IMG/VR virus record: IMGVR_UViG_3300037294_000266
Coordinates: 186,001 to 250,000 of that record
Direction: 5' to 3' (one strand)
Length of the DNA stretch: 64,000 bases
Shown here: positions 1 to 64,000 of the stretch, piece by piece
How positions within the stretch are numbered: position 1 is the stretch's first letter
Layout: every line of letters starts with the position of its first letter
Notes under the pieces: model-generated
Databases searched by the model: none
What the model saw: only the letters and a program-made list of their open reading frames with translations
What the model was told of the DNA's origin: nothing
Translations under genes and position numbers: made by a program

Positions 1-20
1 TCAAGCTGTAAGGCTTGGCG

Positions 21-75
21 AAAAAGAAAAAAAGAACGGATGGAGAGGGAGCCGAAAGGCTCCCTCTTTATGCCG
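21..75. terminator. Bidirectional hairpin terminator (U-tract on - strand, TATGCCG tail on + strand)
   Basis: Stem AGAGGGAGCC-GAAA-GGCTCCCTCT (44-67), A-tract 21-36, TATGCCG 69-75; directly downstream of the - strand gene ending at 80. Confidence 0.75.
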
Positions 76-79
76 CCGG

Positions 80-1129
80 TTACGAAACGTACGTCAGAAC
101 AAACGGACGTAGATGTTTGGCATCTACCATGAAGGCAGTGCCATCTTCAGTGCGAGTCAAGTGCGACCCAATGGTTACCAGCCCACGCCCTGCACGAGTA
201 GAGTCTGCCTTCTTGACGATGAACTTCTTCTCTACCGCATCAAAATCACTGATGCGATAAAGCTCTTTCTCACCTTCGACTTCAACGTACTGATGGAACT
301 GAGGAATCCATGACAACCGCGCTGTATCAGCAACCTGCGGCTTTTCCTGGAACCCAGTGAGCATGGTGACGAAGAACATCGCCGTCACTGTACTGGTCTT
401 GAACTCAGGTACCGTCATTACAGGAGATGCCCGACCTGTGTTCTCACACACGCGGTAGTAGTGGCAGTTGGAGTCATGACGAAGGAACGTAATGAGCTGC
501 TCGCCATTGACTTCTGAAATCGCCACATCGACCGAATCGCCAGGGAAGCGCATGCCCTGCTTATCAATGATCGAATAGGCTGCTTTGATCCAACGGCCTT
601 CCATCAGATGCTGAAGGTATTCGAATGAAGCAACGTCGTCGAACGTAACGCGATAAGTATCGCCACGATCACCATCAAGGTTAACCTGATGGCGAGCAGG
701 GCGTTGCATCGCGTTGCCATGTTTAACAGCGGCAGTCGGAACGGTGGCCGGATCGTCACCGAATGCCTTAAGGACATCTTCAGCGACGTTACTTGCAGCA
801 GGTACCCACTTGAAGCTGAACACCGCATAGATAGGACCTGCAAGCGAAGGATAGGCCATCACGGTCCCACAAGCCACCACAATCATCCAATGCTCGACTT
901 TCCCGTCGGCTACGGTAGTGAGGACCAGTTTGCGATGTTTATTGCCCGACTCCAGTGTGACAATATTGACCTCAGAGTCTTTCGTTAAATTAACAGCGGC
1001 AGCGGTCGTCTGACAACGCACATAGCCGTATTCTTCACACTGCTTGAAAAATGCGTCGAACGAGTTATTGCTAACGAACTTACCGTCGTTAAGTTGTTTG
1101 AAAGTGCCTTTACCAGTAGAAGCTGTCAT
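80..1129 (-). CDS. Hypothetical early protein (349 aa)
   Basis: Long ORF, SD GAGAGGAA upstream, early-promoter motif at 1176-1205; no recognisable domain. Confidence 0.8.
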   Translation of the reverse strand: MTASTGKGTFKQLNDGKFVSNNSFDAFFKQCEEYGYVRCQTTAAAVNLTKDSEVNIVTLESGNKHRKLVLTTVADGKVEHWMIVVACGTVMAYPSLAGPIYAVFSFKWVPAASNVAEDVLKAFGDDPATVPTAAVKHGNAMQRPARHQVNLDGDRGDTYRVTFDDVASFEYLQHLMEGRWIKAAYSIIDKQGMRFPGDSVDVAISEVNGEQLITFLRHDSNCHYYRVCENTGRASPVMTVPEFKTSTVTAMFFVTMLTGFQEKPQVADTARLSWIPQFHQYVEVEGEKELYRISDFDAVEKKFIVKKADSTRAGRGLVTIGSHLTRTEDGTAFMVDAKHLRPFVLTYVS

Positions 1130-1175
1130 GTTGGTGTTCCTCTCAGGTGGTTAGGGTTGTATATTCAACTCTATC

Positions 1176-1205
1176 ATGTATCCGTAAAACAAATTCGAAT
1201 CGACA
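1176..1205 (-). promoter_or_regulatory. Putative early (virion RNAP) promoter
   Basis: + strand ATGTATCCGTAAAACAAATTCGAATCGACA matches the ATGTAT-N12-TTCGAATCG motif also at 3387, 4508, 62624 and 62876, always upstream of - strand genes. Confidence 0.65.
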
Positions 1206-1231
1206 TAAAGGCCGGCATCGGCCGACCCTAG

Positions 1232-1618
1232 TCAATGAACCTGAGTATGCACTGGATAGTCAAAGACCACCCATCCCTTCGCAGTACGTACCGCCCAGTC
1301 ATTACTCGACCATGTTCTCTTCACATCTCTGCCGTACGGCGTAGCGTGTTTTAGAGGAGGTTGGAGGTTGTTGCGATTCTTGACGAGGTCCAGGATAAAC
1401 GAGCCTGTCCTGATAACGATCCTGATATCTAGAATCGCCTCATTGCTGTCCATGGCGCGTATATCTAAATATCCCTCACTACCATGGCCGTGAATACCGT
1501 TGTCGTCTTCTACAGCCCTTAGAAGAGCTTCCAGGGCTGTATGATTGAAGGCTGACTCGATGGAATCACGCTCACCATCATAAGGAGTGATATACGCACT
1601 CTTTATCTGAACTGTCAT
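1232..1618 (-). CDS. Hypothetical protein (128 aa)
   Basis: ORF with ATGA overlap to the upstream gene. Confidence 0.65.
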   Translation of the reverse strand: MTVQIKSAYITPYDGERDSIESAFNHTALEALLRAVEDDNGIHGHGSEGYLDIRAMDSNEAILDIRIVIRTGSFILDLVKNRNNLQPPLKHATPYGRDVKRTWSSNDWAVRTAKGWVVFDYPVHTQVH

Positions 1619-2157
1619 GTGTCTTTACTGCCATCGATGACCTTGAAACGTGCTCGCCGTATTTTCTTTTCTTCTGCTGCTATAGCGGTACGGTTAGCAA
1701 GTTCAGCATGCAGTGTTTCACCGACTGTAATAAACGACAGCGCAGAAAGAACGCTACACAGGTCTTCCACCGGATAGAAAACAAAGGCTTCGCCATTATC
1801 AACCATCTGAACATCACCGGCTGCATCCTCCCCCAAGGAATAATCAGGCATGACATTGAATCGATTCTCATCGAGACCGACATCAATGATCATTACATCG
1901 ACAACGCCTTCGTAATCTAGAAACACGATCCGAAGCCGGTAGTCGTAAATATCCCAAGGTGAATTAAAGAACGTGATGTCGATAGAGTCGTTATCAGGAT
2001 CGTCTTCATCAATGACAGATGTATTCCCAACGTAGCTAGGTGCTGAGCCGAGCTGATACCGCCAGACCTCACTACCTACGATTGCTTTATCGATTCGATC
2101 ACGGATTCCTCGGATTGCTCCAACGAACGCACTCTCCATAACAACACATTTACTCAT
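1615..2157 (-). CDS. Hypothetical protein (180 aa)
   Basis: ORF with SD GAGGT. Confidence 0.75.
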   Translation of the reverse strand: MSKCVVMESAFVGAIRGIRDRIDKAIVGSEVWRYQLGSAPSYVGNTSVIDEDDPDNDSIDITFFNSPWDIYDYRLRIVFLDYEGVVDVMIIDVGLDENRFNVMPDYSLGEDAAGDVQMVDNGEAFVFYPVEDLCSVLSALSFITVGETLHAELANRTAIAAEEKKIRRARFKVIDGSKDT

Positions 2158-2169
2158 GACTACCTCGAT

Positions 2170-2191
2170 GAGGGTATGACGTCATACCCTC
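2170..2191. repeat. Perfect 22-bp palindrome GAGGGTATGACGTCATACCCTC
   Basis: Self-complementary intergenic sequence between two - strand genes. Confidence 0.8.
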
Positions 2192-2200
2192 TGACCATTG

Positions 2201-2719
2201 CTACTTCTGACTGATAGACGCCAAGTTAACAAAACGACGCCGGGTCATGTGGAGTTCCGGTTTAGTTTCGTCTTTGGTAATGTTATCAATGCGCTTCGTC
2301 AGCGCTGTCAGAGCTTTGCTTTGGTTACGGGTGGTGCGAGGAGAGTTCAGACGACGACTGATGTAAAAGCCCATGCCGCACGACGTCAAGGTGATGAGGT
2401 ACGCTTTGATCTTCGGATCTTCAGTGATCTCGATGCCCATCCCAGCACGCTCTTCTTCACTGAGAGCTACCAGTTCGAGAACTGCTTGCTTATGCTCACG
2501 CACCAGATCGTCAATTCGTTTCTGCAATGGCGCTGCTAACGAGCAACCGTAGAAGAACTTATCGTCACCGTGAATAACTTTATCACGAGCGCGGGTGCGT
2601 ACTTCGCTTTGGTTAATCAGATCATCCGTCATCACCAGACGGAAGTAGAAACCTTTGCTCAGGAACTCAGTGGACAATTCCTTGAACTCAGTAGCTAGAA
2701 ACTGATTATCTGTACTCAT
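2201..2719 (-). CDS. Hypothetical protein (172 aa)
   Basis: ORF with SD AGGGG. Confidence 0.75.
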   Translation of the reverse strand: MSTDNQFLATEFKELSTEFLSKGFYFRLVMTDDLINQSEVRTRARDKVIHGDDKFFYGCSLAAPLQKRIDDLVREHKQAVLELVALSEEERAGMGIEITEDPKIKAYLITLTSCGMGFYISRRLNSPRTTRNQSKALTALTKRIDNITKDETKPELHMTRRRFVNLASISQK

Positions 2720-2740
2720 TGTGGACCCCTAGTCAATGCC

Positions 2741-2788
2741 AGAAAAAAGATACAACATAAACATCCAGCCGCGTTTAGCGGCTGGATG
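2741..2788 (-). terminator. Hairpin terminator
   Basis: CATCCAGCCGC/GCGGCTGGATG stem followed on - strand by TTTATGTTGTATCTTTTTTCT. Confidence 0.7.
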
Positions 2789-2806
2789 CAGGCCTGGGCG
2801 TTGTGA

Positions 2807-3286
2807 TTACTTAGCGAACGAGGTCGCGAAGCTTTCACTTACGTAGGTCAGTACGCGCTTCAGATCGCCACGCTTGGCATTGGCGCCGGAGTCCAGCTTG
2901 ACGGATACAGAACCAAACTTCTCTTTCTCTTCGCCAGTGGTCGGCACGCGAACCATCTGAACGCGATCAACCGCAGCGCGGATGACGTCAGCGCCGAATT
3001 CAAGGGATGCAGTGGCACGAGCCATGTCAGCATTCTTCTTCATGGCAGGGAGAGCAGCGTTGCCCAGACCCAGAGCCAAACCGCCGGCGAAGGTGGCTTC
3101 GGTGTCTTGAACCAGACGCACGGTTTCCAGAGTCAGCTCTTCGTTACCGCTGGCCAAAGCCAGGTTGTCTTTAACGAAGGTTTCCGGAATTACGGCAGCG
3201 CCGTCATCGTCAAACGAGAGTGCTGCTTCGACTGCTGCACCGACCAATTTGATCTTTTCGTCGACTTTGTTGAGAGCTTCGCTCAT
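2807..3286 (-). CDS. Hypothetical protein (159 aa), probably highly expressed early gene
   Basis: Strong SD AGGAGT, own promoter motif (3387) and terminator (2741-2788). Confidence 0.8.
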   Translation of the reverse strand: MSEALNKVDEKIKLVGAAVEAALSFDDDGAAVIPETFVKDNLALASGNEELTLETVRLVQDTEATFAGGLALGLGNAALPAMKKNADMARATASLEFGADVIRAAVDRVQMVRVPTTGEEKEKFGSVSVKLDSGANAKRGDLKRVLTYVSESFATSFAK

Positions 3287-3386
3287 TGGTGTACTCCTAG
3301 GATTGAAATATTGATCAACACGTGTTAGCGCACATCAGTAGCCCGTATCGTTTTATTTTACGATAGTGCCTGTATACAACTTGATA

Positions 3387-3416
3387 ATGTATCTTTCTAA
3401 AAACATTGAATTGAAT
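3387..3416 (-). promoter_or_regulatory. Putative early promoter (degenerate copy)
   Basis: ATGTAT-CTTTCTAAAAAC-ATTGAATTG, same spacing as the consensus. Confidence 0.55.
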
Positions 3417-3428
3417 CCGTAAAACAAC

Positions 3429-3464
3429 AAAAAAGAAAAGACCCGGTTAAGGGGGTCTTTTCTT
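3429..3464 (-). terminator. Intrinsic terminator of the small-membrane-protein operon
   Basis: AAGAAAAGACCC/GGGTCTTTTCTT stem with U-tract on - strand. Confidence 0.7.
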
Positions 3465-3475
3465 ACAGCCCAGAC

Positions 3476-3715
3476 TTACGCCTGTTCTGCGGCACTATCA
3501 GCCAGATCTTTAACCACTTTGTTGAGAGCATCCTCAACCACAGCAGGTACATCGATCTGAAGGGCCTTACGGGCCTTGTAACGGCGGCGCAGGTAAACAC
3601 CACCACCAATGGTGGCACCAGTGCCAACAACGATGCCAGTGGCCGCCAGGGGATTTGCTTTGACTGCTTCGATAACTACTTGAGCAGCTGCTTTAACGGT
3701 TTCGAGAAAAGCCAT
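3476..3715 (-). CDS. Small single-pass membrane protein (79 aa)
   Basis: SD AGGAGA; hydrophobic Gly-rich segment LAATGIVVGTGATIGGGVYL followed by RRRYK. Confidence 0.75.
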   Translation of the reverse strand: MAFLETVKAAAQVVIEAVKANPLAATGIVVGTGATIGGGVYLRRRYKARKALQIDVPAVVEDALNKVVKDLADSAAEQA

Positions 3716-3768
3716 GATGTGATCTCCTGATCAGTAGGGTATTGCATTAAGAGGGTTGGGTGTTGCAC

Positions 3769-3915
3769 TTAGCAGCGAGTCGCGCCGCGAAGCTTCTTTT
3801 GTTGCTTAGCGTTATAACGATCGGCAATGATACCGATTACCGCGAGTGTCAGCGTAAACACCGTAACGATGCCTACGTCAATCATACAACCGTACTCAGC
3901 GTAGGCAGCGAACAT
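3769..3915 (-). CDS. Small membrane protein (48 aa; not in ORF track)
   Basis: MFAAYAEYGCMIDVGIVTVFTLTLAVIGIIADRYNAKQQKKLRGATRC; SD AAGGAG; TM plus basic tail. Confidence 0.65.
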   Translation of the reverse strand: MFAAYAEYGCMIDVGIVTVFTLTLAVIGIIADRYNAKQQKKLRGATRC

Positions 3916-3919
3916 GGTG

Positions 3920-4051
3920 TTACTCCTTGGATTCAGAACGTGAAGCTTTGAGGAATTCGTTTTCTTTACGGAGAGCTTTACGCTCTTCGCTGTTAGACTT
4001 CAGATACCACCCGGCTGCGAAGCCACAGATGAGGATGAATACTTCTTTCAT
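3920..4051 (-). CDS. Small membrane protein (43 aa; not in ORF track)
   Basis: MKEVFILICGFAAGWYLKSNSEERKALRKENEFLKASRSESKE; SD AAGGAG. Confidence 0.7.
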   Translation of the reverse strand: MKEVFILICGFAAGWYLKSNSEERKALRKENEFLKASRSESKE

Positions 4052-4062
4052 GTCAATACTCC

Positions 4063-4446
4063 TTAAGCGAGGTGGCGAAGCATTTCTTCGCCAGTGATGA
4101 GGGTGATGGCTGCAACAGTTGCAGCACCTTCAGGACCAACGTTGTCCATCCATTCTTTAAAGCCTTCCATAACAGACTTGACAACCGAGCCGTCTGGGTC
4201 ATCTATTTCAGAGAACAGAACCCCATTGCGAACTACACCATCTTTCAGGATGGCAGACGGATCTTTAACAAACTTATCAACAGCCATCTGTACAACTTCT
4301 TCAACCACCAGCTCGGAGTTGATGTACGGTGCTGCAAGATCCATCATGATCTGTGTACGGCCGGCAAGTTGTGCAGATACCTTGATGTCGCCGATAGCCA
4401 TAGCAACGGCGGTAGTCAAAGACAGTGCGAGGATTTGGTTTTTCAT
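4063..4446 (-). CDS. Hypothetical early protein (127 aa), hydrophobic N-terminus
   Basis: SD GGAGA; first gene after the 4508 promoter motif. Confidence 0.8.
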   Translation of the reverse strand: MKNQILALSLTTAVAMAIGDIKVSAQLAGRTQIMMDLAAPYINSELVVEEVVQMAVDKFVKDPSAILKDGVVRNGVLFSEIDDPDGSVVKSVMEGFKEWMDNVGPEGAATVAAITLITGEEMLRHLA

Positions 4447-4507
4447 TTTATTTCTCCAGATAGAAATGGGTAATTGGATAGGTTAGTTGTCCTATCTCAC
4501 CCTAGTC

Positions 4508-4537
4508 ATGTATTGTTGAAATAAATTCGAATCGTAT
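4508..4537 (-). promoter_or_regulatory. Putative early promoter; exact 30-bp repeat of 62624-62653
   Basis: ATGTATTGTTGAAATAAATTCGAATCGTAT is identical at both loci. Confidence 0.75.
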
Positions 4538-4544
4538 TTCTAGA

Positions 4545-4578
4545 CGGCATACAGGGAGAGCCGAAGCTCTCCCTGTAT
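4545..4578 (-). terminator. Hairpin-TATGCCG terminator ending the head/vRNAP operon
   Basis: ATACAGGGAGAGC-CGAA-GCTCTCCCTGTAT, read on - strand into TATGCCG; no U-tract. Confidence 0.7.
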
Positions 4579-4586
4579 ATTTCGAC

Positions 4587-5840
4587 TTACTGCTCAGACT
4601 TTACAATCTTCTCAGCAGCGGCATTACATTCGCGGATGATGGTAGACATGATCGTGAAACTGGTGTTGATAGCACTCCAGCCCATGCGATCCATCTCAGT
4701 AATGGCGCGAACCATTTGAGCGTCTTTTACGCCATCTTTCAAAGCAGTGACCATTTCTTTGTGAGCAGTCCACTTACGGGCTGATTCTGAACGATGACCG
4801 TAAGCTTTCTTAGCCGCAGACACAATGTTCTTCAGGCCAGCGATGAGATCATCGATCTTAACCGGCTGTTTCTTTGCACTGCCGATTGTGAAGTATATCA
4901 GACCAGAACCACCCAATAGTGCTTCGACCAAAAGGCCTTTGTGGAGTTTACGCCACGATACGTCGACGTCGGTGGTGGTATTCCAAGAACCGAATGAAGC
5001 AGGTACCTTCACAGCCTTAGCTGACATCTGTAATTTACGGTTACCCATTACAGATTTGTTCTTACCGATGTCAAGTAGATCATCGGCTGGACTTTTCATG
5101 GCGGAAATTGCTTTGATCGCAGCAGCAAGTTCACCTTCGTTATCACCATTGACTTTCTTGGCGATTTCAGAGGCTTTCTTGGCATTGTCAATCGCTTGAC
5201 TGCCAAATTTAGACAGCAGCTCAACTACTTCGCCGGTGTTCATGGCAGCTTTTGAAGGTGAAGTGAATGTACCATCCACGGTGAAGGCATTGATCATGGT
5301 TGTGAACAATGCTGCGAAACCATGGCGATATTCAACTTTTGCGCCGGCGAGCTTTTCCAACTCTTTGATGTTGGCTTCCAGCTCAGGGATCTCACGACCC
5401 ATCATGCTGACTTTATCCCACATGTCCGACAGCGCAAAACCTTCCATCGACGCAACTTGAGCGCTTTCAAGAGCAGCTACAAAATGGTTGATATTGCCAA
5501 CGACGGTCTCGGCATTGAAGCTGTGAGTACTTTCCATCGAAGCCACGTCCATGGCGCCGCCGTAGCGGTGCGCAACAGCGTTCACCAGCGCTACGGCGCT
5601 TTCAAGACTGGCTGTAGGAACTTCAGCGCCATCGGCGGAAGCGGCGGTAAGGACGGCAGCAGTGTTCTGAAGAATACTGATGTCAGCATCGACTTCAACA
5701 CTTTCCTGGAAGACCGACTGAGGGGTCGTCGGGTTCGACTCTTCGAGATGATCTTCGATCACAATCTCAACTTCGCCGTAAGGTTTCTCAACGTTTTCCA
5801 TAGAAACGTGCAGTGCCGCTAAAAGTGCTGGGTTTTTCAT
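4587..5840 (-). CDS. Virion head/internal protein with protease-cleaved propeptide
   Basis: Acidic N-terminal region with repeated S/A-x-E sites (VSME, ASLE, ASME x2), typical of phiKZ-like head proteins; downstream of the prohead protease. Confidence 0.7.
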   Translation of the reverse strand: MKNPALLAALHVSMENVEKPYGEVEIVIEDHLEESNPTTPQSVFQESVEVDADISILQNTAAVLTAASADGAEVPTASLESAVALVNAVAHRYGGAMDVASMESTHSFNAETVVGNINHFVAALESAQVASMEGFALSDMWDKVSMMGREIPELEANIKELEKLAGAKVEYRHGFAALFTTMINAFTVDGTFTSPSKAAMNTGEVVELLSKFGSQAIDNAKKASEIAKKVNGDNEGELAAAIKAISAMKSPADDLLDIGKNKSVMGNRKLQMSAKAVKVPASFGSWNTTTDVDVSWRKLHKGLLVEALLGGSGLIYFTIGSAKKQPVKIDDLIAGLKNIVSAAKKAYGHRSESARKWTAHKEMVTALKDGVKDAQMVRAITEMDRMGWSAINTSFTIMSTIIRECNAAAEKIVKSEQ

Positions 5841-7147
5841 TTCTTCTCTTCCTTTACAGTCTTCTTCAAGACATCATTGGCGATCATGGTGATGTTGCGA
5901 TAAACATAAGAAGCGTGGTCTTCCATCATGGTGGCCAGCGACTTACCCAGGAACATGTATTGCGAAACGCTACGACGAGCAGACCGGTGCAGAGCACGAA
6001 GTTCTCGTAACCGAACAGCGTTCTCAGTAGACGACTTCTCAGTATTGACATGATCGTACGCGTCGTCCATGTCGCCTGAGAGGCGTTGTACCTTCTCACT
6101 CATAGTGGCAGCCATCTGAGCGAACTTAACCGCTCTGGTGTTCAGGTTGATGGCCTGGTCAAGACATTTGATAAATGCATTGACATCAGTTTCACCGCCA
6201 GACGCTTTAATCTGGCCAGTGACCTGCTTCTTAGCCAAGACGATGTTAATGCCAACCACCCCTTTGACTGACTTAACTTCACCACCCACCGAGAAACCAT
6301 GGATTGACTTTTTAGCCAATTTAGTAACTAGGTTGTTTTCATCTTTCTCTTTGGTAGAGAACTTCCAAGCCGACGCCGTCGCCTTAAATGTTGGATAACC
6401 GCGTTTATCAAGATAGACCACACGATTGCCAAGCAGATGAAATTTAGTAAGGTCAGTAAACTCTGTACGATCCAGGATTTGCTCGTCGAAATAATCGATC
6501 GCATCACGGATGTTCTCATTGGAGTCTGAGTTACAAGCCTCACGGAAACGCTTGCCAAAGTCAGTTGATTTCTCAGCCATGACTTTATAATGCTTTTCCA
6601 ACGCATCAATGAACTTGAGGTCTTCGTCGATGCAGGTGACAATGTTCTTAACCGGCTTATTATCACGGGTCAGGAAGGTGTACGCGCTGGCTGTGTCAAT
6701 CATCACAGGACGTGCAACGATATCGTCCTTATGTTCACTGATCCGCCCACGGATGTTCACAAGATCTTTACCGAATGTCTTCAGGTTCAAGGTGATTGAA
6801 TTGAAGGTGCGTTTCAGTTCTTGGATTAAATTCGATTCCATGGAAGGGCTGTTAAGCATCTCCATGGTGGCACTGATCTCATCGGACAGAGCTAGGCCAG
6901 TCACCGCATTGCCTGTGGCAATCTCACGGTGGTTAGCGCGCCAGTCACGGTATGTCTGTTCTGCTTCCAGAACATCCACCACCGATCCGTCTGCCATGGT
7001 CATCTGTTCTACACAGCTTTCCAAGACAATACGACTGTCAGCAATATCTGCCATTTCTGAGATAACTGGCAAAGCAGGAGCCAGAGTTGCCTCTGACTCC
7101 AGTTGCTCAGCAGCACCCACCAACATCGAGTTGATGGTACCTTGCAT
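5837..7147 (-). CDS. Virion head/internal protein, likely paralogue of the adjacent gene
   Basis: Acidic propeptide ending PSME; (L/M)GNR motif shared with the neighbour; operon context. Confidence 0.65.
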   Translation of the reverse strand: MQGTINSMLVGAAEQLESEATLAPALPVISEMADIADSRIVLESCVEQMTMADGSVVDVLEAEQTYRDWRANHREIATGNAVTGLALSDEISATMEMLNSPSMESNLIQELKRTFNSITLNLKTFGKDLVNIRGRISEHKDDIVARPVMIDTASAYTFLTRDNKPVKNIVTCIDEDLKFIDALEKHYKVMAEKSTDFGKRFREACNSDSNENIRDAIDYFDEQILDRTEFTDLTKFHLLGNRVVYLDKRGYPTFKATASAWKFSTKEKDENNLVTKLAKKSIHGFSVGGEVKSVKGVVGINIVLAKKQVTGQIKASGGETDVNAFIKCLDQAINLNTRAVKFAQMAATMSEKVQRLSGDMDDAYDHVNTEKSSTENAVRLRELRALHRSARRSVSQYMFLGKSLATMMEDHASYVYRNITMIANDVLKKTVKEEKK

Positions 7148-7933
7148 TTACCACCTCCACGAAGAAGGGACAACTGAACGAATAGGACGTTCAATGTCCG
7201 AGATGAGCGTGATCAGATTGCTGCTCTGACTTTCAAAGCTTACGCCTTCGCCAAACCCCACCTTAGGCAAACGAGCGACTTCGCTGCGCAGCACGTCGGT
7301 GAAGAATGCATGTTCAAGCTCAGCGCATTCGATAACGTCGCCAGCCAAACTTTCCAACGAGGCCGTGTGATACTTCGACGACTTAGCGATGCCAGGTTCG
7401 TTGATGGTATCGTAGGTCACGATCTTCTTGAGGAATTTGGTCTTGATGCCGTTAACAACGCGGTCATCGGTGAACGACCGAACGGAGAAGCACACGTCTT
7501 CATCGCGGTTCTCAAGTTGACGATCAAACCAAGTACTTTCTTTACCAGACGCTTTGACCTCACCAATCACCATAGTGACAGCACGGCCTTTCTCGTCAGT
7601 ACCGGCTTCCAGTCGCATGCGACGAATGTGGAAGCACACGTTAGGTTCGTAGATGTCGTTTACACGACTGAACCATTCGAGCTGACTCATGCCAGGACGA
7701 TAACGTGGATGACCACATTCGCCACGCAGGCGAGCAGTCTCAATCATGCGCATCATGCCACCCGAACCTTCGAGTAGACGACGGCCTTCGGCTTCGCTGT
7801 ACAGCCAGCCTTGAGCGTTGAATGCACCCAGTGCACCCAGACGGACTTCGTAATAACCGTTGTCGAGTTTCTTAAGGTCCCCAACCTTATTCTGACCCTG
7901 CAACACACTACATTGATAGACAATACGTTCCAT
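7148..7933 (-). CDS. Prohead maturation protease (T4 gp21 / phiKZ gp175-like)
   Basis: Catalytic motifs LRGECGHP (His), CFSVRS (Ser), YDTINEPG; C-terminal ASLE self-cleavage site. Confidence 0.88.
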   Translation of the reverse strand: MERIVYQCSVLQGQNKVGDLKKLDNGYYEVRLGALGAFNAQGWLYSEAEGRRLLEGSGGMMRMIETARLRGECGHPRYRPGMSQLEWFSRVNDIYEPNVCFHIRRMRLEAGTDEKGRAVTMVIGEVKASGKESTWFDRQLENRDEDVCFSVRSFTDDRVVNGIKTKFLKKIVTYDTINEPGIAKSSKYHTASLESLAGDVIECAELEHAFFTDVLRSEVARLPKVGFGEGVSFESQSSNLITLISDIERPIRSVVPSSWRW

Positions 7934-7943
7934 AGCGGAATCC

Positions 7944-8684
7944 TTACGTTCGGAGTATTTTCTCTGTACGCTCTACCCGAGTACCTGGGTTAACGATGGC
8001 AGATGTCATGCCCTCGTCAAAGCGAGAACCTGAGATTTTTGCAATTGTATTCGTGGCACCGTAACTGACGTTACGCAGAGGAATGACCGTAGGTGGATTA
8101 GCAATGATGTCTTCGTACGTCTCTACCGTCTGACGATAATAACGGCGAAGATCCTCACCATCTCGACAAATGGCGCTGGCAATGATTTCCATCACCGTAG
8201 GGGTTCTACCTACCCGCACCCCTGCATGTTTCAGGGATGTAGAGAAAAGGGCACCAATCTCCTGATAGGTCATGTACCATGGGACTCGTCCCTTAGCAAT
8301 GATCTCGTCGTAGATTCGATAAAGGAGGTTGTCAATCTTTACCAGGTCCTGACTACAGATAACCCGATCACCGGGCTCGTAGTGCATTTCGATGTATTCG
8401 ACGTCGTCGATTACAGCGGTGCCGACCAGAGTGGGTTCACTCCGTAACGGTGCACAGATCTTCGATGACGCATAGTACTGATCATCGACAACAATGGCAC
8501 AGATCCCAACAAAAGTGATTTCTTCTTCGAACGTGGCTAGATCGCGCTGCGGGAATCGAGAGGGGATATACACCTTGAGAGGCTTGCGCGCCACGAAGGA
8601 GCCTTCTGCTGTCTTCTCGATCGCCTTGTGCACGCGGCCTGCGTCACGGATAAACTTACTCGACTTAATACCCATTGCGGACAT
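7944..8684 (-). CDS. phiKZ gp176-like virion protein, probable vRNAP subunit (beta' C-terminal part)
   Basis: Position between protease and gp177/gp178-like genes; C-terminal end ATNTIAKISGSRFDEGMTSAI resembles the beta' C-terminus; assignment mainly by synteny. Confidence 0.6.
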   Translation of the reverse strand: MSAMGIKSSKFIRDAGRVHKAIEKTAEGSFVARKPLKVYIPSRFPQRDLATFEEEITFVGICAIVVDDQYYASSKICAPLRSEPTLVGTAVIDDVEYIEMHYEPGDRVICSQDLVKIDNLLYRIYDEIIAKGRVPWYMTYQEIGALFSTSLKHAGVRVGRTPTVMEIIASAICRDGEDLRRYYRQTVETYEDIIANPPTVIPLRNVSYGATNTIAKISGSRFDEGMTSAIVNPGTRVERTEKILRT

Positions 8685-8725
8685 CCTGATGATAGCCGAG
8701 GGACAATGTCCCTCGGCTCATTTAC

Positions 8726-10078
8726 TTAAGCGTCAATCAAACCAATCTGACGACACAGCCAGTGGTTGACATACTTGAACGTCGCCATCAGCGCTACTTC
8801 ACGCGGATCGGTATCGGAATCAAGTGTAGCACCCACGCGGTTCATCAGGCGGATGAAAGTAATCGCGTCAGTCTTCGGATAGAAGACCATGCAGACCACT
8901 TCAGTGACCAACTGGTTCAGGTTGTCGCAATTGTGCTGATTGATCTTGCTGACCATTTCGCGCAGGGTAGCACTGGCTTGAGCCGAAGCTTCGCCCAGGT
9001 CATCAGCCAAGATACAGTTCTGAACGATGAAGCCAATGGCCTCACGAACGATGCCTGCCATTTCAGCCTGTACCTTCAGTGCCCGAAGACCCATTTCACG
9101 AGAGTATGCTTGCTCGAGAGCAGCTTTGTTCTCAATCAATTGACCTTGGGTGAAACGACGGCCTGTCATTTCATTACCAATCAGGGCTTCTGGAGTCAGA
9201 CCAGCTTCCAGCATCTTGCGATATGCCTTGCCCATCACAACGATGGTGGTGATGCTGTTACGGCCATCGGCGCTGTACAGGGTGCCGAGCTTTTCGGATT
9301 CCTGATAACGAGTCAGTGCGCCACGGCACAAGTGCGCAGCACGACCGAGGATACGGTTCATGCGCTCGTTGTACTCAGCCAAGCTCATGTTAACGCCTGG
9401 TTCTGGTTCGTCGTACAATGCCTGACCAACTACCAACACACCCGGCAGATAATCGACATGAATCTCGTGGACAGCCTTAGTGCCGATCAATACAGACAGG
9501 ACTTCGGAATAGCCACGATCATTCTCGAGACTCAGGATGACGTCAAGCTCACCGTCAAAACCAGCCATACCAGTCTTGCACAGCTCTTTCAAGCGGTCAA
9601 GAGTGATTGGCGCCATGTCGCGCTGTTGCACGTCAATGTTGGAAGGTACTGGGTAGCGGTCGGCAATCTGCTTCAAAGTGACGTTGGTGTAAACCGCTGG
9701 CACTTCTTTCATGACGATTGAATACGGCAACACTGCTGCAATACGGCGAACGTTTACGTGTTCTTGTACGGCTGCGGCGATTTCCTTGATCTTAGGAAGA
9801 ACGTCAGAGCGTACGATCTCATGCAGACGGCAAACTGAAGCAGAGGCCAGTTTGATGATGTCTGCCTTAGCCAAGCGGTGCGCTTCGCTATTAGCACGAG
9901 TCTGCAATACACTGACCAGATCACAGTTCTCGCCCAGGTCGTTAGCAACCATGGTGGAATCAATGCTGAGCAACAGACTCATTAAAGGGGTGTTATCGTT
10001 CGGTAGGACGCGAAGAGCACGTTCGTCCAGTCGCTGGGCAACTGGCAGAGCTGCTTCAATGGAAGTGCGGTTAAGCAT
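8726..10078 (-). CDS. Virion structural protein (phiKZ gp177-like)
   Basis: 450-aa ORF in the conserved vRNAP-protease operon; by synteny. Confidence 0.6.
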   Translation of the reverse strand: MLNRTSIEAALPVAQRLDERALRVLPNDNTPLMSLLLSIDSTMVANDLGENCDLVSVLQTRANSEAHRLAKADIIKLASASVCRLHEIVRSDVLPKIKEIAAAVQEHVNVRRIAAVLPYSIVMKEVPAVYTNVTLKQIADRYPVPSNIDVQQRDMAPITLDRLKELCKTGMAGFDGELDVILSLENDRGYSEVLSVLIGTKAVHEIHVDYLPGVLVVGQALYDEPEPGVNMSLAEYNERMNRILGRAAHLCRGALTRYQESEKLGTLYSADGRNSITTIVVMGKAYRKMLEAGLTPEALIGNEMTGRRFTQGQLIENKAALEQAYSREMGLRALKVQAEMAGIVREAIGFIVQNCILADDLGEASAQASATLREMVSKINQHNCDNLNQLVTEVVCMVFYPKTDAITFIRLMNRVGATLDSDTDPREVALMATFKYVNHWLCRQIGLIDA

Positions 10079-10268
10079 TCTCGCGGCCCTCGATCACGTT
10101 ATTGAGTTCTGCAGCCGAGATGGCAGCAATGGTACGGTCATTCAAAGGAACCCCATCCAAATGGTTGGAGACCAGATTGCCCGATACGTTGGAGATGATC
10201 TCCACAGACAGATCAACAACGCAAGCGAGGATCGCCAGGTTGCCGAAGGTGGTAGCGTTGGTACTCAT
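10071..10268 (-). CDS. Small conserved hypothetical protein (65 aa)
   Basis: SD AGGAA, overlaps the next gene. Confidence 0.6.
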   Translation of the reverse strand: MSTNATTFGNLAILACVVDLSVEIISNVSGNLVSNHLDGVPLNDRTIAAISAAELNNVIEGRENA

Positions 10269-10339
10269 GGCAAGTTCCTGTAATTTTCAAAAACGCTGTA
10301 AAAGGAGTCAGGCAGTCTTTCGACCACCTGACTTCGACA

Positions 10340-13300
10340 CTACTTGGAATCGTCGGACATCCACATCTCAGCTGCCTTCTCGCCAATGGCAATCTGCACT
10401 GAAATACCCATGCCGATCAACAAGGCCGACAGTACGATACGGTCCATTACAGACTTAGCACCGAAGATGGCATTGATCTTCTGACCGGATGCAGTTTCAT
10501 TGACACCGTCAAGACGATGACCGATTACTGTTTTCATCTGGTTGCAGAACACTGCCTTATCCCCAACGCCCATACCTTCCCGGTGGGTGATGTAGACTTT
10601 GATAGCGACATGGTCAAGTTCAAGGCCACTCCCGTCAATACGAAGGGACTGATCGACTTGCCCGGTGATGGGTTGCACGCCTAGACGTTTGGCCATCTTA
10701 CGACGACTTTTATCATGAGCGGTTACCAACTCAAGCAGTGAGTCAGACATGTCATCTGGGTCACCGTGGTAGAAGACCTCGATCTTAGAGATCTCACCTA
10801 CCGCACCAGCTTGAGGTGTGTCAGAGCCCATCAGGCGAAGCGTGTCGAGATCATCTTCAGAGAAGAGACCAGCTTCCGCTGTTACGGCGTCTTCAATTGT
10901 GCATAAAATACTGGTGATGTCTGTGTGGTCACCTACTTTCACCAGCTTCCGCAGGGTCTGGTCGAACCGTACTACAATGGTTTTTACCTTAGTTACTTCA
11001 GAGCCGAGTTGGCGTGCCAACCAGTCGTCGATAGCCGAGGAGTCTTCCAAAGTGTACGATGCTTCCATGAGTGCAGTGCGTGCAATCACACCTGCTTTCC
11101 ATTGCACTTGACCGGGGTGAAACTTACTCGGCTTGAAGAAGCCTGAGTTATATTTCAAGATGTCACCTTTCTTAACCTGGTCACCGAGTTTGAATTCGGT
11201 GGCTTGGTGTTGAGGGTAGACAGACCCAGCCGAGATACCGTATTGCGTTTCTAGATCGACATGTTCGAACGTCCCATCAGTGTTAGCGATCACCATGTGG
11301 GATTCTGTCAGTTCGACCACCTCACCATCTTTAGCAGCGGGAGCAGCAAAGATATCGTCGGTGCGATGAGCCAGAACGTGATCATAACCCGTTGAGATTG
11401 GCGATTCACGATATCCTTCAGCCGCGATTACGTGCGACTGCTGAATGCCAATGAAGTTCACCCGCTTAGGGTCATCTCGGTCAGCGAAAGGACTGATCAA
11501 TGCTGACGTAGATACTAGACTGCTTGCGCCGTCCTTCTCTTTATCGAATGCACGAACAGTACCACGTACGCTGGTGATGTTGGCATTGGGGGACATGTAC
11601 GTGATTACAGCCACGTCGCCCGAGTCCACCGTACTTTCCGAAATGAAACCGATGTCGCTGTCTTTATATAGACGAGATTCGGCAGTCATTGACCGCCCAC
11701 TACGGCCACCGCGACCACCGTAAGTAATGATCTCTTTCTGCTTCAAGTTCTGAATCGGATTGATGTCATCCACAATGGCCGAAGCCGGATCCTGAACGAT
11801 GTTCGTCCAGACGTCGTGTGGATTCATGCTCACTTGTGAGTTGTTAGACGCACTGCGTGAGTTATAGACCCGGATGGAACGAATCAGTTCGCCGTAGATA
11901 GCACCTGGGATACGCTCGTACCCTTTAGCGCGTTCTTGGCCCTCGATGAGACCTTCGGCATTTTCTACCCGTTGTGGTACGTAACGTGTTATAAGTAACT
12001 CACACGCCCGCATCAGTAACGGGACGAACTCAGTCGGTTCTTTCATCCACTCGAGAACGCCTTTGGTGATTGGATCCACCCACATGGCATTCATCAAATC
12101 CAATTCACGTAAGTAACGCAGACCAACACCATTGGCATCGAGGATAGTGAAGTACACATCCTTTTTGTTATAGCTGTGGCGGCTGTAGTTACGCACGTGT
12201 TTGTGATAATGAACAAATCCACCGAAGATAAGACTACTCAGGACATCGGACTTTTCCATCACCAATGTTTCATCGAGAAACTTGATAGCGTATTCGTCAT
12301 CAGCCATTTGCAGACGGGTGCCGACTGGCACAATTCGGTAGCGCGCTTTTGTTAATTGCAGGAGCTTGTCGAGACCAAGAAGATAAGCAAGCGCCATACC
12401 AACCGGCATGATCTTGCCAAAGATACTGATCTCAGCCATGTTGATCGGTGACTTGTCTTTCTGTAAACCCAGGATGTCTTCGATCTGACCGAGTTCACTC
12501 ACTCCGCCGTCGACACCATCCAACAGATAAAACATGTTATTACGATCGACAGCGATGTAACGCTTATCACGACGACCACAGATCACCCAGCCCTTATGAC
12601 GCTGTTCTAATTTAGCAACATGCTCCATGTCGAACAGTCGAGACCGTTCACGGTTCTTATGGTCAAACCAATAATGACCATTGGATTCGAACGCCATTAC
12701 CCGACTACCGATGATCGTGTAGATAGTCGGGACGTCGAGTGTAAAGTCAGCCACATCAGCAATCTTTACATTACTGATAATGGTGTCTGCTGGATCCTGG
12801 CCTTTAGCTACAATCTGCTTCCCAATCCAACCGTCGTAGTTGAACACCGCTCGTTGCGAACGATCTACGAAGAGCTTACTGTAGTAAGAGGTCAGTGCCA
12901 CACGAGAGTGGTTCACTTTACGGATGGGAATGTCGGCCTTCTGAGTACGCATGCGATAACGCTGACCGTTAGAGGTATAGACTCCTCGCTTATCAACCAC
13001 AGGTACGCGGAAACTGATCGTTGAAGGTTTACCAGTTACAGGCGTCAACTGAATCCGGTGGACTTCGTAATTGCTCACGGCATCCTTTACAGTTTCAATG
13101 TCATAGCCCGTTACAGCAATGCCTGCTTTCTGAATCGACATGACCGCATTGAGGACGTCTTTCTTCATCACCTTTTCAATGTACTGACTGTCCATCTTCT
13201 CGACGGTACTCATCAGCATTGAGACGTCACGGACAGAATCCATTGGCGGATAACTATCCGCTTCAGAGATGATCATGTCCTCGTCAGTTATCTTGAGAGA

Positions 13301-14731
13301 TTCGCCAACTGTGACTGTCTTGTCCCATGGGTTATTCATGGTGGTGTACGATTCGGACAGGCGCAGCATGCGACGGTACTGGGCAGCAGTGACCAGGTCT
13401 TTATCAACCAGCTCATCGAGCTTCGCCTGAATTGAACTTGTCAGGGTATGTTCGGTGTTGCTATTGCCTACCGCCTGAACAGCTGATTCGGCTGGTTCTT
13501 TCTGACCGGTTTCAATGATTAGTTCACCGTCTTCATCGGTCATGATGGTGTCGTCAGTGTTTTCAGCAGGAGCATCCAATACAGCAGACAGCTCCTCTTC
13601 TTCCTCGACTAACATTTCATCTGCGCCTGTGGCCGATAAAACAGCATCGTCCTGATCTCGATCGGCTTCAGCAGTCTGTTCGTCAATCTCGTCCTGAGCG
13701 ATGTTAGCGTCGGAGATGATCTCTTCTTCTACACCAGCGATGACACTGGTCTGATCAATTACGCGAGACAGCATACGTAAGAAGCGCAATTGAATGATCT
13801 TAGGATCAAGACCGGGCGCTGCTTCCATGGATGGGTACATGTCTTCATCAAGCGTATTATCGCCTGCGTCTTCCATGGATACGAAACGAGCGTACTCGCT
13901 GTCGAAATCAAAAGGCACTTCAGGATCGGTCAGAGCCAACGACTCCATCGATACGCCAGCATCTTCTTTACGCCAGCTATTTAACAGACCTAGGTTGATA
14001 GTGACAATACCAGACTCGCGCCGGATGAGCAGATCGATTTCACTCAGACGTGATTCATCCAGTCGACCCATTGGGCAACTGCGACGGTTCTCACCCAGCC
14101 AGATCCAGATATCCAATAGATCTAAACGTTCGCGAGAGTTGAACGTCTTCATCAACATCGGTGTCATGCCCCGCTCAGCCTTACGAAGATCACTCAACGC
14201 AGGTAAGGTATTGGGAATGTCGAGAACGATGATGTGGTGACGCTCGTGCTGCGTCTGGAGCTGATTAAACCGCTCCCACTGAGTGGTGCGAAGGTTCTTC
14301 CAGTTCCACCAACGACTCAAAGCAGAGCGCTGGTATTTGTACATGTGCCCAACCATTGAGTAGTTGACAATGATCATGTTCAGCAACTCTTTCGCTGACA
14401 TGTCATAATCACGCATTGGACGGACAAGCATATTCTCACGACGATATTCCTGCATCATCGGCGCAAGTAGGCGGAATGTAGAACGCGGATTACCTTCTTT
14501 AGAAAGCAAGTCAGGAACGTGATCAATGAAGATCAGTCGCTGGGCGTTCTGGATCACAGGGCTATTGGCAGCAGGCCCGAGTTCAGTTTCATTTGCCGGG
14601 AAGTAATGGTACACAGTACCACGTGGCAGACCGAACCGCGCAATCGGTCTTACCTTAGGGGCATCTAAGCCCCCAAGACGGCGAATGCCGAACAACTTCT
14701 CGAAGCGTTCGTGCATGAACATTACAGACAT
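10340..14731 (-). CDS. Virion RNA polymerase beta subunit, N-terminal part (phiKZ gp178-like)
   Basis: RpoB-like motifs SPFADRDDPKRVNFIGIQQSH, YTLEDS, GDKAVFCNQMKTVI; start moved to 14731 (SD GGAGA); the ORF track extends to 14764. Confidence 0.92.
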   Translation of the reverse strand: MSVMFMHERFEKLFGIRRLGGLDAPKVRPIARFGLPRGTVYHYFPANETELGPAANSPVIQNAQRLIFIDHVPDLLSKEGNPRSTFRLLAPMMQEYRRENMLVRPMRDYDMSAKELLNMIIVNYSMVGHMYKYQRSALSRWWNWKNLRTTQWERFNQLQTQHERHHIIVLDIPNTLPALSDLRKAERGMTPMLMKTFNSRERLDLLDIWIWLGENRRSCPMGRLDESRLSEIDLLIRRESGIVTINLGLLNSWRKEDAGVSMESLALTDPEVPFDFDSEYARFVSMEDAGDNTLDEDMYPSMEAAPGLDPKIIQLRFLRMLSRVIDQTSVIAGVEEEIISDANIAQDEIDEQTAEADRDQDDAVLSATGADEMLVEEEEELSAVLDAPAENTDDTIMTDEDGELIIETGQKEPAESAVQAVGNSNTEHTLTSSIQAKLDELVDKDLVTAAQYRRMLRLSESYTTMNNPWDKTVTVGESLKITDEDMIISEADSYPPMDSVRDVSMLMSTVEKMDSQYIEKVMKKDVLNAVMSIQKAGIAVTGYDIETVKDAVSNYEVHRIQLTPVTGKPSTISFRVPVVDKRGVYTSNGQRYRMRTQKADIPIRKVNHSRVALTSYYSKLFVDRSQRAVFNYDGWIGKQIVAKGQDPADTIISNVKIADVADFTLDVPTIYTIIGSRVMAFESNGHYWFDHKNRERSRLFDMEHVAKLEQRHKGWVICGRRDKRYIAVDRNNMFYLLDGVDGGVSELGQIEDILGLQKDKSPINMAEISIFGKIMPVGMALAYLLGLDKLLQLTKARYRIVPVGTRLQMADDEYAIKFLDETLVMEKSDVLSSLIFGGFVHYHKHVRNYSRHSYNKKDVYFTILDANGVGLRYLRELDLMNAMWVDPITKGVLEWMKEPTEFVPLLMRACELLITRYVPQRVENAEGLIEGQERAKGYERIPGAIYGELIRSIRVYNSRSASNNSQVSMNPHDVWTNIVQDPASAIVDDINPIQNLKQKEIITYGGRGGRSGRSMTAESRLYKDSDIGFISESTVDSGDVAVITYMSPNANITSVRGTVRAFDKEKDGASSLVSTSALISPFADRDDPKRVNFIGIQQSHVIAAEGYRESPISTGYDHVLAHRTDDIFAAPAAKDGEVVELTESHMVIANTDGTFEHVDLETQYGISAGSVYPQHQATEFKLGDQVKKGDILKYNSGFFKPSKFHPGQVQWKAGVIARTALMEASYTLEDSSAIDDWLARQLGSEVTKVKTIVVRFDQTLRKLVKVGDHTDITSILCTIEDAVTAEAGLFSEDDLDTLRLMGSDTPQAGAVGEISKIEVFYHGDPDDMSDSLLELVTAHDKSRRKMAKRLGVQPITGQVDQSLRIDGSGLELDHVAIKVYITHREGMGVGDKAVFCNQMKTVIGHRLDGVNETASGQKINAIFGAKSVMDRIVLSALLIGMGISVQIAIGEKAAEMWMSDDSK

Positions 14732-14744
14732 GTGAGCATCTCCA

Positions 14745-16412
14745 TCAAATCGGTTCCATGTCAACCGGATGTTTGTTCTGGTTGTGTTTGAAACGACCTG
14801 TCATATTGGCAACGACATATTTAAGAGTGTCGTAGTCGTACGAGGATGTCAAGTTACCACCCGCATCAATCCAATGCTGACGAGAGTTCAAGACACGATC
14901 GTTTTCAGCCAAAGCTTCGTTAGACATGACTAATGTAGCGGAGCCCGTGTCACCGTCAAAGTCAGCGCTCAAACCAACCAGCTTGGTTGAATGAGGGGAC
15001 TGTGTGTCCATATAAGAAGTCGATCCCGTCATTGGAAACTCTTGGGCGACGTATTCAGGACCTTCCTGAGGATTCCAGTCATCGCCAAGTTCAACTCGAC
15101 GTTCGCCCACGACTGTTGTTTTCACGTATATCCGACTAGGGTAGTTAGACCCGAGTCCTGTAATCGGATAACGACAGATCTGAGCAAAGTACTTGTTCCA
15201 ATGCTGATAACCGCAGAGGTAAAGTAACTCTACCAGATTGATAGGGTGCACGTGTGAGCGATCAAGGTCTGCCGGCATTTCATGGATGTCGAAGAAAACC
15301 TTAAAGGTCTTGTTTGGACCTTTATAAATCAACGCCAGGTAGTTGCCTTCAATAACGATTGGACGTGCACGCATTTCGACCGTCTGATACCGATCAATGA
15401 CGGAGAGCAATCCATCCTTAGTAGACCATGTATCACGAACCTCAGGCGAAAGCACTACCCACTTTGGACGTAGGGTTTCAGGATCGATCAACTGCGCCTG
15501 CCCTTCACCGTTCTGGACAAGATGTCCAAACATCCGACGCAGGTGGTGAATTGTGAGCGGTGTAAGGCCTTTGATCACTTGGAACAGGCCCAACGTAGTG
15601 CTGTCGAACCCAGGAGCATTCGAATCGTTCAGGTTAGCAATGGAAGTGTCCATCACAGTCAGTACGTTTCGAGTGCCGTAGACCACACGACGCGAAGCCC
15701 ACTTGTCAAGAATGAAACCGTTCTTACCCGCCAACATCCCTTCGATCAACTCGTAAATTTCCACGAGTGTATTGGTCAGGGCGTTACGTGCAATGTTGAA
15801 TGCTGGGGATTCCATGTCACGGGTAATTGGAATCGTGTTGGCAATCGACAGCATCCGGTAATAGAGGTCGTGGATCTCGTTCTTGGTAGCTACGCCGTTG
15901 TCACTGATTTCAATGTCTCGAACGCCAGCAGGCAGGACAGGTACAAATGTAGTCAACGCATCTTTACGCCATTGGTTAATGAACTCAATGCGCAATTGGC
16001 GAGTGGGCGATTTGCTCTTCTTGAGTTCCAATTCTTGGAAGTGCTTCACGAAGAAACTATAACCTGTCTCAGCCTTCTCTGATACGTCTGCAACAAAGTC
16101 CTTAGACACCGGATCGAATATAGCCGTAGCACGCCCTGTGACAATTTCTTTATATAGCGACTTCAAAGACATTAAGTCACGGAATATCTTTGGATGGAAA
16201 ATCTTAACCTTCAAATCCAAGTAAGAGAACTGAGTGTCACGTTGATCAGAACCCACACGACCGAAGATCGTAGTTGAATAAAGACCATCGTCGTGGAACT
16301 CACTACTCGCCCCGTCATAAATGTCGAGACTGGTAACAGGTACAAGGTTCCTGACCCGTTCTTTGGTCAGCACCATCGGCCATACTTTGGCTGGTACTTC
16401 AGCGTAGTTCAT
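14745..16412 (-). CDS. Virion RNA polymerase beta' subunit carrying the catalytic motif (phiKZ gp180-like)
   Basis: ADFDGD Mg-binding motif; DGLYSTTIFG, PVLPAGVR and CRYP match RpoC conserved blocks. Confidence 0.93.
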   Translation of the reverse strand: MNYAEVPAKVWPMVLTKERVRNLVPVTSLDIYDGASSEFHDDGLYSTTIFGRVGSDQRDTQFSYLDLKVKIFHPKIFRDLMSLKSLYKEIVTGRATAIFDPVSKDFVADVSEKAETGYSFFVKHFQELELKKSKSPTRQLRIEFINQWRKDALTTFVPVLPAGVRDIEISDNGVATKNEIHDLYYRMLSIANTIPITRDMESPAFNIARNALTNTLVEIYELIEGMLAGKNGFILDKWASRRVVYGTRNVLTVMDTSIANLNDSNAPGFDSTTLGLFQVIKGLTPLTIHHLRRMFGHLVQNGEGQAQLIDPETLRPKWVVLSPEVRDTWSTKDGLLSVIDRYQTVEMRARPIVIEGNYLALIYKGPNKTFKVFFDIHEMPADLDRSHVHPINLVELLYLCGYQHWNKYFAQICRYPITGLGSNYPSRIYVKTTVVGERRVELGDDWNPQEGPEYVAQEFPMTGSTSYMDTQSPHSTKLVGLSADFDGDTGSATLVMSNEALAENDRVLNSRQHWIDAGGNLTSSYDYDTLKYVVANMTGRFKHNQNKHPVDMEPI

Positions 16413-16497
16413 AACAGAGTCCTGTGATTTCCATAGGCCGATTAAGACAGTTGGTATGAGGGAGGCTTAGTATTTTAAGCCCATAGGAGAATTTTCG

Positions 16498-19400
16498 ATG
16501 GCTAAGAAAGGTGACATCGATCTCGACCAGATTAATCTCGATGACTTTGACTTCGACATCCCGGAATTTCAGGATGACAGCCCAGTCAGCGACAAATCGA
16601 GATCACCTGCTGGTCGAGTGACTACAGGCATTATTAAAGGTGCTAAAGACGAGGTTGCCAGTTTAGCAGGAATGCGCAAAGCATTGATGTTTGCTTTGCC
16701 TTCTGGCTATGGCCTCGCTGCAGACACTATCGAAGATGTGAGTTCCGATGTACGATCACTATACGATAAGATCACTGGGGAGCAACCAGATCTTATTCGC
16801 GGTGGTAAAAGCTTTGGCCGAAAGGCTATGGCGACCATCGGCAATCGTGCATTACCTAAGAAGTTAGCCGATCGTCTTAACAACGCATTTGAGAAAGATG
16901 ACGACTATAAAGTCAAGTCGAGTGCGGATTATAAACGTGAGCAGGAAGAGAGCGATCTCGCCGGCCTAGCTGAAATCTTCAAAGCTAAAGGCTCCGTTGA
17001 TGAAGAACGGGCAAAACAAGATAGTGTAAACCGCCTCGAAGACCGTGCATTAGAACAGGTTCGTTTCAAGACCAACGTTCAAGCCCTGACCTCTATCAAC
17101 AAGAGCATGGCACGTCTTGTTGGTTATCAGGACAAGGTTACAGCACGTTATCAGCAGAAGATGTTGGAACTGACGTATCGGCATTATGCCACGACGCGTC
17201 AGATGAACGACATGATGACGGAGAGCATGTCGAAACATTCTCAGATCCTTGAGAAGATCCGACATAACACCGCGCTACCGGAAGCCGTTAAGATCCGTGG
17301 CAGTGAGATGTTCAAACAGATGGCTCATCAACGTCTGATGGGTTCTGGTCTCAATACCGTTTCTAACTTCACACAGAACTATGGCAAGCAAGTCATTGGC
17401 AATGTGTCAGGTATGATTCAGGGCATTATAGACCCTCTGCGTGATGCATCACAAGCCACCGACATGGAAGGCATTGACCGTGTCAACCTAGGCGGTCAAG
17501 CAGTAGGCTCGGCTATCGGATCCGGGATCCGGGATTATGCCGCTATCCACGCAGCGCCGTTCCTCGCTAGAAATAAAACCATTGCTCGTGGTGGTGAGAA
17601 ACTTCGTAATGCATTCACCGGTCTTCCTCAGCGGGTGAATGAATACGCACAGTCTGAAACAGAAGGGACTGGGTTCCGTTCTACCATGACGCAGATGTTC
17701 AAGCAGTTCTTGCCGAAGTATCAGCAGGACAACTCTACTGGCGTTAAAGCAGTCAGTAAGCTTGATGAAATTGCAACCTTTGATAGCATCGCTCGACGTT
17801 CACTGATTGAGATCATTCCAGGCTACCTCTCTGAGATTGCACACTGGTCTAAGATTGCAGTCACTGGCGAGAAGAATGCTGAGAAGCAGGTCTACAACGT
17901 TACTCGAGGCGGGTTTACTTCCGAGAAGGAAAACCTCAGTGACGTAGGTCGTCAAATCTTTACTCGTTCTGAACGTGAATCGCTGCGCAGTGCTGCTGAA
18001 GACTTCCTCAAGGAGATTGGTGGCGACACCATGTCCGGAAGAGCCCAGCGTGCCTTAAAGCAGAAGATCCTCGACGAACTCGCAAACGGTCTCGACCTGG
18101 TTCCTTCACGTCTAATCAAACGTGAGCAATATGTTAATGTTCCTGAACCGGTTGTTGATGAGATTGTATCGCTGATTGGCGACACATTCAATATCGATGA
18201 AGACGGTCGATCAATGGATGACAGCACGGGCGCTAAAGAACGTTTCAACGGTATCCGTGAGAAGTTCCTCAACATGAGCAGTATGATCCCGGCTATCGGC
18301 GATCGTATTCGTATCTTTAGCGATGTTCTCGGTTTGGATTCGATGCGTAAACTCGGCTACGTCGAGCGCAATGCTAAATCCCGCCAGGACAACATCAATA
18401 CAAACCGGGCATGGAGCGATATTCTCGATGAGGATGACGAAGACAGCGCTAAGCGAGATGAGGAAGGTCGGAAGGATGCTTCTGATAAGTCTACTCGGGC
18501 TGGGCGTCGTGGTAATAAGCGCGGCAAAGGTGATGGTGATCTTACCCGTCGTGCTGATCGAGCTGACCATATGGCTAGTAACCGGGTGGCGGAAACAAGC
18601 CGACTCGGAGGACTCGAAAAATACCTAGGTGACAAGAGTACACTCATCACATTGGTACGCGAGTCTCGCGACTTCCATTCCGAAACAGTTGAGCTTCTTA
18701 AACAACTTACCAATTGCAGTTGCGATGGAGTGGGTGGTTCGAAGTCTGACATGGATTGGAAGAGCGCTAGCAAAGAAAGTCTTGTTAATCGTTTTGCCGG
18801 TGCCACCGAAGCCATTAATAAGCACGCCAAGAAATCCAGTGACAAACTCGGTCAGTTTAAAGCAACGGCTCAGGACATCTGGATACAAGGTGACGATCAT
18901 CCTGCGCTAGAAGAATGGCGGATGAAAGCTGGTCAGTACCGTGATAAAACTACCGGTGCTACTATCAAGAAGTGGGACGACATCAAAGGCGATGTGGTCG
19001 ATGTCCGCAACAAGACAGTGGCACGCTATAACGACTTGATGGAAAATGCTGTCGTTGTAAACGGTAAAGGTAACGTCGTCAAGAAGGCCAGTGAGTTATT
19101 CACTCGCTTCAAGATGTCTCAAGCTGGTGCTGCAACTCAAGCGGCCGCTACTCACGTCAGTGCTAAAGGGGCGGAACTGTCAAGCTTTGCCAGTAAGGAA
19201 GGCCGTAAGTTCAAGCCACGTGTCAAGAAGATGATGAAGTTCTTTACCGGTGAGAAAGCTGGTGCTGACATTTCGTCTGAACTGACAGGCAACCATGAAG
19301 ATGACATGCTGACCATTGCACTCAGGTCGGCGCAGCTTCAATACCAGACGCTCAAGGAAGTCACTCAGGAGAAAGTCCGTAAGGGTTCTTACAAGGACCT

Positions 19401-22400
19401 CTGGGCTCGCCGTAAAGAAATCGGTCAGGATGCCAAAGATAAAGTCGCAGGTAAGTTTGACAATATCAAAGGCCTCTTTGGTAAAGGCGGTGCTTTGGCC
19501 GGACTGCTTGGTGGGGCGGGCGGTGAAGAAGATGGCGAAGAAGGTGGTGGGATCATGGATTCCATCGGAGACTTCATTGGCGGTGGGCGTGACGGTAAAG
19601 ACGGTCGCAGTGGACGAGGTGGCAGAACAGCACGGCGTCGTGCAGGACGTACTGGGAAGCTAGGCAAGATTGCTAACTGGGGTGGTCGCCAACTTGACAA
19701 GATGGGCAAATTCGGTAAGGCTGTTAAGTTCGGGGCTAAAGCAACCAAAGGACTTGGTCAAGCTGCTTGGTGGTTAACCAAAAACACTGCTAAGTTAGGG
19801 TGGGGCGCTGCTAAGTTTGGCGGACGTATCCTGGGCAGTCAAGCGCTACGTACAGGTGCCATGTTCGCTGGGCGAATGGCTCTGGGTGCTCTAATGGGTG
19901 CTGCCGGTCTAGTGAGCGCTCCAGTACTGGCAGGCATTGCCGTAGTAGGTGGTGTGATTGCAGTTGGGTCGATCATCTACAACATGTCTAAGGATGAACT
20001 ACCTCCACTGACTCGCTTACGGATGGCGCAGTACGGTATCAAGCCAGCGGCGGACTCTGAAAAGGTCAAACAACTCCTGGCGCTTGAGAAACTCTTTGCT
20101 CAAGGAACATCTGTCGATTCAGAGAACAAGGCTAAGTTGGATACTAACTCCATCCCTCTTAACAAAATAGCCGAGATCTTTAAGATCGATATGGAAGTAC
20201 CCATGGAAGAGAACGATGCCATGCGGCGGCTGTCGGAATACCTGAAAGGGCGGTTCTCGGCAGTGTTCTTGGCTCACGTGTCTAATTACTACGCTCTCAC
20301 TAAGTCGCTCGATCTTGCAGCGGTGGACAGTAAGGTAACGGGTAAAGCCGCGTTAGAGTTCTTGGGCAAAGTAGCCATGAAGGATCAGACTGTCGTATTC
20401 GATGCGATGATCAGTCCGTTTGACGATGATGATTTGGACATGGACTCTGGCGACGTCGAGGATATTTACGACGAAGCTAAAGAACTTATCGAAGAAGCTA
20501 TCGAGAAGGGTGGAGATACCGACTCTGCTGCTGAGAAACATGCAGACGCAGTCAAGAAAGGTATCGTTGCAGGTACTTCCGTAGCTGTAGGGACGGGCGT
20601 AGCAGCGACAACCGCTAGTGCGGCTAAGAAGGCCGAGTTGGCCAGTAGTGGTAAGAACTTCACGGGTGGCGGTAAAGCTACTGCTGAAGGTGTTAGCGGG
20701 GCTGTTAAGGCATCTGCTATACTTGTAGGCGGTGCTGCTGGTGCAACCGTGATGGTAGCTGCTGCTGCTAACATGCAAGCGCGTTCTACAGAGCTCGACG
20801 ATGGCAAGTCTATCCGGTACCGTGCATACGGTCTAACGGATATGTCAGAGTCTAAAATCGGTCACTTGTCTCAGTTGGAAGGCTTTTGCTATCCGTTGGT
20901 TACGTACAGTGCCGAAGGACAAGCTAATCTCAAGGACGAAGCTCTTGCGTATGCTGAGGCTGAGAAGATCTTTTCTCCAGTGGGTGAGGAAGCTGAAAAC
21001 GTATACGTCTGGTTCCACCGTCGTTTTCTACCGGTGTTCCTGACGTACTGTACCGAAGTGAGAGCGCGTGCTAATATCGACGCTGCCGATGCTTCGAAAC
21101 GGATGAAGCCATCTGACTTCCTTGAAGTTCTTCGTGCTACTGTACGGGCTCATGACAGCGCCGGCATTCCTGTCTGGGACATCGACAATTCGCCATGGAA
21201 CGGCTACTACATGAACGACGAACCAGAGTCTGTCAACGATGCTCTGTATTCACTGTCACTTAAAATTAAGGATAAGACCGTAACCGAATCGACCGTTGCT
21301 AACAAAGGACGTACTCGAGGACCTGACGGAGAATACACGGACGAAGATCCTAACCAAACCAACAAACCTGCTTCGGCGAGTAATTCATCGTCTGGTGCAA
21401 GTGGTGGCAGTGGGAATGAAAGTGGCAAGAAGGATGAACCAGGGATCCTGGGTAATCTTTGGAATGGGTTCAAGTCTGCAATTGGGATTGAGAGTAAAAC
21501 TCCTCAATCCCCATCGACCCAAACCGGAGGAGGAGGCGCTACAGGTCCTACTTCTATCTCAGGAGGCCTTCCTGTAAACCATCCAGGTGGTGGATCAGGC
21601 GGCAGTATCAATGACATCCCACAACCTACAGGTACGGATTGGCAGAGCAACGCTGCTACCATCATGGCAGCGGCCAATATGGTCGGTGTAGATCCTTCAC
21701 TAGCAGCCAGTATCGCCGGTGTAGAATCTGGTTACAATCCGACTGCCAGACCTTGGTCGAAGAAAGAACAGCGGTATCTTTCATCAGCAGCAGGTTACTT
21801 CCAAGTCATTAATGACACCTGGAAAGAACTGATGGGTAAGTATGGTTCTAAGTACGGCATCGATCCTAACGCAACCCAGATGGATCCTCGCGCCAATGCT
21901 CTTTTAGGATTGGAATATATCCGAGAGAATACTGAAGCTATTGGAGGAGTCGTCAAACGTGGTGTGACGGACACCGATGTTTACCTAGGGCACTTCCTTG
22001 GGACAGGTGGGGCCAAGCGTTTCCTTGCAGCGCCGCAGGGCGATCCGGCCATCAATCATGTCGGTGCAGATCAAGCCAGTGCCAACAAAGCTATCTTCTA
22101 CGATCGCGGTGGTCGTCCACGAACTGTGGCTGCTGTGTGGTCTGACTTTGATGCCAAATTGAAGAAACACCGCCAGCCCGATGCCCCTCAAATTGCAGCA
22201 ACTGCACGAGGGGCTCCGTTACCAGTAGAAGCAGTGAGTACTGAGACACCCGCAGCCGTAGCAGCCGCCATACCAAGCGATACACCCTCGCTGGTTAAAG
22301 GCACTGATACTGCAAGCACCACAAGTGCAAATACTGTGGCAGAAGCCTCCGCTCCTTCAGTTGATCAGAATCTGGCTACTAAAGCAGACGAACGTCAGGT

Positions 22401-22710
22401 GAATAACTCCACTGCCACGCTTGCAGTGTCGGCTCGGATTGCAGAGGCTCAAAGTTCTAATCAGGCTAAGGCTTCGGCCGATACCTACGGCGGGATGGAT
22501 AAGGGGATGAGTCAGCTACTTGGTGTGAACGAGGCTCAACTCGAGCAGCTTATCACACTGGTTACGTTGATGCGCGATGGTAACGTTACACTGCCGAATG
22601 CTTCGGGACCCGCTACTAATCTAGTGGCGTCTACCAAGACTACGCAGAACCCGTCCATCAATACCGCCCAACCCGCTAAAAAGAGCACCGTCTCAGTGGC
22701 TCGCGCGTAA
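16498..22710 (+). CDS. Tape-measure-like tail protein with C-terminal lytic transglycosylase (phiKZ gp181-like)
   Basis: 2070 aa; Gly/Ala-rich hydrophobic segments; SLT motifs GVDPSLAASIAGVESGYNP and SSAAGYFQVINDTW, YLGHFLG. Confidence 0.9.
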   Translation: MAKKGDIDLDQINLDDFDFDIPEFQDDSPVSDKSRSPAGRVTTGIIKGAKDEVASLAGMRKALMFALPSGYGLAADTIEDVSSDVRSLYDKITGEQPDLIRGGKSFGRKAMATIGNRALPKKLADRLNNAFEKDDDYKVKSSADYKREQEESDLAGLAEIFKAKGSVDEERAKQDSVNRLEDRALEQVRFKTNVQALTSINKSMARLVGYQDKVTARYQQKMLELTYRHYATTRQMNDMMTESMSKHSQILEKIRHNTALPEAVKIRGSEMFKQMAHQRLMGSGLNTVSNFTQNYGKQVIGNVSGMIQGIIDPLRDASQATDMEGIDRVNLGGQAVGSAIGSGIRDYAAIHAAPFLARNKTIARGGEKLRNAFTGLPQRVNEYAQSETEGTGFRSTMTQMFKQFLPKYQQDNSTGVKAVSKLDEIATFDSIARRSLIEIIPGYLSEIAHWSKIAVTGEKNAEKQVYNVTRGGFTSEKENLSDVGRQIFTRSERESLRSAAEDFLKEIGGDTMSGRAQRALKQKILDELANGLDLVPSRLIKREQYVNVPEPVVDEIVSLIGDTFNIDEDGRSMDDSTGAKERFNGIREKFLNMSSMIPAIGDRIRIFSDVLGLDSMRKLGYVERNAKSRQDNINTNRAWSDILDEDDEDSAKRDEEGRKDASDKSTRAGRRGNKRGKGDGDLTRRADRADHMASNRVAETSRLGGLEKYLGDKSTLITLVRESRDFHSETVELLKQLTNCSCDGVGGSKSDMDWKSASKESLVNRFAGATEAINKHAKKSSDKLGQFKATAQDIWIQGDDHPALEEWRMKAGQYRDKTTGATIKKWDDIKGDVVDVRNKTVARYNDLMENAVVVNGKGNVVKKASELFTRFKMSQAGAATQAAATHVSAKGAELSSFASKEGRKFKPRVKKMMKFFTGEKAGADISSELTGNHEDDMLTIALRSAQLQYQTLKEVTQEKVRKGSYKDLWARRKEIGQDAKDKVAGKFDNIKGLFGKGGALAGLLGGAGGEEDGEEGGGIMDSIGDFIGGGRDGKDGRSGRGGRTARRRAGRTGKLGKIANWGGRQLDKMGKFGKAVKFGAKATKGLGQAAWWLTKNTAKLGWGAAKFGGRILGSQALRTGAMFAGRMALGALMGAAGLVSAPVLAGIAVVGGVIAVGSIIYNMSKDELPPLTRLRMAQYGIKPAADSEKVKQLLALEKLFAQGTSVDSENKAKLDTNSIPLNKIAEIFKIDMEVPMEENDAMRRLSEYLKGRFSAVFLAHVSNYYALTKSLDLAAVDSKVTGKAALEFLGKVAMKDQTVVFDAMISPFDDDDLDMDSGDVEDIYDEAKELIEEAIEKGGDTDSAAEKHADAVKKGIVAGTSVAVGTGVAATTASAAKKAELASSGKNFTGGGKATAEGVSGAVKASAILVGGAAGATVMVAAAANMQARSTELDDGKSIRYRAYGLTDMSESKIGHLSQLEGFCYPLVTYSAEGQANLKDEALAYAEAEKIFSPVGEEAENVYVWFHRRFLPVFLTYCTEVRARANIDAADASKRMKPSDFLEVLRATVRAHDSAGIPVWDIDNSPWNGYYMNDEPESVNDALYSLSLKIKDKTVTESTVANKGRTRGPDGEYTDEDPNQTNKPASASNSSSGASGGSGNESGKKDEPGILGNLWNGFKSAIGIESKTPQSPSTQTGGGGATGPTSISGGLPVNHPGGGSGGSINDIPQPTGTDWQSNAATIMAAANMVGVDPSLAASIAGVESGYNPTARPWSKKEQRYLSSAAGYFQVINDTWKELMGKYGSKYGIDPNATQMDPRANALLGLEYIRENTEAIGGVVKRGVTDTDVYLGHFLGTGGAKRFLAAPQGDPAINHVGADQASANKAIFYDRGGRPRTVAAVWSDFDAKLKKHRQPDAPQIAATARGAPLPVEAVSTETPAAVAAAIPSDTPSLVKGTDTASTTSANTVAEASAPSVDQNLATKADERQVNNSTATLAVSARIAEAQSSNQAKASADTYGGMDKGMSQLLGVNEAQLEQLITLVTLMRDGNVTLPNASGPATNLVASTKTTQNPSINTAQPAKKSTVSVARA

Positions 22711-22715
22711 CTCAT

Positions 22716-22750
22716 AGGTGAGAGGGGCGACCCTCTCACCTTTATTTTCT
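22716..22750 (+). terminator. Intrinsic terminator
   Basis: AGGTGAGAGGG-GCGA-CCCTCTCACCT followed by TTATTTTCT. Confidence 0.7.
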
Positions 22751-22763
22751 TCAGAGGTTAGGT

Positions 22764-24869
22764 ATGGACAACATTCTGGATGATACCTGGGTAAAGTCAG
22801 CGTTCTGGCTACCTACTGATCAGGTCGACGGTGGGAACAGTGCTATCGTCAACCGTATCTATTCGACATCAATGCAGAAAGCTACTGACACAACACTCGG
22901 TGGTAATTTCGTAATCAATCCGCTTCCACAGTTCACTCGTTATGCCGACCTGAAACACAACATTTTCAGTAACGCCAATGGTCGAGGCAACACCACGTTA
23001 ATTCCTAATGTGTCACGCTCTAATAAAACATCGAGCTCGTCATCTAATGGCATGGGCCGTGTGTATTCTGAGAAGTACGACGACAACATGCAGGTGGTCC
23101 ATTTCAGAATGGGGTTCCCGCAGTTCAACAGTCTTACTTCGTTCTATGCGAACTACTATTCGATCCCTGCCGCTTCAATGGCACGGTCTGGCCGAGCCCC
23201 AGGGTTCTTCTATACCTTGGGGTACGCGGTAGGTTCGGTTGCAACCATTCCAGCCATGCCATTCATCTTTGCTGGCAAGGTAATGAAGTTCTTCCTCCGT
23301 CGTCCGGCGAGTAAGTATTATTACCTCAAACACAGCATGCTTCCATACTGGAGCGCTGTGTCATCCATGACCAACGGCATTGCCGCTACTATGGGCATCA
23401 TGCCACGTCCTCTGTATGAAGGTAACAAAGCGCTATACGAGAAAGACACAGGCCTTGAAGACGGCGATATCGCCGGCTACCATAAACTGATCCCAAGCAT
23501 CTATCGTAAGAACGGCGGTATCGACGTTTTTGCTGTGGCGCAGCGCGGACAGTTGCTGGTTAACATGCGCCGTGAACTCTTGAGCGAACAGTTAGACAAA
23601 CAAACTACTCGTGAGGGTGTTCGTGAGACGTTCAAGAAGATCATGTACGGCGACGACATGTCCAATGTCTACGCAGCTGCCACCAAAGCGTCTTCTACGT
23701 ATGAAGACTACATGGAAGCTTGGCGCGGTAGTGAGTTACTAGGTAAGGTAGCCACGAAGGTCGATGCGGATACAGGCGAGATCACCATTGATGAAGGAGA
23801 GAGCGTCGGCCTTGAACAGGTAGGTCGTGTCGATGATGGGTTCTTCAATCGTCTTGGTGAAGCGTTTAAGTCTGAGCGACGCATGGGTTCTGACTTCTTG
23901 TCATTACGTGTAGATTTCACAGGCACTCAGACCGAGTCGTTTAACAACTCGGCCAAAGAACCTTCCATTAGCGGACAGATCAACAGCATTTCAGCCTCGG
24001 CTCGTGAAACTCGATTCAGTATGTTTGATGGCAATATCGATGGAGCGGGAATCATTGGCGGGGCATTGGGGGCGTTCAAGGATCTAGCGAGCGGATTAGG
24101 TGAAGGATTCGGCGTGCAAGGACTTGCTCAGTTGGCTGGTAATGCCTTCGTCGATATCCCTAAGGTGTGGGATAGTTCTAGCTGTGACTTTAACAAGCTC
24201 ACGTTGAACATCCCACTACGATCTCCATATGGAGATCCGTTGTCACGGCTGCAGAACCTTATATTCCCAATGTGTTGTCTGTTTGCAATGTCAGTACCAC
24301 TGGCAACAGGTAAGCAGTCTCACACCGCGCCATTCCTGATCGAGTACTTCGCTCAAGGCCGAGCTCACTCGCGGCTGGCCATGGTTGAAAGCTTGACCAT
24401 GACGCGGGGGGTTGGTGATATCGGTTGGAACAATACCGGTGGGTTCTTGGGAGTTGATGTTCAGTTAGGTCTACTTGATCTTACTAACGCTATCAACATG
24501 CCGATTAATCCTTCCATGGAATTGTCAGAACGTGTAATCCAAGCTGCTGGCTATGGTACAGGCGCTGCGATCTCTTGGTTCGGTGGCGGTAATGCTGGTT
24601 CTGGTGGAGAATCTGGCGCTGCGGTGGCCAGTGCTCTTCTCGGCTCCACTTACGATGATGACAACAACTATTCAGACTACCTGGCTATCTTAGCAGGAAC
24701 GCCTCTAGAAGCTGAGATAAATGCGCTTCGTAAATGGGCAGTTCGACTAGCAAGGCAACAGGCTGCATTCGATGATGCTCATTCTCCTGAGCGCATGGCA
24801 ATGTGGGCAGGAGAGACGCTCGTTGGCGAAGTTGCCAAAGCGTTCTCCATGGCTACAGATCGACAATGA
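22764..24869 (+). CDS. Virion tail/baseplate structural protein (phiKZ gp182-like)
   Basis: 701 aa directly after the gp181-like gene; by synteny. Confidence 0.7.
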   Translation: MDNILDDTWVKSAFWLPTDQVDGGNSAIVNRIYSTSMQKATDTTLGGNFVINPLPQFTRYADLKHNIFSNANGRGNTTLIPNVSRSNKTSSSSSNGMGRVYSEKYDDNMQVVHFRMGFPQFNSLTSFYANYYSIPAASMARSGRAPGFFYTLGYAVGSVATIPAMPFIFAGKVMKFFLRRPASKYYYLKHSMLPYWSAVSSMTNGIAATMGIMPRPLYEGNKALYEKDTGLEDGDIAGYHKLIPSIYRKNGGIDVFAVAQRGQLLVNMRRELLSEQLDKQTTREGVRETFKKIMYGDDMSNVYAAATKASSTYEDYMEAWRGSELLGKVATKVDADTGEITIDEGESVGLEQVGRVDDGFFNRLGEAFKSERRMGSDFLSLRVDFTGTQTESFNNSAKEPSISGQINSISASARETRFSMFDGNIDGAGIIGGALGAFKDLASGLGEGFGVQGLAQLAGNAFVDIPKVWDSSSCDFNKLTLNIPLRSPYGDPLSRLQNLIFPMCCLFAMSVPLATGKQSHTAPFLIEYFAQGRAHSRLAMVESLTMTRGVGDIGWNNTGGFLGVDVQLGLLDLTNAINMPINPSMELSERVIQAAGYGTGAAISWFGGGNAGSGGESGAAVASALLGSTYDDDNNYSDYLAILAGTPLEAEINALRKWAVRLARQQAAFDDAHSPERMAMWAGETLVGEVAKAFSMATDRQ

Positions 24870-24871
24870 CA

Positions 24872-24909
24872 CGGCATACAGGGAGGGCGTTTGCCCTCCC
24901 TGTATGTTG
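24872..24909. terminator. Bidirectional hairpin-TATG terminator
   Basis: CATACAGGGAGGGC-GTTT-GCCCTCCCTGTATG between convergent genes; TATGTTG (+) and TATGCCG (-). Confidence 0.75.
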
Positions 24910-25911
24910 TTATGCCACACTCACCATCAAAGGATATTGCTCACGTGTAATCTCTGCAATGGTTGCTTCTGGATAATGTCGGGCAAGTTGTACAGCATGA
25001 CCTATTTCGTCATCAAGTTCCAGTAGTCGTTTGACATCGTCAGACATCGTAGCGATGTACTTCATGTCGATAATGTCTGTACCATTCTGATCGTAGAGAT
25101 ACCACCGAGGGTCGAGTTCCTTCATTTTGCCAATGAGTTCCACGGAAGTATCTTCCATAGACTGACCTAGGTTACCAGGCAGTTTGAACCTTGACAAGAA
25201 CGTAGGTATAAAATCAGGTTGACAGGCCATGATTTCATCTTTAGGTAGGTTATCGAACAGATGATTAAGCGATGTCATCTCACCAGCGTATGCTACTGTA
25301 GGTGTAATGAACCGAAGTGCCTGCTGATAAACTTCCACGTCAACGAAATCACGTACGATTCCAATGTATTCGCCAACGCCTTCTTCTACAGCAGTAGCTA
25401 ACGTCCCAGCCCAAACCGCTGCTTCATAACCAATGTTGACGTACTCGGTTATATCAACATACTCGGTCAGCGAACCAATCAATCCAGTGAGTTCACTGTA
25501 CGCCATGATATTGGTCGGGTCACCGTATTGGATCTGATACGCGACATCACCAGCAGTGGTCTGTACTTTGGTGATGAACTCGGGACTTAGATCTAAGAAC
25601 CCACCGGCTTTGTTAAGGATAGATTCGCTAGCAGACTTTAAGATACCGGCCCCCGAACTACCGAACATCCCCATACCAGCTTCCAACAATTGACGCCCTG
25701 TTGCACCCGAACTCTTCAGGTTCATAATGGCAGCAACACTTCGAGCGATGTTATTTGCACCACCGCCACGATCAATTAATTTCTCACCCATGCCTTTAGC
25801 AGCATCGAAAAGTTTATTAATCGGTTTAGTATCGGTTATCTCATACGCATCAGCAGATGTGAGTTCCTCAGACGCGTCTGTTTTGAAAAGTGGGGAGGCG
25901 ATTAAGCTCAT
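24910..25911 (-). CDS. Probable virion structural protein
   Basis: Start moved to MSLIASP (SD GGAG); the ORF-track extension reads through a terminator. Confidence 0.6.
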   Translation of the reverse strand: MSLIASPLFKTDASEELTSADAYEITDTKPINKLFDAAKGMGEKLIDRGGGANNIARSVAAIMNLKSSGATGRQLLEAGMGMFGSSGAGILKSASESILNKAGGFLDLSPEFITKVQTTAGDVAYQIQYGDPTNIMAYSELTGLIGSLTEYVDITEYVNIGYEAAVWAGTLATAVEEGVGEYIGIVRDFVDVEVYQQALRFITPTVAYAGEMTSLNHLFDNLPKDEIMACQPDFIPTFLSRFKLPGNLGQSMEDTSVELIGKMKELDPRWYLYDQNGTDIIDMKYIATMSDDVKRLLELDDEIGHAVQLARHYPEATIAEITREQYPLMVSVA

Positions 25912-25924
25912 GTTGCACTCCAGA

Positions 25925-25975
25925 CAAAGAAAAAAAGAAAGGAGATGGAAGATGGGGGCCGGAGCCCCCATCTAT
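25925..25975 (-). terminator. Intrinsic terminator
   Basis: AGATGGGGGC/GCCCCCATCT stem with U-tract on - strand. Confidence 0.65.
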
Positions 25976-26544
25976 CACTTCGGTGCTTGATCGGTTTGAC
26001 GATTCATCAAACCATCTGGACTGTTCAGATGAAACTCGATTTCATCGAGAATCTCTTTACGGATCACATTCAGATCGCCAGTGTTGATCAGCGCTGTACG
26101 TAACAACTGCCAGAAATCCAACTGCCACTGATGGTGAGTCAGGGGTTGGACACGGTCGCTGTATACGTAGTAGTGTGCCAGAGGCAGATCGTTTTCTTTT
26201 AACTGCTTTTGCAGTGTAGGATTCCGATCCAGCTTTTCCAACATGCCCAACTTAAACATCTTGTTGAACAGAGGATAGAGCTTACTTGGCATTTTCTTAC
26301 CAAGTTCGCGGGCGCGCAGACCTTTGATGATTCGAAACGAATCATCAGCAAAGCCGGTCTTCATGTAATACCACAGTCCTTCCAAAGTACGGAAGTGGCC
26401 GAAGTACGGGTGTTCAATATTACAGTCGCTCAAATTACTCAAGCCACGACCGAGGACAGTTGCCCCTCGGGTATAAACGTTGACATGACTCACTCCATCT
26501 TCCGACGGAATGAATTCTGATTTGGCTCGGGTGTCGGTAGACAT
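25975..26544 (-). CDS. NADAR (YbiA)-like protein
   Basis: GRGLSNL...FRTLEGLWYYMK...ARELGK...MLEKLDRNPTLQKQL parallels the NADAR pattern (LSNF, xTxEH, AxxLGR, KFxQxPxL). Confidence 0.5.
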   Translation of the reverse strand: MSTDTRAKSEFIPSEDGVSHVNVYTRGATVLGRGLSNLSDCNIEHPYFGHFRTLEGLWYYMKTGFADDSFRIIKGLRARELGKKMPSKLYPLFNKMFKLGMLEKLDRNPTLQKQLKENDLPLAHYYVYSDRVQPLTHHQWQLDFWQLLRTALINTGDLNVIRKEILDEIEFHLNSPDGLMNRQTDQAPK

Positions 26545-26579
26545 GGCGGTTTCCCATTAGTTGTCTGACGGCGGGACGA

Positions 26580-27158
26580 TTAATCGTCGATGGAGTGAGT
26601 GTGCCGGATTGAGCGCGAAGCAATTTCAGCGCGCTTATCGTGACTGCTCATGCCATGATCAACAATCTGTCCAACCACTTCGGAAACATCCTCTGCGGTG
26701 ATGTACTGGCCGTCTTCGTCATCGTCATAATCAATGATGTCTTGGTCAGAAGTCATCTTCCCACCAATCATGGCTTGCACAGAATCGATCTCAGTGTAGG
26801 GATTTTGGATTCTCCCTGAAGACACTTTAATCTTACGCCCGTCCCGAAGAATCAGTGTGGCATCCATAGAATACTCGAGAGGACCGAGTATCTGCACTGC
26901 CTTCTGAAATGTTTTCCAGGTGATTTCACGTTTAGCGATGGCCCGGTTGAAGTTATTTCGCTCCTGTCCGATGTCCTTTGCTGTCTTTCTGACTCGTGAT
27001 AATCGACTCTTCAGGAAGAGGGTGAGACGACGGTTCCAGCGATCCGGTCCCATGTCAACCTCAACAAGAATCAGACGAAACAATTTGGTGAGAGGGTTGT
27101 CGGCCTCCTTCACTAATTTGTCTTTCGCAATCATCATGCGTACTTGTTCTTTGCTCAT
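26580..27158 (-). CDS. Hypothetical protein, basic N-terminus and acidic C-terminus (possible nucleic-acid binding)
   Basis: 192-aa ORF; composition only. Confidence 0.7.
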   Translation of the reverse strand: MSKEQVRMMIAKDKLVKEADNPLTKLFRLILVEVDMGPDRWNRRLTLFLKSRLSRVRKTAKDIGQERNNFNRAIAKREITWKTFQKAVQILGPLEYSMDATLILRDGRKIKVSSGRIQNPYTEIDSVQAMIGGKMTSDQDIIDYDDDEDGQYITAEDVSEVVGQIVDHGMSSHDKRAEIASRSIRHTHSIDD

Positions 27159-27176
27159 TGGTAAGTACCTGGGTGA

Positions 27177-27653
27177 TTATCGTGTACATTCTCTTGAGGC
27201 TATAATCAGCGCAAGGATGTCTTCGATAACAAAGTTACATTTCCGTTGGTAGTAAACACTGTCTGATTCATCAAGCTTCATGAATGCATCCAGTAACTTT
27301 ATGATGTAATGGCGGTGTTCACGTACCCAGTCTATAGGGTGTATCACATGATCCCCATCGCTGATGAACGTCTCGAGCACGGTGCTTCTATAGACCAATG
27401 GATTGCTCCATGGACCAGAGAAGTGTCTTGCCTCACTGACTACCACTGACGCGTCGATAAGACGTTCAGATAGCATGTCCAAATCATCGGACACTACAGA
27501 CAGTTTGACAACTCGAGCTTTGGGTATTGAGAAGTGCTTTGTTGTTAATTCATCTACATCTCCTAGTTGGTTGATAAGACTTTCATAAATAGTTTCGCCT
27601 TGGATCGGCTCCGGATGACGTCTCCACAGCCATTTAAAAAATGATTTAAGCAT
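27177..27653 (-). CDS. Hypothetical protein (158 aa)
   Basis: ORF with SD GGGG. Confidence 0.7.
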   Translation of the reverse strand: MLKSFFKWLWRRHPEPIQGETIYESLINQLGDVDELTTKHFSIPKARVVKLSVVSDDLDMLSERLIDASVVVSEARHFSGPWSNPLVYRSTVLETFISDGDHVIHPIDWVREHRHYIIKLLDAFMKLDESDSVYYQRKCNFVIEDILALIIASRECTR

Positions 27654-27712
27654 GATGGCCCCATGTATGTTAGCCGATCTTATGATAAGACTAACCTTTT
27701 CGGAGAGTTCCG

Positions 27713-28243
27713 ATGTCCAGTATCATTCCACTTGATGACGACCTAATGCCGGTCGGCGACAACGAGTTCTTGGGTGAACCGCCCATGATCATTGACGAAT
27801 CGGTTGACCCGTCGGCGGTGATCAAGACCACTCAAAGCATTCGTATCGCCATGGCTAAGAAACACTTGCAAGCAGGTATTCCTACAGTCGGTGAAGAAAC
27901 ACGTGATTTCCTAATGCTTCTTCGAGACCTGGATGGTGCAGCACTGACCACCCGTAAGATCGATGTTGAAGAACGAAGCATCGGTGAGTCTGAACGTCTC
28001 GCTCAGGCACAGAACGAATTGCTACGCATGCTTAACGGCAGCAACCCATTCGTATCTATCGACCTTCCAGGCAGTCCTTCATTGATCACAGTACATCGTG
28101 AATCGACTTCAGGGCTATTGCCTAAACCGGTTCTGGTGCCAGGACTTACTGCTCAAGGGACTCAGCCGGTAGATACCGACAAGTTCCTCAATGCTATTTC
28201 CGAAGCAGAAAACGCTGCTCAGGAAGACGCCGACTCCGATTGA
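27713..28243 (+). CDS. Hypothetical protein (176 aa)
   Basis: SD GGAGAG. Confidence 0.75.
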   Translation: MSSIIPLDDDLMPVGDNEFLGEPPMIIDESVDPSAVIKTTQSIRIAMAKKHLQAGIPTVGEETRDFLMLLRDLDGAALTTRKIDVEERSIGESERLAQAQNELLRMLNGSNPFVSIDLPGSPSLITVHRESTSGLLPKPVLVPGLTAQGTQPVDTDKFLNAISEAENAAQEDADSD

Positions 28244-28992
28244 AGCCCTACCTCATCAGGAAGGGAATAGGTGCCAGGGAGCAGAAAGCAGAAGTCGCAC
28301 ACTGGGATGTGTTCCAGGTGAATGTATTCTTCCATGATCATTTCAAACTGACCATGGCGGTCTTCTGGTTTAAACGTCCCTTCATGCTCTTCGATCACTC
28401 TCTCCCCAGGCTCTTCAACAAAGAGCCTGGGGAGTATGACGGCTAGCCCATTGAGTCGCTTAATGAGCAACGTCGAATGATGCAGCTCTAACCAACTATG
28501 AAAGTCATAGGTGATCCAACCATTGTACCGGTATTCGATGTTATCGGGAGTCATGTTGGCAGGAGAAATACTAACGGTCTTCGTGACAACGTAAGGTGGG
28601 AGGAGGTTATCCAGACAGCCTCTGATTGTTTCTGCAATTGGGCCGGGAACAACGTAAGGCCATAGATTAAGATCAATCGAAATAGAGCTCACGTCCACGC
28701 CACGGAACAGCCGTTCTTTAAGGCCTTCTATGTAGTGCATGAGGATAGGTACAATGCCTGTCGTTACACTCTTTGAGAGGGTCTCGATATTGCGCGCTTT
28801 GTATTTCTCGAGGTAGTCAACTTGCTTGATATGTCCTCCGGTTAACTTCTCGAAATCATCCATCTTCCGATCACGGTAATCGTGGATAGGTAGATGCTTG
28901 GAGATGTTGTCGTCCAACATGATCAACGTCCCCATGCGGGTGTCAAACAATGCATCGACATCCAGCAAAAGATTAAACGCACTGTCGTTCAT
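28219..28992 (-). CDS. Hypothetical protein, possible HAD-like fold
   Basis: N-terminal LLLDVDALFDT resembles HAD motif I; SD AAGGTG. Confidence 0.6.
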   Translation of the reverse strand: MNDSAFNLLLDVDALFDTRMGTLIMLDDNISKHLPIHDYRDRKMDDFEKLTGGHIKQVDYLEKYKARNIETLSKSVTTGIVPILMHYIEGLKERLFRGVDVSSISIDLNLWPYVVPGPIAETIRGCLDNLLPPYVVTKTVSISPANMTPDNIEYRYNGWITYDFHSWLELHHSTLLIKRLNGLAVILPRLFVEEPGERVIEEHEGTFKPEDRHGQFEMIMEEYIHLEHIPVCDFCFLLPGTYSLPDEVGLQSESASS

Positions 28993-29038
28993 AGATCACC
29001 TTAGGTATTATCAAATAGATAATGTATCGTTGTAATAA

Positions 29039-29527
29039 TTACTGTTCGATATCTGACATTGCCAGCAGAATGAGAAACACCATCCAGTAATTTGTTTTAA
29101 GTATTCCAGTAAACGTAGACGCTGGAGCGCTGTACTGCTTGTGGTCAACAGGTACCAGAATTGCGCGACTCGGCCATGTCAATGCACCAGCCAAGTGATC
29201 GATAAACGAGTTGTAGTCTGCCTCGCTCATCGGGTTGTGAAGCATCATGTACGTGCAGCCTGTCATGACATAATCGAACATACTGGCTTTTACTTCAGTA
29301 TCTTCAATATCACGATCCACATAACGGAGCCAGAGCTTTTCCAGCTCTGGCTCCGTATGTACAGAGAACCACCGAATACGACGAAGTTCCATTAGATCTT
29401 CGCGTAGAAAGCCGTCTCTCAGACCGAGGACAGTGCATGCCGGATCGTTCAGGAAGATGTCAGTCCACTTCTTAATCGAAGTAGTCAGGCCTTCAAGAGT
29501 TTTACGATCGCTATCGGCAAAAGCCAT
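29039..29527 (-). CDS. Hypothetical protein (162 aa)
   Basis: SD GAGGT; follows the vRNAP beta-C gene. Confidence 0.75.
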   Translation of the reverse strand: MAFADSDRKTLEGLTTSIKKWTDIFLNDPACTVLGLRDGFLREDLMELRRIRWFSVHTEPELEKLWLRYVDRDIEDTEVKASMFDYVMTGCTYMMLHNPMSEADYNSFIDHLAGALTWPSRAILVPVDHKQYSAPASTFTGILKTNYWMVFLILLAMSDIEQ

Positions 29528-29529
29528 GT

Positions 29530-30231
29530 TTACACCTCGTCAATATTGTTATCAATCAACATGCCACGATAAAGGATCGAGACGGTCGATGTAGCTTGGG
29601 TAACGCCACCATGACTGGTTACGTCTTCGATACTTACTTCCCCGTGTTCTATCAGCTGACGATCGAATTCGCCTTGAGACACACGATCACCCCCACGCAC
29701 TTTAATCTCTTCAATGAGAGTGTGCTCGAGACCGTGTGACAACTGAGCCTGTACTTCAGGAAATGAAATCTTAGAGCCCTTAGACTTGCCGGTTACCTGG
29801 CCAGACATTTCATCCACATGACGCGCGTCTGCTGGGATGGAGGACTTCTTGGTCAGCATCTGTGCCTGACGACGAATCGTCATGTGTAAGGACAGGTACT
29901 TTTGAGGTGTTAGAAAAACAATCCCCGTGTGAGGATCGGTCAGCCACAGTTGTTCGAAGAACTGATGTCCGATTTTGTCAGCCACCACCATGAGGTTATC
30001 CATCGTTACCCGTGGATCCTTCAAGTTCGGTGAAACAAACGGAAGGATTTCTTGGTTGATTAGATCATCATCATTGGCAGGACGAGCGAGCGCTCGAATG
30101 TACGTATCGAAATCAGCGTCAGACATGGCATCAAGACGTTGCTTGGTCAGGTCGGCGTTGAAGCTATCACCTGGAATAATGCCTGAAACCGAATCGACGA
30201 TGAAGGCGGTGACTTGTTGACGACTGGCCAT
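29530..30231 (-). CDS. Virion RNA polymerase beta subunit, C-terminal part (phiKZ gp149-like)
   Basis: SGQVTGKSKGSKISFPEVQAQLSHGLEHTLIEEIKVRGGD aligns with RpoB [43 protein letters not shown]; start at MASRQQ (SD GAGGA). Confidence 0.88.
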   Translation of the reverse strand: MASRQQVTAFIVDSVSGIIPGDSFNADLTKQRLDAMSDADFDTYIRALARPANDDDLINQEILPFVSPNLKDPRVTMDNLMVVADKIGHQFFEQLWLTDPHTGIVFLTPQKYLSLHMTIRRQAQMLTKKSSIPADARHVDEMSGQVTGKSKGSKISFPEVQAQLSHGLEHTLIEEIKVRGGDRVSQGEFDRQLIEHGEVSIEDVTSHGGVTQATSTVSILYRGMLIDNNIDEV

Positions 30232-30241
30232 GACAGTTTCC

Positions 30242-30526
30242 TCAAGAAGCGGCTGGAAGACCATGTTGGATGATGGTTGGAAGAACCAGGTTTTTAAAGT
30301 GGCGCAACCAATCACGTGGTTCAATATCGTCTACCAGACAAGTGCGGGCAGAGATGGTTGAAGCGTGAAGCGCGGCTAACTGAGTGCGCCAGTAGCGATT
30401 GAGATCACTGATCTCATCTTTCTCATTGGCAGCCTTCGATTGGAAGTTACGCGTGAACCGAGTAGCAGCACTCGGGTTTTCCATGGCGATCATATCAACC
30501 ACGGCAGTGACTATATTGTTAGTCAT
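30242..30526 (-). CDS. Hypothetical protein (94 aa)
   Basis: SD GGAGG; lies between uvsX and vRNAP beta-C. Confidence 0.75.
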   Translation of the reverse strand: MTNNIVTAVVDMIAMENPSAATRFTRNFQSKAANEKDEISDLNRYWRTQLAALHASTISARTCLVDDIEPRDWLRHFKNLVLPTIIQHGLPAAS

Positions 30527-30591
30527 GGGAGGTCCTCCCGTTTGAGTTAAGGAATGAGAGCTGACATGGAGTCACATCAGCCCTCAGATAA

Positions 30592-32151
30592 TTAGACTGC
30601 TTTAGCAGCCTGACGTTCAGCAATTGCTTTAATGAGATCTGCAGCGATTACTGGTTTAGCAGCAGTACCAGCAGATGCTTCCGAGGCAGTGGCGATTGCA
30701 GCCGTTGCCTTAGCCTTAGCTTTAACAGCAGCGTCATACCAGTACGGACGATACGTACCCGCGCGCATGTTCAGCAGATCCATCGTGGACAGGAAAGGAA
30801 TATCTGCGTAGACACCCTTCTCTTCCAGAGGCAGCCAGAAACCGCGTGTATCAAGCAGTAGTTCCCAGTCGTACCCTTTCTCTAACAGATCGGTGTAAAG
30901 CTCTTTAGGGTCGCACAGGAGGCCTGCTGGGAGCTCATGCCACAGATTGCCCATCATGCAGAGTTCTGCGGTGACGTTCATGGCTCGTTTAAGGCGAGAA
31001 TCTACCTCAAGCAACGTCCGGATTGATTTACGGGTCAGGTTGACTGACGGGTGTAGGTCAAGGCGGAAGTTTGGTTTGCCCTTAGCCTTGTTACCGTCCT
31101 TGTCCGAGATACCGAAGTAGTCGAAACCTTTGCAGTAAACGAATTCAGTCAGTTCTGGCTTAAGGCCTTCAGATTGAGACACCACCACTTCAAACGGAAC
31201 ACCTGATGGACCTGACTTACCGCGCAGGTTAACCATGGTAATGCAGATGAGGTCGGTATCGCCTTTCAGATCGTCTTCGTCGCTACGTGGGAACTCAGGA
31301 AGCTTATCGCCATCGAGCATCGGGGATAGCGAGACACAGTACCAGCAATTCGCTGTAAGGAAGCTGAAGTTCTCAGGTACCTTCTTAAGCTTCAGGTCGC
31401 CCTTAAGGAACTTAAGACGCTTGACGTTCGGCTTGTACATGTCCAACTGGTATTCTTGACCAACGTGAGCGGTCATGAGAAGATGAAGACCCGAACCGCT
31501 GGTCACACCCGTTACCTGATCGATCAACTGGCTCTTAGCACCAGCGCCTTTCATGGCAACCATGTTCAATTCTTTACCACCAACCTGACCTTTCTCGTAC
31601 ATGTCCATAACACCTTCAGTCTGAAGACCGGAAAGGCTGTCAAGGAATGCCAGAGTAGGGCTAGGGATCTTCACGAGCTCTTTAGACGTCTCATCGACGA
31701 ATGGCGTGGTGATCATGATGCTTTTGTCAGCACGTCGCGCAGCGGCGTACTCACGCATCACTGTCCACCACTCGTTACCAGTATAGGTAGACGCATCGGT
31801 GAACAGTAGACGGCCGGCGTCGATCAGGTTGTTGCCAAATAGCTCAGGGAACTGACTGAACACGTTCTGAATACGACCTGGTGACAACGTATTCTCTGAG
31901 TCATGTGCCATCATAATGGCCAACGATACTCGGTTCATTACCGAACCCAACTGAAACAGAGAGATAACGGTTTTAAACATGTTAGGCAGACCAGCTACCC
32001 CAGTGAAGTGGTTAAGACCACCACACAAGATCGACTCGCCATATTTGCCTTTGTAATACTTGCCGGTCTGGATATCAAAGAGAGCACCGATGTTCCACAT
32101 TGGGCGAAGTGACGGTGCCTGCTTGAATATTGCAAATGGGTTGCTAGACAT
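30592..32151 (-). CDS. uvsX: UvsX/RecA-like recombinase (phiKZ gp152-like)
   Basis: Walker A variant GLPNMFKT, HDSE, Walker B AFLDSLS, LMTAH. Confidence 0.85.
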   Translation of the reverse strand: MSSNPFAIFKQAPSLRPMWNIGALFDIQTGKYYKGKYGESILCGGLNHFTGVAGLPNMFKTVISLFQLGSVMNRVSLAIMMAHDSENTLSPGRIQNVFSQFPELFGNNLIDAGRLLFTDASTYTGNEWWTVMREYAAARRADKSIMITTPFVDETSKELVKIPSPTLAFLDSLSGLQTEGVMDMYEKGQVGGKELNMVAMKGAGAKSQLIDQVTGVTSGSGLHLLMTAHVGQEYQLDMYKPNVKRLKFLKGDLKLKKVPENFSFLTANCWYCVSLSPMLDGDKLPEFPRSDEDDLKGDTDLICITMVNLRGKSGPSGVPFEVVVSQSEGLKPELTEFVYCKGFDYFGISDKDGNKAKGKPNFRLDLHPSVNLTRKSIRTLLEVDSRLKRAMNVTAELCMMGNLWHELPAGLLCDPKELYTDLLEKGYDWELLLDTRGFWLPLEEKGVYADIPFLSTMDLLNMRAGTYRPYWYDAAVKAKAKATAAIATASEASAGTAAKPVIAADLIKAIAERQAAKAV

Positions 32152-32233
32152 GGTGTCGTTATTCCAATGGTTGAGTAGCAGTTATTGCGCAAACGATATG
32201 AAAAATTACTTTCTTTTAACACGGAGTCATTAG

Positions 32234-33064
32234 ATGAGCATCGACCTTTCCAGCAGCTTTGACACAGTCTCTTTTGAAGAACTGGAAAAGCTTGCACATG
32301 TGATTTCCATGGAGTCTGGTGTGCAGACCAGTCTGGCATTCGACCCTAAGCGTCGGTTTGACCAGTTCTTCACTCGCGCCAGTATCTTTTTCAAGAGCAT
32401 TCAGATCCCTGTCTTGAATTCCATTAAGCTCATGTCCAATGACATGAACACCTTGGTATCACGAGTAGGTTTCGTGAACGCTACAGGTAAGGACGTCATC
32501 GTTCCTGAAGGCTTCATTGGCCAATGGCTGCCGTACAGTGCATCACTTAAAGAGCAGATGAACAAAGCCAGCAAGGTTGAGTTCATGGTGCGTGCATTGA
32601 ATGACACCCTCGGTCGTCTTCTTAATGACCCTGACCAGCTCAAGTCGCTTTCAGGCGTTGGCCATACTGGTCCTAGCTCACTCGGTCTTGATGAAGGCAT
32701 GCGCGCCATTGCTTCCACTTACTTCGACGGTAAGAGCAATCACATCAACCGTTCATTCGGTTCTGTGATCGAACGTGCTGCCGACATCCCTGCTGTACAC
32801 AACAACATTAACGATGCCACGGCAATGGACAAAGCCCATCCTGCTAAGAAAGCGTTGGTTGCAGTTGAACGTACCATGCAGTTGGCTGACAGTCTCATTC
32901 CGTATGTCTCAGGCGAGACAGGCGTGTCTAAGGCAGTCATGCAGGAATTGATCGATCTGACTCTCCAGATCGCTCGTGAAATGGAAGCCTACGGCGTCCT
33001 GCTGTTCCGCATTCGTCAGTTTTCAGAAGCGCTTAAAGACAGCGTTAAAGAACTGAAAAAATAA
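32234..33064 (+). CDS. Virion head protein with short cleaved propeptide (phiKZ gp153-like)
   Basis: N-terminal VSFE/ISME protease sites; SD GGAG. Confidence 0.6.
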   Translation: MSIDLSSSFDTVSFEELEKLAHVISMESGVQTSLAFDPKRRFDQFFTRASIFFKSIQIPVLNSIKLMSNDMNTLVSRVGFVNATGKDVIVPEGFIGQWLPYSASLKEQMNKASKVEFMVRALNDTLGRLLNDPDQLKSLSGVGHTGPSSLGLDEGMRAIASTYFDGKSNHINRSFGSVIERAADIPAVHNNINDATAMDKAHPAKKALVAVERTMQLADSLIPYVSGETGVSKAVMQELIDLTLQIAREMEAYGVLLFRIRQFSEALKDSVKELKK

Positions 33065-33069
33065 GATGG

Positions 33070-33115
33070 CAGCATAAAATCGATGGGAGGGCACAAGTCC
33101 CTCCCATCTATGCCG
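33070..33115. terminator. Bidirectional hairpin-TATG terminator
   Basis: GATGGGAGGGC-ACAA-GTCCCTCCCATC followed by TATGCCG; TATGCTG on - strand. Confidence 0.7.
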
Positions 33116-33117
33116 CA

Positions 33118-33498
33118 TTATGCAAGTTGCTCGTGGTACTGGGTTTGGCGTAAGACCCGTTCCACGTCACGCAGCATTGTTTCACGGTCGATGTATCGAA
33201 GCCAACGAGGCATCTTTCCGTAGACAAGTTCAACCGCTTGTTTATAGTCACCATCTTCACAACACTTAACAACCTGATCAACCATTTTGTCTTTCCAGAG
33301 AACTGGGCAGACCATGGCTGGGAATGAAAGTGAGTTAGGATTGTTCACCAGGTAAAACAACCTGTTGAATTCCGTGAGGATGGAGTCAGAGGGGTTGTAG
33401 TTCCGTATAAGCCGGAAGTAGAGGCTAGCCACGAACAACGTCCGTTTGAACGTAGCCCAGAACCCGTGTGATTGATTAATCGCAACAGACCGGTACAT
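33118..33498 (-). CDS. Hypothetical protein (126 aa)
   Basis: ORF after RNase H, SD AAGGGA. Confidence 0.7.
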   Translation of the reverse strand: MYRSVAINQSHGFWATFKRTLFVASLYFRLIRNYNPSDSILTEFNRLFYLVNNPNSLSFPAMVCPVLWKDKMVDQVVKCCEDGDYKQAVELVYGKMPRWLRYIDRETMLRDVERVLRQTQYHEQLA

Positions 33499-33508
33499 AA
33501 ATGTCCCT

Positions 33509-35011
33509 TCAGTTCACGAGCTTGAAGTTGCCGAACGGACTGGCCCATATCCCAACGTCTTCACCCACCTCTATCACAGTCGCATAGCGAATGACAGAAG
33601 ACGATTCACGCCAGGTAATGACCACCACTCGCTTTACATCTTCAGCGAGAGCCGACAGCGCGTTTCTACCAATGATGTCAGAACCCACAATCAATCTGAC
33701 TTTCGTCTTCTCAACTGGGACTTCTTCCATCGCCCTGAGTTCCCGTGCGAACGAGGTATTGTAGTTCACGCTCACGTCGAGGTGTTTAACCGCGTTCGTG
33801 ACGTCCTTACGGAGCTTGCGTGATGCGATACCTTTCTTCTCGACGGTCTCATAGAGTAGGTCAGTAAGATCGGTTATAATAACCGACTTGTCCTGAGCAA
33901 TATACATGTCCAGCGTTTCAGACATATTCTCCAAGTGATCGACGTTATAGAAGTACAATCCTGTCGGCGTGGCGTGGTGAATCAGTGGCATCCGCTTGTC
34001 TGTCTGCAGACTCTGATTGGCCTTATTTCCCCGGAATACATTCAGGCCGAAACGCATGATGTCTTCAGTGGCTTTGGCATTCGTGATATTGCGCATGGCG
34101 CCTACATACAGACTGCCGACCTGCATCTTGTCGAGAGCGATGAAGTGATCACGAATCTTCTCAAGTACGTCAATAGGCGACTTGAGATAGAGTACTGCGT
34201 TGGAACTGTCAGACTGTGGCTTGGAGACGTCTTCGTCGTCGCCGTGCTGTCCTGTCCAATATACATGCCGACCGTCTTTAGACATCCGACGATCTGCTGC
34301 AATTGAACTGAAATACCACTTTGGCTGATCAAGGATGCGGTTGTAGTTCGGTGCAGACTTCCAATAACCCTCTGGCTTGTCTTCAAACTTGTAGGTGAGG
34401 TCGTAGCCACTCAGCCCAATGCAATTGCCCTTACCTGCCCATTGGTCAGCCATCTCGTTGCCATGGTGACCATTATGGCCTTTGATCCACGCAAGCTTGA
34501 CTTCGCTCTTTGCAGTAGCGAGATCGTTGAGCAGTGCATCAACAGCCAACCAATCTTTCTTGTTCGATACTTCAGTTCCATTGCGGGTCATCCAGCCATT
34601 CTGCTTCCAGCGGGGAATGTACTGATTGATGCCCTTGACTACATATTCCGAATCGGAATAAATCAGCGTGTGGTTCAACCCTTTCTCAAGGGCATAGGTC
34701 AACGCTTCCTTTGCAGCCAACAGTTCCGTGTGGTTATTGCTATTAGCATTGGGAACACCACCGAAACTGTCTACGTAATTCAAGATGCTGACAGCGTTCG
34801 TCTCATCCTTTGTATCCGAATAGCCTTCTGCAGTCGGTGTCGAGTTTGGAACACCGCTGCCCTTGGCTTTGTCTGGCATAGGACCTGGCGTAAACACGTA
34901 ACCGTGTACACCCCAACCACCTGCCCGCTCACTGCTGTAGTAACCACCATCGGCGTAAAGAATACCGTTATAGGTGATAGCACTTATTGTATCGTTAGAG
35001 TCAGACATCAT
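33509..35011 (-). CDS. rnhA: Ribonuclease HI with long C-terminal extension (phiKZ gp155-like)
   Basis: YADGG, NNHTELLA, IYSDSEYV, WIKGHNGHHGNEMADQWA catalytic motifs. Confidence 0.92.
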   Translation of the reverse strand: MMSDSNDTISAITYNGILYADGGYYSSERAGGWGVHGYVFTPGPMPDKAKGSGVPNSTPTAEGYSDTKDETNAVSILNYVDSFGGVPNANSNNHTELLAAKEALTYALEKGLNHTLIYSDSEYVVKGINQYIPRWKQNGWMTRNGTEVSNKKDWLAVDALLNDLATAKSEVKLAWIKGHNGHHGNEMADQWAGKGNCIGLSGYDLTYKFEDKPEGYWKSAPNYNRILDQPKWYFSSIAADRRMSKDGRHVYWTGQHGDDEDVSKPQSDSSNAVLYLKSPIDVLEKIRDHFIALDKMQVGSLYVGAMRNITNAKATEDIMRFGLNVFRGNKANQSLQTDKRMPLIHHATPTGLYFYNVDHLENMSETLDMYIAQDKSVIITDLTDLLYETVEKKGIASRKLRKDVTNAVKHLDVSVNYNTSFARELRAMEEVPVEKTKVRLIVGSDIIGRNALSALAEDVKRVVVITWRESSSVIRYATVIEVGEDVGIWASPFGNFKLVN

Positions 35012-35430
35012 GGTACCTTGGTCAATTGGCCTACGTCTCCTGTTCCCATGTTATACCCAAGATCCTTTTTCAAAAACTCAATCGAGTTAGACTGGCACTT
35101 GGAATTGTAACGCAGGATGTCTTCTTCGATGAATCTATCCTCTTGATACATGTACGATTTGAGTTTCTCAGCGTACGTCAGGAGGACATCATTGACTTCA
35201 GAAGGACTCAGGTTGTGAAGATTGATCTTAGGGAACTGAGGCTTGGCATGACCAAGCCTAGGTGTCCTTACAAACTCCTCACATGTGGACGATTCTTGTT
35301 GAGCACCAAGGACAAAGAAGCTGGAGGTGCTGTTGTCGATGTGTTGAATGATAGAGCATGATCCGAGAGAGACAGATATCCAGAATGCTCCGAATATCCG
35401 CCCTCCTGAAAAGATGTCAGTAACTTTCAT
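35008..35430 (-). CDS. Putative lipoprotein, candidate o-spanin
   Basis: Signal-like N-terminus ending in lipobox LGSC (Cys25). Confidence 0.5.
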   Translation of the reverse strand: MKVTDIFSGGRIFGAFWISVSLGSCSIIQHIDNSTSSFFVLGAQQESSTCEEFVRTPRLGHAKPQFPKINLHNLSPSEVNDVLLTYAEKLKSYMYQEDRFIEEDILRYNSKCQSNSIEFLKKDLGYNMGTGDVGQLTKVP

Positions 35431-35439
35431 GGTTGAGAC

Positions 35440-35913
35440 CTATTCACTAAGTCTCCTCCACCGCTCGGCTAATTCGTTCGATGGAGGACGTGTAGCTGCT
35501 GGTTTGTCACCCGGAGCTTTTGGGTTCGGCTGACGTGTTGGTCGGCTGCTAGGGCCTGGACTAACTTCTTTTGTAATTGCTGGTACTGGGTTACTCTTAA
35601 GTTCATAGTACCTTTCCTTATACCATGCAACTTGCTCGGTCAGGAGAGGTAATTTGTTGTCAAGCTCCAGTTGTAGACTAGCCTGTATACGAACGTGTTC
35701 CTCGATCCGCAGTTCCTGATCGCGTACGATCATATATAGATTACCGAACAGAAGCGTCATGCTCAGGAACCCAGTGTACGCGATAATCAGAGGTATGTTC
35801 TCGTTAACAAACTGTCGAAATGTCCTATCACGCAACCACATTTCCCTTAGGAAAAGTGCCAGCGCTTTCAGCACTTTGAACAGTGTAGTGAATCCCATAT
35901 CTTCTCGATACAC
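35440..35913 (-). CDS. Type II membrane protein, candidate i-spanin
   Basis: TM IPLIIAYTGFLSMTLLFGNLYMIV, then a coiled-coil and Pro-rich tail; directly upstream of the lipoprotein. Confidence 0.5.
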   Translation of the reverse strand: MYREDMGFTTLFKVLKALALFLREMWLRDRTFRQFVNENIPLIIAYTGFLSMTLLFGNLYMIVRDQELRIEEHVRIQASLQLELDNKLPLLTEQVAWYKERYYELKSNPVPAITKEVSPGPSSRPTRQPNPKAPGDKPAATRPPSNELAERWRRLSE

Positions 35914-35996
35914 CCTATTACCTAAAATGGTATGGACGTTTCTAGTTTTTATTAACGATTGTCATAAGGTACGTGGCATTCCTCCCGGAGACAAGC

Positions 35997-37346
35997 ATGT
36001 ATAAATTAAAGGCTTTTGGTCAGATTGCAGCACTGATCGACAACACCCGTACCATCGTGGCACCCGTAGGCGAACTCTCGCCAATGGCCCTCACTTACGC
36101 CCGTGAAAAGGAATACCTAAACTCTGCCGCAGCCCCTGGGCATACGCTGGTGGTGTTCTCTTCTACGCAAGATGGTGAGGTGGTTCAGGCAGACCCTGTC
36201 TTAGCCGCACGATTGTTGCTCATTAACAAATGGACTTACGAACAAGCATTGGGTGGGAGCTTTAATCCATCCACTGAATCGTTCCGTACAAAGTTCATCC
36301 AGCAGTTTGGTACGCAGTACGCGTTGTGGTCCATTGGTGCGATGGTTGAAGCAACCCCTAACGTCTATCTCCCAGGGGTAATCAACCTGCGCGATATCGC
36401 CAATGATGAGCTTCAGTACACCATCTGGTACGCCACTGAGATCTTCGAACAACAGTTTGACGAATATGAGATCAAGGTAGTTCCGCCGATCGATGAACTC
36501 GATGCGTTCTTCCTAGGGCGTACTGTTGTCAAGAGTGCTTTGGCTGCCCGCACGCCTGATGAAACCATGGACTTCATCCAACAGGCTAAGGAAGGGTATC
36601 CTGAAACGTATCTTCAAGCAGAAATGTTTGAATGGTTCGATCCGGTTAATCCAACCGATAAGTTATTGCGCATTCCTACTTACTGGAGTGTCGTCATTTA
36701 CGGTCTCGCTGGCCGTAACGTCGATGCTATCAAAGAAGCGATCCGTGAACACATCCTGGACAACAGCGAACACACGAAAGAAGAATGGGCTGCTATCTTT
36801 CCTGAGATCTTCACATCGACCGAGTTCATCTTCGTTCCGATGTGGAAACTGTACGCCATTCCCAACCGTGAACTGGAAGCTGGCATGTACAGCTCTGTCG
36901 TCAATGCCTTCGCAGCCGTAGAGGAACTGAAACGTCTCGTACGTGGCGAAGGTTATACTGACGCATTCATTGAGGACAAGGCAGAGATCTTTGGTGCAGC
37001 TCACCGTGCGATCAGTGTGGCTGTAACAGGCGGACCTTACAACCGTGACGACATCACGAACTTCGTCCAACGTTATCCTGACTATATCAACGTAGATACG
37101 ACAAGTGTCGACTTCATGCGCATGAGTCCGGAGACCCGACGGCTGGTTCTCACGTTAGGTGGGATGATGGTCGTGGCCGAATCGATGACACCCGATTCGG
37201 CAGTACCTATCCAATACACCCGACTTGTTCGTGAGGGCGTACTGTACGTAGCTGCTACGCTGGATCGTTTCCAGTTGATCGTAGCCAGTAAGTACTCTGC
37301 TAACGACAACAGTTTACTAGAAGATTCTGGCGAGCCTGGGATCTGA
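35997..37346 (+). CDS. Virion structural protein (phiKZ gp157-like)
   Basis: Start at MYKLKAF (SD GGAGA); by synteny. Confidence 0.6.
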   Translation: MYKLKAFGQIAALIDNTRTIVAPVGELSPMALTYAREKEYLNSAAAPGHTLVVFSSTQDGEVVQADPVLAARLLLINKWTYEQALGGSFNPSTESFRTKFIQQFGTQYALWSIGAMVEATPNVYLPGVINLRDIANDELQYTIWYATEIFEQQFDEYEIKVVPPIDELDAFFLGRTVVKSALAARTPDETMDFIQQAKEGYPETYLQAEMFEWFDPVNPTDKLLRIPTYWSVVIYGLAGRNVDAIKEAIREHILDNSEHTKEEWAAIFPEIFTSTEFIFVPMWKLYAIPNRELEAGMYSSVVNAFAAVEELKRLVRGEGYTDAFIEDKAEIFGAAHRAISVAVTGGPYNRDDITNFVQRYPDYINVDTTSVDFMRMSPETRRLVLTLGGMMVVAESMTPDSAVPIQYTRLVREGVLYVAATLDRFQLIVASKYSANDNSLLEDSGEPGI

Positions 37347-37392
37347 AAGTAAGACAGTGGGGCATCCGCCCCACTTAATCGATGAGGTAGTT

Positions 37393-37998
37393 ATGCGTAT
37401 CCATCTTGCAGGTGCTGCTGGGTTTTTAAAGAGAGCCAGAGGTGTTATTGGTGAGACCCTTACAGGAGGGAATCTGACACTTGGGTTCTATGGCGAGATC
37501 CCTGCTGCGAATTTCATCACAGGCGATCTATTAGCAACTAAGATCGGTATGGCTGCTGGCGCTGGCGCCAAGCGTTACAGTAATGAACCTTGGCTTAAAT
37601 TTGCATATCAGGGTAAGACATTGTACGTCGCCAAGAAACATGTCCGCGTGGCGATAACCTGGGATAGCCTAAATGGCTTGGGTTCGGTGTTCGGGCAGAA
37701 GACAGTAGTCATCGGCGATAAGACTTATAAAGTTCGTATCCTTACTGGCAACGCTGGTTTTGAGTTCGACAAGTTATTTGAGCGAGTACATCGCAGCGGT
37801 ACTGTAACTCCTAAGTTCGCTGACTATTTAGCGGAAGATCTTGACATGGGACCTATCTACTCTCTATGTCAAGAAACTGTAACACTGTCGACATGGAGTG
37901 CGATCAGAAACAACATCCCAAGTGGTGTCAGCACCCAACCTAAAAATACCACGGGTACAAACGTCGGATGGCGCCCAGTACTTGAATTAGTTGTCTGA
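37393..37998 (+). CDS. Virion tail-associated protein of the phiKZ gp131-like paralogue family
   Basis: GFYGEI..FITG, WLKFAYQGKTLYVAKK and C-terminal GWRPVLELV motifs; SD GAGGT. Confidence 0.7.
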   Translation: MRIHLAGAAGFLKRARGVIGETLTGGNLTLGFYGEIPAANFITGDLLATKIGMAAGAGAKRYSNEPWLKFAYQGKTLYVAKKHVRVAITWDSLNGLGSVFGQKTVVIGDKTYKVRILTGNAGFEFDKLFERVHRSGTVTPKFADYLAEDLDMGPIYSLCQETVTLSTWSAIRNNIPSGVSTQPKNTTGTNVGWRPVLELVV

Positions 37999-38050
37999 CA
38001 ACATAGAGAGAGAGAGAGGAGCCGTGAGGCTCCTCTCTCTCTCTATGTCA
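37999..38050. terminator. Bidirectional (GA)n/(TC)n hairpin-TATG terminator
   Basis: CATA(GA)nGGAGCC-GTGA-GGCTCC(TC)nTATG between convergent genes. Confidence 0.75.
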
Positions 38051-38055
38051 CATCT

Positions 38056-40524
38056 TTAAATAATCGTAACGTGTTCGTTGTACACTCGGTTCAATGAGAC
38101 ATGCGAATCATCAATGACTGCGATCTGACTATTAGGGTAACTGTTCTGCCCCTCAAACGAGTGACTGATCAAGAACACCTGGGAGTAGACCTCATCGTCC
38201 ATCAGTTCTTTCAAGGCCAGAGTCAGGTTAAGACGATGGACTTCATCAAACGTACGACCGAGTTCATCAAGGTACAGTGGATAGCCTTGCAGATCAAGAA
38301 ACTTGTAGACCACTAAACGAAACGCCTGGTTAACAATGTCAACCTGACTGTCCGACCCGAACTCAATGTCTGGGATCTGGTTTTCGTTTGTATGGACATA
38401 CATAGGGAACTTGTAATTCAACTCACCATCTTCGATGTCACATTTATCCAAGGCCATGTTGTAGCCCCAGACTTTAGCGATGACATTGTTGATAGCTTCA
38501 ATGAATGTGTTAATGAACACCATGATCTGTTCAGCAATGATCCCGTCACGAGGAGAAAGTAACTTCTCAAGCTCTATGAGAGCAGCTTCTTCACGCTTAG
38601 CCTCCTCCAACGACCGATTGAGATCGCCCACAATCCCCATCTGGATCTCAGCTTCAGCCAGAGACTGTTCCAACATCCCTAATTGAGTCTGATGTCTCCT
38701 GACCTGAAGTTGGATCTCTTCAACCACTGTGAACTTAATCATCTCGTCGAGCAGACGGTCAATGCGGCCTTTGAACGAATATGCTTGCTCGGTGAAATCT
38801 GCTGCCATGATCAGTTTCTGATGGAATTCAAAGATTTCAGCACGCTGCTTACGCGCCTCCATCAAATGCTCCTTCAGATCCAACACACGACCGCCTAAGC
38901 TGTTCGCCACGGCACGAAGACTACCTGTGCTGTTCAACTGTGCCAATTGCTCGAGCGTGTCTAACAGAGGCTTCTTCTCGCGTTCTACGGCAAGGCAGGC
39001 TAAATGGGTTTTCACATCACGAATGAAGCTTGTGCACTTAGGAATCAGAGTCCGACCCTTAGAGAACCCGCCAGCATTAGCAATGAGTGTCCACAGTTCA
39101 CCGAGGTCAGGATTGCGATCACGAAGAACGTAGAGGTTGTTTAACACCTCGTCATTTTCACGCGCCTGTCCTAACCATTCCTTCACGACATTGATCTTAG
39201 CGTCCATTGATGTCTTGAACGCTTGACCTTTCTCAAGGAGTTGTTTGATGTCAGCTTCTTCTGACTCGTTGACACCTTCTTTAAAGCCGTGATTGCAGTT
39301 AGGGCAATTGATGGTACGGCAATTACGGATGTGATTGAGCCGGTATTCTAATTCACTGATCCGTGATGTGCCTCCCATGAGCTTATTCTGGAGTTCTGAT
39401 AATTCATGTTGCTTGGCCGATATCTTACTCCTGTCAAAGAGAGATTCGTCCGAGGCAGCTACTCCATGAAGAAGCTCTATAACCTCCTGTACTGCATTCA
39501 AGCAGTAATCGTGGGAAGGCAGTCGCTCTTGGACCACATCGCCTGACAATTGGCTCTGTAGGTCCTCGTACTGGTCAGTAAGGACTGTCAACGACTCATG
39601 AAGTTCTTTAGGATCGATCCCTTCCAACTCTCCAATGTCATAAAGCTGTTTGTCGACTTCCTGATACTGCGCTTCAACCTCATGCAGTGCCGCTTCCAAC
39701 ATCTTGACCCGCGCCTGAAGATTGTCAGATATCTCGGCTACAGTAGAAATGTCAGTCGTGTTAGCAAACACAGGCATCGGACAGCGATGAGAATCCATCG
39801 TCTGTATAAGAGCATCCAACTGAGCAGCGTACATGTGGTACTCTTGCTCATACTCGGTGAAACTATCTGCCAGGCCATCACGATTGGAATGCTGATGAAG
39901 CTTAATGAGGCGTTGATGAGTTTCTTCAGACTGCTTACGCATCGATTTAAAGGAAGCGTCGTCAATCTTCTTGGCAGACTCGTTAACCAACCGCCCTGAC
40001 AGGTGCTTAATGACTGCGGACGTATCACGAGCGGCTTTGCGGATACGTGAATGGAACTTGATAACGTATTCAAAGTCTGCAGATGACAGTAACGTGATCC
40101 AGTCACGGCGTTCAACCGCACTCATTGAGGTGAACTTGTCCTGGCCTGTAAGAACATTGTTAATGGCATTGGTCATGCCGAAATGCTCACGGATCAATTC
40201 CATCTGAACAGCGCCAGTATGACCTACGTTCAGTTCTTCCTCATCACAGATGAAACTATGAACAGGGTTCTTTGAAGAGAAGTCATTCCTTAACTCGTAG
40301 TGCCTTCCATTGTTGTGCAGGTGAATGAGTTTATACCCGCCCGAATGAAAATCATTCTTAGAGGCAGGCATTACAGTAAACCCTACCTTCAACAGACTCG
40401 ATTTCCCAGATCCGTTGGTGCCCAGAACAATCTGGGTCTTAGCCGAAGGACAGATCTCAAAAGTCTCAATGCCTTTTAAAACAAACCGCTTGCATTTATG
40501 CAAGACGCACTTACTAATAAACAT
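38056..40524 (-). CDS. sbcC: SbcC/Rad50-like SMC ATPase (phiKZ gp165-like)
   Basis: Walker A GTNGSGKS, coiled coils, central CPNC zinc hook, Walker B LYLDELGRTFD, FLISH. Confidence 0.9.
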   Translation of the reverse strand: MFISKCVLHKCKRFVLKGIETFEICPSAKTQIVLGTNGSGKSSLLKVGFTVMPASKNDFHSGGYKLIHLHNNGRHYELRNDFSSKNPVHSFICDEEELNVGHTGAVQMELIREHFGMTNAINNVLTGQDKFTSMSAVERRDWITLLSSADFEYVIKFHSRIRKAARDTSAVIKHLSGRLVNESAKKIDDASFKSMRKQSEETHQRLIKLHQHSNRDGLADSFTEYEQEYHMYAAQLDALIQTMDSHRCPMPVFANTTDISTVAEISDNLQARVKMLEAALHEVEAQYQEVDKQLYDIGELEGIDPKELHESLTVLTDQYEDLQSQLSGDVVQERLPSHDYCLNAVQEVIELLHGVAASDESLFDRSKISAKQHELSELQNKLMGGTSRISELEYRLNHIRNCRTINCPNCNHGFKEGVNESEEADIKQLLEKGQAFKTSMDAKINVVKEWLGQARENDEVLNNLYVLRDRNPDLGELWTLIANAGGFSKGRTLIPKCTSFIRDVKTHLACLAVEREKKPLLDTLEQLAQLNSTGSLRAVANSLGGRVLDLKEHLMEARKQRAEIFEFHQKLIMAADFTEQAYSFKGRIDRLLDEMIKFTVVEEIQLQVRRHQTQLGMLEQSLAEAEIQMGIVGDLNRSLEEAKREEAALIELEKLLSPRDGIIAEQIMVFINTFIEAINNVIAKVWGYNMALDKCDIEDGELNYKFPMYVHTNENQIPDIEFGSDSQVDIVNQAFRLVVYKFLDLQGYPLYLDELGRTFDEVHRLNLTLALKELMDDEVYSQVFLISHSFEGQNSYPNSQIAVIDDSHVSLNRVYNEHVTII

Positions 40525-40586
40525 AGGTCGTACTCCCTAATCCTGTAGGATAGGTCATTTATGTTTAGTTTAACGATGAGGTCTTT

Positions 40587-41402
40587 ATGTTAGACAACTC
40601 AGCTAGTGTTTTCCGCTGTGTGGCGATGGGTACAGCGGCTGAAAACAAGAAGCTCCGTGGTCCAGACGGAAACTTCTCAAAGAAACTATTGGTTACCGCT
40701 GTTGAGAAACTCCCATTCCTCGACGGGGAGCAAGTAGACCGTGTGGATGCTGTCGAATATGAAGGTGTTGACGATCAAGGTAAGGCTCAGTCAGGTACCT
40801 CGTTTGTGTCAAATAACATCAACGCGTTCTGGCTACCTGAAACAAACCGTCGAACACCACCGGACGTACAGCGTGGCGAGCGTATAGCCCTGTACCAGTA
40901 CGCTAACAACGATAAGTACTACTGGCGTAGCATGGGCATGGACGACAACCTACGGCGCTTAGAGACCGTCATTTTAGGTATCAATGCCAATCCGAATACA
41001 GGGACTGATGGCATCGATCCTGACAACATGTACTTCATTGAATTCAGCAGTCATACCAAGACGATCACCCTCAGTACCAGTCAGATGAACGGTGAGGTCT
41101 GTACATATGACTTCCAGTTTGACATGGCTACAGGTAAGGTAGTCCTTCAGGACAATTTGGGTAACTACGGTCTATTGAAGTCAACAGAATACTTCATAGA
41201 ACTTAAGAATGGCCTGGGCACGTGGCTGCAGCTCAATAAACAAGACATCTTTGGCTTCGCTCCTCGTAACATTGATCTTACAGCTACCAATAACGTCGAT
41301 GTCAAGGCCAAAAAGATTACCTTAAACGGAGGCGGTTCTATATTCACTCTTCAGGCGTCTGGCACTACATTGAAGACTCCTAAATTCCAAGGGATGACGT
41401 AA
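40587..41402 (+). CDS. Baseplate central spike (phiKZ gp164-like)
   Basis: N-terminal OB-like region (TPPDVQRGE..LYQYA..YYW) and beta-strand-repeat C-terminus; followed by a PAAR gene. Confidence 0.75.
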   Translation: MLDNSASVFRCVAMGTAAENKKLRGPDGNFSKKLLVTAVEKLPFLDGEQVDRVDAVEYEGVDDQGKAQSGTSFVSNNINAFWLPETNRRTPPDVQRGERIALYQYANNDKYYWRSMGMDDNLRRLETVILGINANPNTGTDGIDPDNMYFIEFSSHTKTITLSTSQMNGEVCTYDFQFDMATGKVVLQDNLGNYGLLKSTEYFIELKNGLGTWLQLNKQDIFGFAPRNIDLTATNNVDVKAKKITLNGGGSIFTLQASGTTLKTPKFQGMT

Positions 41403-41665
41403 TGGGTATCGTGTCGCTAGTTAACGTTGACAGTGCGGGTGGTAAAATAGCAGGTCCTGGCGCGCCTACTTGGACTTGGAATGGCATCGTCATTTCGTTA
41501 TTAGGTGATGCCGTCGTTGGTCACGGACTACCTCCACATACCGCTCCTGTCATTGTCAGTGCAAGTGAATGGATGACAATCGATGGTGTTAAGGTAACAC
41601 GGGTTGGAAGTATGGCTGGCTGCGGACATGGCGTAACCGGATCAAGTCAGATGGATATTCCATAA
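41402..41665 (+). CDS. PAAR-like spike tip protein
   Basis: 87 aa; GDAVVGHGLPPH and DGVKVTRVGSMAGCGH (His/Cys metal ligands). Confidence 0.85.
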   Translation: MGIVSLVNVDSAGGKIAGPGAPTWTWNGIVISLLGDAVVGHGLPPHTAPVIVSASEWMTIDGVKVTRVGSMAGCGHGVTGSSQMDIP

Positions 41666-41706
41666 CGGCATAAGCGGAGGAGGGACATCCCTCCTCCGCT
41701 ATGTTG
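41666..41706. terminator. Bidirectional hairpin-TATG terminator
   Basis: CGGCATA-AGCGGAGGAGGG-ACAT-CCCTCCTCCGCT-ATGTTG. Confidence 0.75.
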
Positions 41707-42969
41707 TCATTCCTTAACAACAGATAACTTACTGGTGCCCCATTTAACAACATCTCCACGGGAGAATGTTTCAGGTTTGCCAGAGCTTCGTTTCTCATCC
41801 ACCTTATCCTGCCAGCGGAAGTTACGATTGTTCATGGAACGGTGTTGTGACATGTTACTGTCAATGCGGATAACCCAAAGACCGTTTTCCTCCGCTGAAA
41901 TAAACGAAGGAAGTAAGCCAAGTTCCGTCCGCAATGGGAACAGAGGACGTTCATCAAAATAGAAACGTCCTGGAAGGAACGTCCGAGTGGTCTGATGGAC
42001 TTTGGTTGTCAGATGATCGACTTCGATAGCTACGATGAATGACTGGCTCTGTGTAAGCAGTTCGACCATACATTCGTTACTGTAGAACTTTTGAAGATCA
42101 TAGTCCGTTTCATTCTCTTCACTGATCTGATGGAAACGTTCCATCGAGGTCTGATCGAGTTTGTACCGAGACGTCATATACCGCTCCAGGAAAGGAATGC
42201 GGTCCATGAAGACTTTCATGGCATTGCTGCCAATTACTTTAAAGTCTTTGCTGGCAAGGTGTAAGAACCCGCCAATAACAATCCCCATCACTTTATTAGT
42301 CGTGTCAAACGGTACCTTGAGGTAGAACTGGTTGGAGTACAACGATGACTCGTCAGGATTGTAAATCATGTCAGGTGTAATCGACGCGGTATGGACCTTA
42401 CCAATGTTCAAGAAACTGATAAGACCTACGTGTGCTGCCTGAGACCGACGGAATGTGATAGCCCCGTCTTTGATGTACGCTCCATCACCATCTGAATCCA
42501 ACCGATGAACGTAACCGTTTACAGTAGCGAGGCTGTGTTCTCTGACCTCTTTGTAATCGGTGTTGTCCCGGCGTAACCAGATGTCTGTCTTGTCGTAATC
42601 GTTAGCATCATTGAAGGGGGAACCAGACGGCACACAGATGTCTACTGTAAACCCGGCCTGCCATGCATCACGAGCCATGACATAAGACGTTTCGACAACC
42701 GGCTCACCGTCTTCAGACGGAAGCGTCGTGTTGCCATTGGAAGTCAACCAGTCAATAACGGTGGTGGCTTCTGGGAGGGTTACAAACAGAGTTTCATACT
42801 TGCGCATGTCAAGAGTTTGTTTGGAAGAAAGCACTGGATGAGTAACGACCAGGTAGATGTTTTCGTACGTTCGTAGGAGGCTCTTAACAGACATTTGTCT
42901 GACGTCAAGGTCTTCAAAACGGACATCTGGCTTCCGGTGTTTTACAATCGCTTTTTGATATTCGTACAT
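41707..42969 (-). CDS. Probable virion structural protein (420 aa)
   Basis: Long ORF among tail genes; no catalytic motif. Confidence 0.6.
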   Translation of the reverse strand: MYEYQKAIVKHRKPDVRFEDLDVRQMSVKSLLRTYENIYLVVTHPVLSSKQTLDMRKYETLFVTLPEATTVIDWLTSNGNTTLPSEDGEPVVETSYVMARDAWQAGFTVDICVPSGSPFNDANDYDKTDIWLRRDNTDYKEVREHSLATVNGYVHRLDSDGDGAYIKDGAITFRRSQAAHVGLISFLNIGKVHTASITPDMIYNPDESSLYSNQFYLKVPFDTTNKVMGIVIGGFLHLASKDFKVIGSNAMKVFMDRIPFLERYMTSRYKLDQTSMERFHQISEENETDYDLQKFYSNECMVELLTQSQSFIVAIEVDHLTTKVHQTTRTFLPGRFYFDERPLFPLRTELGLLPSFISAEENGLWVIRIDSNMSQHRSMNNRNFRWQDKVDEKRSSGKPETFSRGDVVKWGTSKLSVVKE

Positions 42970-43106
42970 TTATCGCCTTCTCCCACGATAATGGTATGCC
43001 AGTTGTTTGATATCTGTATTAAACACAGATTTGTTTAAAAAGAAATGACTCAGATTCTAGGGCCAGGTTCGGCACCAGAACCGTGGAGATCCCAACGGAG
43101 ACTGCA

Positions 43107-45500
43107 ATGAGCACTGTAATTCCAGATTATCCTTTTGATCCGACGGGTGTCGCTGAAACGAACTTGGTTGTTGAAACCCAGGCTATCGAATCACGCGGCA
43201 CGTTCGACCATTACCATGTGGTCCCACGGGTCGCACCTTTCTTTGCTGAGAGTGTGAAACTCCGTCTTTACCCAATCGGCGCGAACGTCAATAACCCAGC
43301 TGGTGGAGAAGCTCTTGAAGAGGGCATCCACTACAACTTCGGTTACCACTTCGCTTATGCATCGCATACCATTGGTAAGCCTGTATATAGCAGCATCACC
43401 TTCTATGACCGCACGTTGCGTGGTCAGTTGCGTATGGAATACCAGACGCTGGGTGGTGAGTGGGTTCTCGATGAGCAGAAGTACAACGAACTTCTACTTA
43501 ACGTATCTCGCAATCCTCGTATCGCCACCTGGGAACAGATGGTCGAACTACCTCGGGAGTTTCCCGTTGTAGATCACGATTTCAACATCGACGATTTTGT
43601 CGGCATGACTGAAGTTGTGGACGAATTGGGTGACATCGAGCAAGCGATCCTTCAATCAAACGAAGGTGGGTTGAACGACCATATTGAAAGTACTAATAAT
43701 CCGCACTCAGTTACTAAAGACCAGGTAGGTCTTGGTCTGGTCGATAACTTCCCTTCGGCAGCGCCGGGTGAAGCGACTGCTGGTGTGGCGAACAACCGCT
43801 TCATGACACCGCTTCGTACTAAGCAGGCCATTGATGCACTCATTCTGCCTCAATTGACGGCTCACATGGGCAACACAGCTAACCCTCACCAGGTTACCAA
43901 AGCCCAGGTAGGTCTTGGCAGTGTTCAGAACTTTGCATTGGCCACTCAAGCAGAAGCTGAGGCTGGTTCAAGCAATGCTCGGTACAGCACACCACTTCGT
44001 GTCCGTGAGGCTATTGAAGCTATTGTCGGTGTGACGCTCAATGCTCACATGGCCGATCGTTCCAATCCCCATCAGGTTACGCGTGTACACGTCGGTCTCG
44101 GTAATGTTGAGAACATCGGCATTGCAACCGATGTGGCAGCGATCCAAGGTGCAGATGACAGTGGTGTAATCACTCCTCGTCTATTGTCACTCGTGCTTGC
44201 TGAAACGATTGGTGGTGGTGTTTCTGAGCACATTCAGGATTTCACCAATCCTCACGGTGTGACGAAGACTCAGGTTGGGTTGGGTTCGGTTGATAACTTC
44301 CCTTCTGCGTCTGAAGCTGAAGCCCGCGATGCCACGCTCAGCAACCGCTTCATGACTCCGCTGGCGGTTCGTCAGGCGATCAACGAACTGGTCGGTGACA
44401 GTTCCAACGCACACGTGACGGACTTCGACAACCCTCATCAGGTTACAGCAGAACAGGTGGGTACTTATCCATCGGTAACTATCGATCAGCTACTGAGTGA
44501 CAAGCTTGGTAATGACGAAGCGGCTGCTGACACCGAATTGGTGTACGGACTGGATCAGACTGGGTTAGAAGCATGGATCGGCACCATCAAGTCTGGCGAC
44601 TCTAGTCGTTTAGATGGCATGACTCGACCAGAACTGACGGCTGATATCTTGTCAGGCACTGCTGCTAACTCGATTCTCTTTGGTGGGAAGACATACAGCG
44701 AAATCGTGAGCGAGATTGGCGACACTGTAGACGGAGCTTCTATTCAGTTCCGTGTACCGGCGATGCTGGAATTGCTTGATGAGTTTGATGTCGAGACAAC
44801 AGCGCCTGAACACTGGATCAAGCTGGGTGACTTTGGCGGAACAATCAACGAACAGCCGGCTGACGTGACGTTGATGATTGCTGGTGGTCGCGACGACTCC
44901 TTGGGCGATGATCAAATCCAACAGACGATTCTTGTTCAGATTGCTGCGACGTACGATTACACCGATGGCGGTCCTCCATTTGCAATGCAATTGAAGAGCG
45001 CTGTGATTAAAGAAATCACTCCAGGACCAAAGCCGATCGAGATCGGTTATCGTTCAATTGGATCGGACGGTACTGCTAAGGTAGAAGTTTACCTGAAAAG
45101 TATCGGTACTCGTAACTCCTTGTCTGTCACCGAGCTGTCGTTCAAGCGATTCAATGCAGCAGCGCAGGTCCAGTACACCGAGGTTGCTCAACTGACCACC
45201 GTAGAGCCTGTAGGTATTATCTACCCACCACGCTTGAAGGAAGGTACGGCTGAAATCCTCGAACTGTTGGATCACGCCGCTGACACGACCAATCCACATC
45301 AGACTACAAAAGATCAAGTAGGTCTTGGCAACGTCGACGATTACGCAACGGCCTCCCCGGCTGAGGCTGTAACAGGCACTGCGACCAATCGCTTCATGAC
45401 ACCCGCCACCACTACCTCTAAGGTAGATGATGCCATCGGTGTCCTCTGTGACGAACTGATCCTCGTTATCGATGATGCTTTGGATAACTTGTTTGTCTGA
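43107..45500 (+). CDS. Tail fibre protein with NPHxxTKxQVGLG repeats (phiKZ gp146-like)
   Basis: YPFDPTG N-terminus; six NPH...VG repeat units; start MSTVIP (SD GGAGA). Confidence 0.8.
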   Translation: MSTVIPDYPFDPTGVAETNLVVETQAIESRGTFDHYHVVPRVAPFFAESVKLRLYPIGANVNNPAGGEALEEGIHYNFGYHFAYASHTIGKPVYSSITFYDRTLRGQLRMEYQTLGGEWVLDEQKYNELLLNVSRNPRIATWEQMVELPREFPVVDHDFNIDDFVGMTEVVDELGDIEQAILQSNEGGLNDHIESTNNPHSVTKDQVGLGLVDNFPSAAPGEATAGVANNRFMTPLRTKQAIDALILPQLTAHMGNTANPHQVTKAQVGLGSVQNFALATQAEAEAGSSNARYSTPLRVREAIEAIVGVTLNAHMADRSNPHQVTRVHVGLGNVENIGIATDVAAIQGADDSGVITPRLLSLVLAETIGGGVSEHIQDFTNPHGVTKTQVGLGSVDNFPSASEAEARDATLSNRFMTPLAVRQAINELVGDSSNAHVTDFDNPHQVTAEQVGTYPSVTIDQLLSDKLGNDEAAADTELVYGLDQTGLEAWIGTIKSGDSSRLDGMTRPELTADILSGTAANSILFGGKTYSEIVSEIGDTVDGASIQFRVPAMLELLDEFDVETTAPEHWIKLGDFGGTINEQPADVTLMIAGGRDDSLGDDQIQQTILVQIAATYDYTDGGPPFAMQLKSAVIKEITPGPKPIEIGYRSIGSDGTAKVEVYLKSIGTRNSLSVTELSFKRFNAAAQVQYTEVAQLTTVEPVGIIYPPRLKEGTAEILELLDHAADTTNPHQTTKDQVGLGNVDDYATASPAEAVTGTATNRFMTPATTTSKVDDAIGVLCDELILVIDDALDNLFV

Positions 45501-45569
45501 CCATTAACACGCTACCTCGAAAGGGGTAGCGTGTGTTATTCGAACCCCTTTTCGTGATGGAGCCTCTTC

Positions 45570-47144
45570 ATGAGTGTACCACCCATTATCCAGTATCCGT
45601 TCGACAGTTCTGGCGAATCGCTAACGAACAAAGTCGAGAATGAGCGGAGAACGATTGCTCTTAATACCGAGCGAGCGTTCGTCCCTGAAGCGGGTCCGTT
45701 TTACACCAGTTCGTTTAAAATCTGGAACGATGAGACCAATGAAGAACTTCGTCCTGTCGACGATTACATTCTGGCTCAGCCGTTTTCCCAGGCATCTATC
45801 CGGACAGCAAAAGATGTTCAGTGCGCAATCATTCTGAAAGTACAAGCGCCTATCAGCGTTCGTTATACGTATCAGGTGGTTGGCGGTGAGTATTCATGGA
45901 ACCTTCAGGGTCTTGCTGATCTCATTGCTGAACTCGATCTCGATGAACGTCCTGTTAAATGGGGCGCTGTCATTGGTCGTCCTAACGCCTATCCGCCAGC
46001 TCCGCACATCCATGACATTGGCGATTCGTTTGGCTGGGAATATGTGGTATGGCAGCTTGAGCGCATTACCAATGCTATCTTGGTTGGTGATGAAGCATCG
46101 CACGATGAACTGCGTCAGCAGATGCAGACTATCCGCGATCAGTTACAGGCTAACATCGATGCATTGGAAGCCAAGGTTGATGAACACATCAACGACTTTG
46201 ACAATCCGCACCAAACCACGAAGGCTCAAGTGGGCCTTGGCCTAGTTGATAACTTCCAGACAGCCTCTCCTGCTGAAGCTTTGGCTGGCGTTCTCGGCAA
46301 TCGGTTCATGACGCCTTCGCTGTCGAATAGCCTGGCTACTCGCATTGCGACTGAAGAAGTGGCAGAGCACGAAGCCCGTAAAGATAATCCACATGAAGTC
46401 ACCAAGGCTCAGACCGGGCTTGGCAATGTGGACAACTTCATTACTGCCACCCGTGCAGAGGCTGAAGCCGGTACTCTCAATACCCGGTTCATGACGCCGT
46501 TGCGGACGAAGGAGGCAATTGATTTCATCGCAGGTAACTTGCTTCAAGCGCACGTTAACGATACCAACAACCCACACATCACTACCAAGGCTCAAGTCGG
46601 GCTTGGTTTGGTTGATAACTTCCAGACAGCTACCAAAGCTGAATCGGAAGCAGGTATCCTCAACAACCGCTTCATGACTCCGTTGCGTACTAAAGAAGCG
46701 ATCAACTTCATCGCTGGTAACTTGATCAATGCTCACTTGGCTGACTTTGGCAACCCTCACCAGGTAACGAAGACGCAGGTCGGCTTGAGTAACATCCCGA
46801 ACGCCATCACTCGTTCCCGTACTGCTAATACCAGTGCTGAACTATTGGTAGCTGGTGCGATGTATGACCATATCCTGTCTGGCGATCACGATAGCCGTTA
46901 TGTCAAGATCAACGTGGCTCAGAATACATCTTTGCGGATCGTAGGATCAACATTGCAGGGTTATGTGTCAGGCGCTTGGCGTCAGATCTGGCCAGCGACA
47001 TGGACTGGTTATGTAACGCCAGGTGCAGCAGATCCATACCCAGGTAACGCTACCGAGATTACTCTGATGAACGCGGGCGGTATTCTGTTCGCTTCTGTCA
47101 ACGGTACGTGGCGTCAGGTGTGGCCAGCTCTCTGGAACGACTAA
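45570..47144 (+). CDS. Tail fibre protein with NPH repeats and a duplicated Trp-rich C-terminus (phiKZ gp145-like)
   Basis: YPFD N-terminus paralogous to the previous gene; four NPH repeats; GxWRQxWPAxW twice. Confidence 0.8.
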   Translation: MSVPPIIQYPFDSSGESLTNKVENERRTIALNTERAFVPEAGPFYTSSFKIWNDETNEELRPVDDYILAQPFSQASIRTAKDVQCAIILKVQAPISVRYTYQVVGGEYSWNLQGLADLIAELDLDERPVKWGAVIGRPNAYPPAPHIHDIGDSFGWEYVVWQLERITNAILVGDEASHDELRQQMQTIRDQLQANIDALEAKVDEHINDFDNPHQTTKAQVGLGLVDNFQTASPAEALAGVLGNRFMTPSLSNSLATRIATEEVAEHEARKDNPHEVTKAQTGLGNVDNFITATRAEAEAGTLNTRFMTPLRTKEAIDFIAGNLLQAHVNDTNNPHITTKAQVGLGLVDNFQTATKAESEAGILNNRFMTPLRTKEAINFIAGNLINAHLADFGNPHQVTKTQVGLSNIPNAITRSRTANTSAELLVAGAMYDHILSGDHDSRYVKINVAQNTSLRIVGSTLQGYVSGAWRQIWPATWTGYVTPGAADPYPGNATEITLMNAGGILFASVNGTWRQVWPALWND

Positions 47145-47165
47145 TGTAAAATGAGGACTCGCAAT

Positions 47166-47678
47166 ATGTTTAAACACATTCAGGATTTTTCATTCGAAGG
47201 TGTTGACCTGTCAGCACTGAGGATAGATGATCTCCTGTCGAGTCCTCTTCCTTACGAACTCGGGCTGCCCAGGTATCTCGAGTACGGCGGTACACATTCG
47301 TTGTTTAACGCAGCTGAATACTTCGAACACAGTCAGACGAAACCCATTAAAGTAGAGGGGATAGAGAGACTCAGTGAATTACTGTACTCGACATCCCTTC
47401 GACTAGGCAGACACTTTAACCACACAGGTCCTGTGTCTTGCCACATGTTCATCTCGCCTGCACAATCACTTAGTTTCCCAATGCATTCTGATACAGACGA
47501 CGTAATCATCTACATGGTCAGCGGCCGTAAGGTTTATGAAGGTGTGGATGGGTCGTTAGAAGTGCGCGCTGGGGACAGTATCTATATTCCGCGTGGTACT
47601 TTGCACTGCGCGGTTAACACTGACGATTCCGTCATGCTCAGCTTTGGGCTTGAACGCTACCTGGAAGATAAATTGTGA
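47166..47678 (+). CDS. JmjC/cupin-type Fe(II)/2OG oxygenase
   Basis: SFPMHSD (HxD), VSGRK, AGDSIYIPRGTLH; start probably MFKHIQ (SD GAGGA). Confidence 0.85.
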   Translation: MFKHIQDFSFEGVDLSALRIDDLLSSPLPYELGLPRYLEYGGTHSLFNAAEYFEHSQTKPIKVEGIERLSELLYSTSLRLGRHFNHTGPVSCHMFISPAQSLSFPMHSDTDDVIIYMVSGRKVYEGVDGSLEVRAGDSIYIPRGTLHCAVNTDDSVMLSFGLERYLEDKL

Positions 47679-48718
47679 GTACTCACAAGACGATCTATGT
47701 CAAGACGACCGGGACATGCAACCTTAACTGCCAACACTGCTTCACGAATGGGAAGAACGGGGATAAAACTCAGTTTGTACCGGAGGTAGTAGCCGGATGG
47801 GTACATGATTACATGGCTCAGCATTCAGCCGATACCAGTTACCACATGGAGTTCCATGGCGGTGAGCCGTTCATTGTTCCATTGGAGAAGCTGAAACAGT
47901 TTGCTGATCATTTTGTTGACATGGAGAACGTTTCCATGTGTGCAAACAGCAATCTGACGTTTAAGCTGACCGATGAGTTAATCGCATTCATCAAAGACTA
48001 TCTTGGTGGGTACGTCGGCACCAGTTGGGACTATTGGATACGTTGGGGAAATGCTAAGCAGTTTGATCTCTGGAAGAAGAATCTGGAGACCCTGCGTTCG
48101 CACGGAATCGGCATCGGTGTTAAAGCATCGGTGAGCCGTCAGCTCATCGAGAAATCGCCAGACTGGTTCATTGATCAGATGGAAGCGCTGGCTATCGAAG
48201 AAGTGAGTCTTGAACGCCTCACCAATGATGGCAGTGCCGTAGATCACTCTGGGATCTTTCCTGACAATGAGGCGCAGGATAACTGGTACCTTGCACTGTA
48301 TCTCCGTTACAAAGAACGAAACCCTCGGGTAAAGATAAAGACCCTTGACATCATCGAACAGAAGCTCATCCAGAACATTGTCAAAGTAGATACCAATTGT
48401 CGAAACTGTGAGCAGAACCTTGTCACGATGAATTCAGATGGGTCTCTTTCAGGATGTCCTAACGCAGCAGCTAGTCTTCATCATGCTAGAATCGATGAAG
48501 GGGTTGAAACGTTCCTTTCTTCAGATGGGCGTATTGATCAGATTGCAAAGGAATTATCTTGGGGAGACACCTGCCTCAACTGTGACGTATTTGATCTTTG
48601 TGGCGGTGATTGTCATCGCTTACCGTGGCAAGAAGGTCGCTGCGGTGGGTTAAAGAACACGCTGCGACATCTTTCTGGCAGACAGCCACAGCAAAACAAC
48701 CTGATTATAAAGGTGTGA
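47675..48718 (+). CDS. Radical SAM/SPASM protein 1
   Basis: CNLNCQHC, FHGGEP, SPASM-type CRNC..GC..CLNCDVFDLCGGDC. Confidence 0.93.
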   Translation: MSTHKTIYVKTTGTCNLNCQHCFTNGKNGDKTQFVPEVVAGWVHDYMAQHSADTSYHMEFHGGEPFIVPLEKLKQFADHFVDMENVSMCANSNLTFKLTDELIAFIKDYLGGYVGTSWDYWIRWGNAKQFDLWKKNLETLRSHGIGIGVKASVSRQLIEKSPDWFIDQMEALAIEEVSLERLTNDGSAVDHSGIFPDNEAQDNWYLALYLRYKERNPRVKIKTLDIIEQKLIQNIVKVDTNCRNCEQNLVTMNSDGSLSGCPNAAASLHHARIDEGVETFLSSDGRIDQIAKELSWGDTCLNCDVFDLCGGDCHRLPWQEGRCGGLKNTLRHLSGRQPQQNNLIIKV

Positions 48719-48719
48719 C

Positions 48720-49253
48720 ATGACTGAAATAATTACACGTAACCGAATGGCCGTGAATGCCAACTCGTTGATTACCAATCGATGTAAAGCGGGCATTTCC
48801 TGGGGGACGAACAACTACCCAGCGAACTCCGATCCTGCTTGGTTTGCGGGCACTAACGCAGGCCCTGACGCTGCATTTGGCGGCTATCAGTTTTCAGCCG
48901 GAGTTGCTAACGCACAGCAGGCGATCGACGTACTTAAATATGTCTCTAATCTATTTGCCAGTGTCCGAACCACTCGAATTGTAATTTACATGTCTCACTT
49001 CTCGCTGGGGCAGACTGTTGTTTCCGATAACACTGCAGTTGCTTGGATCAATGCGCCTGCGGCTTTCAGTAATAACGTGGGAATGTGGTTTGCATCGGGA
49101 TATGACATGGATCTTAACGCGTTTAATAACTCGTGTGAGGCTATCTACAGTGCATATCTAGCAACGTGCCGTTATCAGACCGCTACGTTCACCCGAACCA
49201 TTTGCCACACTAGCTGTCATAGCAGCTGTCATAGCAGCCGAGGCCGCCGATGA
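48720..49253 (+). CDS. Putative modification-target protein with C-terminal (CHxS)3 repeat
   Basis: Ends ICHTSCHSSCHSSRGRR; Ala/Asn/Gly/aromatic-rich body with few acidic residues; directly after rSAM1. Confidence 0.75.
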   Translation: MTEIITRNRMAVNANSLITNRCKAGISWGTNNYPANSDPAWFAGTNAGPDAAFGGYQFSAGVANAQQAIDVLKYVSNLFASVRTTRIVIYMSHFSLGQTVVSDNTAVAWINAPAAFSNNVGMWFASGYDMDLNAFNNSCEAIYSAYLATCRYQTATFTRTICHTSCHSSCHSSRGRR

Positions 49254-49303
49254 CATGTCATGTAAGTGCCATCAAACGGTCTAGAGAAGCAACTGGAGAA
49301 CCC

Positions 49304-50086
49304 ATGGAACAGACTACTGAAGAAACCAAACCAGGCGGGGCGGTCATCGACGGGCCGGTGATTGTCATTGAAACCACAGCCAATATTCCAATGGACTTAC
49401 TTAAACGTAAGTTCAAAGAGAATATTGAGTTTGTCATCGATGTGGACAACAGTCGTCTTAAAGGCGACATGCTGCTCACCTATCTGTCAAACCTCAAGCT
49501 TAACTGCAAGCTAAAGTTTGGTAGTCTCGAATCGTCTCTCGAACTCCTGTCGTCGTATTTAAAGATGTCTACGGTCATGTCGATTCCAGAATTGGAAGAC
49601 CTGGCCATGAACATCATGCTGGCAGCGTATGGTAAAGATCATTACTGTCAATTCGATCCGACTGAGTTCATTCGTGACAACTCAGACATGATCGACGTGT
49701 GGCTCCGGCGGATGTGTGCACTCCCTTTGTTTGCATTACACTGTCATCCAACGACCAAGGATTTTGTTTCTCAATTCCCAGTCGATGAAGACCATGAGCT
49801 GCACGGTATCAACTACGTGCAACTGATCAAGCACGAACTGTTCCCAGAATTCATCAATGACTTCAATCAAGAAGACATGTCGTACAACAGGTTATTGTTC
49901 AACGAATACTGTTTTGCAGGGCTGAACCTGTTTAACTATTTCGCGATCCCCAATAACCCGTTGTTTGTGGGACTGATGGTACTCGACAAACCAGAACACC
50001 TCGAAGTGCTCATGGCTGCTGCTCATACGACTTACGTGACTGCTGAAACGATCATGAAGGAGCTCGAACATGTACCATCTGTGTAA
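49304..50086 (+). CDS. Hypothetical protein in the rSAM cluster
   Basis: SD GGAGA before MEQTT; an alternative coupled start at 49250 exists. Confidence 0.75.
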   Translation: MEQTTEETKPGGAVIDGPVIVIETTANIPMDLLKRKFKENIEFVIDVDNSRLKGDMLLTYLSNLKLNCKLKFGSLESSLELLSSYLKMSTVMSIPELEDLAMNIMLAAYGKDHYCQFDPTEFIRDNSDMIDVWLRRMCALPLFALHCHPTTKDFVSQFPVDEDHELHGINYVQLIKHELFPEFINDFNQEDMSYNRLLFNEYCFAGLNLFNYFAIPNNPLFVGLMVLDKPEHLEVLMAAAHTTYVTAETIMKELEHVPSV

Positions 50087-51116
50087 ATCGATTTACGTCG
50101 ATAGCGAACACCGCATCGACCGTAATAAAGATGTGATCACAATCTCTCCAAAGATCGGGTTTGAACACATCGCTGAAGAGAAAGGTGTGCAGATCGGTTA
50201 TGCTACAAGTCTGGATGAGTTGTCTCCTGAAGCGTTAGAGGCGATGCTCAACAAAGGTCTTGCTGCCGATGACCGTGTGACCGTCTATTGTGACGGTAAG
50301 ACGTACTTGCGTCTTTACACCATGTTGATAAAGGCTGTATTGCCGAACTTAACACTGGATCTGTTCCGATGGATCATGCTGTGTAAGAAGGCTACTTTCA
50401 ATACGACTATCGTTGCAGGCGGCGAGCCTAACGTGGATGTGTTGGCCAGTATCCAGATCAATAACAAGGTCTGTCACGAGCTCTTCATGGAAGCCAGTAC
50501 TCTGCAACCAGTGATCGATGCACTGGTCAATGAGAACCCAGACTTCCTTTCGCTGGAATGGCGCTTGATTCGTCTGCGTACTGAAGGTCGTGTCGGTAAG
50601 ATCCCAGGTGTACTCAACAACATCCTGCGTCGCATTGCTCTGAGCAATGCTCATGATGCCATGGACGTCTGGGGTCGTCATCTGACCCGCGAGAAGAACT
50701 GGGACATCGCTGGCGCTGATCTCGATACGCTTCTGAACGCACCCACTGTGTTCGAAGGGTGTTTGAACATGCCGCACTTGGCGAGTCAACAACTCCTGCG
50801 TCCTGGTCTGTATGATTTCTCACCGACCAAGCCCTGGATCATCGGCATGCTGCGTGAGGCCGTAGGTCTGATGGAAGTCCTTGAGGACGAGTCATCTGCT
50901 AAACGCGCTGCTCACATTCTTGAGCTGTTTAGTTCACCTGTCAATTTACGTGAGTCTGATGCATGCTTGCAGCGTGTTGTTGATATGTTTGCAGGTGAGA
51001 TGCGCATTGCACTGGCTTTCAAGGATACTGGCAAATACGACGAGAACTTGATTCGGTTCATTCTCGAATCAGATATCGAAGTGCTCAAAACTTCTCTTGA
51101 AGGGGCTGAATGGTAA
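50070..51116 (+). CDS. Hypothetical protein in the rSAM cluster (348 aa)
   Basis: SD AAGGAG; overlaps both neighbours. Confidence 0.8.
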   Translation: MYHLCKSIYVDSEHRIDRNKDVITISPKIGFEHIAEEKGVQIGYATSLDELSPEALEAMLNKGLAADDRVTVYCDGKTYLRLYTMLIKAVLPNLTLDLFRWIMLCKKATFNTTIVAGGEPNVDVLASIQINNKVCHELFMEASTLQPVIDALVNENPDFLSLEWRLIRLRTEGRVGKIPGVLNNILRRIALSNAHDAMDVWGRHLTREKNWDIAGADLDTLLNAPTVFEGCLNMPHLASQQLLRPGLYDFSPTKPWIIGMLREAVGLMEVLEDESSAKRAAHILELFSSPVNLRESDACLQRVVDMFAGEMRIALAFKDTGKYDENLIRFILESDIEVLKTSLEGAEW

Positions 51117-52108
51117 TGGACTTAATTCCCGTATTGAACATACTCGAGCAAAAGAAAGGTAAGTTGAAAGAAGCTCACCTCATTCTGTTCGAGTACTGTA
51201 ATTTACGGTGTTCGTTCTGCCACCAGGACCACGAATCCAGAATCGGCATCAATACGATCCAGCAGAAAGTAGACACACTCATTGCCAACTCAAACCCACG
51301 TGATGCCTACGTGTTGAATTTGACTGGCGGTGAGTTATTTCTTGATGAGTTCAGCGATGGGCTCTTTGAGGAATACTACGAAGCCGGTAAACGTCTCTTA
51401 GAACACTTCGACGATGCGTTGCTGGTGCTGGGTACCAATCTGATCTATCACAATGTAGCGCGGGTCATCAAGCTGGTCAATCGCTTAAAGCGATATGGTC
51501 GTGTGCAACTTGCCACGTCTTACGATCCAGCAGGACGATTCAACGCAGAACAACGGACACTGTTCTTCAAGAACCTTATCCATGTTCGTGACCTTGTACG
51601 CACGGTCAATGTGGTTATCACCAAGCAGAACATCCAGTCGTTTCTGGATGGACATGAAGGTGCCGAGTTCAAGTGGATGTGCGAACACTTTGACGTGTAC
51701 TTCGATCATTACATCCCAAGTCAGATGTACGAGTATATCCAGCCGGATGAAGACCTAATCAGTCAGCTCTACATGCACCTGAACAAACACTACCCAGACT
51801 CGTATCCGATCAAGGACTGGAAGAACAATGTGGAGAATACCACCACTTGTCGATCCACTAAGATCATCAATAAGGATAATGTCGTGACCACCTGTTGGTC
51901 AGAAGCTGGGAAAGACTCTATCTTGGACGAGCAAGAAGGTTTGCTAGCCAAGGATGAGGCCGAGTTGCGGTTCCTTGAGAAATACGACTGCTTTGCCTGT
52001 GAGTTCTACTCGCGATGCGGGATGCGATGTTTCTTGCATCATTCGTTTGTGGATGATGGACTTGACAATGTCTGTCAGATAAAAACGATGTTCAGAGCCA
52101 TCCTGTAA
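51116..52108 (+). CDS. Radical SAM protein 2 with C-terminal Cys cluster
   Basis: CNLRCSFC, LTGGE, CFACEFYSRCGMRC; TAATG coupling. Confidence 0.92.
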   Translation: MDLIPVLNILEQKKGKLKEAHLILFEYCNLRCSFCHQDHESRIGINTIQQKVDTLIANSNPRDAYVLNLTGGELFLDEFSDGLFEEYYEAGKRLLEHFDDALLVLGTNLIYHNVARVIKLVNRLKRYGRVQLATSYDPAGRFNAEQRTLFFKNLIHVRDLVRTVNVVITKQNIQSFLDGHEGAEFKWMCEHFDVYFDHYIPSQMYEYIQPDEDLISQLYMHLNKHYPDSYPIKDWKNNVENTTTCRSTKIINKDNVVTTCWSEAGKDSILDEQEGLLAKDEAELRFLEKYDCFACEFYSRCGMRCFLHHSFVDDGLDNVCQIKTMFRAIL

Positions 52109-52110
52109 TA

Positions 52111-52148
52111 CGTCATAGAGACCGGGCTGATGCCCGGTCTCTATGTTG
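52111..52148. terminator. Bidirectional hairpin-TATG terminator
   Basis: CATAGAGACCGGGC-TGAT-GCCCGGTCTCTATG. Confidence 0.75.
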
Positions 52149-52153
52149 AGTCG

Positions 52154-53212
52154 CTAGGTCACTGCAGCGCACAGATCTTTTACACCCGATGGTGTCAGGT
52201 AACGTTCGGTTCCGAAGAGGTCATTGATGATGTTAGAGATGAACTGTTTGTGTAGGTTAGCGACTGTATTTGCTGGAACGCCTTTTATGCCGAATTGATT
52301 ACAGTATTCGAACACCCCCCATTTCTTATCTTTGGTTACGAATAGATCCAAAGAACTGAGAGGACCTATCACGTCCCGCGCCAATGCGCTTAAATCGTGA
52401 ATTTGTTTAGAGGACAGCACCGACTCGATGGAAACAATGTCTTCACCAAGGATACTGTTTGTGTTCGATCCTGATGCTTGGGGAAACCCATCGGCATTGT
52501 AGACATTACGTTTCTGGACGTAAGCGATCTCGCTCTGCGCGCCAGTGATTATACGGTACTCAGATTCAATATTGTCAACAAACGATTGAATCGAATAACC
52601 TTGGGTTTTTAGACCAGACAGGCCTTCATCGACGTGATGTTCGCCGCGTGTAGAATAAGCCATATCCGGATCGTACTTATTCAGCTCTTCAAACAGTTCT
52701 TTGCTGGTAGACATGCCCTTGATGTACTTATCAAGAGCTTCAATCATTACAGCAAATGGAATCTTATCAGTATCGACAAGAAACTGTCCTATTCCACGAG
52801 CTCCGTCGTTAGGCTTGATGACTACCTTACCACTCGGGTTGACAAGACTACTGAGTCCCAGTGCTTGGGAGTGCACCCATGATTTAATTTTGACGAAGTC
52901 GTCATCGTTAAACTGTAACCGCCCAGCAGTGCGCTTGACATAGTTGTTGATCCGCATTGCCTGTTCGGTTTTACTATACCGGCGATTTACGAACACCATA
53001 TGTGGTGGCAGTATGCGCTCAGCAGCGATCTCATTGATCTTTAAAGTGCCGTCACTGATCATGAAATCAAAGTTGAAATGCTCCTCTCCATCAATGACGC
53101 TAAGTTGAGGGTCGTTGTGGAAGAATATTTGTTTATTGTTAATGACAATGCCTTGATGCAGCACCCAGAAATTGTTCATGAACTTACTAACAACGATATA
53201 TACACGTTCCAT
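52154..53212 (-). CDS. ATP-grasp ligase (RimK-like)
   Basis: VVIKPNDGARGIG, IQSFV..EYRII, SLDLF...VFEYCNQFG; start MERVY (SD AGGAG). Confidence 0.8.
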   Translation of the reverse strand: MERVYIVVSKFMNNFWVLHQGIVINNKQIFFHNDPQLSVIDGEEHFNFDFMISDGTLKINEIAAERILPPHMVFVNRRYSKTEQAMRINNYVKRTAGRLQFNDDDFVKIKSWVHSQALGLSSLVNPSGKVVIKPNDGARGIGQFLVDTDKIPFAVMIEALDKYIKGMSTSKELFEELNKYDPDMAYSTRGEHHVDEGLSGLKTQGYSIQSFVDNIESEYRIITGAQSEIAYVQKRNVYNADGFPQASGSNTNSILGEDIVSIESVLSSKQIHDLSALARDVIGPLSSLDLFVTKDKKWGVFEYCNQFGIKGVPANTVANLHKQFISNIINDLFGTERYLTPSGVKDLCAAVT

Positions 53213-53303
53213 CGGAGACTCCTGATGTTTAGACCATATAAGACCACAGGTAAGTAAAACATAACGATACAATCCCTATGTAATCTTTAATGCTGAGGTC
53301 GAC

Positions 53304-53552
53304 ATGGCAGTCTTTAAAGTAGGGCAAACTGTTTGGGCTGGTAAAATACTCTCCACAGATGCATGCGGTGACCATCCTGCATTTCTACATGCACGAAAGG
53401 GCGACGAGTTAATTGTAATAGCTCACGACGATGATCGCGTTTATCCCTACAGCGTAGCGGATAATCCAGAAGGTAAAGAATCTTTCCGTGCTGCGGCATC
53501 TGATCTGATGGGTCAGAAACCATTCAAGCATAACATCGAACAAGGCTGGTGA
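53304..53552 (+). CDS. Small hypothetical protein (82 aa), possible SH3-like barrel
   Basis: FKVGQTV start and beta-strand pattern; SD GAGGT. Confidence 0.7.
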   Translation: MAVFKVGQTVWAGKILSTDACGDHPAFLHARKGDELIVIAHDDDRVYPYSVADNPEGKESFRAAASDLMGQKPFKHNIEQGW

Positions 53553-53556
53553 GTCC

Positions 53557-53724
53557 ATGACAACTATCTTCGACACGCAAGACAAACCTTTCAAGCCACT
53601 TGAGAAAGATGACGAGTGGCTGTACCAGAAGATGAAGGAGCAGCAAGCGTCTGGTGATGTACGTCGAGATTTCCACAATGAATGGCTTGCACAGCCACCT
53701 GTTATCGAAACATCTGAGGACTGA
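53557..53724 (+). CDS. Small acidic protein (55 aa; not in ORF track)
   Basis: MTTIFDTQDKPFKPLEKDDEWLYQKMKEQQASGDVRRDFHNEWLAQPPVIETSED fills the gap before rSAM3. Confidence 0.6.
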   Translation: MTTIFDTQDKPFKPLEKDDEWLYQKMKEQQASGDVRRDFHNEWLAQPPVIETSED

Positions 53725-53727
53725 TCT

Positions 53728-54816
53728 GTGGATGTTATAGTTAAACCGACCGTTGCTTGTAATTTTAAGTGTACATTCTGTTCGAGTACTCATTTATCAG
53801 AAAACCCAACAGATATCGTAGAGCTCTCTACGCTTAAGCAGTTTATCCAGCGCTTCCCAGAAACCAATACCGTGATCGTCAATGGTGGAGACCCGCTCAT
53901 GATGCCTCCTGAGTATTACTGGGAGATGATTAAGATGCTGGATGAACTTGATAGTCATGCGAGCATCAGTTTCACCAGTAACCTCTGGCCTTTCTACAAG
54001 AAGCCTGAGATATGGGAAGAGTTATTCAAACATGATCGCCTAGGTATCACGACTTCTTTCCAATACGGTGACAAGCGCCTCAAAGGCGACAAGTCAGTCT
54101 TCACAGAAGAAGACTTCAGGAATGTCAGTGACATGTTCCTTGAACGCATTGGTTACCGTCCTAGCTTCATTGCCGTCATTGACAAGGACAACGAGCACAC
54201 TGTCTTGGACACGGTTCGTCTGGCTAAGGAAATGGGTGTTGAAGCCAAGATCAACCACGTTGTTGCTTCAGGACCCGAAGTGGATAATCGTGGCATCATC
54301 ATGGGCAGTCAGAATAACTTCTTCACTCAGGCGGATATCTACCGTCATTATGTCCAGATCTACGATGCCGGTCTGATGGAGTGGGAATACAACACCAAAC
54401 AGATGGCTAAGAAGCTTAAGGGATTGGCCACTACCTGTCCGTTAGCACGGAACTGCGACAGTGGTATTCGAGCATTGCAGCCTGGCGGTGGTTATTATTC
54501 ATGTGGGTCGTTTGGTGATGATGGCGAACATCCCATTGACTTCGAAGCAGAGATGGCCGGCGAGTTCTTCACCCCACTGCAATACGAAGCCGACTTAGAC
54601 TCGATGAAAGAGTCGTGCTACACATGCCCTATGTTCAGTATTTGTAATGGCTGTCGTAAAACCATTGCAGACACCAAGCGAATGGGACTTGTAGAACATC
54701 ATTGCAAAACCATGAAAGAGATTGCTCCACGGATCATCGATATCAACGGACTGACCGGTAAGGTATTTCCAACGCCATACGTTGACGAATCAGTGCAGCT
54801 CATTGCTAAGGCATAA
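53728..54816 (+). CDS. Radical SAM/SPASM protein 3
   Basis: KPTVACNFKCTFC, NGGDP, CPLARNC..SC..CYTCPMFSICNGC. Confidence 0.93.
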   Translation: MDVIVKPTVACNFKCTFCSSTHLSENPTDIVELSTLKQFIQRFPETNTVIVNGGDPLMMPPEYYWEMIKMLDELDSHASISFTSNLWPFYKKPEIWEELFKHDRLGITTSFQYGDKRLKGDKSVFTEEDFRNVSDMFLERIGYRPSFIAVIDKDNEHTVLDTVRLAKEMGVEAKINHVVASGPEVDNRGIIMGSQNNFFTQADIYRHYVQIYDAGLMEWEYNTKQMAKKLKGLATTCPLARNCDSGIRALQPGGGYYSCGSFGDDGEHPIDFEAEMAGEFFTPLQYEADLDSMKESCYTCPMFSICNGCRKTIADTKRMGLVEHHCKTMKEIAPRIIDINGLTGKVFPTPYVDESVQLIAKA

Positions 54817-54819
54817 TTC

Positions 54820-55746
54820 ATGACAAAGCCTAAAATAAATATCAGTATCAACCCGTGGTATTTCTGTAATTTTAAATGTGACTTCTGCTACTTGACTCCT
54901 GAGCAATTAGGGGATCGAAAGCGTCTTGACCTCGAGACACTCGAACAACGGCTCGATGAACTCCTGCAACATTACGTTATCGGACACATCGATCTATATG
55001 GTGGTGAAGTATTACTACTGCCTGAAGAATACATCAATGCTATCCGTGACATGTTACACGTCCGAGGTATTGATGACTTGGTTCTGGTTACTAACCTGTC
55101 TCATCTCCACCCAGTCGTTCACGAGAAGGATTGGGAAATATCGGTCTCGTATGACTTTGATGCTCGTGAGAAACATGAACATGTGTTACAGAACATGCTT
55201 CTCATGACACAACCTTTCAGTATCTTGTCTCTGGCAGGGCGCCAGTTTCTCGATAAGGTTACTCCAGACATCTACGTCGACACGATGAATATGTTTGGTA
55301 ATCTGAAAGGTTGTGAGATCAAACCTTACAGTAGTAACCAAGCCAACGACCAGCCTGTGACGTACCGAGAATACGAAGAGTTTGTCTGGGCAGTGATTGA
55401 TCATCCGGCTCGTAACTTCTACTTTGAGAACGCCACTCAGGTTGAAGAAGCATTTGAAGGCACTCGTAATTCATTCAGCGATGACCACATCTACATCACA
55501 CCTGAAGGTAAGTTTGCAGTACTGGAGTTCGATGACAATGATCATGAATTCTTTATGCCACTGGAATCGATTGCAGAGTACCAACAGTGGTGTGTAATCG
55601 AGAAGAGCCGTGTTAATGTCAATCCGATCTGTTCGGCATGTCCTTACAACGGATCTTGTCTCTCTGAACACCTTCGTAATGTAACGTCCCTCGATAATTC
55701 CTGTAATGGGTTCCGAGGACTCATTGATAAATGGGGTGCATCGTGA
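54820..55746 (+). CDS. Radical SAM protein 4
   Basis: CNFKCDFCY, LYGGEV, CSACPYNGSCLSEH..SC. Confidence 0.92.
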   Translation: MTKPKINISINPWYFCNFKCDFCYLTPEQLGDRKRLDLETLEQRLDELLQHYVIGHIDLYGGEVLLLPEEYINAIRDMLHVRGIDDLVLVTNLSHLHPVVHEKDWEISVSYDFDAREKHEHVLQNMLLMTQPFSILSLAGRQFLDKVTPDIYVDTMNMFGNLKGCEIKPYSSNQANDQPVTYREYEEFVWAVIDHPARNFYFENATQVEEAFEGTRNSFSDDHIYITPEGKFAVLEFDDNDHEFFMPLESIAEYQQWCVIEKSRVNVNPICSACPYNGSCLSEHLRNVTSLDNSCNGFRGLIDKWGAS

Positions 55747-56795
55747 AAGCTCAACATCTTGAAGTAGAACACAGGCAGCGCCTGGAGATCACTCTCGACA
55801 TCTTTCGAGGGTGTGGTCATAGCTGCTCAGGCTGCATGATCAATACGTCGCTGGGTGGGGATGTCAACGACATTCCTGAACTCCATGCACTGATCAGTGA
55901 AATGGTTGACGTTGGGTATGTGGCGTTTGATCTCGGTGTAGGTCCTACTGATTACATGTCTGCAGACAACACCGCCGAGGTCATGGACCATCCGGTCTTT
56001 CAAGAGATGGCGCAGAAATTCCATCAGGTTACGTTCAACGCAGCGTTCCTTGAGAAAGACATGGAGAAGTATAGGTCGATGTGCGAAGACATTGACCTGG
56101 CACTCCCTGGTAAATCTATACGCTTCTTAATTCCGGCAGCGCCTCCATTTTTCAAGACACACAAGTTTGGCGACATGATTGAATCCAAACTTGAGTTCGT
56201 GAAGGATAATCTACATAGCGCTTACCTGAATGAAGCTGGCTTTGTGGTTAACTGCACGGCAGACACTGTGGGTGATGACTTTGAGGCCATGATGAATAAT
56301 GGCTTTGATATTGAATTCCCTGTTGATAAGGATGATATCTTGAATATCCCTTACGGTCGAGCGCCTGTAAAGGATCTGATGACGGCACAGCACATCAAGC
56401 GGATGTCTCATCGCATCACTCAGTTCTATTCAACACTGAATGGTACAGATGAGCGTCGTCGCAATCCTGATCTCTGCTACCACACCGGTACCATGGTCAA
56501 TCTCCTGTACACCGGCGGTAAGCTTTACTGGGTGCCTTTCCTTAAAGACGACTGCGCGTTCCTTGAAGATGCTTTCTCTGTGTCGAAGCCCTGGTCTATG
56601 GATAATCTCCTAAAGACTCGTCAGGCGGCTCTAGAGAGCGCTCTAGACTACCTTAAGGACACGCCGTGCATGACCTGTCCTTATCTGAGCAGTTGTTCAG
56701 AGAAAGGTATCATTAACATCATGGAACACATGCAGATCCGTGATTGTCTAGTTGGGTTAGAACATGTTAAATCAACCGCAGAGTCCAGCGTTTAA
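55743..56795 (+). CDS. Atypical radical SAM-like protein 5
   Basis: CGHSCSGC; GGE replaced by VGPTD; C-terminal CMTCPYLSSC..C; GTGA coupling. Confidence 0.8.
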   Translation: MKAQHLEVEHRQRLEITLDIFRGCGHSCSGCMINTSLGGDVNDIPELHALISEMVDVGYVAFDLGVGPTDYMSADNTAEVMDHPVFQEMAQKFHQVTFNAAFLEKDMEKYRSMCEDIDLALPGKSIRFLIPAAPPFFKTHKFGDMIESKLEFVKDNLHSAYLNEAGFVVNCTADTVGDDFEAMMNNGFDIEFPVDKDDILNIPYGRAPVKDLMTAQHIKRMSHRITQFYSTLNGTDERRRNPDLCYHTGTMVNLLYTGGKLYWVPFLKDDCAFLEDAFSVSKPWSMDNLLKTRQAALESALDYLKDTPCMTCPYLSSCSEKGIINIMEHMQIRDCLVGLEHVKSTAESSV

Positions 56796-57744
56796 TCTGA
56801 CCCTTGAGATTCTACAGGGGTGTAAGTACAACTGCGTAGGCTGTATGGTCGATAAAGACTACGAGCCTCTTATTCCATTTGACCAGGACACGGATAAGAT
56901 CCTTGAAATGGTCGATGCGATGAAAGCTGAAGGGTATCGGACTCGAGAGTTTACAATCGGGCCAGTGGATGTCATCAGCTCGAAGACAGGGGATTCGATA
57001 TTCGATCATCGCTTGATTAAGGGGCTGGCTGAGCGGTTTGAATCTGTCGTCATTCCGTTAGCACTGATGAAAGGGAAGTCGTTTACACTGGCCACTCCTT
57101 TCCAGCTAAAGAGTACTGACAACCCTAAACACGTCGATCTAATAAAGCGTCGTGTGATGTTCATCCAAGCGTCATTGCCTGACGTTAAATTTGAGCTACT
57201 GTACATTACCGTTAACATGATTGGCGATGCAGTAGATGCATTTGATGTTGCATTAAACCGAAGACTCCATGATATTGATTTTGGTGTCAGACGACTCATT
57301 GAGTTTGTATTCCCTCACCCTAGAAAGGGGTTGGATAATTTACTCATGCAGAACTTGTTTAAGCGCAACTTCGGACATTTCTGTGACGTCATTAAACAGT
57401 GTAAGAACACTGATCTAAATCGTCATCTCATTAAACCAGCTGATGATAGCTACGAAACAACCTATCGTGATGGCAGACTGTATTACACACCGACACTGAT
57501 CGAGAAGTTTCCTATATTCGATCCGATGTTTGAAATAACGTCTCCATGGACTCTCGAGAAGATAGAGCTGTTCAAGATGGATCTCTATCTAGACAGTCTG
57601 GTTAAATATTCAGTGAGCGGACCGTGCAGTAAGTGTTGTAATTTAAGTAAGTGTGCTGAGGGCGATGTTCACTCCATCATGACTCATTTGAATGACTCGA
57701 CTTGTCTGGTATCTCTTTATAACGACTGGAGTGTGATAACGTGA
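56764..57744 (+). CDS. Atypical radical SAM-like protein 6 (paralogue of 5)
   Basis: CKYNCVGC; IGPVD; C-terminal CSKCCNLSKC..C. Confidence 0.8.
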   Translation: MLNQPQSPAFNLTLEILQGCKYNCVGCMVDKDYEPLIPFDQDTDKILEMVDAMKAEGYRTREFTIGPVDVISSKTGDSIFDHRLIKGLAERFESVVIPLALMKGKSFTLATPFQLKSTDNPKHVDLIKRRVMFIQASLPDVKFELLYITVNMIGDAVDAFDVALNRRLHDIDFGVRRLIEFVFPHPRKGLDNLLMQNLFKRNFGHFCDVIKQCKNTDLNRHLIKPADDSYETTYRDGRLYYTPTLIEKFPIFDPMFEITSPWTLEKIELFKMDLYLDSLVKYSVSGPCSKCCNLSKCAEGDVHSIMTHLNDSTCLVSLYNDWSVIT

Positions 57745-58178
57745 GTAAGGAAGAACAGCTTACTTTTATTCAGTTAGAACAGATGCCTTTTCCAGATTGG
57801 CTGATAGACGCTGTCCTTTGTGAACCTAACAAAGCGTTCATTGAGACAGCGTCTATCAACGACTACGTCAACAGCATCATACTGCCAATTGTTGCTGATG
57901 AACTCAACTGGCCAGACAATCTGCAAGTGACAGCAAACCATGTCCATTGTAGCAGTGACGGACTCGAGCCACACGACCATCTCCCTCACGAATACACTTC
58001 AGTACTCTATCTCATTGATGCCGAAGGTGATCTGATTGTTCATGACGATGGCGAACACCGTGTCACGCCAGCAGAAGGTCGGTTTGTTCTGATGGACGCT
58101 CGTCTTAAACACAGTGTTGAACCATCCAACTGCATGCGTATTTCTCTGGTGACCAACTATGCAACCACCTGCCTATAA
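57741..58178 (+). CDS. Fe(II)/2OG-dependent oxygenase
   Basis: PHDH...YTSVLYL...LKHSVEP...RISLVTN. Confidence 0.82.
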   Translation: MSKEEQLTFIQLEQMPFPDWLIDAVLCEPNKAFIETASINDYVNSIILPIVADELNWPDNLQVTANHVHCSSDGLEPHDHLPHEYTSVLYLIDAEGDLIVHDDGEHRVTPAEGRFVLMDARLKHSVEPSNCMRISLVTNYATTCL

Positions 58179-58593
58179 AGACTATCAACTGCTCTACGAT
58201 GAATATGTCCAAGAGCATGCTGACGATTTTGCTAACATGGAAATCGTTGAGGATCCTGAACTTGTGGAAAACGCGCTCCATTACTTCAAGGAAGCGTCTT
58301 TCCCGCTCATCTATCCGGCTAAGAGTTATGCGGTGGCTATCATTTACGCCACTAAGATTCATGAACTCTACGATATCCCAGTCAAGACGACCTTGAATGA
58401 TCCCGATCTATTCTTAGGACATGACCGGTACTTCGTTCCGTATGAGCTAGATCCCCACACCTACGACGCTATCTTGGCTCGCTTAGAGACTATTCCTAAT
58501 TGGATGGAATCTGGCTGGGCTCCGCAGTCGGTGAAGTACTGTCTTTTAGAATGTACTGAAGACGGTGTCAACTCGGTATTGAGCGGAGAGTGA
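58159..58593 (+). CDS. Hypothetical protein in the rSAM cluster (144 aa)
   Basis: Acidic ORF overlapping its neighbours; IYPAKSYAVAIIYA core. Confidence 0.75.
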   Translation: MQPPAYKDYQLLYDEYVQEHADDFANMEIVEDPELVENALHYFKEASFPLIYPAKSYAVAIIYATKIHELYDIPVKTTLNDPDLFLGHDRYFVPYELDPHTYDAILARLETIPNWMESGWAPQSVKYCLLECTEDGVNSVLSGE

Positions 58594-58595
58594 CC

Positions 58596-59153
58596 ATGAA
58601 CTATCTAGAGCCGTGGAAGACTGAGATCGGGCATTTCAACGTGGCTGATCAGTTTGACATGACGGCCTTTGGTGAAGAGATATTTACGTTATTTGCCATG
58701 ACCAATGGAGAGGACGAAAGTCAACGTAAGATTGACCCTTCGACGTTTCCTGTCCTTCTGAAGATGCGTGATGAAACAATAACGCCAGCGGTCATTGAAT
58801 ATACGAAACGTTGTTTCAACTACGACATGGATAAGTTCTATGTTGAAAGTAATGGTAAGTGGATTGCAGAAGGTGAGGGACTGTATCCACATTGGCATCC
58901 TGGCTCAGTCATCTCGGTCATCTGCTATCCAGTAGATTCTGCAAATGGTTTGAACATGTTCGATCCTAAGGGGAACGCCATTCGGGGTTATCCTAAAGAG
59001 ATGCGATGGGGACATTTTGCCAACTTGAACATCTCGCCTAAAGCAGGTGACATCTTCATATTCCCCAGTTACCTCCAACACAGCGTAAGTCATGTGACAG
59101 AAGAGGTGCGGTTGTCTCTGCTCCACGAGTATTATGTCACCCACAATTTATAG
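58596..59153 (+). CDS. Fe(II)/2OG oxygenase, TIGR02466-like
   Basis: HWHPGSVISVICYP, FDP, PKAGDIFIFPSYLQHSV, RLSL. Confidence 0.87.
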   Translation: MNYLEPWKTEIGHFNVADQFDMTAFGEEIFTLFAMTNGEDESQRKIDPSTFPVLLKMRDETITPAVIEYTKRCFNYDMDKFYVESNGKWIAEGEGLYPHWHPGSVISVICYPVDSANGLNMFDPKGNAIRGYPKEMRWGHFANLNISPKAGDIFIFPSYLQHSVSHVTEEVRLSLLHEYYVTHNL

Positions 59154-59165
59154 GAAGTACGTACA

Positions 59166-59717
59166 ATGAAAATCATTCAGCCGTGGAAGATAGAGATCGC
59201 CCAGTACAATCTTCTCGAACAGGTGGATAACAGTGCCATCACCGAAGAAGTCCACATGCTTCACTGCCTATCTCCACGTGACTCTCTGACACCTCTGGTA
59301 GTGACTCCAGAGCAATTCCCAGCGTTGTGTCACTTCCGTGACAAGATTGTTCACGGACTGGTGGTTGATTACATTCGCCGAGTGTTCGGTGTTGAGCCAT
59401 TCGATATTGCTACCGATACGTTTGGCAAGGTGTTCGACAAGCAACAAGGACTTGGCAGTCACTTGCATGGCAACTCGTGCCTGACGAGCGTGTACTATCC
59501 TAGCGATTCTGATGCAGGGATGTCTCTGGCAGACCCGCGCTTCAATGCATCTCGTGGATATCCGCGTTCGATACGTGATAACCACTTTGGCGAGTTCTAT
59601 GTGGCGCCTAAGGCAGGTGATCTCTGGATCATGCCTAGCTATATCCAGCACAGTGTTGCTCCAAGTACAGAAGAGATGCGTCTCTCTCTAATCAATGACT
59701 TTCATTTCAAGGCATAA
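59166..59717 (+). CDS. Fe(II)/2OG oxygenase, TIGR02466-like (tandem paralogue)
   Basis: HLHGNSCLTSVYYP, DPR, PKAGDLWIMPSYIQHSV, RLSL. Confidence 0.87.
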   Translation: MKIIQPWKIEIAQYNLLEQVDNSAITEEVHMLHCLSPRDSLTPLVVTPEQFPALCHFRDKIVHGLVVDYIRRVFGVEPFDIATDTFGKVFDKQQGLGSHLHGNSCLTSVYYPSDSDAGMSLADPRFNASRGYPRSIRDNHFGEFYVAPKAGDLWIMPSYIQHSVAPSTEEMRLSLINDFHFKA

Positions 59718-59719
59718 TC

Positions 59720-60379
59720 ATGACTGATGAAGAGAATGGCTTGTATCCAGGTGTAGACCGTGGCATGTTCCGGGTCATGCGTCTTCTAGATAACTCAGGT
59801 GTCCAATTGAAAGCACAGGTACGGATCAAGAATCTGTCTGTCTTCAACTTCCTGAGCGATCTCCAATATGCTGTAATTGGCTATGGTCTCGAATGGTGGC
59901 GTGATGGTGAACCAGGTCCTCATGAGGCCGGTGAAGCAAATCCGTACATCCCACGCGGCCGTCCTAACATCAGTCGGTTGTACTTCAGGGGTAAGACCAG
60001 TATTACTCCAAAGATGTTGCACTTAGAGGATGCGGTCATCAATGACTTCATCAACTCTAAAGCTCTGGCTGATCCGATGACATACTCGACGTATGCATTG
60101 GAAGCCGCTGAACAAACCAGCAGTGCGGCTGTATGGCGTGATCTGGGTAAAACAGCATTCCAGTATGCCAACGCAGTTCATATTACCAAGTTAGAAGCTT
60201 CCTCCACCACCCCTCTTGAAATTGTGGTTGAGGGTCTGCGCTTCGAGTACCGTCGTAAAGCGTCTCCAGATATTGTGAAGACTGCAGACATTAAACCGTA
60301 CAAGTTCACCAAACTTCGTGATTGTTACGAAGCCATGCAAACATTTATCGAAAATGAGGTTACCAATGGCGATTTCTAA
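59720..60379 (+). CDS. Hypothetical protein (219 aa)
   Basis: Last ORF of the cluster; overlaps the endolysin start. Confidence 0.75.
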   Translation: MTDEENGLYPGVDRGMFRVMRLLDNSGVQLKAQVRIKNLSVFNFLSDLQYAVIGYGLEWWRDGEPGPHEAGEANPYIPRGRPNISRLYFRGKTSITPKMLHLEDAVINDFINSKALADPMTYSTYALEAAEQTSSAAVWRDLGKTAFQYANAVHITKLEASSTTPLEIVVEGLRFEYRRKASPDIVKTADIKPYKFTKLRDCYEAMQTFIENEVTNGDF

Positions 60380-61085
60380 GAATCGACTCATGGATCTACA
60401 GCGTGACATGAAAGCACTGGGTGTTTACTTCGGTGGTATCGATGGTGCATGGGGTCAGTTGTCCCACGGTGCATTTGTAAATGCTCGTCGAATGGCCAGT
60501 AAGAACAAGACAACCGCGCCTGAAGGCATGAGCGAATTATTGTTCACATACTGTAAAGCCCACGCATGGTCTGACAAAGTCAGTGACGAGTTCATTCTCG
60601 AGACCAAACGTATTGCCACTGATCTTGGCATGACGTTCCAAGGTACTGACGAATTATTGTCCTGCATGGCCTTCGAAACCGGTGAGACCTTCTCACCGAC
60701 AATCAAGAACGGTGCCGGTGCTCCGTACTACGGCATTATCCAGTTTGGCGCAGCGGCTGCCAAAGATGCAGGCACGTCTATTCCTGCATTGTTGAAGATG
60801 ACCAACGTAGAACAGCTTCAGTATGTCTACAACTTCTTCAAGCCTTACAAAGGCAAGTTGAATGATTTGTCTGACTGTTACATGCGCATACTCTGGCCTG
60901 CCGCAGTCGGTAAACCTTCTGATTACGTGCTGTTCGACAAGATGAATGCCAAGTCTAAAGCGTATGTTCAGAACAAAGGTCTGGACATCGACAAGGACGG
61001 GAAGATTACAAAAGCTGAAGCGGCTGCTAAAGTGATGCAGAAGCTTGTAGCTGGCTTACATCCAGGTAACCTGCGTGTAGCTTAA
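60366..61085 (+). CDS. Modular endolysin (peptidoglycan-binding domain + lysozyme-like/transglycosylase domain)
   Basis: LQRDMKALGVY.GGIDGAWG (PG-binding), MAFETG catalytic Glu, GIIQF, EF-hand-like DIDKDGKITKAE; start MAISK (SD GAGGT). Confidence 0.85.
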   Translation: MAISKNRLMDLQRDMKALGVYFGGIDGAWGQLSHGAFVNARRMASKNKTTAPEGMSELLFTYCKAHAWSDKVSDEFILETKRIATDLGMTFQGTDELLSCMAFETGETFSPTIKNGAGAPYYGIIQFGAAAAKDAGTSIPALLKMTNVEQLQYVYNFFKPYKGKLNDLSDCYMRILWPAAVGKPSDYVLFDKMNAKSKAYVQNKGLDIDKDGKITKAEAAAKVMQKLVAGLHPGNLRVA

Positions 61086-61086
61086 C

Positions 61087-61136
61087 AAAGAAAAAAAAGA
61101 AAGCTAGAGGGAGCCCTGGGGCTCCCTCTTATGCCG
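61087..61136. terminator. Bidirectional terminator (TATGCCG on +, U-tract on -)
   Basis: Stem AGAGGGAGCC/GGCTCCCTCT identical to the stem at 44-67. Confidence 0.8.
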
Positions 61137-61138
61137 TC

Positions 61139-61276
61139 TTACTTGGCACGACGCGTGGCACGAATGCCACAGAACGTGAATGTATCCGGAAGGCGCTTTA
61201 CCAACACCTTGCCACCGATGTAGCCAATTGCAGCACCAACTACACCAGCACCTACAATAATAATTAATTTGTTCAT
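61139..61276 (-). CDS. Small membrane protein (45 aa; not in ORF track)
   Basis: MNKLIIIVGAGVVGAAIGYIGGKVLVKRLPDTFTFCGIRATRRAK; SD AGGAGA. Confidence 0.7.
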   Translation of the reverse strand: MNKLIIIVGAGVVGAAIGYIGGKVLVKRLPDTFTFCGIRATRRAK

Positions 61277-61306
61277 GATCTTCTCCTGGACGACAGTTAG
61301 GTTATA

Positions 61307-61726
61307 TTAAGCAACTTCTTTCAATACGAAGTTAAAGTACTGGCCTGGAACCAGTACTGGGAATTGTTCAACACGGTCCCAAGCAATACTTTCGATGATG
61401 CCTTCGACATCAGCTTTAGGATCATTGGTTGCTTCGAAGACGGTACCGGCACAGTTGTCACGAGTGACAACTACCTCACCACCCTTACGGACAGTGATTC
61501 GGTTTAAGCAGTAGTACGACGAGAAAGAACCGTTAAATAGTGCTACAACTTCTTGGCGATCATCACGCTGGTAAACGACGACGCCTGCCAAAGACAGAGT
61601 ACGTTCGCCTTTGCTATCATGTTCATCTTTTAGGATGAAGTTGGCAGCTTTAACGGCTTCAATGATTGCGGCATTCTCAGCGGTAAGTGTTGGAACAGGT
61701 TGAGCGAGATATTGTTGCTTGTTCAT
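61307..61726 (-). CDS. Hypothetical early protein (139 aa)
   Basis: SD AAGGAGA. Confidence 0.8.
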   Translation of the reverse strand: MNKQQYLAQPVPTLTAENAAIIEAVKAANFILKDEHDSKGERTLSLAGVVVYQRDDRQEVVALFNGSFSSYYCLNRITVRKGGEVVVTRDNCAGTVFEATNDPKADVEGIIESIAWDRVEQFPVLVPGQYFNFVLKEVA

Positions 61727-61757
61727 GGTGTTCTCCTTAGAACTGGGTTATGGTGCC

Positions 61758-61979
61758 TTAAGCGGCGATTGTGAAATCCACACTGTGCTTGGATGCACAG
61801 GTGTTATAGCAGATGACTACTTTATCATCGGCGATACGGATATCGCTGAACGACAAAGCATTGTGTTTACTGACTATCAAGGCAGCCAGAGTAGATTCGA
61901 CACCTGCTGAAAGTAGCATGGTGAAGTTCTTGGCCACCCGGAGGCGTGTAGCGATGATCTTTGCGTTAATACTGCTCAT
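61758..61979 (-). CDS. Hypothetical early protein (73 aa)
   Basis: SD AAGGAGAG. Confidence 0.7.
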   Translation of the reverse strand: MSSINAKIIATRLRVAKNFTMLLSAGVESTLAALIVSKHNALSFSDIRIADDKVVICYNTCASKHSVDFTIAA

Positions 61980-62016
61980 GGCTGCTCTCCTTATCGAGTG
62001 GCCTTATGTTTAGGGT

Positions 62017-62039
62017 TCTTATCTAGAATCTAGATAAGA
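62017..62039. repeat. Inverted repeat TCTTATCTAGA-A-TCTAGATAAGA
   Basis: 11-bp perfect arms with a 1-nt spacer, intergenic. Confidence 0.75.
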
Positions 62040-62043
62040 TGTA

Positions 62044-62205
62044 TTACTTCTTAGTAGCAGCTGCGATTTCAATTGTTGCTGCCTGCATTGCACTGATTTG
62101 ACGGCGAGCCAACATCCGAGCACGTACTTTAGATGTCAAGTAGACATCTGTGAGAAATGCAGCAGTGATCGAGATAACGGCGGAGATGATGATTTTCTCT
62201 TTCAT
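62044..62205 (-). CDS. Small membrane protein (53 aa; not in ORF track)
   Basis: MKEKIIISAVISITAAFLTDVYLTSKVRARMLARRQISAMQAATIEIAAATKK; ATGA coupling, SD AAGGA. Confidence 0.7.
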   Translation of the reverse strand: MKEKIIISAVISITAAFLTDVYLTSKVRARMLARRQISAMQAATIEIAAATKK

Positions 62206-62432
62206 GATAATGTTCCTTCTACTTCATCGATATTAAGGGATTCGGCTAATTTACGTTCAGCTTCTAAAAGCTCGTAGGTAGCGTGCGTCACGCCGTATTT
62301 AATCGAAGCTTCTGTATAGCGCTTGGCGATGAGTTTATCGATCTTGCCTTGCACTGGCGTGATGCGTTTAATACCTTCGTACAGAAAGGTACCAACGATA
62401 CTCGCAGTCATGAGACATAACAACTCTTTCAT
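62202..62432 (-). CDS. Small membrane protein (76 aa)
   Basis: N-terminal hydrophobic segment; SD GGGAGAG. Confidence 0.75.
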   Translation of the reverse strand: MKELLCLMTASIVGTFLYEGIKRITPVQGKIDKLIAKRYTEASIKYGVTHATYELLEAERKLAESLNIDEVEGTLS

Positions 62433-62459
62433 GGTACTCTCCCTGAATCAGTTATCGGA

Positions 62460-62567
62460 TTAACCGCGTGCTGCTTTCTTCGCAGCAAGGCGCTTCATGA
62501 GCAGTTGATACTGATCAATGACGATGTAGGTGCCAGCCAGTACAGCAATGGAGGATAGAATCTTCAT
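62460..62567 (-). CDS. Small membrane protein (35 aa; not in ORF track)
   Basis: MKILSSIAVLAGTYIVIDQYQLLMKRLAAKKAARG; SD AGGAGT. Confidence 0.65.
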   Translation of the reverse strand: MKILSSIAVLAGTYIVIDQYQLLMKRLAAKKAARG

Positions 62568-62623
62568 GGTGTTACTCCTGAGTAGAGGTTATGACAGGAT
62601 CGTTTGTCCTTATCACCTGTACT

Positions 62624-62653
62624 ATGTATTGTTGAAATAAATTCGAATCGTAT
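62624..62653 (-). promoter_or_regulatory. Putative early promoter; exact repeat of 4508-4537
   Basis: Identical 30-mer upstream of the small-gene operon. Confidence 0.75.
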
Positions 62654-62706
62654 AAATAAACAAAAAGAAAAGAGGGCTTGAGCCCCCAGTGATTATCACG
62701 GCAAAT

Positions 62707-62870
62707 CGGCATAAAGACAGCCAGGGGCGGAGGCACTGTTGGCCTGTCCGCTTACCTGTAACTGTCCGGGGATGTTGGTACCTGTCCCCTACATCATAAA
62801 GGAGAGTTGTTTTTATTTACCATAAAGGGTTTCATTCTCAAACATACTGGAGTAGTGAATCACTTCGTGT
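62707..62870 (-). ncRNA. Candidate structured small RNA
   Basis: No convincing ORF; bounded by a promoter-like motif (62876) and a TTTATGCCG end; nested stems GACAG/CTGTC, CAGG/CCTG, GCGGA/TCCGC. Confidence 0.35.
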
Positions 62871-62875
62871 TAATG

Positions 62876-62902
62876 ATGTATGGTTACTTTTAGTTTCAAT
62901 CA
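62876..62902 (-). promoter_or_regulatory. Putative early promoter (degenerate)
   Basis: ATGTAT-GGTTACTTTTAG-TTTCAATCA, same spacing as the consensus. Confidence 0.45.
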
Positions 62903-62913
62903 AATAAAGAATC

Positions 62914-62944
62914 CGGCATAGAGGAGGAGCAACTGCTCCTCCTC
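62914..62944 (-). terminator. Hairpin-TATGCCG terminator
   Basis: GAGGAGGAGC-AACT-GCTCCTCCTC, followed on - strand by TATGCCG. Confidence 0.7.
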
Positions 62945-62947
62945 ATA

Positions 62948-63271
62948 TCACGTCTGCTTACCGACAGGTACCCATTCACGGTCCATCCACTGCCCTGTGT
63001 CGACAGATACACCCATCAGGTCACTGCGAGACTCAATCCACTCGTAGCATTCTTCTCTCGAATGTTTAGCCTCAAGTAAACGACTGAGTTCATCACCAGG
63101 TTGGGACTCATAATCGTTCTTGTGCCAACGACGCTGCTCCAAGTATGTCCCTGCATCAGTTTCCGTCTTAATGATAAAGACAGTCTTCTGCAGATCCTCA
63201 AAGTAAACGGCTGCTTTACGCATGACCCCTCCTGTCAGGAATCTAGGATACAGTGCATCGAATGGTTTCAT
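62948..63271 (-). CDS. Hypothetical protein (107 aa)
   Basis: ORF with ATGA coupling. Confidence 0.7.
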   Translation of the reverse strand: MKPFDALYPRFLTGGVMRKAAVYFEDLQKTVFIIKTETDAGTYLEQRRWHKNDYESQPGDELSRLLEAKHSREECYEWIESRSDLMGVSVDTGQWMDREWVPVGKQT

Positions 63272-63471
63272 GGTAGTACGAACCTAAGATGCTTACTGGC
63301 CAGTGTCCAAATAAGGAGTCCGATGACAATGAGTTCAATAAGGATGCAGGCTCTTACTGCATACCGATCATTCCTCACATACGACACCGTATGTTTACCG
63401 TAAAGACTGATCAGCAGCACCAGTGATAGCGTACACAGTACAAGCATGATGATAAGAACACTCGAAGGCAT
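63268..63471 (-). CDS. Small two-TM membrane protein (67 aa)
   Basis: Two hydrophobic segments. Confidence 0.6.
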   Translation of the reverse strand: MPSSVLIIMLVLCTLSLVLLISLYGKHTVSYVRNDRYAVRACILIELIVIGLLIWTLASKHLRFVLP

Positions 63472-63474
63472 GAT

Positions 63475-63972
63475 TTATCCCATCTTAATAACAACGATCT
63501 CTTTAGTGAACAACCCATTACAGGCCTTCGCCAATTGCATAGAATTGATCGCGTTATTGTGAGAGGCGTCATTGAAGATGACGTGAGTCGCATCATTCAA
63601 GAAGGATAACTTACCCGGATCATTGGCCCTAGAGATCGATACGATGTCCGTGACAGTGAAGACTCGTGTACGAACGAAGCCAGTGCCTCTCCATGACTCA
63701 ATGAAGATATCCCGTAAGGCTGCATTGCATTCTACCACGATCGCCTTAGGATGAGCCTCTAGGAAGCTCTTGACCCATTTGGTCTTGCAGTTCTGCCTAC
63801 CACCACCCATGTTAACGGTTCGTAGTTCACATAATGCTCTCCACGACGGAGTACCGTCTGGATAAAGATACCCGGCTGCTTTCCATACCTCAGGAGGTGT
63901 AGGGTCTATCATAGACAATGATAGGTCGTATATAGATTGCCAGTTCGATACCGCATCTTCAGTTGTCATCAT
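63475..63972 (-). CDS. Hypothetical protein with a degenerate P-loop-like motif
   Basis: GGGRQNCKT and HVIFND resemble Walker A/B; SD GGAG. Confidence 0.6.
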   Translation of the reverse strand: MMTTEDAVSNWQSIYDLSLSMIDPTPPEVWKAAGYLYPDGTPSWRALCELRTVNMGGGRQNCKTKWVKSFLEAHPKAIVVECNAALRDIFIESWRGTGFVRTRVFTVTDIVSISRANDPGKLSFLNDATHVIFNDASHNNAINSMQLAKACNGLFTKEIVVIKMG

Positions 63973-64000
63973 TAGCTCCAGTGGTGAGTAAGGTCTGTCA

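What the first reader, a model, noticed from the sequence alone, without database searches (positions are those of the whole stretch)
44..62944. Family of gene-end hairpins followed by TATG(C/T)(C/T)G instead of a U-tract
Seen: GC-rich stems ending in TATGCCG/TATGTTG or close variants at 44-75, 1201-1223, 2753-2788, 4545-4578, 24872-24909, 33070-33115, 37999-38050, 41666-41706, 52111-52148, 61106-61136, 62707 and 62914-62944. At five convergent junctions (24.9, 33.1, 38.0, 41.7, 52.1 kb) the motif is on both strands. At 61.1 kb the late endolysin side reads TATGCCG while the early-operon side reads a U-tract; the stems at 44 and 61106 are identical. Established: TATG is the core late-promoter element of the phiKZ non-virion RNAP. 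Inference: a sequence-specific terminator class for the phage nvRNAP, distinct from U-tract terminators of early units, or RNA processing sites or antisense promoters.
Basis: partly seen in the sequence, partly recalled or inferred. Interest (0 to 1): 0.65.

Follow-up and report, generated by a model that had tools for sequence, protein, structure and literature searches.

The report
Jumbo-phage terminators with a TATG tail
These are the transcription stop signals of a phiKZ-like giant phage: a strong RNA hairpin followed by (T)TATG-Y-Y-G instead of a run of U, a type already mapped in phages phiKZ and 201phi2-1, so the pattern is real but not new.

Summary
All 12 sites exist. TATGYYG is not over-represented in the window (25 copies against 28.6 in shuffles). 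Its placement is far from random: 15 of 25 copies lie in the 5% of bases that are intergenic, next to GC-rich hairpins just after stop codons and pointing the way the gene does.

The window belongs to a 266.6-kb phiKZ-like phage from a salt-lake metagenome. Genome-wide, 40 of 101 gene-end hairpin sides carry TATKYYG, against 5 of 75 wrongly oriented sides and 0 of 92 hairpin sides inside genes.

The consensus, (T)TTATG-Y-Y-G-T, is the published phiKZ terminator motif and 201phi2-1 "motif A". I placed the eight published 201phi2-1 termination sites on that genome. All eight are hairpin plus this tail, and in seven the RNA ends at the second Y, just before the invariant G. Those eight also stop transcription in uninfected Pseudomonas, so they are not specific to the phage's non-virion polymerase.

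Units starting at early-type promoters end in U-tracts about five times more often (five genomes, p = 6e-9). No RNA data exist for this phage.

Verdict: a new member of a known terminator family. Why the tail shares TATG with the late promoter is still open.

The parts
19..75 (.). Asymmetric two-way terminator: A-run 19-35, stem 44-53/58-67 (loop GAAA), TTATGCCG 68-75. The + side is TATG-type and follows the + gene ending at 11. The - side has a T-run 7 nt after the stem and follows the - gene 80-1129, which is driven by the early-type promoter at 1169-1208.
1201..1223 (-). Short (5-bp) GC stem followed by TTTATGTCG, after gene 1232-1618. The tail abuts the early-type promoter at 1169-1208.
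2753..2788 (-). 11-bp stem with a 5-nt loop, followed by TTTATGTTG and then a T-rich stretch. It closes the one-gene unit 2807-3286 driven by the early-type promoter at 3380-3419.
3419..3464 (-). U-tract terminator (12-bp stem, then a T-run). It closes the four-gene unit 3476-4446 driven by the early-type promoter at 4501-4540.
4545..4584 (-). 13-bp stem with a UUCG loop on the - strand, followed by TATGCCG. It closes the long - strand block that holds the virion-RNAP beta-like genes, and the early-type promoter at 4501-4540 follows 4 nt later. The + strand reads TATTTCG.
22716..22755 (+). U-tract-like terminator (11-bp stem, then TTTATTTTCTT) after the 2070-aa gp181-like virion gene. This is a non-early unit with a U-type stop.
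24872..24909 (.). Two-way TATG-type terminator that fills the gap between convergent genes 22764-24869 (+) and 24910-25911 (-): CGGCATA, 10-bp GC core, TATGTTG.
33070..33115 (.). Two-way TATG-type terminator between 32234-33064 (+) and 33118-33498 (-). The DT01 orthologue keeps the same stem and tail.
37999..38050 (.). Two-way terminator with a 17-bp stem between 37393-37998 (+) and the SbcC-like gene 38056-40524 (-). The + tail is TATGTCA and the - tail is TATGTTG.
41666..41706 (.). Two-way TATG-type terminator between 41402-41665 (+) and 41707-42969 (-).
52111..52148 (.). Two-way terminator between 51110-52108 (+) and 52154-53212 (-). The + tail is TATGTTG and the - tail is TATGACG.
61087..61136 (.). 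Asymmetric two-way terminator: A-run, stem 61106-61129 (the same stem as at 44), then TATGCCG. The + side closes the 12-gene + block 53304-61085. The - side, with a T-run 3 nt after the stem, closes the small - strand genes downstream of the early-type promoter at 62617-62656.
62707..62748 (-). Imperfect hairpin (-13.6 kcal/mol) followed by TTTATGCCG, just upstream of the early-type promoter at 62617-62656.
62914..62944 (-). 10-bp stem followed by TATGCCG, 3 nt after the stop of gene 62948-63223.
2170..2191 (-). Gene-end hairpin with neither tail.
8694..8718 (-). Gene-end hairpin with neither tail; conserved in DT01.
25950..25973 (-). Gene-end hairpin with a UUCG-type loop on the - strand and a displaced T-run.
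37356..37375 (+). Gene-end hairpin (8-bp stem) with neither tail.
45507..45534 (+). Gene-end hairpin followed by GTTATTCG (TTAT only); conserved in DT01.

Best explanation
The sites are the phage's transcription terminators. They are the local version of the conserved terminator of phiKZ-like jumbo phages: the phiKZ motif of Putzeys 2024, and motif A (with its stem-lengthening partner, motif B) in 201phi2-1.

Each is a GC-rich RNA hairpin, usually with a tetraloop and often C(UUCG)G. It forms a median of 7 nt after the stop codon and is followed by (U)UUAUG-Y-Y, with an invariant G next on the template.

By homology, the transcript ends at the second Y, 6-8 nt past the GC core. That is the geometry of hairpin-driven (intrinsic-type) termination. 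The usual U-tract is replaced by a short UUAU followed by G-Y-Y.

At convergent gene pairs the tail is needed on both strands. The palindrome therefore grows to CRRCATA-stem-TATGYYG. The RNA complement of the tail can then pair almost to the 3' end.

A second class of stops, with ordinary U-tracts, coexists with this one and is preferred at the ends of units driven by the early-type (virion-polymerase) promoter.

Shown here: sequence anatomy, placement, orientation, conservation and class statistics.
Taken from relatives: that RNA ends there, and that host polymerase also stops there.
Inferred: what the G-Y-Y-G part does. My best guess is a pause or release element, because a pyrimidine at the 3' end with G as the next base is the classic pause signature of multisubunit polymerases (my own knowledge).
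For: Placement and orientation.
- TATKYYG flanks 40 of 101 hairpin sides that follow a gene end, 5 of 75 that do not, and 0 of 92 inside genes.
- The median distance from stop codon to stem is 7 nt.
- 15 of 25 window copies are intergenic, where 1.3 are expected.

The hairpin acts as RNA on the gene strand.
- At one-way hairpins the UUCG loop is on the gene strand 7 times to 0 here, and 131 to 2 over seven genomes.

Same motif as mapped terminators.
- The consensus here is T-N-TATG-C/T-C-G-T. The phiKZ motif is BCCYCCCCHWWDGGGRRGGBYTTATKYYGT, found at 61 sequenced 3' ends. 201phi2-1 motif A has 59 members.
- All eight published 201phi2-1 termination coordinates fall on hairpin plus TTTATGYYG. 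Seven of the eight lie at the second Y.
- The same eight terminate in vivo in uninfected P. chlororaphis.

Conservation.
- The tail appears next to gene-end hairpins in this phage (40), DT01 (42), phiKZ (24), 201phi2-1 (33), Ea35-70 (35) and LucasX (44). RSL2 has it with a looser end. These genomes span 37-56% GC.
- 61 of 75 orthologous gene ends keep a hairpin in DT01. 22 of 26 TATG-type ends stay TATG-type, against a base rate of 0.375, although many stems have a different sequence.

The phage is phiKZ-like.
- It has virion-RNAP beta-like genes and a gp181-like gene in the window, a GP123 homologue and a second beta-like gene.

Hairpin strength.
- TATG-type hairpins are stronger than U-type ones (median -24.8 against -19.2 kcal/mol). 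That fits a stem compensating for a weak U-tract. Part of the difference comes from the CATA/TATG extension.
Against: - There are no RNA data for this phage. Only DNA metagenome runs hold it, so no 3' end has been observed here.
- A plain 'weak U-tract' model does not explain why A-U-G-Y-Y-G is held nearly invariant across genera of very different GC content.
- It also does not explain why two other phiKZ-like phages, SPN3US and PCH45, and the host-polymerase phage PAK_P3 use only U-tracts.
- The published 3' ends may be off by up to about 2 nt. The 201phi2-1 paper says so for 5' ends.
- The in vivo terminator-trap assay measures loss of downstream expression, not release of the polymerase.
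Confidence: 0.8

Rival explanations
1. The TATGYYG tail is a sequence-specific signal read by the non-virion polymerase, possibly through the same pocket of the beta-like subunit that binds non-template TATG at late promoters. U-tract terminators would serve the virion polymerase on early units. The phage would then have two terminator dialects, one per polymerase.
For: - Early-type units end in U-tracts 47 times and in the TATG type 25 times. Other units end 85 and 222 times. The odds ratio is 4.9, p = 6e-9, and it holds in phiKZ, 201phi2-1 and Ea35-70 alone.
- At this genome's convergent junctions the split is 6/0 against 1/32.
- G follows TAT in 82-97% of tails in six genomes and in 92% in RSL2.
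- GP123 binds non-template TATG in phiKZ. The pocket residues F151, H185, N186, K190, H331, S334 and Q466 are kept in this phage's homologue.
- Sense-strand TATG is strongly avoided inside genes: 607 observed against 1028 in synonymous shuffles, z = -20. The host-polymerase phage PAK_P3 shows no such avoidance (z = -0.7).
Against: - Homologous terminators work with host polymerase in uninfected cells.
- A third of early-type units end in the TATG type, and tandem arrays in this genome show no association.
- The association depends on how a U-tract is defined.
- The mapped RNA end is 3 nt past the promoter register.
- TATT tails exist, while every substitution within the promoter's TATG abolished or strongly reduced its activity.
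- SPN3US also avoids TATG in its genes but has no TATG-type terminators.
Confidence: 0.25
2. The TATG after the hairpin is a working late promoter, with G as +1. Each site would then be a terminator with a built-in restart for the next gene, or an antisense promoter at convergent junctions.
For: - TATG with G as +1 is the late promoter core.
- About half of the one-way TATG-type terminators are followed by a gene with no other recognisable promoter in between.
Against: - 28 of 40 full-motif sides lie at convergent junctions with no same-strand gene downstream.
- Promoter-like TATG sites in this genome have GAATYC upstream and lack YYG.
- phiKZ P119L reads GCTATG-TAG with no hairpin.
- TATG alone is not sufficient for a promoter.
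- Several terminators are followed at once by a separate promoter. At genome position 58060 a TATGCCG is followed directly by AATCCTATG. Early-type promoters follow at 1201, 4545 and 62707 in the window.
Confidence: 0.1
3. The sites are RNA processing or 3'-end protection sites. The hairpin would block exonucleases, and the tail would be a nuclease or protein recognition sequence rather than a place where polymerase stops.
For: Long-read 3'-end mapping cannot by itself tell termination from processing. The tail is conserved as sequence.
Against: - The 201phi2-1 elements cut downstream reporter expression in a terminator trap in uninfected cells.
- The ends lie 6-8 nt past the GC core at one fixed register.
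- The two-way design at convergent genes is what insulation of transcription needs.
Confidence: 0.08
4. The sites are a DNA-level repeat, such as a REP/MITE-like element, a cruciform or a protein-binding site, that merely collects between genes.
For: The seven asymmetric sites (A-run, stem, TATKCCGTC) resemble one another closely, and two share a stem.
Against: - There are 24 different inner stems among 33 tetraloop members.
- Strand-specific features (the tail, the UUCG loop) follow the gene's direction.
- Orthologous sites in DT01 keep the structure and tail while their stem sequence changes.
Confidence: 0.03

Closest known systems
Conserved phiKZ terminator motif (Putzeys et al. 2024, PMC10914365): BCCYCCCCHWWDGGGRRGGBYTTATKYYGT at 61 mapped 3' ends
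   Same: GC-rich stem-loop directly followed by (T)TTAT-K-Y-Y-G-T; placed after genes; two-way copies between convergent genes; the phage carries its own two multisubunit polymerases.
   Different: The stem polarity is reversed. The 5' arm is purine-rich here (0.77 purine) and pyrimidine-rich in phiKZ (0.22). No RNA ends have been measured for this phage.
201phi2-1 terminator motif A, and the A/B combination with a lengthened stem (PMC11512511)
   Same: Same tail. The CATA...TATG extension seen here matches their lengthened stems. Their eight tested sites end at YY before G and work in vivo.
   Different: Same reversal of stem polarity. Here the extension is mostly tied to two-way sites: 15 of 28 two-way sides against 3 of 12 one-way sides.
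Canonical intrinsic (Rho-independent) terminators of bacteria and of host-polymerase phages such as PAK_P3
   Same: Strong hairpin just after the gene. The RNA end lies a few nucleotides past the stem. They work without phage factors (in the relative). Two-way versions occur at convergent genes.
   Different: There is no U-tract, only UUAU followed by G-Y-Y and an invariant G. PAK_P3, SPN3US and PCH45 show essentially only U-tracts in the same pipeline.
phiKZ late promoter (TATG, G = +1; Yakunina 2015; GP123 pocket, IUCrJ 2026)
   Same: [quoted passage not shown]
   Different: The context differs: a hairpin upstream and YYG downstream, against GAATYC upstream here. The sites lie at gene ends, also where no gene follows. 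The RNA end lies 3 nt beyond the G.
Sigma70-dependent promoter-proximal pausing (own knowledge, not tested): a promoter-like element recaptured in the bubble, a few nucleotides of scrunching, then a stop at a pyrimidine/G pause site
   Same: On paper the layout fits: the promoter core TATG, then 2-3 nt, then Y at the RNA end with G next.
   Different: Purely an analogy. No pause has been measured for these polymerases, and a hairpin is always present here.
T7 class II (sequence-specific, hairpin-independent) termination signal (own knowledge)
   Same: A phage polymerase stop signal defined by sequence rather than by a U-run.
   Different: That signal needs no hairpin and acts on a single-subunit polymerase. 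Here the hairpin is always present.

Membership tests
phiKZ-type conserved terminator (phiKZ motif / 201phi2-1 motif A) | GC-rich stem-loop, mostly a tetraloop | tested here: met
   There are 88 strong intergenic hairpins. 33 of 40 full-motif sides have a 4-nt loop.
phiKZ-type conserved terminator (phiKZ motif / 201phi2-1 motif A) | 3' flank YTTATKYYGT directly after the stem | tested here: met
   The consensus is T-N-TATG-C/T-C-G-T. K is G in 33 of 36.
phiKZ-type conserved terminator (phiKZ motif / 201phi2-1 motif A) | Lies after gene ends in the gene's orientation; two-way at convergent pairs | tested here: met
   40 of 101 against 5 of 75 sides, p = 2.6e-7. There are 20 two-way sites.
phiKZ-type conserved terminator (phiKZ motif / 201phi2-1 motif A) | RNA 3' ends map to it during infection | not testable with these tools
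   Only DNA metagenome runs hold this phage. In 201phi2-1 all eight published sites fall on the tail, seven at the second Y.
phiKZ-type conserved terminator (phiKZ motif / 201phi2-1 motif A) | Carried by a phiKZ-like phage with virion and non-virion multisubunit polymerases | tested here: met
   - Virion-RNAP beta-like genes and a gp181-like gene in the window.
- A GP123 homologue, E = 4e-59.
- A PF00562 beta-like ORF.
- The nearest relative is the jumbo phage DT01.
Canonical intrinsic terminator | Run of U (about 6-8) directly after the stem | tested here: not met
   TATG-type tails do not reach the U-tract threshold of 6 T in 9 nt. A separate class of 16-21 sides does meet it.
Canonical intrinsic terminator | Factor-independent stop of bacterial polymerase | not testable with these tools
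   Known only from the relative: eight 201phi2-1 sites work in uninfected P. chlororaphis.
phiKZ late promoter | TATG core with G as the start | tested here: inconclusive
   TATG is present. No 5'-end data exist for this phage.
phiKZ late promoter | Stands upstream of a gene to be transcribed, in promoter context | tested here: not met
   28 of 40 full-motif sides face a convergent gene. Promoter-like TATG here carries GAATYC upstream and no YYG.
Hairpin-form promoters of the N4 virion-polymerase kind (own knowledge) | Short DNA hairpin just upstream of the start site of early genes | tested here: not met
   The hairpins sit at gene ends. The early-type promoters found here have no hairpin.

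The most novel reading that the evidence does not exclude
phiKZ-like phages have two terminator dialects matched to their two polymerases.
- U-tract hairpins would stop the virion polymerase on early units.
- The hairpin + UAUG-YY^G stops would be read by the non-virion polymerase.

The non-virion polymerase's beta-lobe pocket (GP123) would recapture the promoter core TATG in the bubble. It would then stall after about 3 more nucleotides at a pyrimidine/G pause site, so promoter and terminator would share one recognition element.
Probability: 0.2. Interest if true: 0.75.

Novelty: new member of a known kind. Interest (0 to 1): 0.38.

Why it matters
The element itself is ordinary for this phage group. 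Knowing it allows transcription units to be drawn on uncultured phiKZ-like genomes, and standard terminator finders tuned to U-runs only partly see it.

Three results go beyond the two published maps and can be tested on existing phiKZ and 201phi2-1 data:
- The tail is kept across at least six genera-level lineages spanning 37-56% GC, while the stem polarity flips.
- It is missing from SPN3US and PCH45.
- U-tract stops are about five times enriched at the ends of early-promoter units.

If that preference reflects different termination requirements of the two phage polymerases, it would be the first handle on how these sigma-less, non-canonical multisubunit enzymes terminate.

Tried and rejected
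- A DNA search of the phage collection with 6.2 kb of the window found nothing. The relative DT01 came from a protein search.
- The supplementary tables of both transcriptome papers are not held. I could therefore use only the eight coordinates printed in the 201phi2-1 text, and could not compare start sites with terminators in phiKZ.
- The sequencing-run search found only DNA metagenome runs: a salt lake, the likely source, and a sediment. Read laying was not used because contigs of DNA runs cannot show RNA ends.
- Over-representation of the heptamer is rejected: 25 observed against 28.6 expected.
- CATA avoidance as a phage-specific signal is rejected. The control phage PAK_P3 shows it too.
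- The first, strict test of early units against terminator class in five genomes gave the same direction but no significance. Only the looser U-tract definition, which allows a T-run displaced by up to 7 nt, was significant. Both results are reported.
- The stem 'covariation' count among paralogous sites is circular, because the hairpins were selected for pairing. I do not use it as evidence.
- The GP123 pocket comparison does not separate phages with the tail from those without it, because SPN3US aligns at only 21% identity.
- Pfam gave nothing for six proteins next to the sites.
- The large protein searches, structure prediction and complex prediction were not needed.
- No other genetic code was used.

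Full report
**What the window is.** The window is bases 186001-250000 of a 266,646-bp virus record. The only runs that hold it are DNA metagenomes: a salt lake, the likely source, and a sediment.
- Its nearest named relative is Pseudomonas jumbo phage pPa_SNUABM_DT01. One virion protein is 72.6% identical, and 210 reciprocal best hits average 57%.
- The window encodes two RNA-polymerase beta-like proteins of the virion set and a 2070-aa gp181-like tail/transglycosylase protein.
- Elsewhere the genome has a homologue of phiKZ GP123, the beta-like subunit of the non-virion polymerase, and a second Rpb2-domain ORF.
- It is therefore a phiKZ-like phage with its own two multisubunit polymerases.

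- The heptamer TATGYYG is not over-represented: 25 in the window against 28.6 +/- 5.2 in shuffles.
- Its placement is far from random. 15 of 25 copies lie in the 5.1% of the window that is intergenic (binomial 8e-14). Genome-wide the figure is 55 of 126 in 8.4% (3e-26).
- 56 of 72 intergenic TATKYYG copies have a strong fold just upstream, against 13% of random positions.
- Of 88 strong intergenic hairpins, 40 of the 101 sides that follow a gene end on that strand carry TATKYYG at the stem's 3' edge. Only 5 of 75 sides without a gene end do (Fisher 2.6e-7), and none of 92 sides of hairpins inside genes.
- The hairpin starts a median of 7 nt after the stop codon.
- Where only one strand has a gene end, the UUCG tetraloop is always on that strand: 7 to 0 here and 131 to 2 over seven genomes. 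The hairpin therefore matters as RNA, read in the direction of the gene.

**What it is.** Aligned on TATG, the flank reads T-N-TATG-(C/T)-C-G-T-(C/A). This is the terminator motif already published for phiKZ. There, long-read 3'-end mapping found 133 termination sites, and 61 of them share a stem-loop followed by TTATKYYGT. The 201phi2-1 study found the same thing as 'motif A' (59 sites), with a partner motif that lengthens the stem.

Neither supplement is held, but the 201phi2-1 text prints eight termination coordinates. I placed them on the genome.
- All eight are a hairpin followed by TTTATG-Y-Y-G or a one-letter variant.
- In seven the coordinate is the second Y, immediately before the invariant G. 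In the eighth it is the first Y.
- So in a relative the RNA ends as stem-UUUAUGYY, 6-8 nt beyond the GC core. That is the geometry of hairpin-driven termination.
- The same eight elements stop expression in a terminator trap in uninfected P. chlororaphis, and four do better than lambda T0. Host polymerase therefore also stops at them.

**Conservation.** I ran one pipeline on whole genomes. The table counts gene-end hairpin sides that carry the full tail.

| Genome | Sides with the full tail | Note |
|---|---|---|
| this phage | 40 | |
| DT01 | 42 | |
| phiKZ | 24 | |
| 201phi2-1 | 33 | |
| Erwinia phage Ea35-70 | 35 | |
| Xanthomonas phage LucasX | 44 | |
| RSL2 | 5 | 31 more sides have TATG (G in 92%) with a looser end |
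| EL | 1 | 16 more sides show only TTAT or a bare TATG |
| SPN3US | 0 | 41 U-tract sides |
| PCH45 | 2 | 40 U-tract sides |
| PAK_P3 (host-polymerase control, 50 kb) | 0 | 5 U-tract sides |

- The genomes that have the tail span 37-56% GC.
- The tail is constant, but the stem polarity flips between lineages. The 5' arm is purine-rich (0.73-0.80) in this phage, DT01 and Ea35-70. It is pyrimidine-rich (0.22-0.27) in phiKZ, 201phi2-1 and LucasX.
- Between this phage and DT01, 61 of 75 orthologous gene ends keep a hairpin. 22 of 26 TATG-type ends stay TATG-type, against a base rate of 0.375, although many stems have changed sequence altogether.

Two promoter-like families turned up.
- *Early-type promoter.* A 40-nt motif, GATTCGAA-T-rich-CAAC(A/G)ATACAT(T/G)AT, occurs 27 times. 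All copies are on the - strand, 26-97 nt upstream of genes, and five are in the window. Both non-virion-polymerase beta-like genes lie directly downstream of such sites. In phiKZ these are early genes, so I take the motif to be the early (virion-polymerase) promoter.
- *Middle or late promoter.* (C)GAAT(C/T)CTATG occurs about 15 times upstream of genes, including the virion-polymerase genes. It has no hairpin and no YYG after it. It resembles phiKZ P119L, which reads GCTATG-TAG, and is probably the middle/late promoter.

So promoter-TATG and terminator-TATG sit in different contexts. At genome position 58060 the two stand side by side: TATGCCG followed directly by AATCCTATG.

A second class of terminators has ordinary U-tracts. 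Seven two-way sites, including 44 and 61106 in the window, are asymmetric: A-run, stem, TATKCCGTC.
- At these seven sites the U-tract side always faces a - strand early-type unit.
- At the 20 convergent junctions, sides closing an early-type unit are 6 U-tract and 0 TATG-type. Other sides are 1 and 32 (Fisher 2e-6).
- In tandem arrays of this genome there is no association. TATG-type stops close several one- or two-gene early-type units.
- Across five genomes, with a U-tract allowed to start up to 7 nt after the stem, early-type units end 47 times in a U-tract and 25 times in the TATG type. Other units end 85 and 222 times. The odds ratio is 4.9, p = 6e-9.
- phiKZ, 201phi2-1 and Ea35-70 alone give odds ratio 5.5, p = 5e-6. 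T-rich words 30-70 nt further downstream are not enriched in early-type units.
- A stricter definition gave the same direction without significance.

Neither transcriptome paper mentions it.

**How it most likely works.**
- *Shown:* the anatomy, orientation, conservation and class statistics.
- *Taken from relatives:* RNA ends at YY before G, and host polymerase stops there too.
- *Inferred:* the hairpin drives release as in intrinsic termination. UUAU supplies a short weak hybrid. The conserved G-Y-Y followed by G sets where the polymerase halts, because a pyrimidine at the RNA end with G as the next base is the classic pause signature of multisubunit polymerases (my own knowledge).
- At two-way sites the upstream CRRCAUA can pair with UAUGYYG almost to the RNA end. 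That may help strip the transcript. The 201phi2-1 authors found the lengthened stems to be the stronger terminators.
- TATG-type hairpins are also stronger here: -24.8 against -19.2 kcal/mol.

**The TATG coincidence.** In phiKZ the beta-like subunit GP123 binds non-template TATG at late promoters.
- *For a link with the terminators:* the key pocket residues are kept in this phage. Sense-strand TATG is strongly avoided inside genes here (607 against 1028 in synonymous shuffles, z = -20). It is also avoided in SPN3US (z = -18) and phiKZ (z = -8), but not in PAK_P3 (z = -0.7). It is therefore conceivable that the non-virion polymerase recaptures TATG at terminators, much as sigma70 recaptures -10-like elements at promoter-proximal pauses (my own knowledge).
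- *Against it:* the RNA end is 3 nt beyond the promoter register. About 10% of tails read TATT. The elements work with host polymerase. SPN3US avoids TATG in its genes yet has no such terminators.
- I give this reading about 0.2.

**Verdict.** The sites are terminators of a known, published kind in a new, uncultured member of the group.

Noticed in passing
window 1169-1208, 3380-3419, 4501-4540, 29015-29054, 62617-62656 (all - strand); 27 copies genome-wide: A 40-nt promoter-like family, GATTCGAA-T-rich-CAAC(A/G)ATACAT(T/G)AT, lies 26-97 nt upstream of genes, always on the - strand. Both non-virion-polymerase beta-like genes sit just downstream of copies, so it is probably the early (virion-polymerase) promoter. 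It differs from the TATATTAC core of phiKZ and 201phi2-1.
   Followed up: partly
window 16478-16493 (-), 53272-53281 (+); about 15 copies genome-wide: A second promoter-like motif, (C)GAAT(C/T)CTATG, lies 20-75 nt upstream of genes, including the virion-polymerase beta-like genes. It has no hairpin and no YYG after it. It is probably the middle/late promoter with the TATG start.
   Followed up: partly
whole genome (coding regions); also phiKZ, SPN3US: TATG is strongly avoided on the sense strand of genes compared with synonymous-codon shuffles: z = -20 here, -18 in SPN3US and -8 in phiKZ. The host-polymerase phage PAK_P3 shows none (z = -0.7). CATA is also avoided, but in the control too. There is only one control genome.
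   Followed up: partly
comparison of nine phiKZ-like genomes: The tail is constant but the stem polarity flips between lineages. The 5' arm is purine-rich in this phage, DT01 and Ea35-70, and pyrimidine-rich in phiKZ, 201phi2-1 and LucasX. This is unexplained.
   Followed up: no
SPN3US (NC_027402) and PCH45 (MN334766): These two phiKZ-like phages of enterobacteria show almost no TATG-type terminators (0 and 2) and about 40 U-tract terminators each. RSL2 has TATG with a looser end, and EL has mainly TTAT.
   Followed up: partly
G000 1-127 and 266418-266544: The first 127 bases of the record recur near its end, including an early-type promoter and a TATG-type terminator. This suggests terminal redundancy or an assembly overlap, although the record is classed as linear without end repeats.
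   Followed up: partly
Its PHROG matches are a family of unknown function, 'baseplate hub' and 'peptidase'. Its function is open.
   Followed up: partly
window 22711-22763: The hairpin with a TTTATTTTCTT tail lies in the 53-nt gap between the gp181-like gene and the next virion gene. The 201phi2-1 paper reports a conserved small RNA in the leader of the gp182 homologue. I did not test whether this is related.
   Followed up: no
genome 6623 (between the early-type promoter at 6660 and gene 6040-6591): A gene-end-type hairpin sits inside a 5' leader just after a promoter. It may be an attenuator, like the leader terminators reported for phiKZ.
   Followed up: no

What the first reader, a model, noticed from the sequence alone, without database searches (positions are those of the whole stretch)
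47166..60379. Phage-encoded RiPP-like modification cluster (6 radical SAM, 4 Fe/2OG oxygenases, ATP-grasp, Cys/His-repeat target) between tail fibres and endolysin
Seen: in 13 kb, six CxxxCxxC proteins (four with GGE/GGD plus C-terminal Cys clusters, two atypical), one JmjC, three HxH...H oxygenases, an ATP-grasp ligase, four unknowns and a protein ending (CHxS)3RGRR. The + strand genes are tightly coupled and start 22 bp after the second tail-fibre gene with no terminator. Established: SPASM radical SAM enzymes, JmjC hydroxylases and ATP-grasp ligases commonly modify peptides and proteins, and bacterial His-Xaa-Ser (HxsA/B/C) and CXXX-repeat systems pair radical SAM maturases with such repeats. 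From recall, the phiKZ gp145/gp146 fibre genes adjoin the gp144 endolysin, so this block looks like an accessory insertion. Inference: a late-expressed pathway that cross-links or hydroxylates a virion, probably fibre-tip, protein, i.e. RiPP chemistry used in phage morphogenesis or receptor binding. rSAM-rich loci may occur in other jumbo phages, but I know of no characterised product.
Basis: partly seen in the sequence, partly recalled or inferred. Interest (0 to 1): 0.93.

Follow-up and report, generated by a model that had tools for sequence, protein, structure and literature searches.

The report
Phage radical-SAM cassette for fibre protein
A jumbo phage carries a 13-kb enzyme set (six radical-SAM enzymes, four iron oxygenases) that in hundreds of uncultured phages always travels with a tail-fibre-linked virion protein ending in the near-invariant 16 residues CHxSCHxSCHxSRGRR, which points to an undescribed enzymatic modification of a phage particle protein.

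Summary
Window 47166-60379 holds a cupin/JmjC-like oxygenase, six CxxxCxxC proteins, three 2OG oxygenases, five proteins that match no named family, and a 177-aa protein ending (CHxS)3RGRR. The ATP-grasp call is only sub-threshold.

New evidence:
- **Tail conservation.** The 16-residue tail is almost invariant in 241 of 261 family members, while codons vary freely and the protein bodies diverge to about 20% identity.
- **Co-occurrence.** The tailed protein and the enzymes co-occur in both directions: 57 of 58 loci, and 45 of 46 loci anchored on rSAM3.
- **Distribution.** The cassette occurs in three unrelated phage lineages, directly after tail-fibre genes. It is essentially absent from 185,579 bacterial species genomes.
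- **Virion evidence.** The Atu_ph07 homologue gp170 (31.9 kDa) is a published virion protein that peaks in the top gel band, with 87-127 kDa proteins. The enzymes are not in that virion list.
- **Fusion.** One relative is fused to a glycine-rich tail-fibre domain.
- **Folds.** The tailed protein and its most widespread partner (U278) give confident models with no PDB match.

Best reading: a phage-specific maturation system that cross-links or hydroxylates the C-terminal tail of a fibre-associated virion protein. The chemistry is inferred, not shown. I found no paper that describes it.

The parts
43083..45500 (+). Tail-fibre-like virion protein fibA (context, directly upstream)
   Evidence: phrog_2163 virion structural protein 7.9e-136; several tail-fibre PHROGs; syntenic in DT01 and eight other chimallin-type loci
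45570..47144 (+). Tail-fibre-like virion protein fibB with NPHxxTKxQVGL repeats; stop is 22 bp before the cassette
47166..47678 (+). Cupin / JmjC_2-like Fe oxygenase (alternative start 47151); always paired with the next gene in the jumbo-phage architecture
   Evidence: Cupin_2 2.2e-10, JmjC_2 2.4e-9; cupin cluster present in 27 loci; SD before 47166
47675..48718 (+). rSAM1: radical-SAM/SPASM-like enzyme; nearest named families are cyclophane-forming peptide maturases, PapB and anSME
   Evidence: AmcB 1.7e-14, PapB 1.4e-13, anSME 1.6e-13, SPASM 26.4 bits against cut-off 27; all far below family cut-offs
48720..49253 (+). CHxS-tailed protein, 177 aa, the proposed substrate; confidently modelled alpha/beta body with no PDB match
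49203..49250 (+). The 16-residue C-terminal tail CHTSCHSSCHSSRGRR (residues 162-177), immediately before the stop
   Evidence: C, H, Ser4, R13, R15 and R16 invariant (Ser8 58 of 59) in 59 distinct 51-nt tails with free synonymous codon use; low pLDDT, so probably flexible; 12-nt tandem repeat 49212-49238
49250..50086 (+). U278: most widespread partner (52 loci), function unknown, confident model with no PDB match
   Evidence: phrog_20767 unknown function
50070..51116 (+). U348: unknown, restricted to the chimallin-type lineage
51110..52108 (+). rSAM2: radical-SAM with C-terminal Cys cluster; present in 49 loci, both architectures
52154..53272 (-). ATP-grasp-like accessory gene, not part of the conserved system
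   Evidence: sub-threshold ATP-grasp hits only; present only in L004-L006
53304..53552 (+). Small ORF, 82 aa, lineage-specific, unknown
   Evidence: phrog_21763 unknown function
53728..54816 (+). rSAM3: best conserved enzyme of the cassette (54-77% identity across the lineages with isolates)
   Evidence: PF04055 44.3 bits; DynA 5.1e-13, anSME 1.6e-11
54820..55746 (+). rSAM4: radical-SAM, core member
   Evidence: PF04055 36.8 bits
55731..56795 (+). rSAM5: divergent CxxxCxGC radical-SAM-like protein; family has 4-5 copies per marine cassette
56764..57744 (+). rSAM6: divergent CxxxCxGC radical-SAM-like protein
   Evidence: PF04055 sub-threshold 19.9 bits
57741..58178 (+). 2OG-Fe(II) oxygenase-like (borderline)
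   Evidence: PF13640 26.4 bits against cut-off 27
58159..58593 (+). U144: core partner (41 loci), 16 invariant residues, unknown function
   Evidence: in 50,697 phage records it hits exactly the same 15 records as rSAM3
58590..59153 (+). 2OG-Fe(II) oxygenase (Oxy_5 type)
   Evidence: PF13759 1.4e-10
59166..59717 (+). 2OG-Fe(II) oxygenase (Oxy_5 type)
   Evidence: PF13759 8.1e-11
59720..60379 (+). Unknown 219-aa protein, lineage-specific
60318..61085 (+). Lytic transglycosylase-like lysin (downstream boundary, not part of the system)
   Evidence: 243 phage records with homologues, several annotated transglycosylase

Best explanation
This is a phage-specific protein-maturation cassette.

Its substrate is the protein encoded at 48720-49253. 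That protein has a hypervariable, folded body and carries a flexible, nearly invariant C-terminal tail, (CHxS)3RGRR. It is a component of the particle associated with the tail-fibre apparatus.

Inferred steps:
1. Dedicated SPASM-type radical-SAM enzymes (rSAM1-4, plus the divergent CxxxCxGC paralogues rSAM5/6) act on the tail in the infected cell. They are helped by two widespread proteins of unknown fold, U278 and U144.
2. The most likely reactions are carbon-carbon or carbon-nitrogen cross-links from each His to the residue two positions on (the H-x-S triplets), and/or thioether links from the Cys residues.
3. The cupin/JmjC-like and 2OG oxygenases add hydroxyl groups, with Arg and His as candidate sites.
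4. The product is a rigid, cross-linked C-terminal knot. It locks the protein into, or stabilises it on, the fibre. This could explain why the homologue in phage Atu_ph07 runs far above its own mass on SDS gels.

Shown here: gene content, the tail and its selection, co-occurrence, lineage distribution, fibre synteny and the fusion protein. From the literature: virion presence. Inferred: that the tail is the substrate, the chemistry, and the role at the fibre.
For: 1. Tail under protein-level selection. In 59 distinct 51-nt tails, C, H, Ser4 and the three Arg are invariant (Ser8 58 of 59, Gly 58 of 59). Codons vary freely: TGT/TGC about 1:1, Ser uses AGY and TCN, Arg uses CGN and AGR. A stop always follows. 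241 of 261 family members end (CHxx)3RxRR.
2. Bodies diverge while enzymes stay conserved. Bodies fall to 24-26% identity between lineages, whereas rSAM3 keeps 54-77%. The shared substrate feature must therefore be the tail.
3. Two-way co-occurrence. 57 of 58 tail-anchored loci carry the enzymes. 44 of 46 full-flank rSAM3-anchored loci carry a canonical tail ORF 2.9-8.4 kb upstream, and one more carries a variant tail. U144 and rSAM3 hit the same 15 of 50,697 phage records.
4. Enzyme class. The nearest named families are peptide or protein cross-linking rSAM/SPASM maturases: AmcB, YhhB, FxsB, DynA, PapB, anSME and QhpD. Some cassettes add a B12-binding rSAM. His-to-C-beta three-residue cyclophanes made by such enzymes are established (PMC11499958).
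5. Fibre and virion link. The tail gene lies directly after tail-fibre genes in chimallin-type phages, in Atu_ph07-type giant phages and in marine T4-like contigs.
6. Published proteome. Atu_ph07 gp170 (31,894 Da) was detected in virions with 8 peptides and 35% coverage. It is most abundant in gel band 1, alongside 87-127 kDa proteins, whereas other 28-34 kDa proteins peak in bands 7-8. None of the rSAM gene products is in the virion list (PMC6102473 Table S5).
7. Fusion. P0171 fuses the family to a Gly_rich_2 domain that matches the 'tail fiber assembly' PHROG, inside a full cassette.
8. Phage-restricted. Only 3 short contigs in 185,579 species genomes carry it, and each carries the same cassette.
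Against: - No mass-spectrometric or biochemical evidence of any modification exists.
- The high-MW migration of gp170 comes from one gel-slice proteome. It could reflect SDS-resistant oligomers or aggregation rather than covalent links.
- In the RSL2/RSF1/FLC6 group the homologue is not among the proteins listed as structural. That list is annotation transfer only (PMC8066314).
- All matches to named maturase families are far below family cut-offs, so the chemistry cannot be read from homology.
- No RiPP recognition element was identified.
- U278 and U144 have no assignable function.
- Three Cys plus three His could simply bind metal.
- The marine architecture lacks the cupin-rSAM1 pair, so the reactions may differ between lineages.
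Confidence: 0.6

Rival explanations
1. The tail is the core of a released natural product or cofactor (a true RiPP, metallophore or redox cofactor). The large body would serve only as leader or scaffold. The product would act in the infected cell or on neighbouring cells rather than in the particle.
For: C-terminal cores modified by SPASM radical-SAM enzymes are known (established knowledge: mycofactocin; the FXSXX-COOH family appears). The enzyme repertoire of rSAM, B12-rSAM and Fe/2OG resembles large RiPP pathways. A Cys3His3 motif suits metal binding.
Against: No protease is recognisable in the conserved core. Bodies are 126-318 aa (453 aa in one fusion), confidently folded and hypervariable, unlike leaders. 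The Atu_ph07 homologue is in the virion. The gene follows fibre genes, and one relative is fused to a fibre domain.
Confidence: 0.12
2. The tail is an unmodified metal-binding or Fe-S-binding motif on a trimeric fibre protein, comparable to the His-coordinated metal sites in other phage fibres and spikes (from my own knowledge). The radical-SAM and 2OG enzymes would act on something else, such as another virion protein or the variable body.
For: Cys/His spacing suits metal binding. Modules come in units of three repeats and are duplicated as units. Marine phages rich in rSAM genes also encode Fe-S assembly genes (PMC5332604).
Against: This does not explain why 4-10 dedicated enzymes co-occur almost perfectly with the tail. 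It also does not explain the invariance of Ser and of RGRR. The bodies are too variable to be a shared substrate.
Confidence: 0.1
3. The enzymes are auxiliary metabolic or nucleic-acid-modifying genes (DNA or nucleotide modification, host metabolism), and the CHxS protein is an unrelated neighbour.
For: Earlier papers suggested DNA repair or metabolism for these rSAM genes (PMC8541153). RSL2-type cassettes contain two DHFR-annotated genes. There are weak viperin-like hits to the rSAM core.
Against: Co-occurrence with the tail protein is strict in both directions across unrelated lineages. Best matches are to peptide and protein maturases with C-terminal auxiliary-cluster motifs. No nucleotide-handling domain is in the conserved core. 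The cassette sits in structural modules.
Confidence: 0.05
4. The matured protein is an ejected or surface counter-defence or entry factor. For example, a basic, modified HxS-type tail might escort DNA through the periplasm, or might counter host systems such as the bacterial HXS defence, whose HxsA effector also has rSAM-matured HxS repeats.
For: Bacterial HxsA is an rSAM-matured HxS-repeat protein that blocks phage DNA entry and binds DNA (PMC13128918). The phage tail has three HxS triplets followed by RGRR. The protein is virion-borne.
Against: There is no homology to HxsA or HxsD, and only core-level similarity to HxsB/C. PADLOC gives no system-level hit. Fibre synteny and the fibre-domain fusion point to the adsorption apparatus instead.
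Confidence: 0.08

Closest known systems
Three-residue cyclophane ('triceptide') and related rSAM/SPASM cross-linking maturases (AmcB, YhhB, FxsB, GrrM, HtkB/HaaB, DynA, DarE)
   Same: These are the best-scoring named families for rSAM1 and rSAM3. Both have a CxxxCxxC core plus a C-terminal auxiliary Cys cluster. The substrate carries repeated short motifs in which an aromatic or His residue is linked to the residue two positions on. H-x-S fits that pattern, and His cross-links are documented (PMC11499958).
   Different: All scores are far below family cut-offs (at most 53.6 bits against 300-650). The substrate is a folded virion protein of 126-318 aa rather than a short peptide. Each repeat also carries an invariant Cys. 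There are 4-10 rSAM genes per cassette. The system is phage-restricted.
Bacterial HXS anti-phage system (HxsA/B/C/D; PMC13128918)
   Same: His-Xaa-Ser repeats in a protein matured by two radical-SAM enzymes plus a small partner. The modification there was mapped to the last HxS repeat next to basic residues.
   Different: No hit of the phage protein to HxsA, and none to HxsD. HxsB/C similarity is limited to the rSAM core (27.9 and 24.7 bits against cut-offs of 370 and 268). The phage repeat is CHxS at the extreme C-terminus. The phage system is carried by the virus and linked to fibres. It is not a periplasmic defence effector.
Quinohemoprotein amine dehydrogenase gamma-subunit maturation by QhpD; anaerobic sulfatase maturase (anSME)
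   Same: SPASM radical-SAM enzymes that modify a protein that stays part of a larger assembly. From my own knowledge, the reactions are Cys thioethers for QhpD and Cys/Ser to formylglycine in a C-x-x-x-R context for anSME. Both families appear among the hits. The last repeat, CHSSR, resembles a C-x-x-x-R context.
   Different: Matches are sub-threshold only. There is no quinone-forming or sulfatase context. The target family and partners (U278, U144) are unrelated.
Phage fibre-tip adhesin and assembly proteins of the T4 gp38 type
   Same: A small, hypervariable protein encoded directly after the fibre gene. Tandem paralogues occur in marine phages. One relative is fused to a glycine-rich domain that matches the 'tail fiber assembly' PHROG.
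   Different: The body gives no detectable similarity to any solved structure. No known adhesin carries an enzyme-dependent C-terminal tag or needs radical-SAM enzymes.

Membership tests
Radical SAM superfamily (PF04055) | CxxxCxxC [4Fe-4S]/SAM motif in a partial TIM-barrel domain that scores above the Pfam cut-off of 29.5 bits | tested here: met
   Met for 53728-54816 (44.3 bits) and 54820-55746 (36.8 bits). The motif is present but the score is sub-threshold for 47675-48718 (25.3), 51110-52108 (24.1) and 56764-57744 (19.9). 55731-56795 has no Pfam hit but carries CGHSCSGC, and 121 of 122 members of its family keep the motif.
SPASM/twitch radical-SAM subfamily (TIGR04085) | C-terminal auxiliary Fe-S cluster domain with conserved Cys motifs | tested here: inconclusive
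   rSAM1 scores 26.4 bits against cut-off 27, and rSAM3 scores 18.2 bits. A C-terminal CxxC(3-7)C motif is present in 95 of 95, 41 of 41 and 119 of 122 members of the three rSAM clusters.
HXS system (HxsA, HxsB, HxsC, HxsD) | HxsA-family repeat protein (TIGR03979), HxsB (TIGR03978) and HxsC (TIGR03977) above equivalog cut-offs, and HxsD (TIGR03976) | tested here: not met
   The CHxS protein has no NCBIfam hit. HxsB scores 27.9 bits against 370 and HxsC 24.7 against 267.9. No HxsD-like hit appears in any of the 20 proteins scanned.
Named cyclophane, ranthipeptide or sactipeptide maturases and CXXX-repeat maturase | Score above the curated NCBIfam cut-off for an equivalog or subfamily | tested here: not met
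   The best hit of any cassette enzyme is 53.6 bits (AmcB, cut-off 425). PapB scores 50.8 against 340, anSME 50.5 against 349 and DynA 48.7 against 450.
RiPP pathway in the strict sense | Short precursor with leader or follower and core; recognition element; proteolytic release of the modified core | tested here: not met
   The substrate is 126-318 aa (453 aa in one fusion) with a confidently folded body. No protease or RRE was recognised by Pfam, NCBIfam or PHROGs. The Atu_ph07 homologue is retained in virions. Release was not tested experimentally.
JmjC/cupin Fe(II)/2OG oxygenases | Double-stranded beta-helix with HxD/E...H iron triad; Pfam score above cut-off | tested here: met
   Cupin_2 scores 40.5 against 27.2 and JmjC_2 37.2 against 22. 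HSD...H is in the sequence. PF13759 is met for 58590-59153 and 59166-59717. 57741-58178 is borderline.
ATP-grasp ligases | ATP-grasp fold that scores above the Pfam cut-off | tested here: inconclusive
   GSH-S_ATP scores 14.5 bits (cut-off 23) and ATP-grasp_3 13.3 bits (cut-off 23.2), over the same residues 130-196. PDB sequence search gave nothing relevant.
Phage tail-fibre module | Encoded with fibre genes and present in the virion | tested here: met
   Fibre-family genes lie directly upstream in three lineages. Atu_ph07 gp170 was detected in virions. There is a fusion to a tail-fibre-type Gly-rich domain. The position on the fibre itself is not testable with these tools.

The most novel reading that the evidence does not exclude
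Radical-SAM chemistry is used to build a part of a virus particle. Up to ten dedicated radical-SAM enzymes would convert an invariant 16-residue Cys/His/Ser/Arg tail into a polycyclic, possibly intermolecularly cross-linked, structure. That structure would rivet a hypervariable receptor-binding protein to the tail fibre, or would itself engage the cell surface. This would be the first enzyme-forged, RiPP-like post-translational structure in a virion. It would also bring new cross-link chemistry and two new protein folds (the substrate body and U278).
Probability: 0.35. Interest if true: 0.95.

Novelty: new variant of a known kind. Interest (0 to 1): 0.86.

Why it matters
Papers on jumbo phages and marine viral genomes have repeatedly noted 'unusually many radical SAM genes' without explaining them (PMC8541153, PMC12390700, PMC5332604).

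This analysis gives those genes a common, testable substrate. That substrate is a phage-restricted family of at least about 800 clusters at 50% identity, whose members share a near-invariant C-terminal tag.

If the tag is modified as proposed, three things follow:
- It would extend radical-SAM peptide cross-linking from secreted natural products to the construction of virus particles.
- It would define new enzyme-substrate pairs for cross-link chemistry on a 16-residue portable tag.
- It would bear on how large phages attach receptor-binding proteins and diversify host recognition.

Tried and rejected
- **Nucleotide similarity.** Megablast of the cassette and of window 20000-44000 against 50,697 phage records found only short 74-77% patches in pPa_SNUABM_DT01.
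- **The 177-aa protein.** Pfam, NCBIfam and PADLOC gave nothing, and PHROGs gave only an unknown-function family.
- **Structure and profile searches.** A profile of the family against PDB sequences found nothing real. Foldseek of the confident model against PDB found nothing (best E 0.17), and BFVD returned only family members. U278 gave nothing by profile against PDB or by Foldseek (best E 0.64).
- **U144.** The profile hits to designed PPR proteins are repeat artefacts, with no stretch passing on its own.
- **phiKZ insertion idea.** The order differs and there is no detectable homology. Erwinia phage Phobos has a different gene set in the corresponding slot.
- **Literature.** A search for the tail letters returned only German-language noise. 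Searches for phage + RiPP + radical SAM + tail fiber or virion found no relevant paper.
- **RSL2/RSF1 proteome.** The paper is not held.
- **Promoters.** The sigma-70 scan is uninformative: 22 sites found against 24.7 expected. These phages also use their own RNA polymerases.
- **Defence-system membership.** Rejected. PADLOC gave only weak viperin hits to the rSAM core.

Full report
**What is in the window.** The window is part of IMG/VR contig IMGVR_UViG_3300037294_000266, 266,646 bp. This is an uncultured jumbo phage. [quoted passage not shown] DT01 is fully syntenic over this region.

Two tail-fibre-like genes (43083-45500 and 45570-47144) are followed after 22 bp by these genes:
- A cupin/JmjC_2-like gene at 47166-47678, with a GAGGA ribosome-binding site.
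- An rSAM/SPASM-like gene at 47675-48718.
- The 177-aa gene at 48720-49253, whose product ends CHTSCHSSCHSSRGRR.
- Two unknowns at 49250-50086 and 50070-51116.
- A second rSAM at 51110-52108.
- A minus-strand gene at 52154-53272.
- A small ORF at 53304-53552.
- Four more CxxxCxxC genes between 53728 and 57744.
- A borderline 2OG oxygenase at 57741-58178, an unknown at 58159-58593, and two clear 2OG oxygenases between 58590 and 59717.
- An unknown at 59720-60379, followed by a transglycosylase-like lysin.

The ATP-grasp assignment rests only on sub-threshold hits.

**The key finding: an invariant tail on a variable protein.** The homologous position in DT01, in Burkholderia phage SURPRISE13 (RSL2/RSF1/FLC6 group) and in the unrelated 490-kb Agrobacterium phage Atu_ph07 encodes proteins of 178, 186 and 296 aa. 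Their bodies are 24-50% identical to the window protein. All end CHxSCHxSCHxSR(G/S)RR followed by a stop.

A scan of IMG/VR with this alignment gave 55 loci, including the window's own contig. Together with the three isolate loci, 57 of 58 contain an ORF ending in the motif.

In 59 distinct 51-nt tails, Cys, His, the fourth-position Ser and the three Arg are invariant. Codons vary freely: TGT/TGC about 1:1, Ser from both codon families, and Arg from CGN and AGR. The conservation therefore lies in the protein, not in the DNA.

The family has 122 clusters at 90% identity in one database and 811 clusters at 50% identity (E up to 0.001) in another. Of the 261 sequences retrieved, 241 end (CHxx)3RxRR. 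Most of the rest are near variants or truncated. Rare members carry two to five modules.

**Co-occurrence.** Mapping the window proteins onto all loci and clustering de novo gives a core set:
- U278 in 52 loci.
- The tailed protein in 51 loci.
- The rSAM1/3/4 family in 49 loci.
- rSAM2 in 49 loci.
- The divergent CxxxCxGC rSAM5/6 family in 42 loci, with 154 genes.
- U144 in 41 loci.
- A tail-fibre family directly upstream in 42 loci.
- The cupin in 27 loci.

Two architectures exist. Jumbo phages have cupin-rSAM1-tail protein-U278-...-rSAM2-rSAM3-rSAM4-U144-2OG. Marine contigs with T4-like structural genes, about 150 kb long, have a tandem pair of 126-140-aa tailed proteins. An rSAM6-like gene and four or five rSAM5-like paralogues follow that pair, and rSAM2, U144, rSAM4 and rSAM3 lie on the other strand. 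That makes eight or more rSAM genes. A published note records a marine T4-like genome with 12 rSAM genes (PMC5332604); I did not check it for the tail.

The reverse test also holds. Of the 46 best rSAM3-anchored IMG/VR loci with full flanks, 44 have a canonical tail ORF 2.9-8.4 kb upstream. One has a variant tail and one has none.

Among 50,697 isolate records, rSAM3 and U144 hit exactly the same 15 records.

Across 185,579 bacterial and archaeal species genomes only three short contigs match. Each carries the same cassette, most likely as phage sequence in the assembly.

**Link to the fibre and the particle.** The gene upstream of the tailed protein is a fibre-type gene in all three lineages.

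The published Atu_ph07 virion proteome lists gp170. Its stated mass of 31.89 kDa equals the 31,894 Da I computed for the homologue. It was found with 8 peptides and 35% coverage in bands 1-9, and was most abundant in band 1. Band 1 otherwise holds 87-127 kDa proteins, whereas other 28-34 kDa proteins peak in bands 7-8. None of the neighbouring rSAM products appears in the list (PMC6102473 Table S5).

One family member, P0171, is fused at its N-terminus to a Gly_rich_2 domain. That domain matches the 'tail fiber assembly' PHROG, and the gene sits in a complete cassette that lacks a separate upstream fibre gene.

**Structures.** An AlphaFold2 model of the 177-aa protein is confident (pLDDT 90.4, pTM 0.84). 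It has an alpha/beta body and a low-confidence tail. It has no PDB match, and in BFVD it matches only its own family. U278 is also confidently modelled (pLDDT 89.1) and has no PDB match.

**Mechanism.** Enzymes that stay 54-77% identical across lineages cannot share a substrate in bodies that are about 25% identical. The invariant tail is the only common feature, so I take it to be the substrate (inference).

The nearest named relatives of rSAM1 and rSAM3 are cyclophane-forming and other cross-linking rSAM/SPASM maturases, PapB, anSME and QhpD. All are far below family cut-offs, so these are analogies rather than memberships.

His-to-C-beta links across three residues are documented for such enzymes (PMC11499958), and the three H-x-S triplets fit that pattern. 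Each triplet is preceded by an invariant Cys, which suggests thioethers as well. The cupin matches the JmjC_2 family. From my own knowledge, that family includes protein Arg and His hydroxylases, so the His or RGRR residues are candidate hydroxylation sites. Some cassettes add a B12-binding rSAM.

**Comparison with known systems.** The bacterial HXS defence system matures an HxS-repeat effector with two rSAM enzymes (PMC13128918). It works in a similar way, but the membership tests fail.

The phiKZ 'insertion' argument is not supported in detail. The cassette is nonetheless clearly an accessory, mobile module, given its rarity among isolates and its presence in unrelated lineages.

**Literature.** Five genome papers list these rSAM genes without explaining them. 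Searches found no description of the tail or of a virion modification.

**Verdict.** The main interpretation is supported by comparative and proteomic evidence, but the chemistry is unproven. This is a new variant of rSAM-dependent peptide or protein maturation in a new biological setting.

Noticed in passing
window 52154-53272 (-); L001:21946-22683: An ATP-grasp-like gene interrupts the cassette on the opposite strand, but only in the window phage and its two closest relatives. In DT01 a gene annotated as an ATP-grasp (PF18299) domain protein lies elsewhere, after the transglycosylase.
   Followed up: partly
L002:10855-12032: In the RSL2/RSF1/SURPRISE13 group, two genes annotated as dihydrofolate reductase sit inside the cassette between rSAM genes. 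Their role there is unexplained.
   Followed up: no
L058:13509-15239; L065:16420-17985: Some cassettes contain an additional B12-binding radical-SAM protein. From my own knowledge, this class includes C-methyltransferases.
   Followed up: partly
P0148; L009:9992-10675; L023:10001-10705; L061:3-362: Some family members carry two to five (CHxS)2-3 modules separated by NV(P)V before the final RGRR. This suggests the three-repeat module is a functional unit.
   Followed up: partly
L117 near 8115-8190: A variant tail has four CHxS repeats and ends GDGPGNGGGV instead of RGRR. L100 has an rSAM3 relative but no tail ORF within 10 kb.
   Followed up: partly
L061 (NZ_JACOQI010000054.1, 4,268 bp): A short contig in a Dysosmobacter segnis isolate assembly carries a chimallin-type cassette with very high similarity to the window enzymes. 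This is probably contaminating phage sequence.
   Followed up: no
window 43083-47144: Both fibre-like proteins contain several copies of an NPHxxTKxQVGLxxVxN repeat. The repeat produces spurious sub-threshold hits to the CIS13 and thiovarsolin NCBIfam models.
   Followed up: no
L046:7571-9667; L040:4755-6578; L010:4136-7393; L058:1339-8442: The fibre proteins upstream of the tailed gene in non-chimallin lineages share a conserved C-terminal stretch of about 50 residues (KGRVPVK..G...KGD.I...IG.ALE...IEV.I). It could be the docking site for the tailed protein.
   Followed up: no
window 61106-61129 (-): The strongest terminator-like hairpin in the region (10-bp stem, 7 GC pairs) lies just after the lysin gene and marks the end of the plus-strand block.
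   Followed up: no
L040:3393-4106: A homing-endonuclease-like gene (phrog_314) lies among the structural genes upstream of the Atu_ph07 cassette.
   Followed up: no
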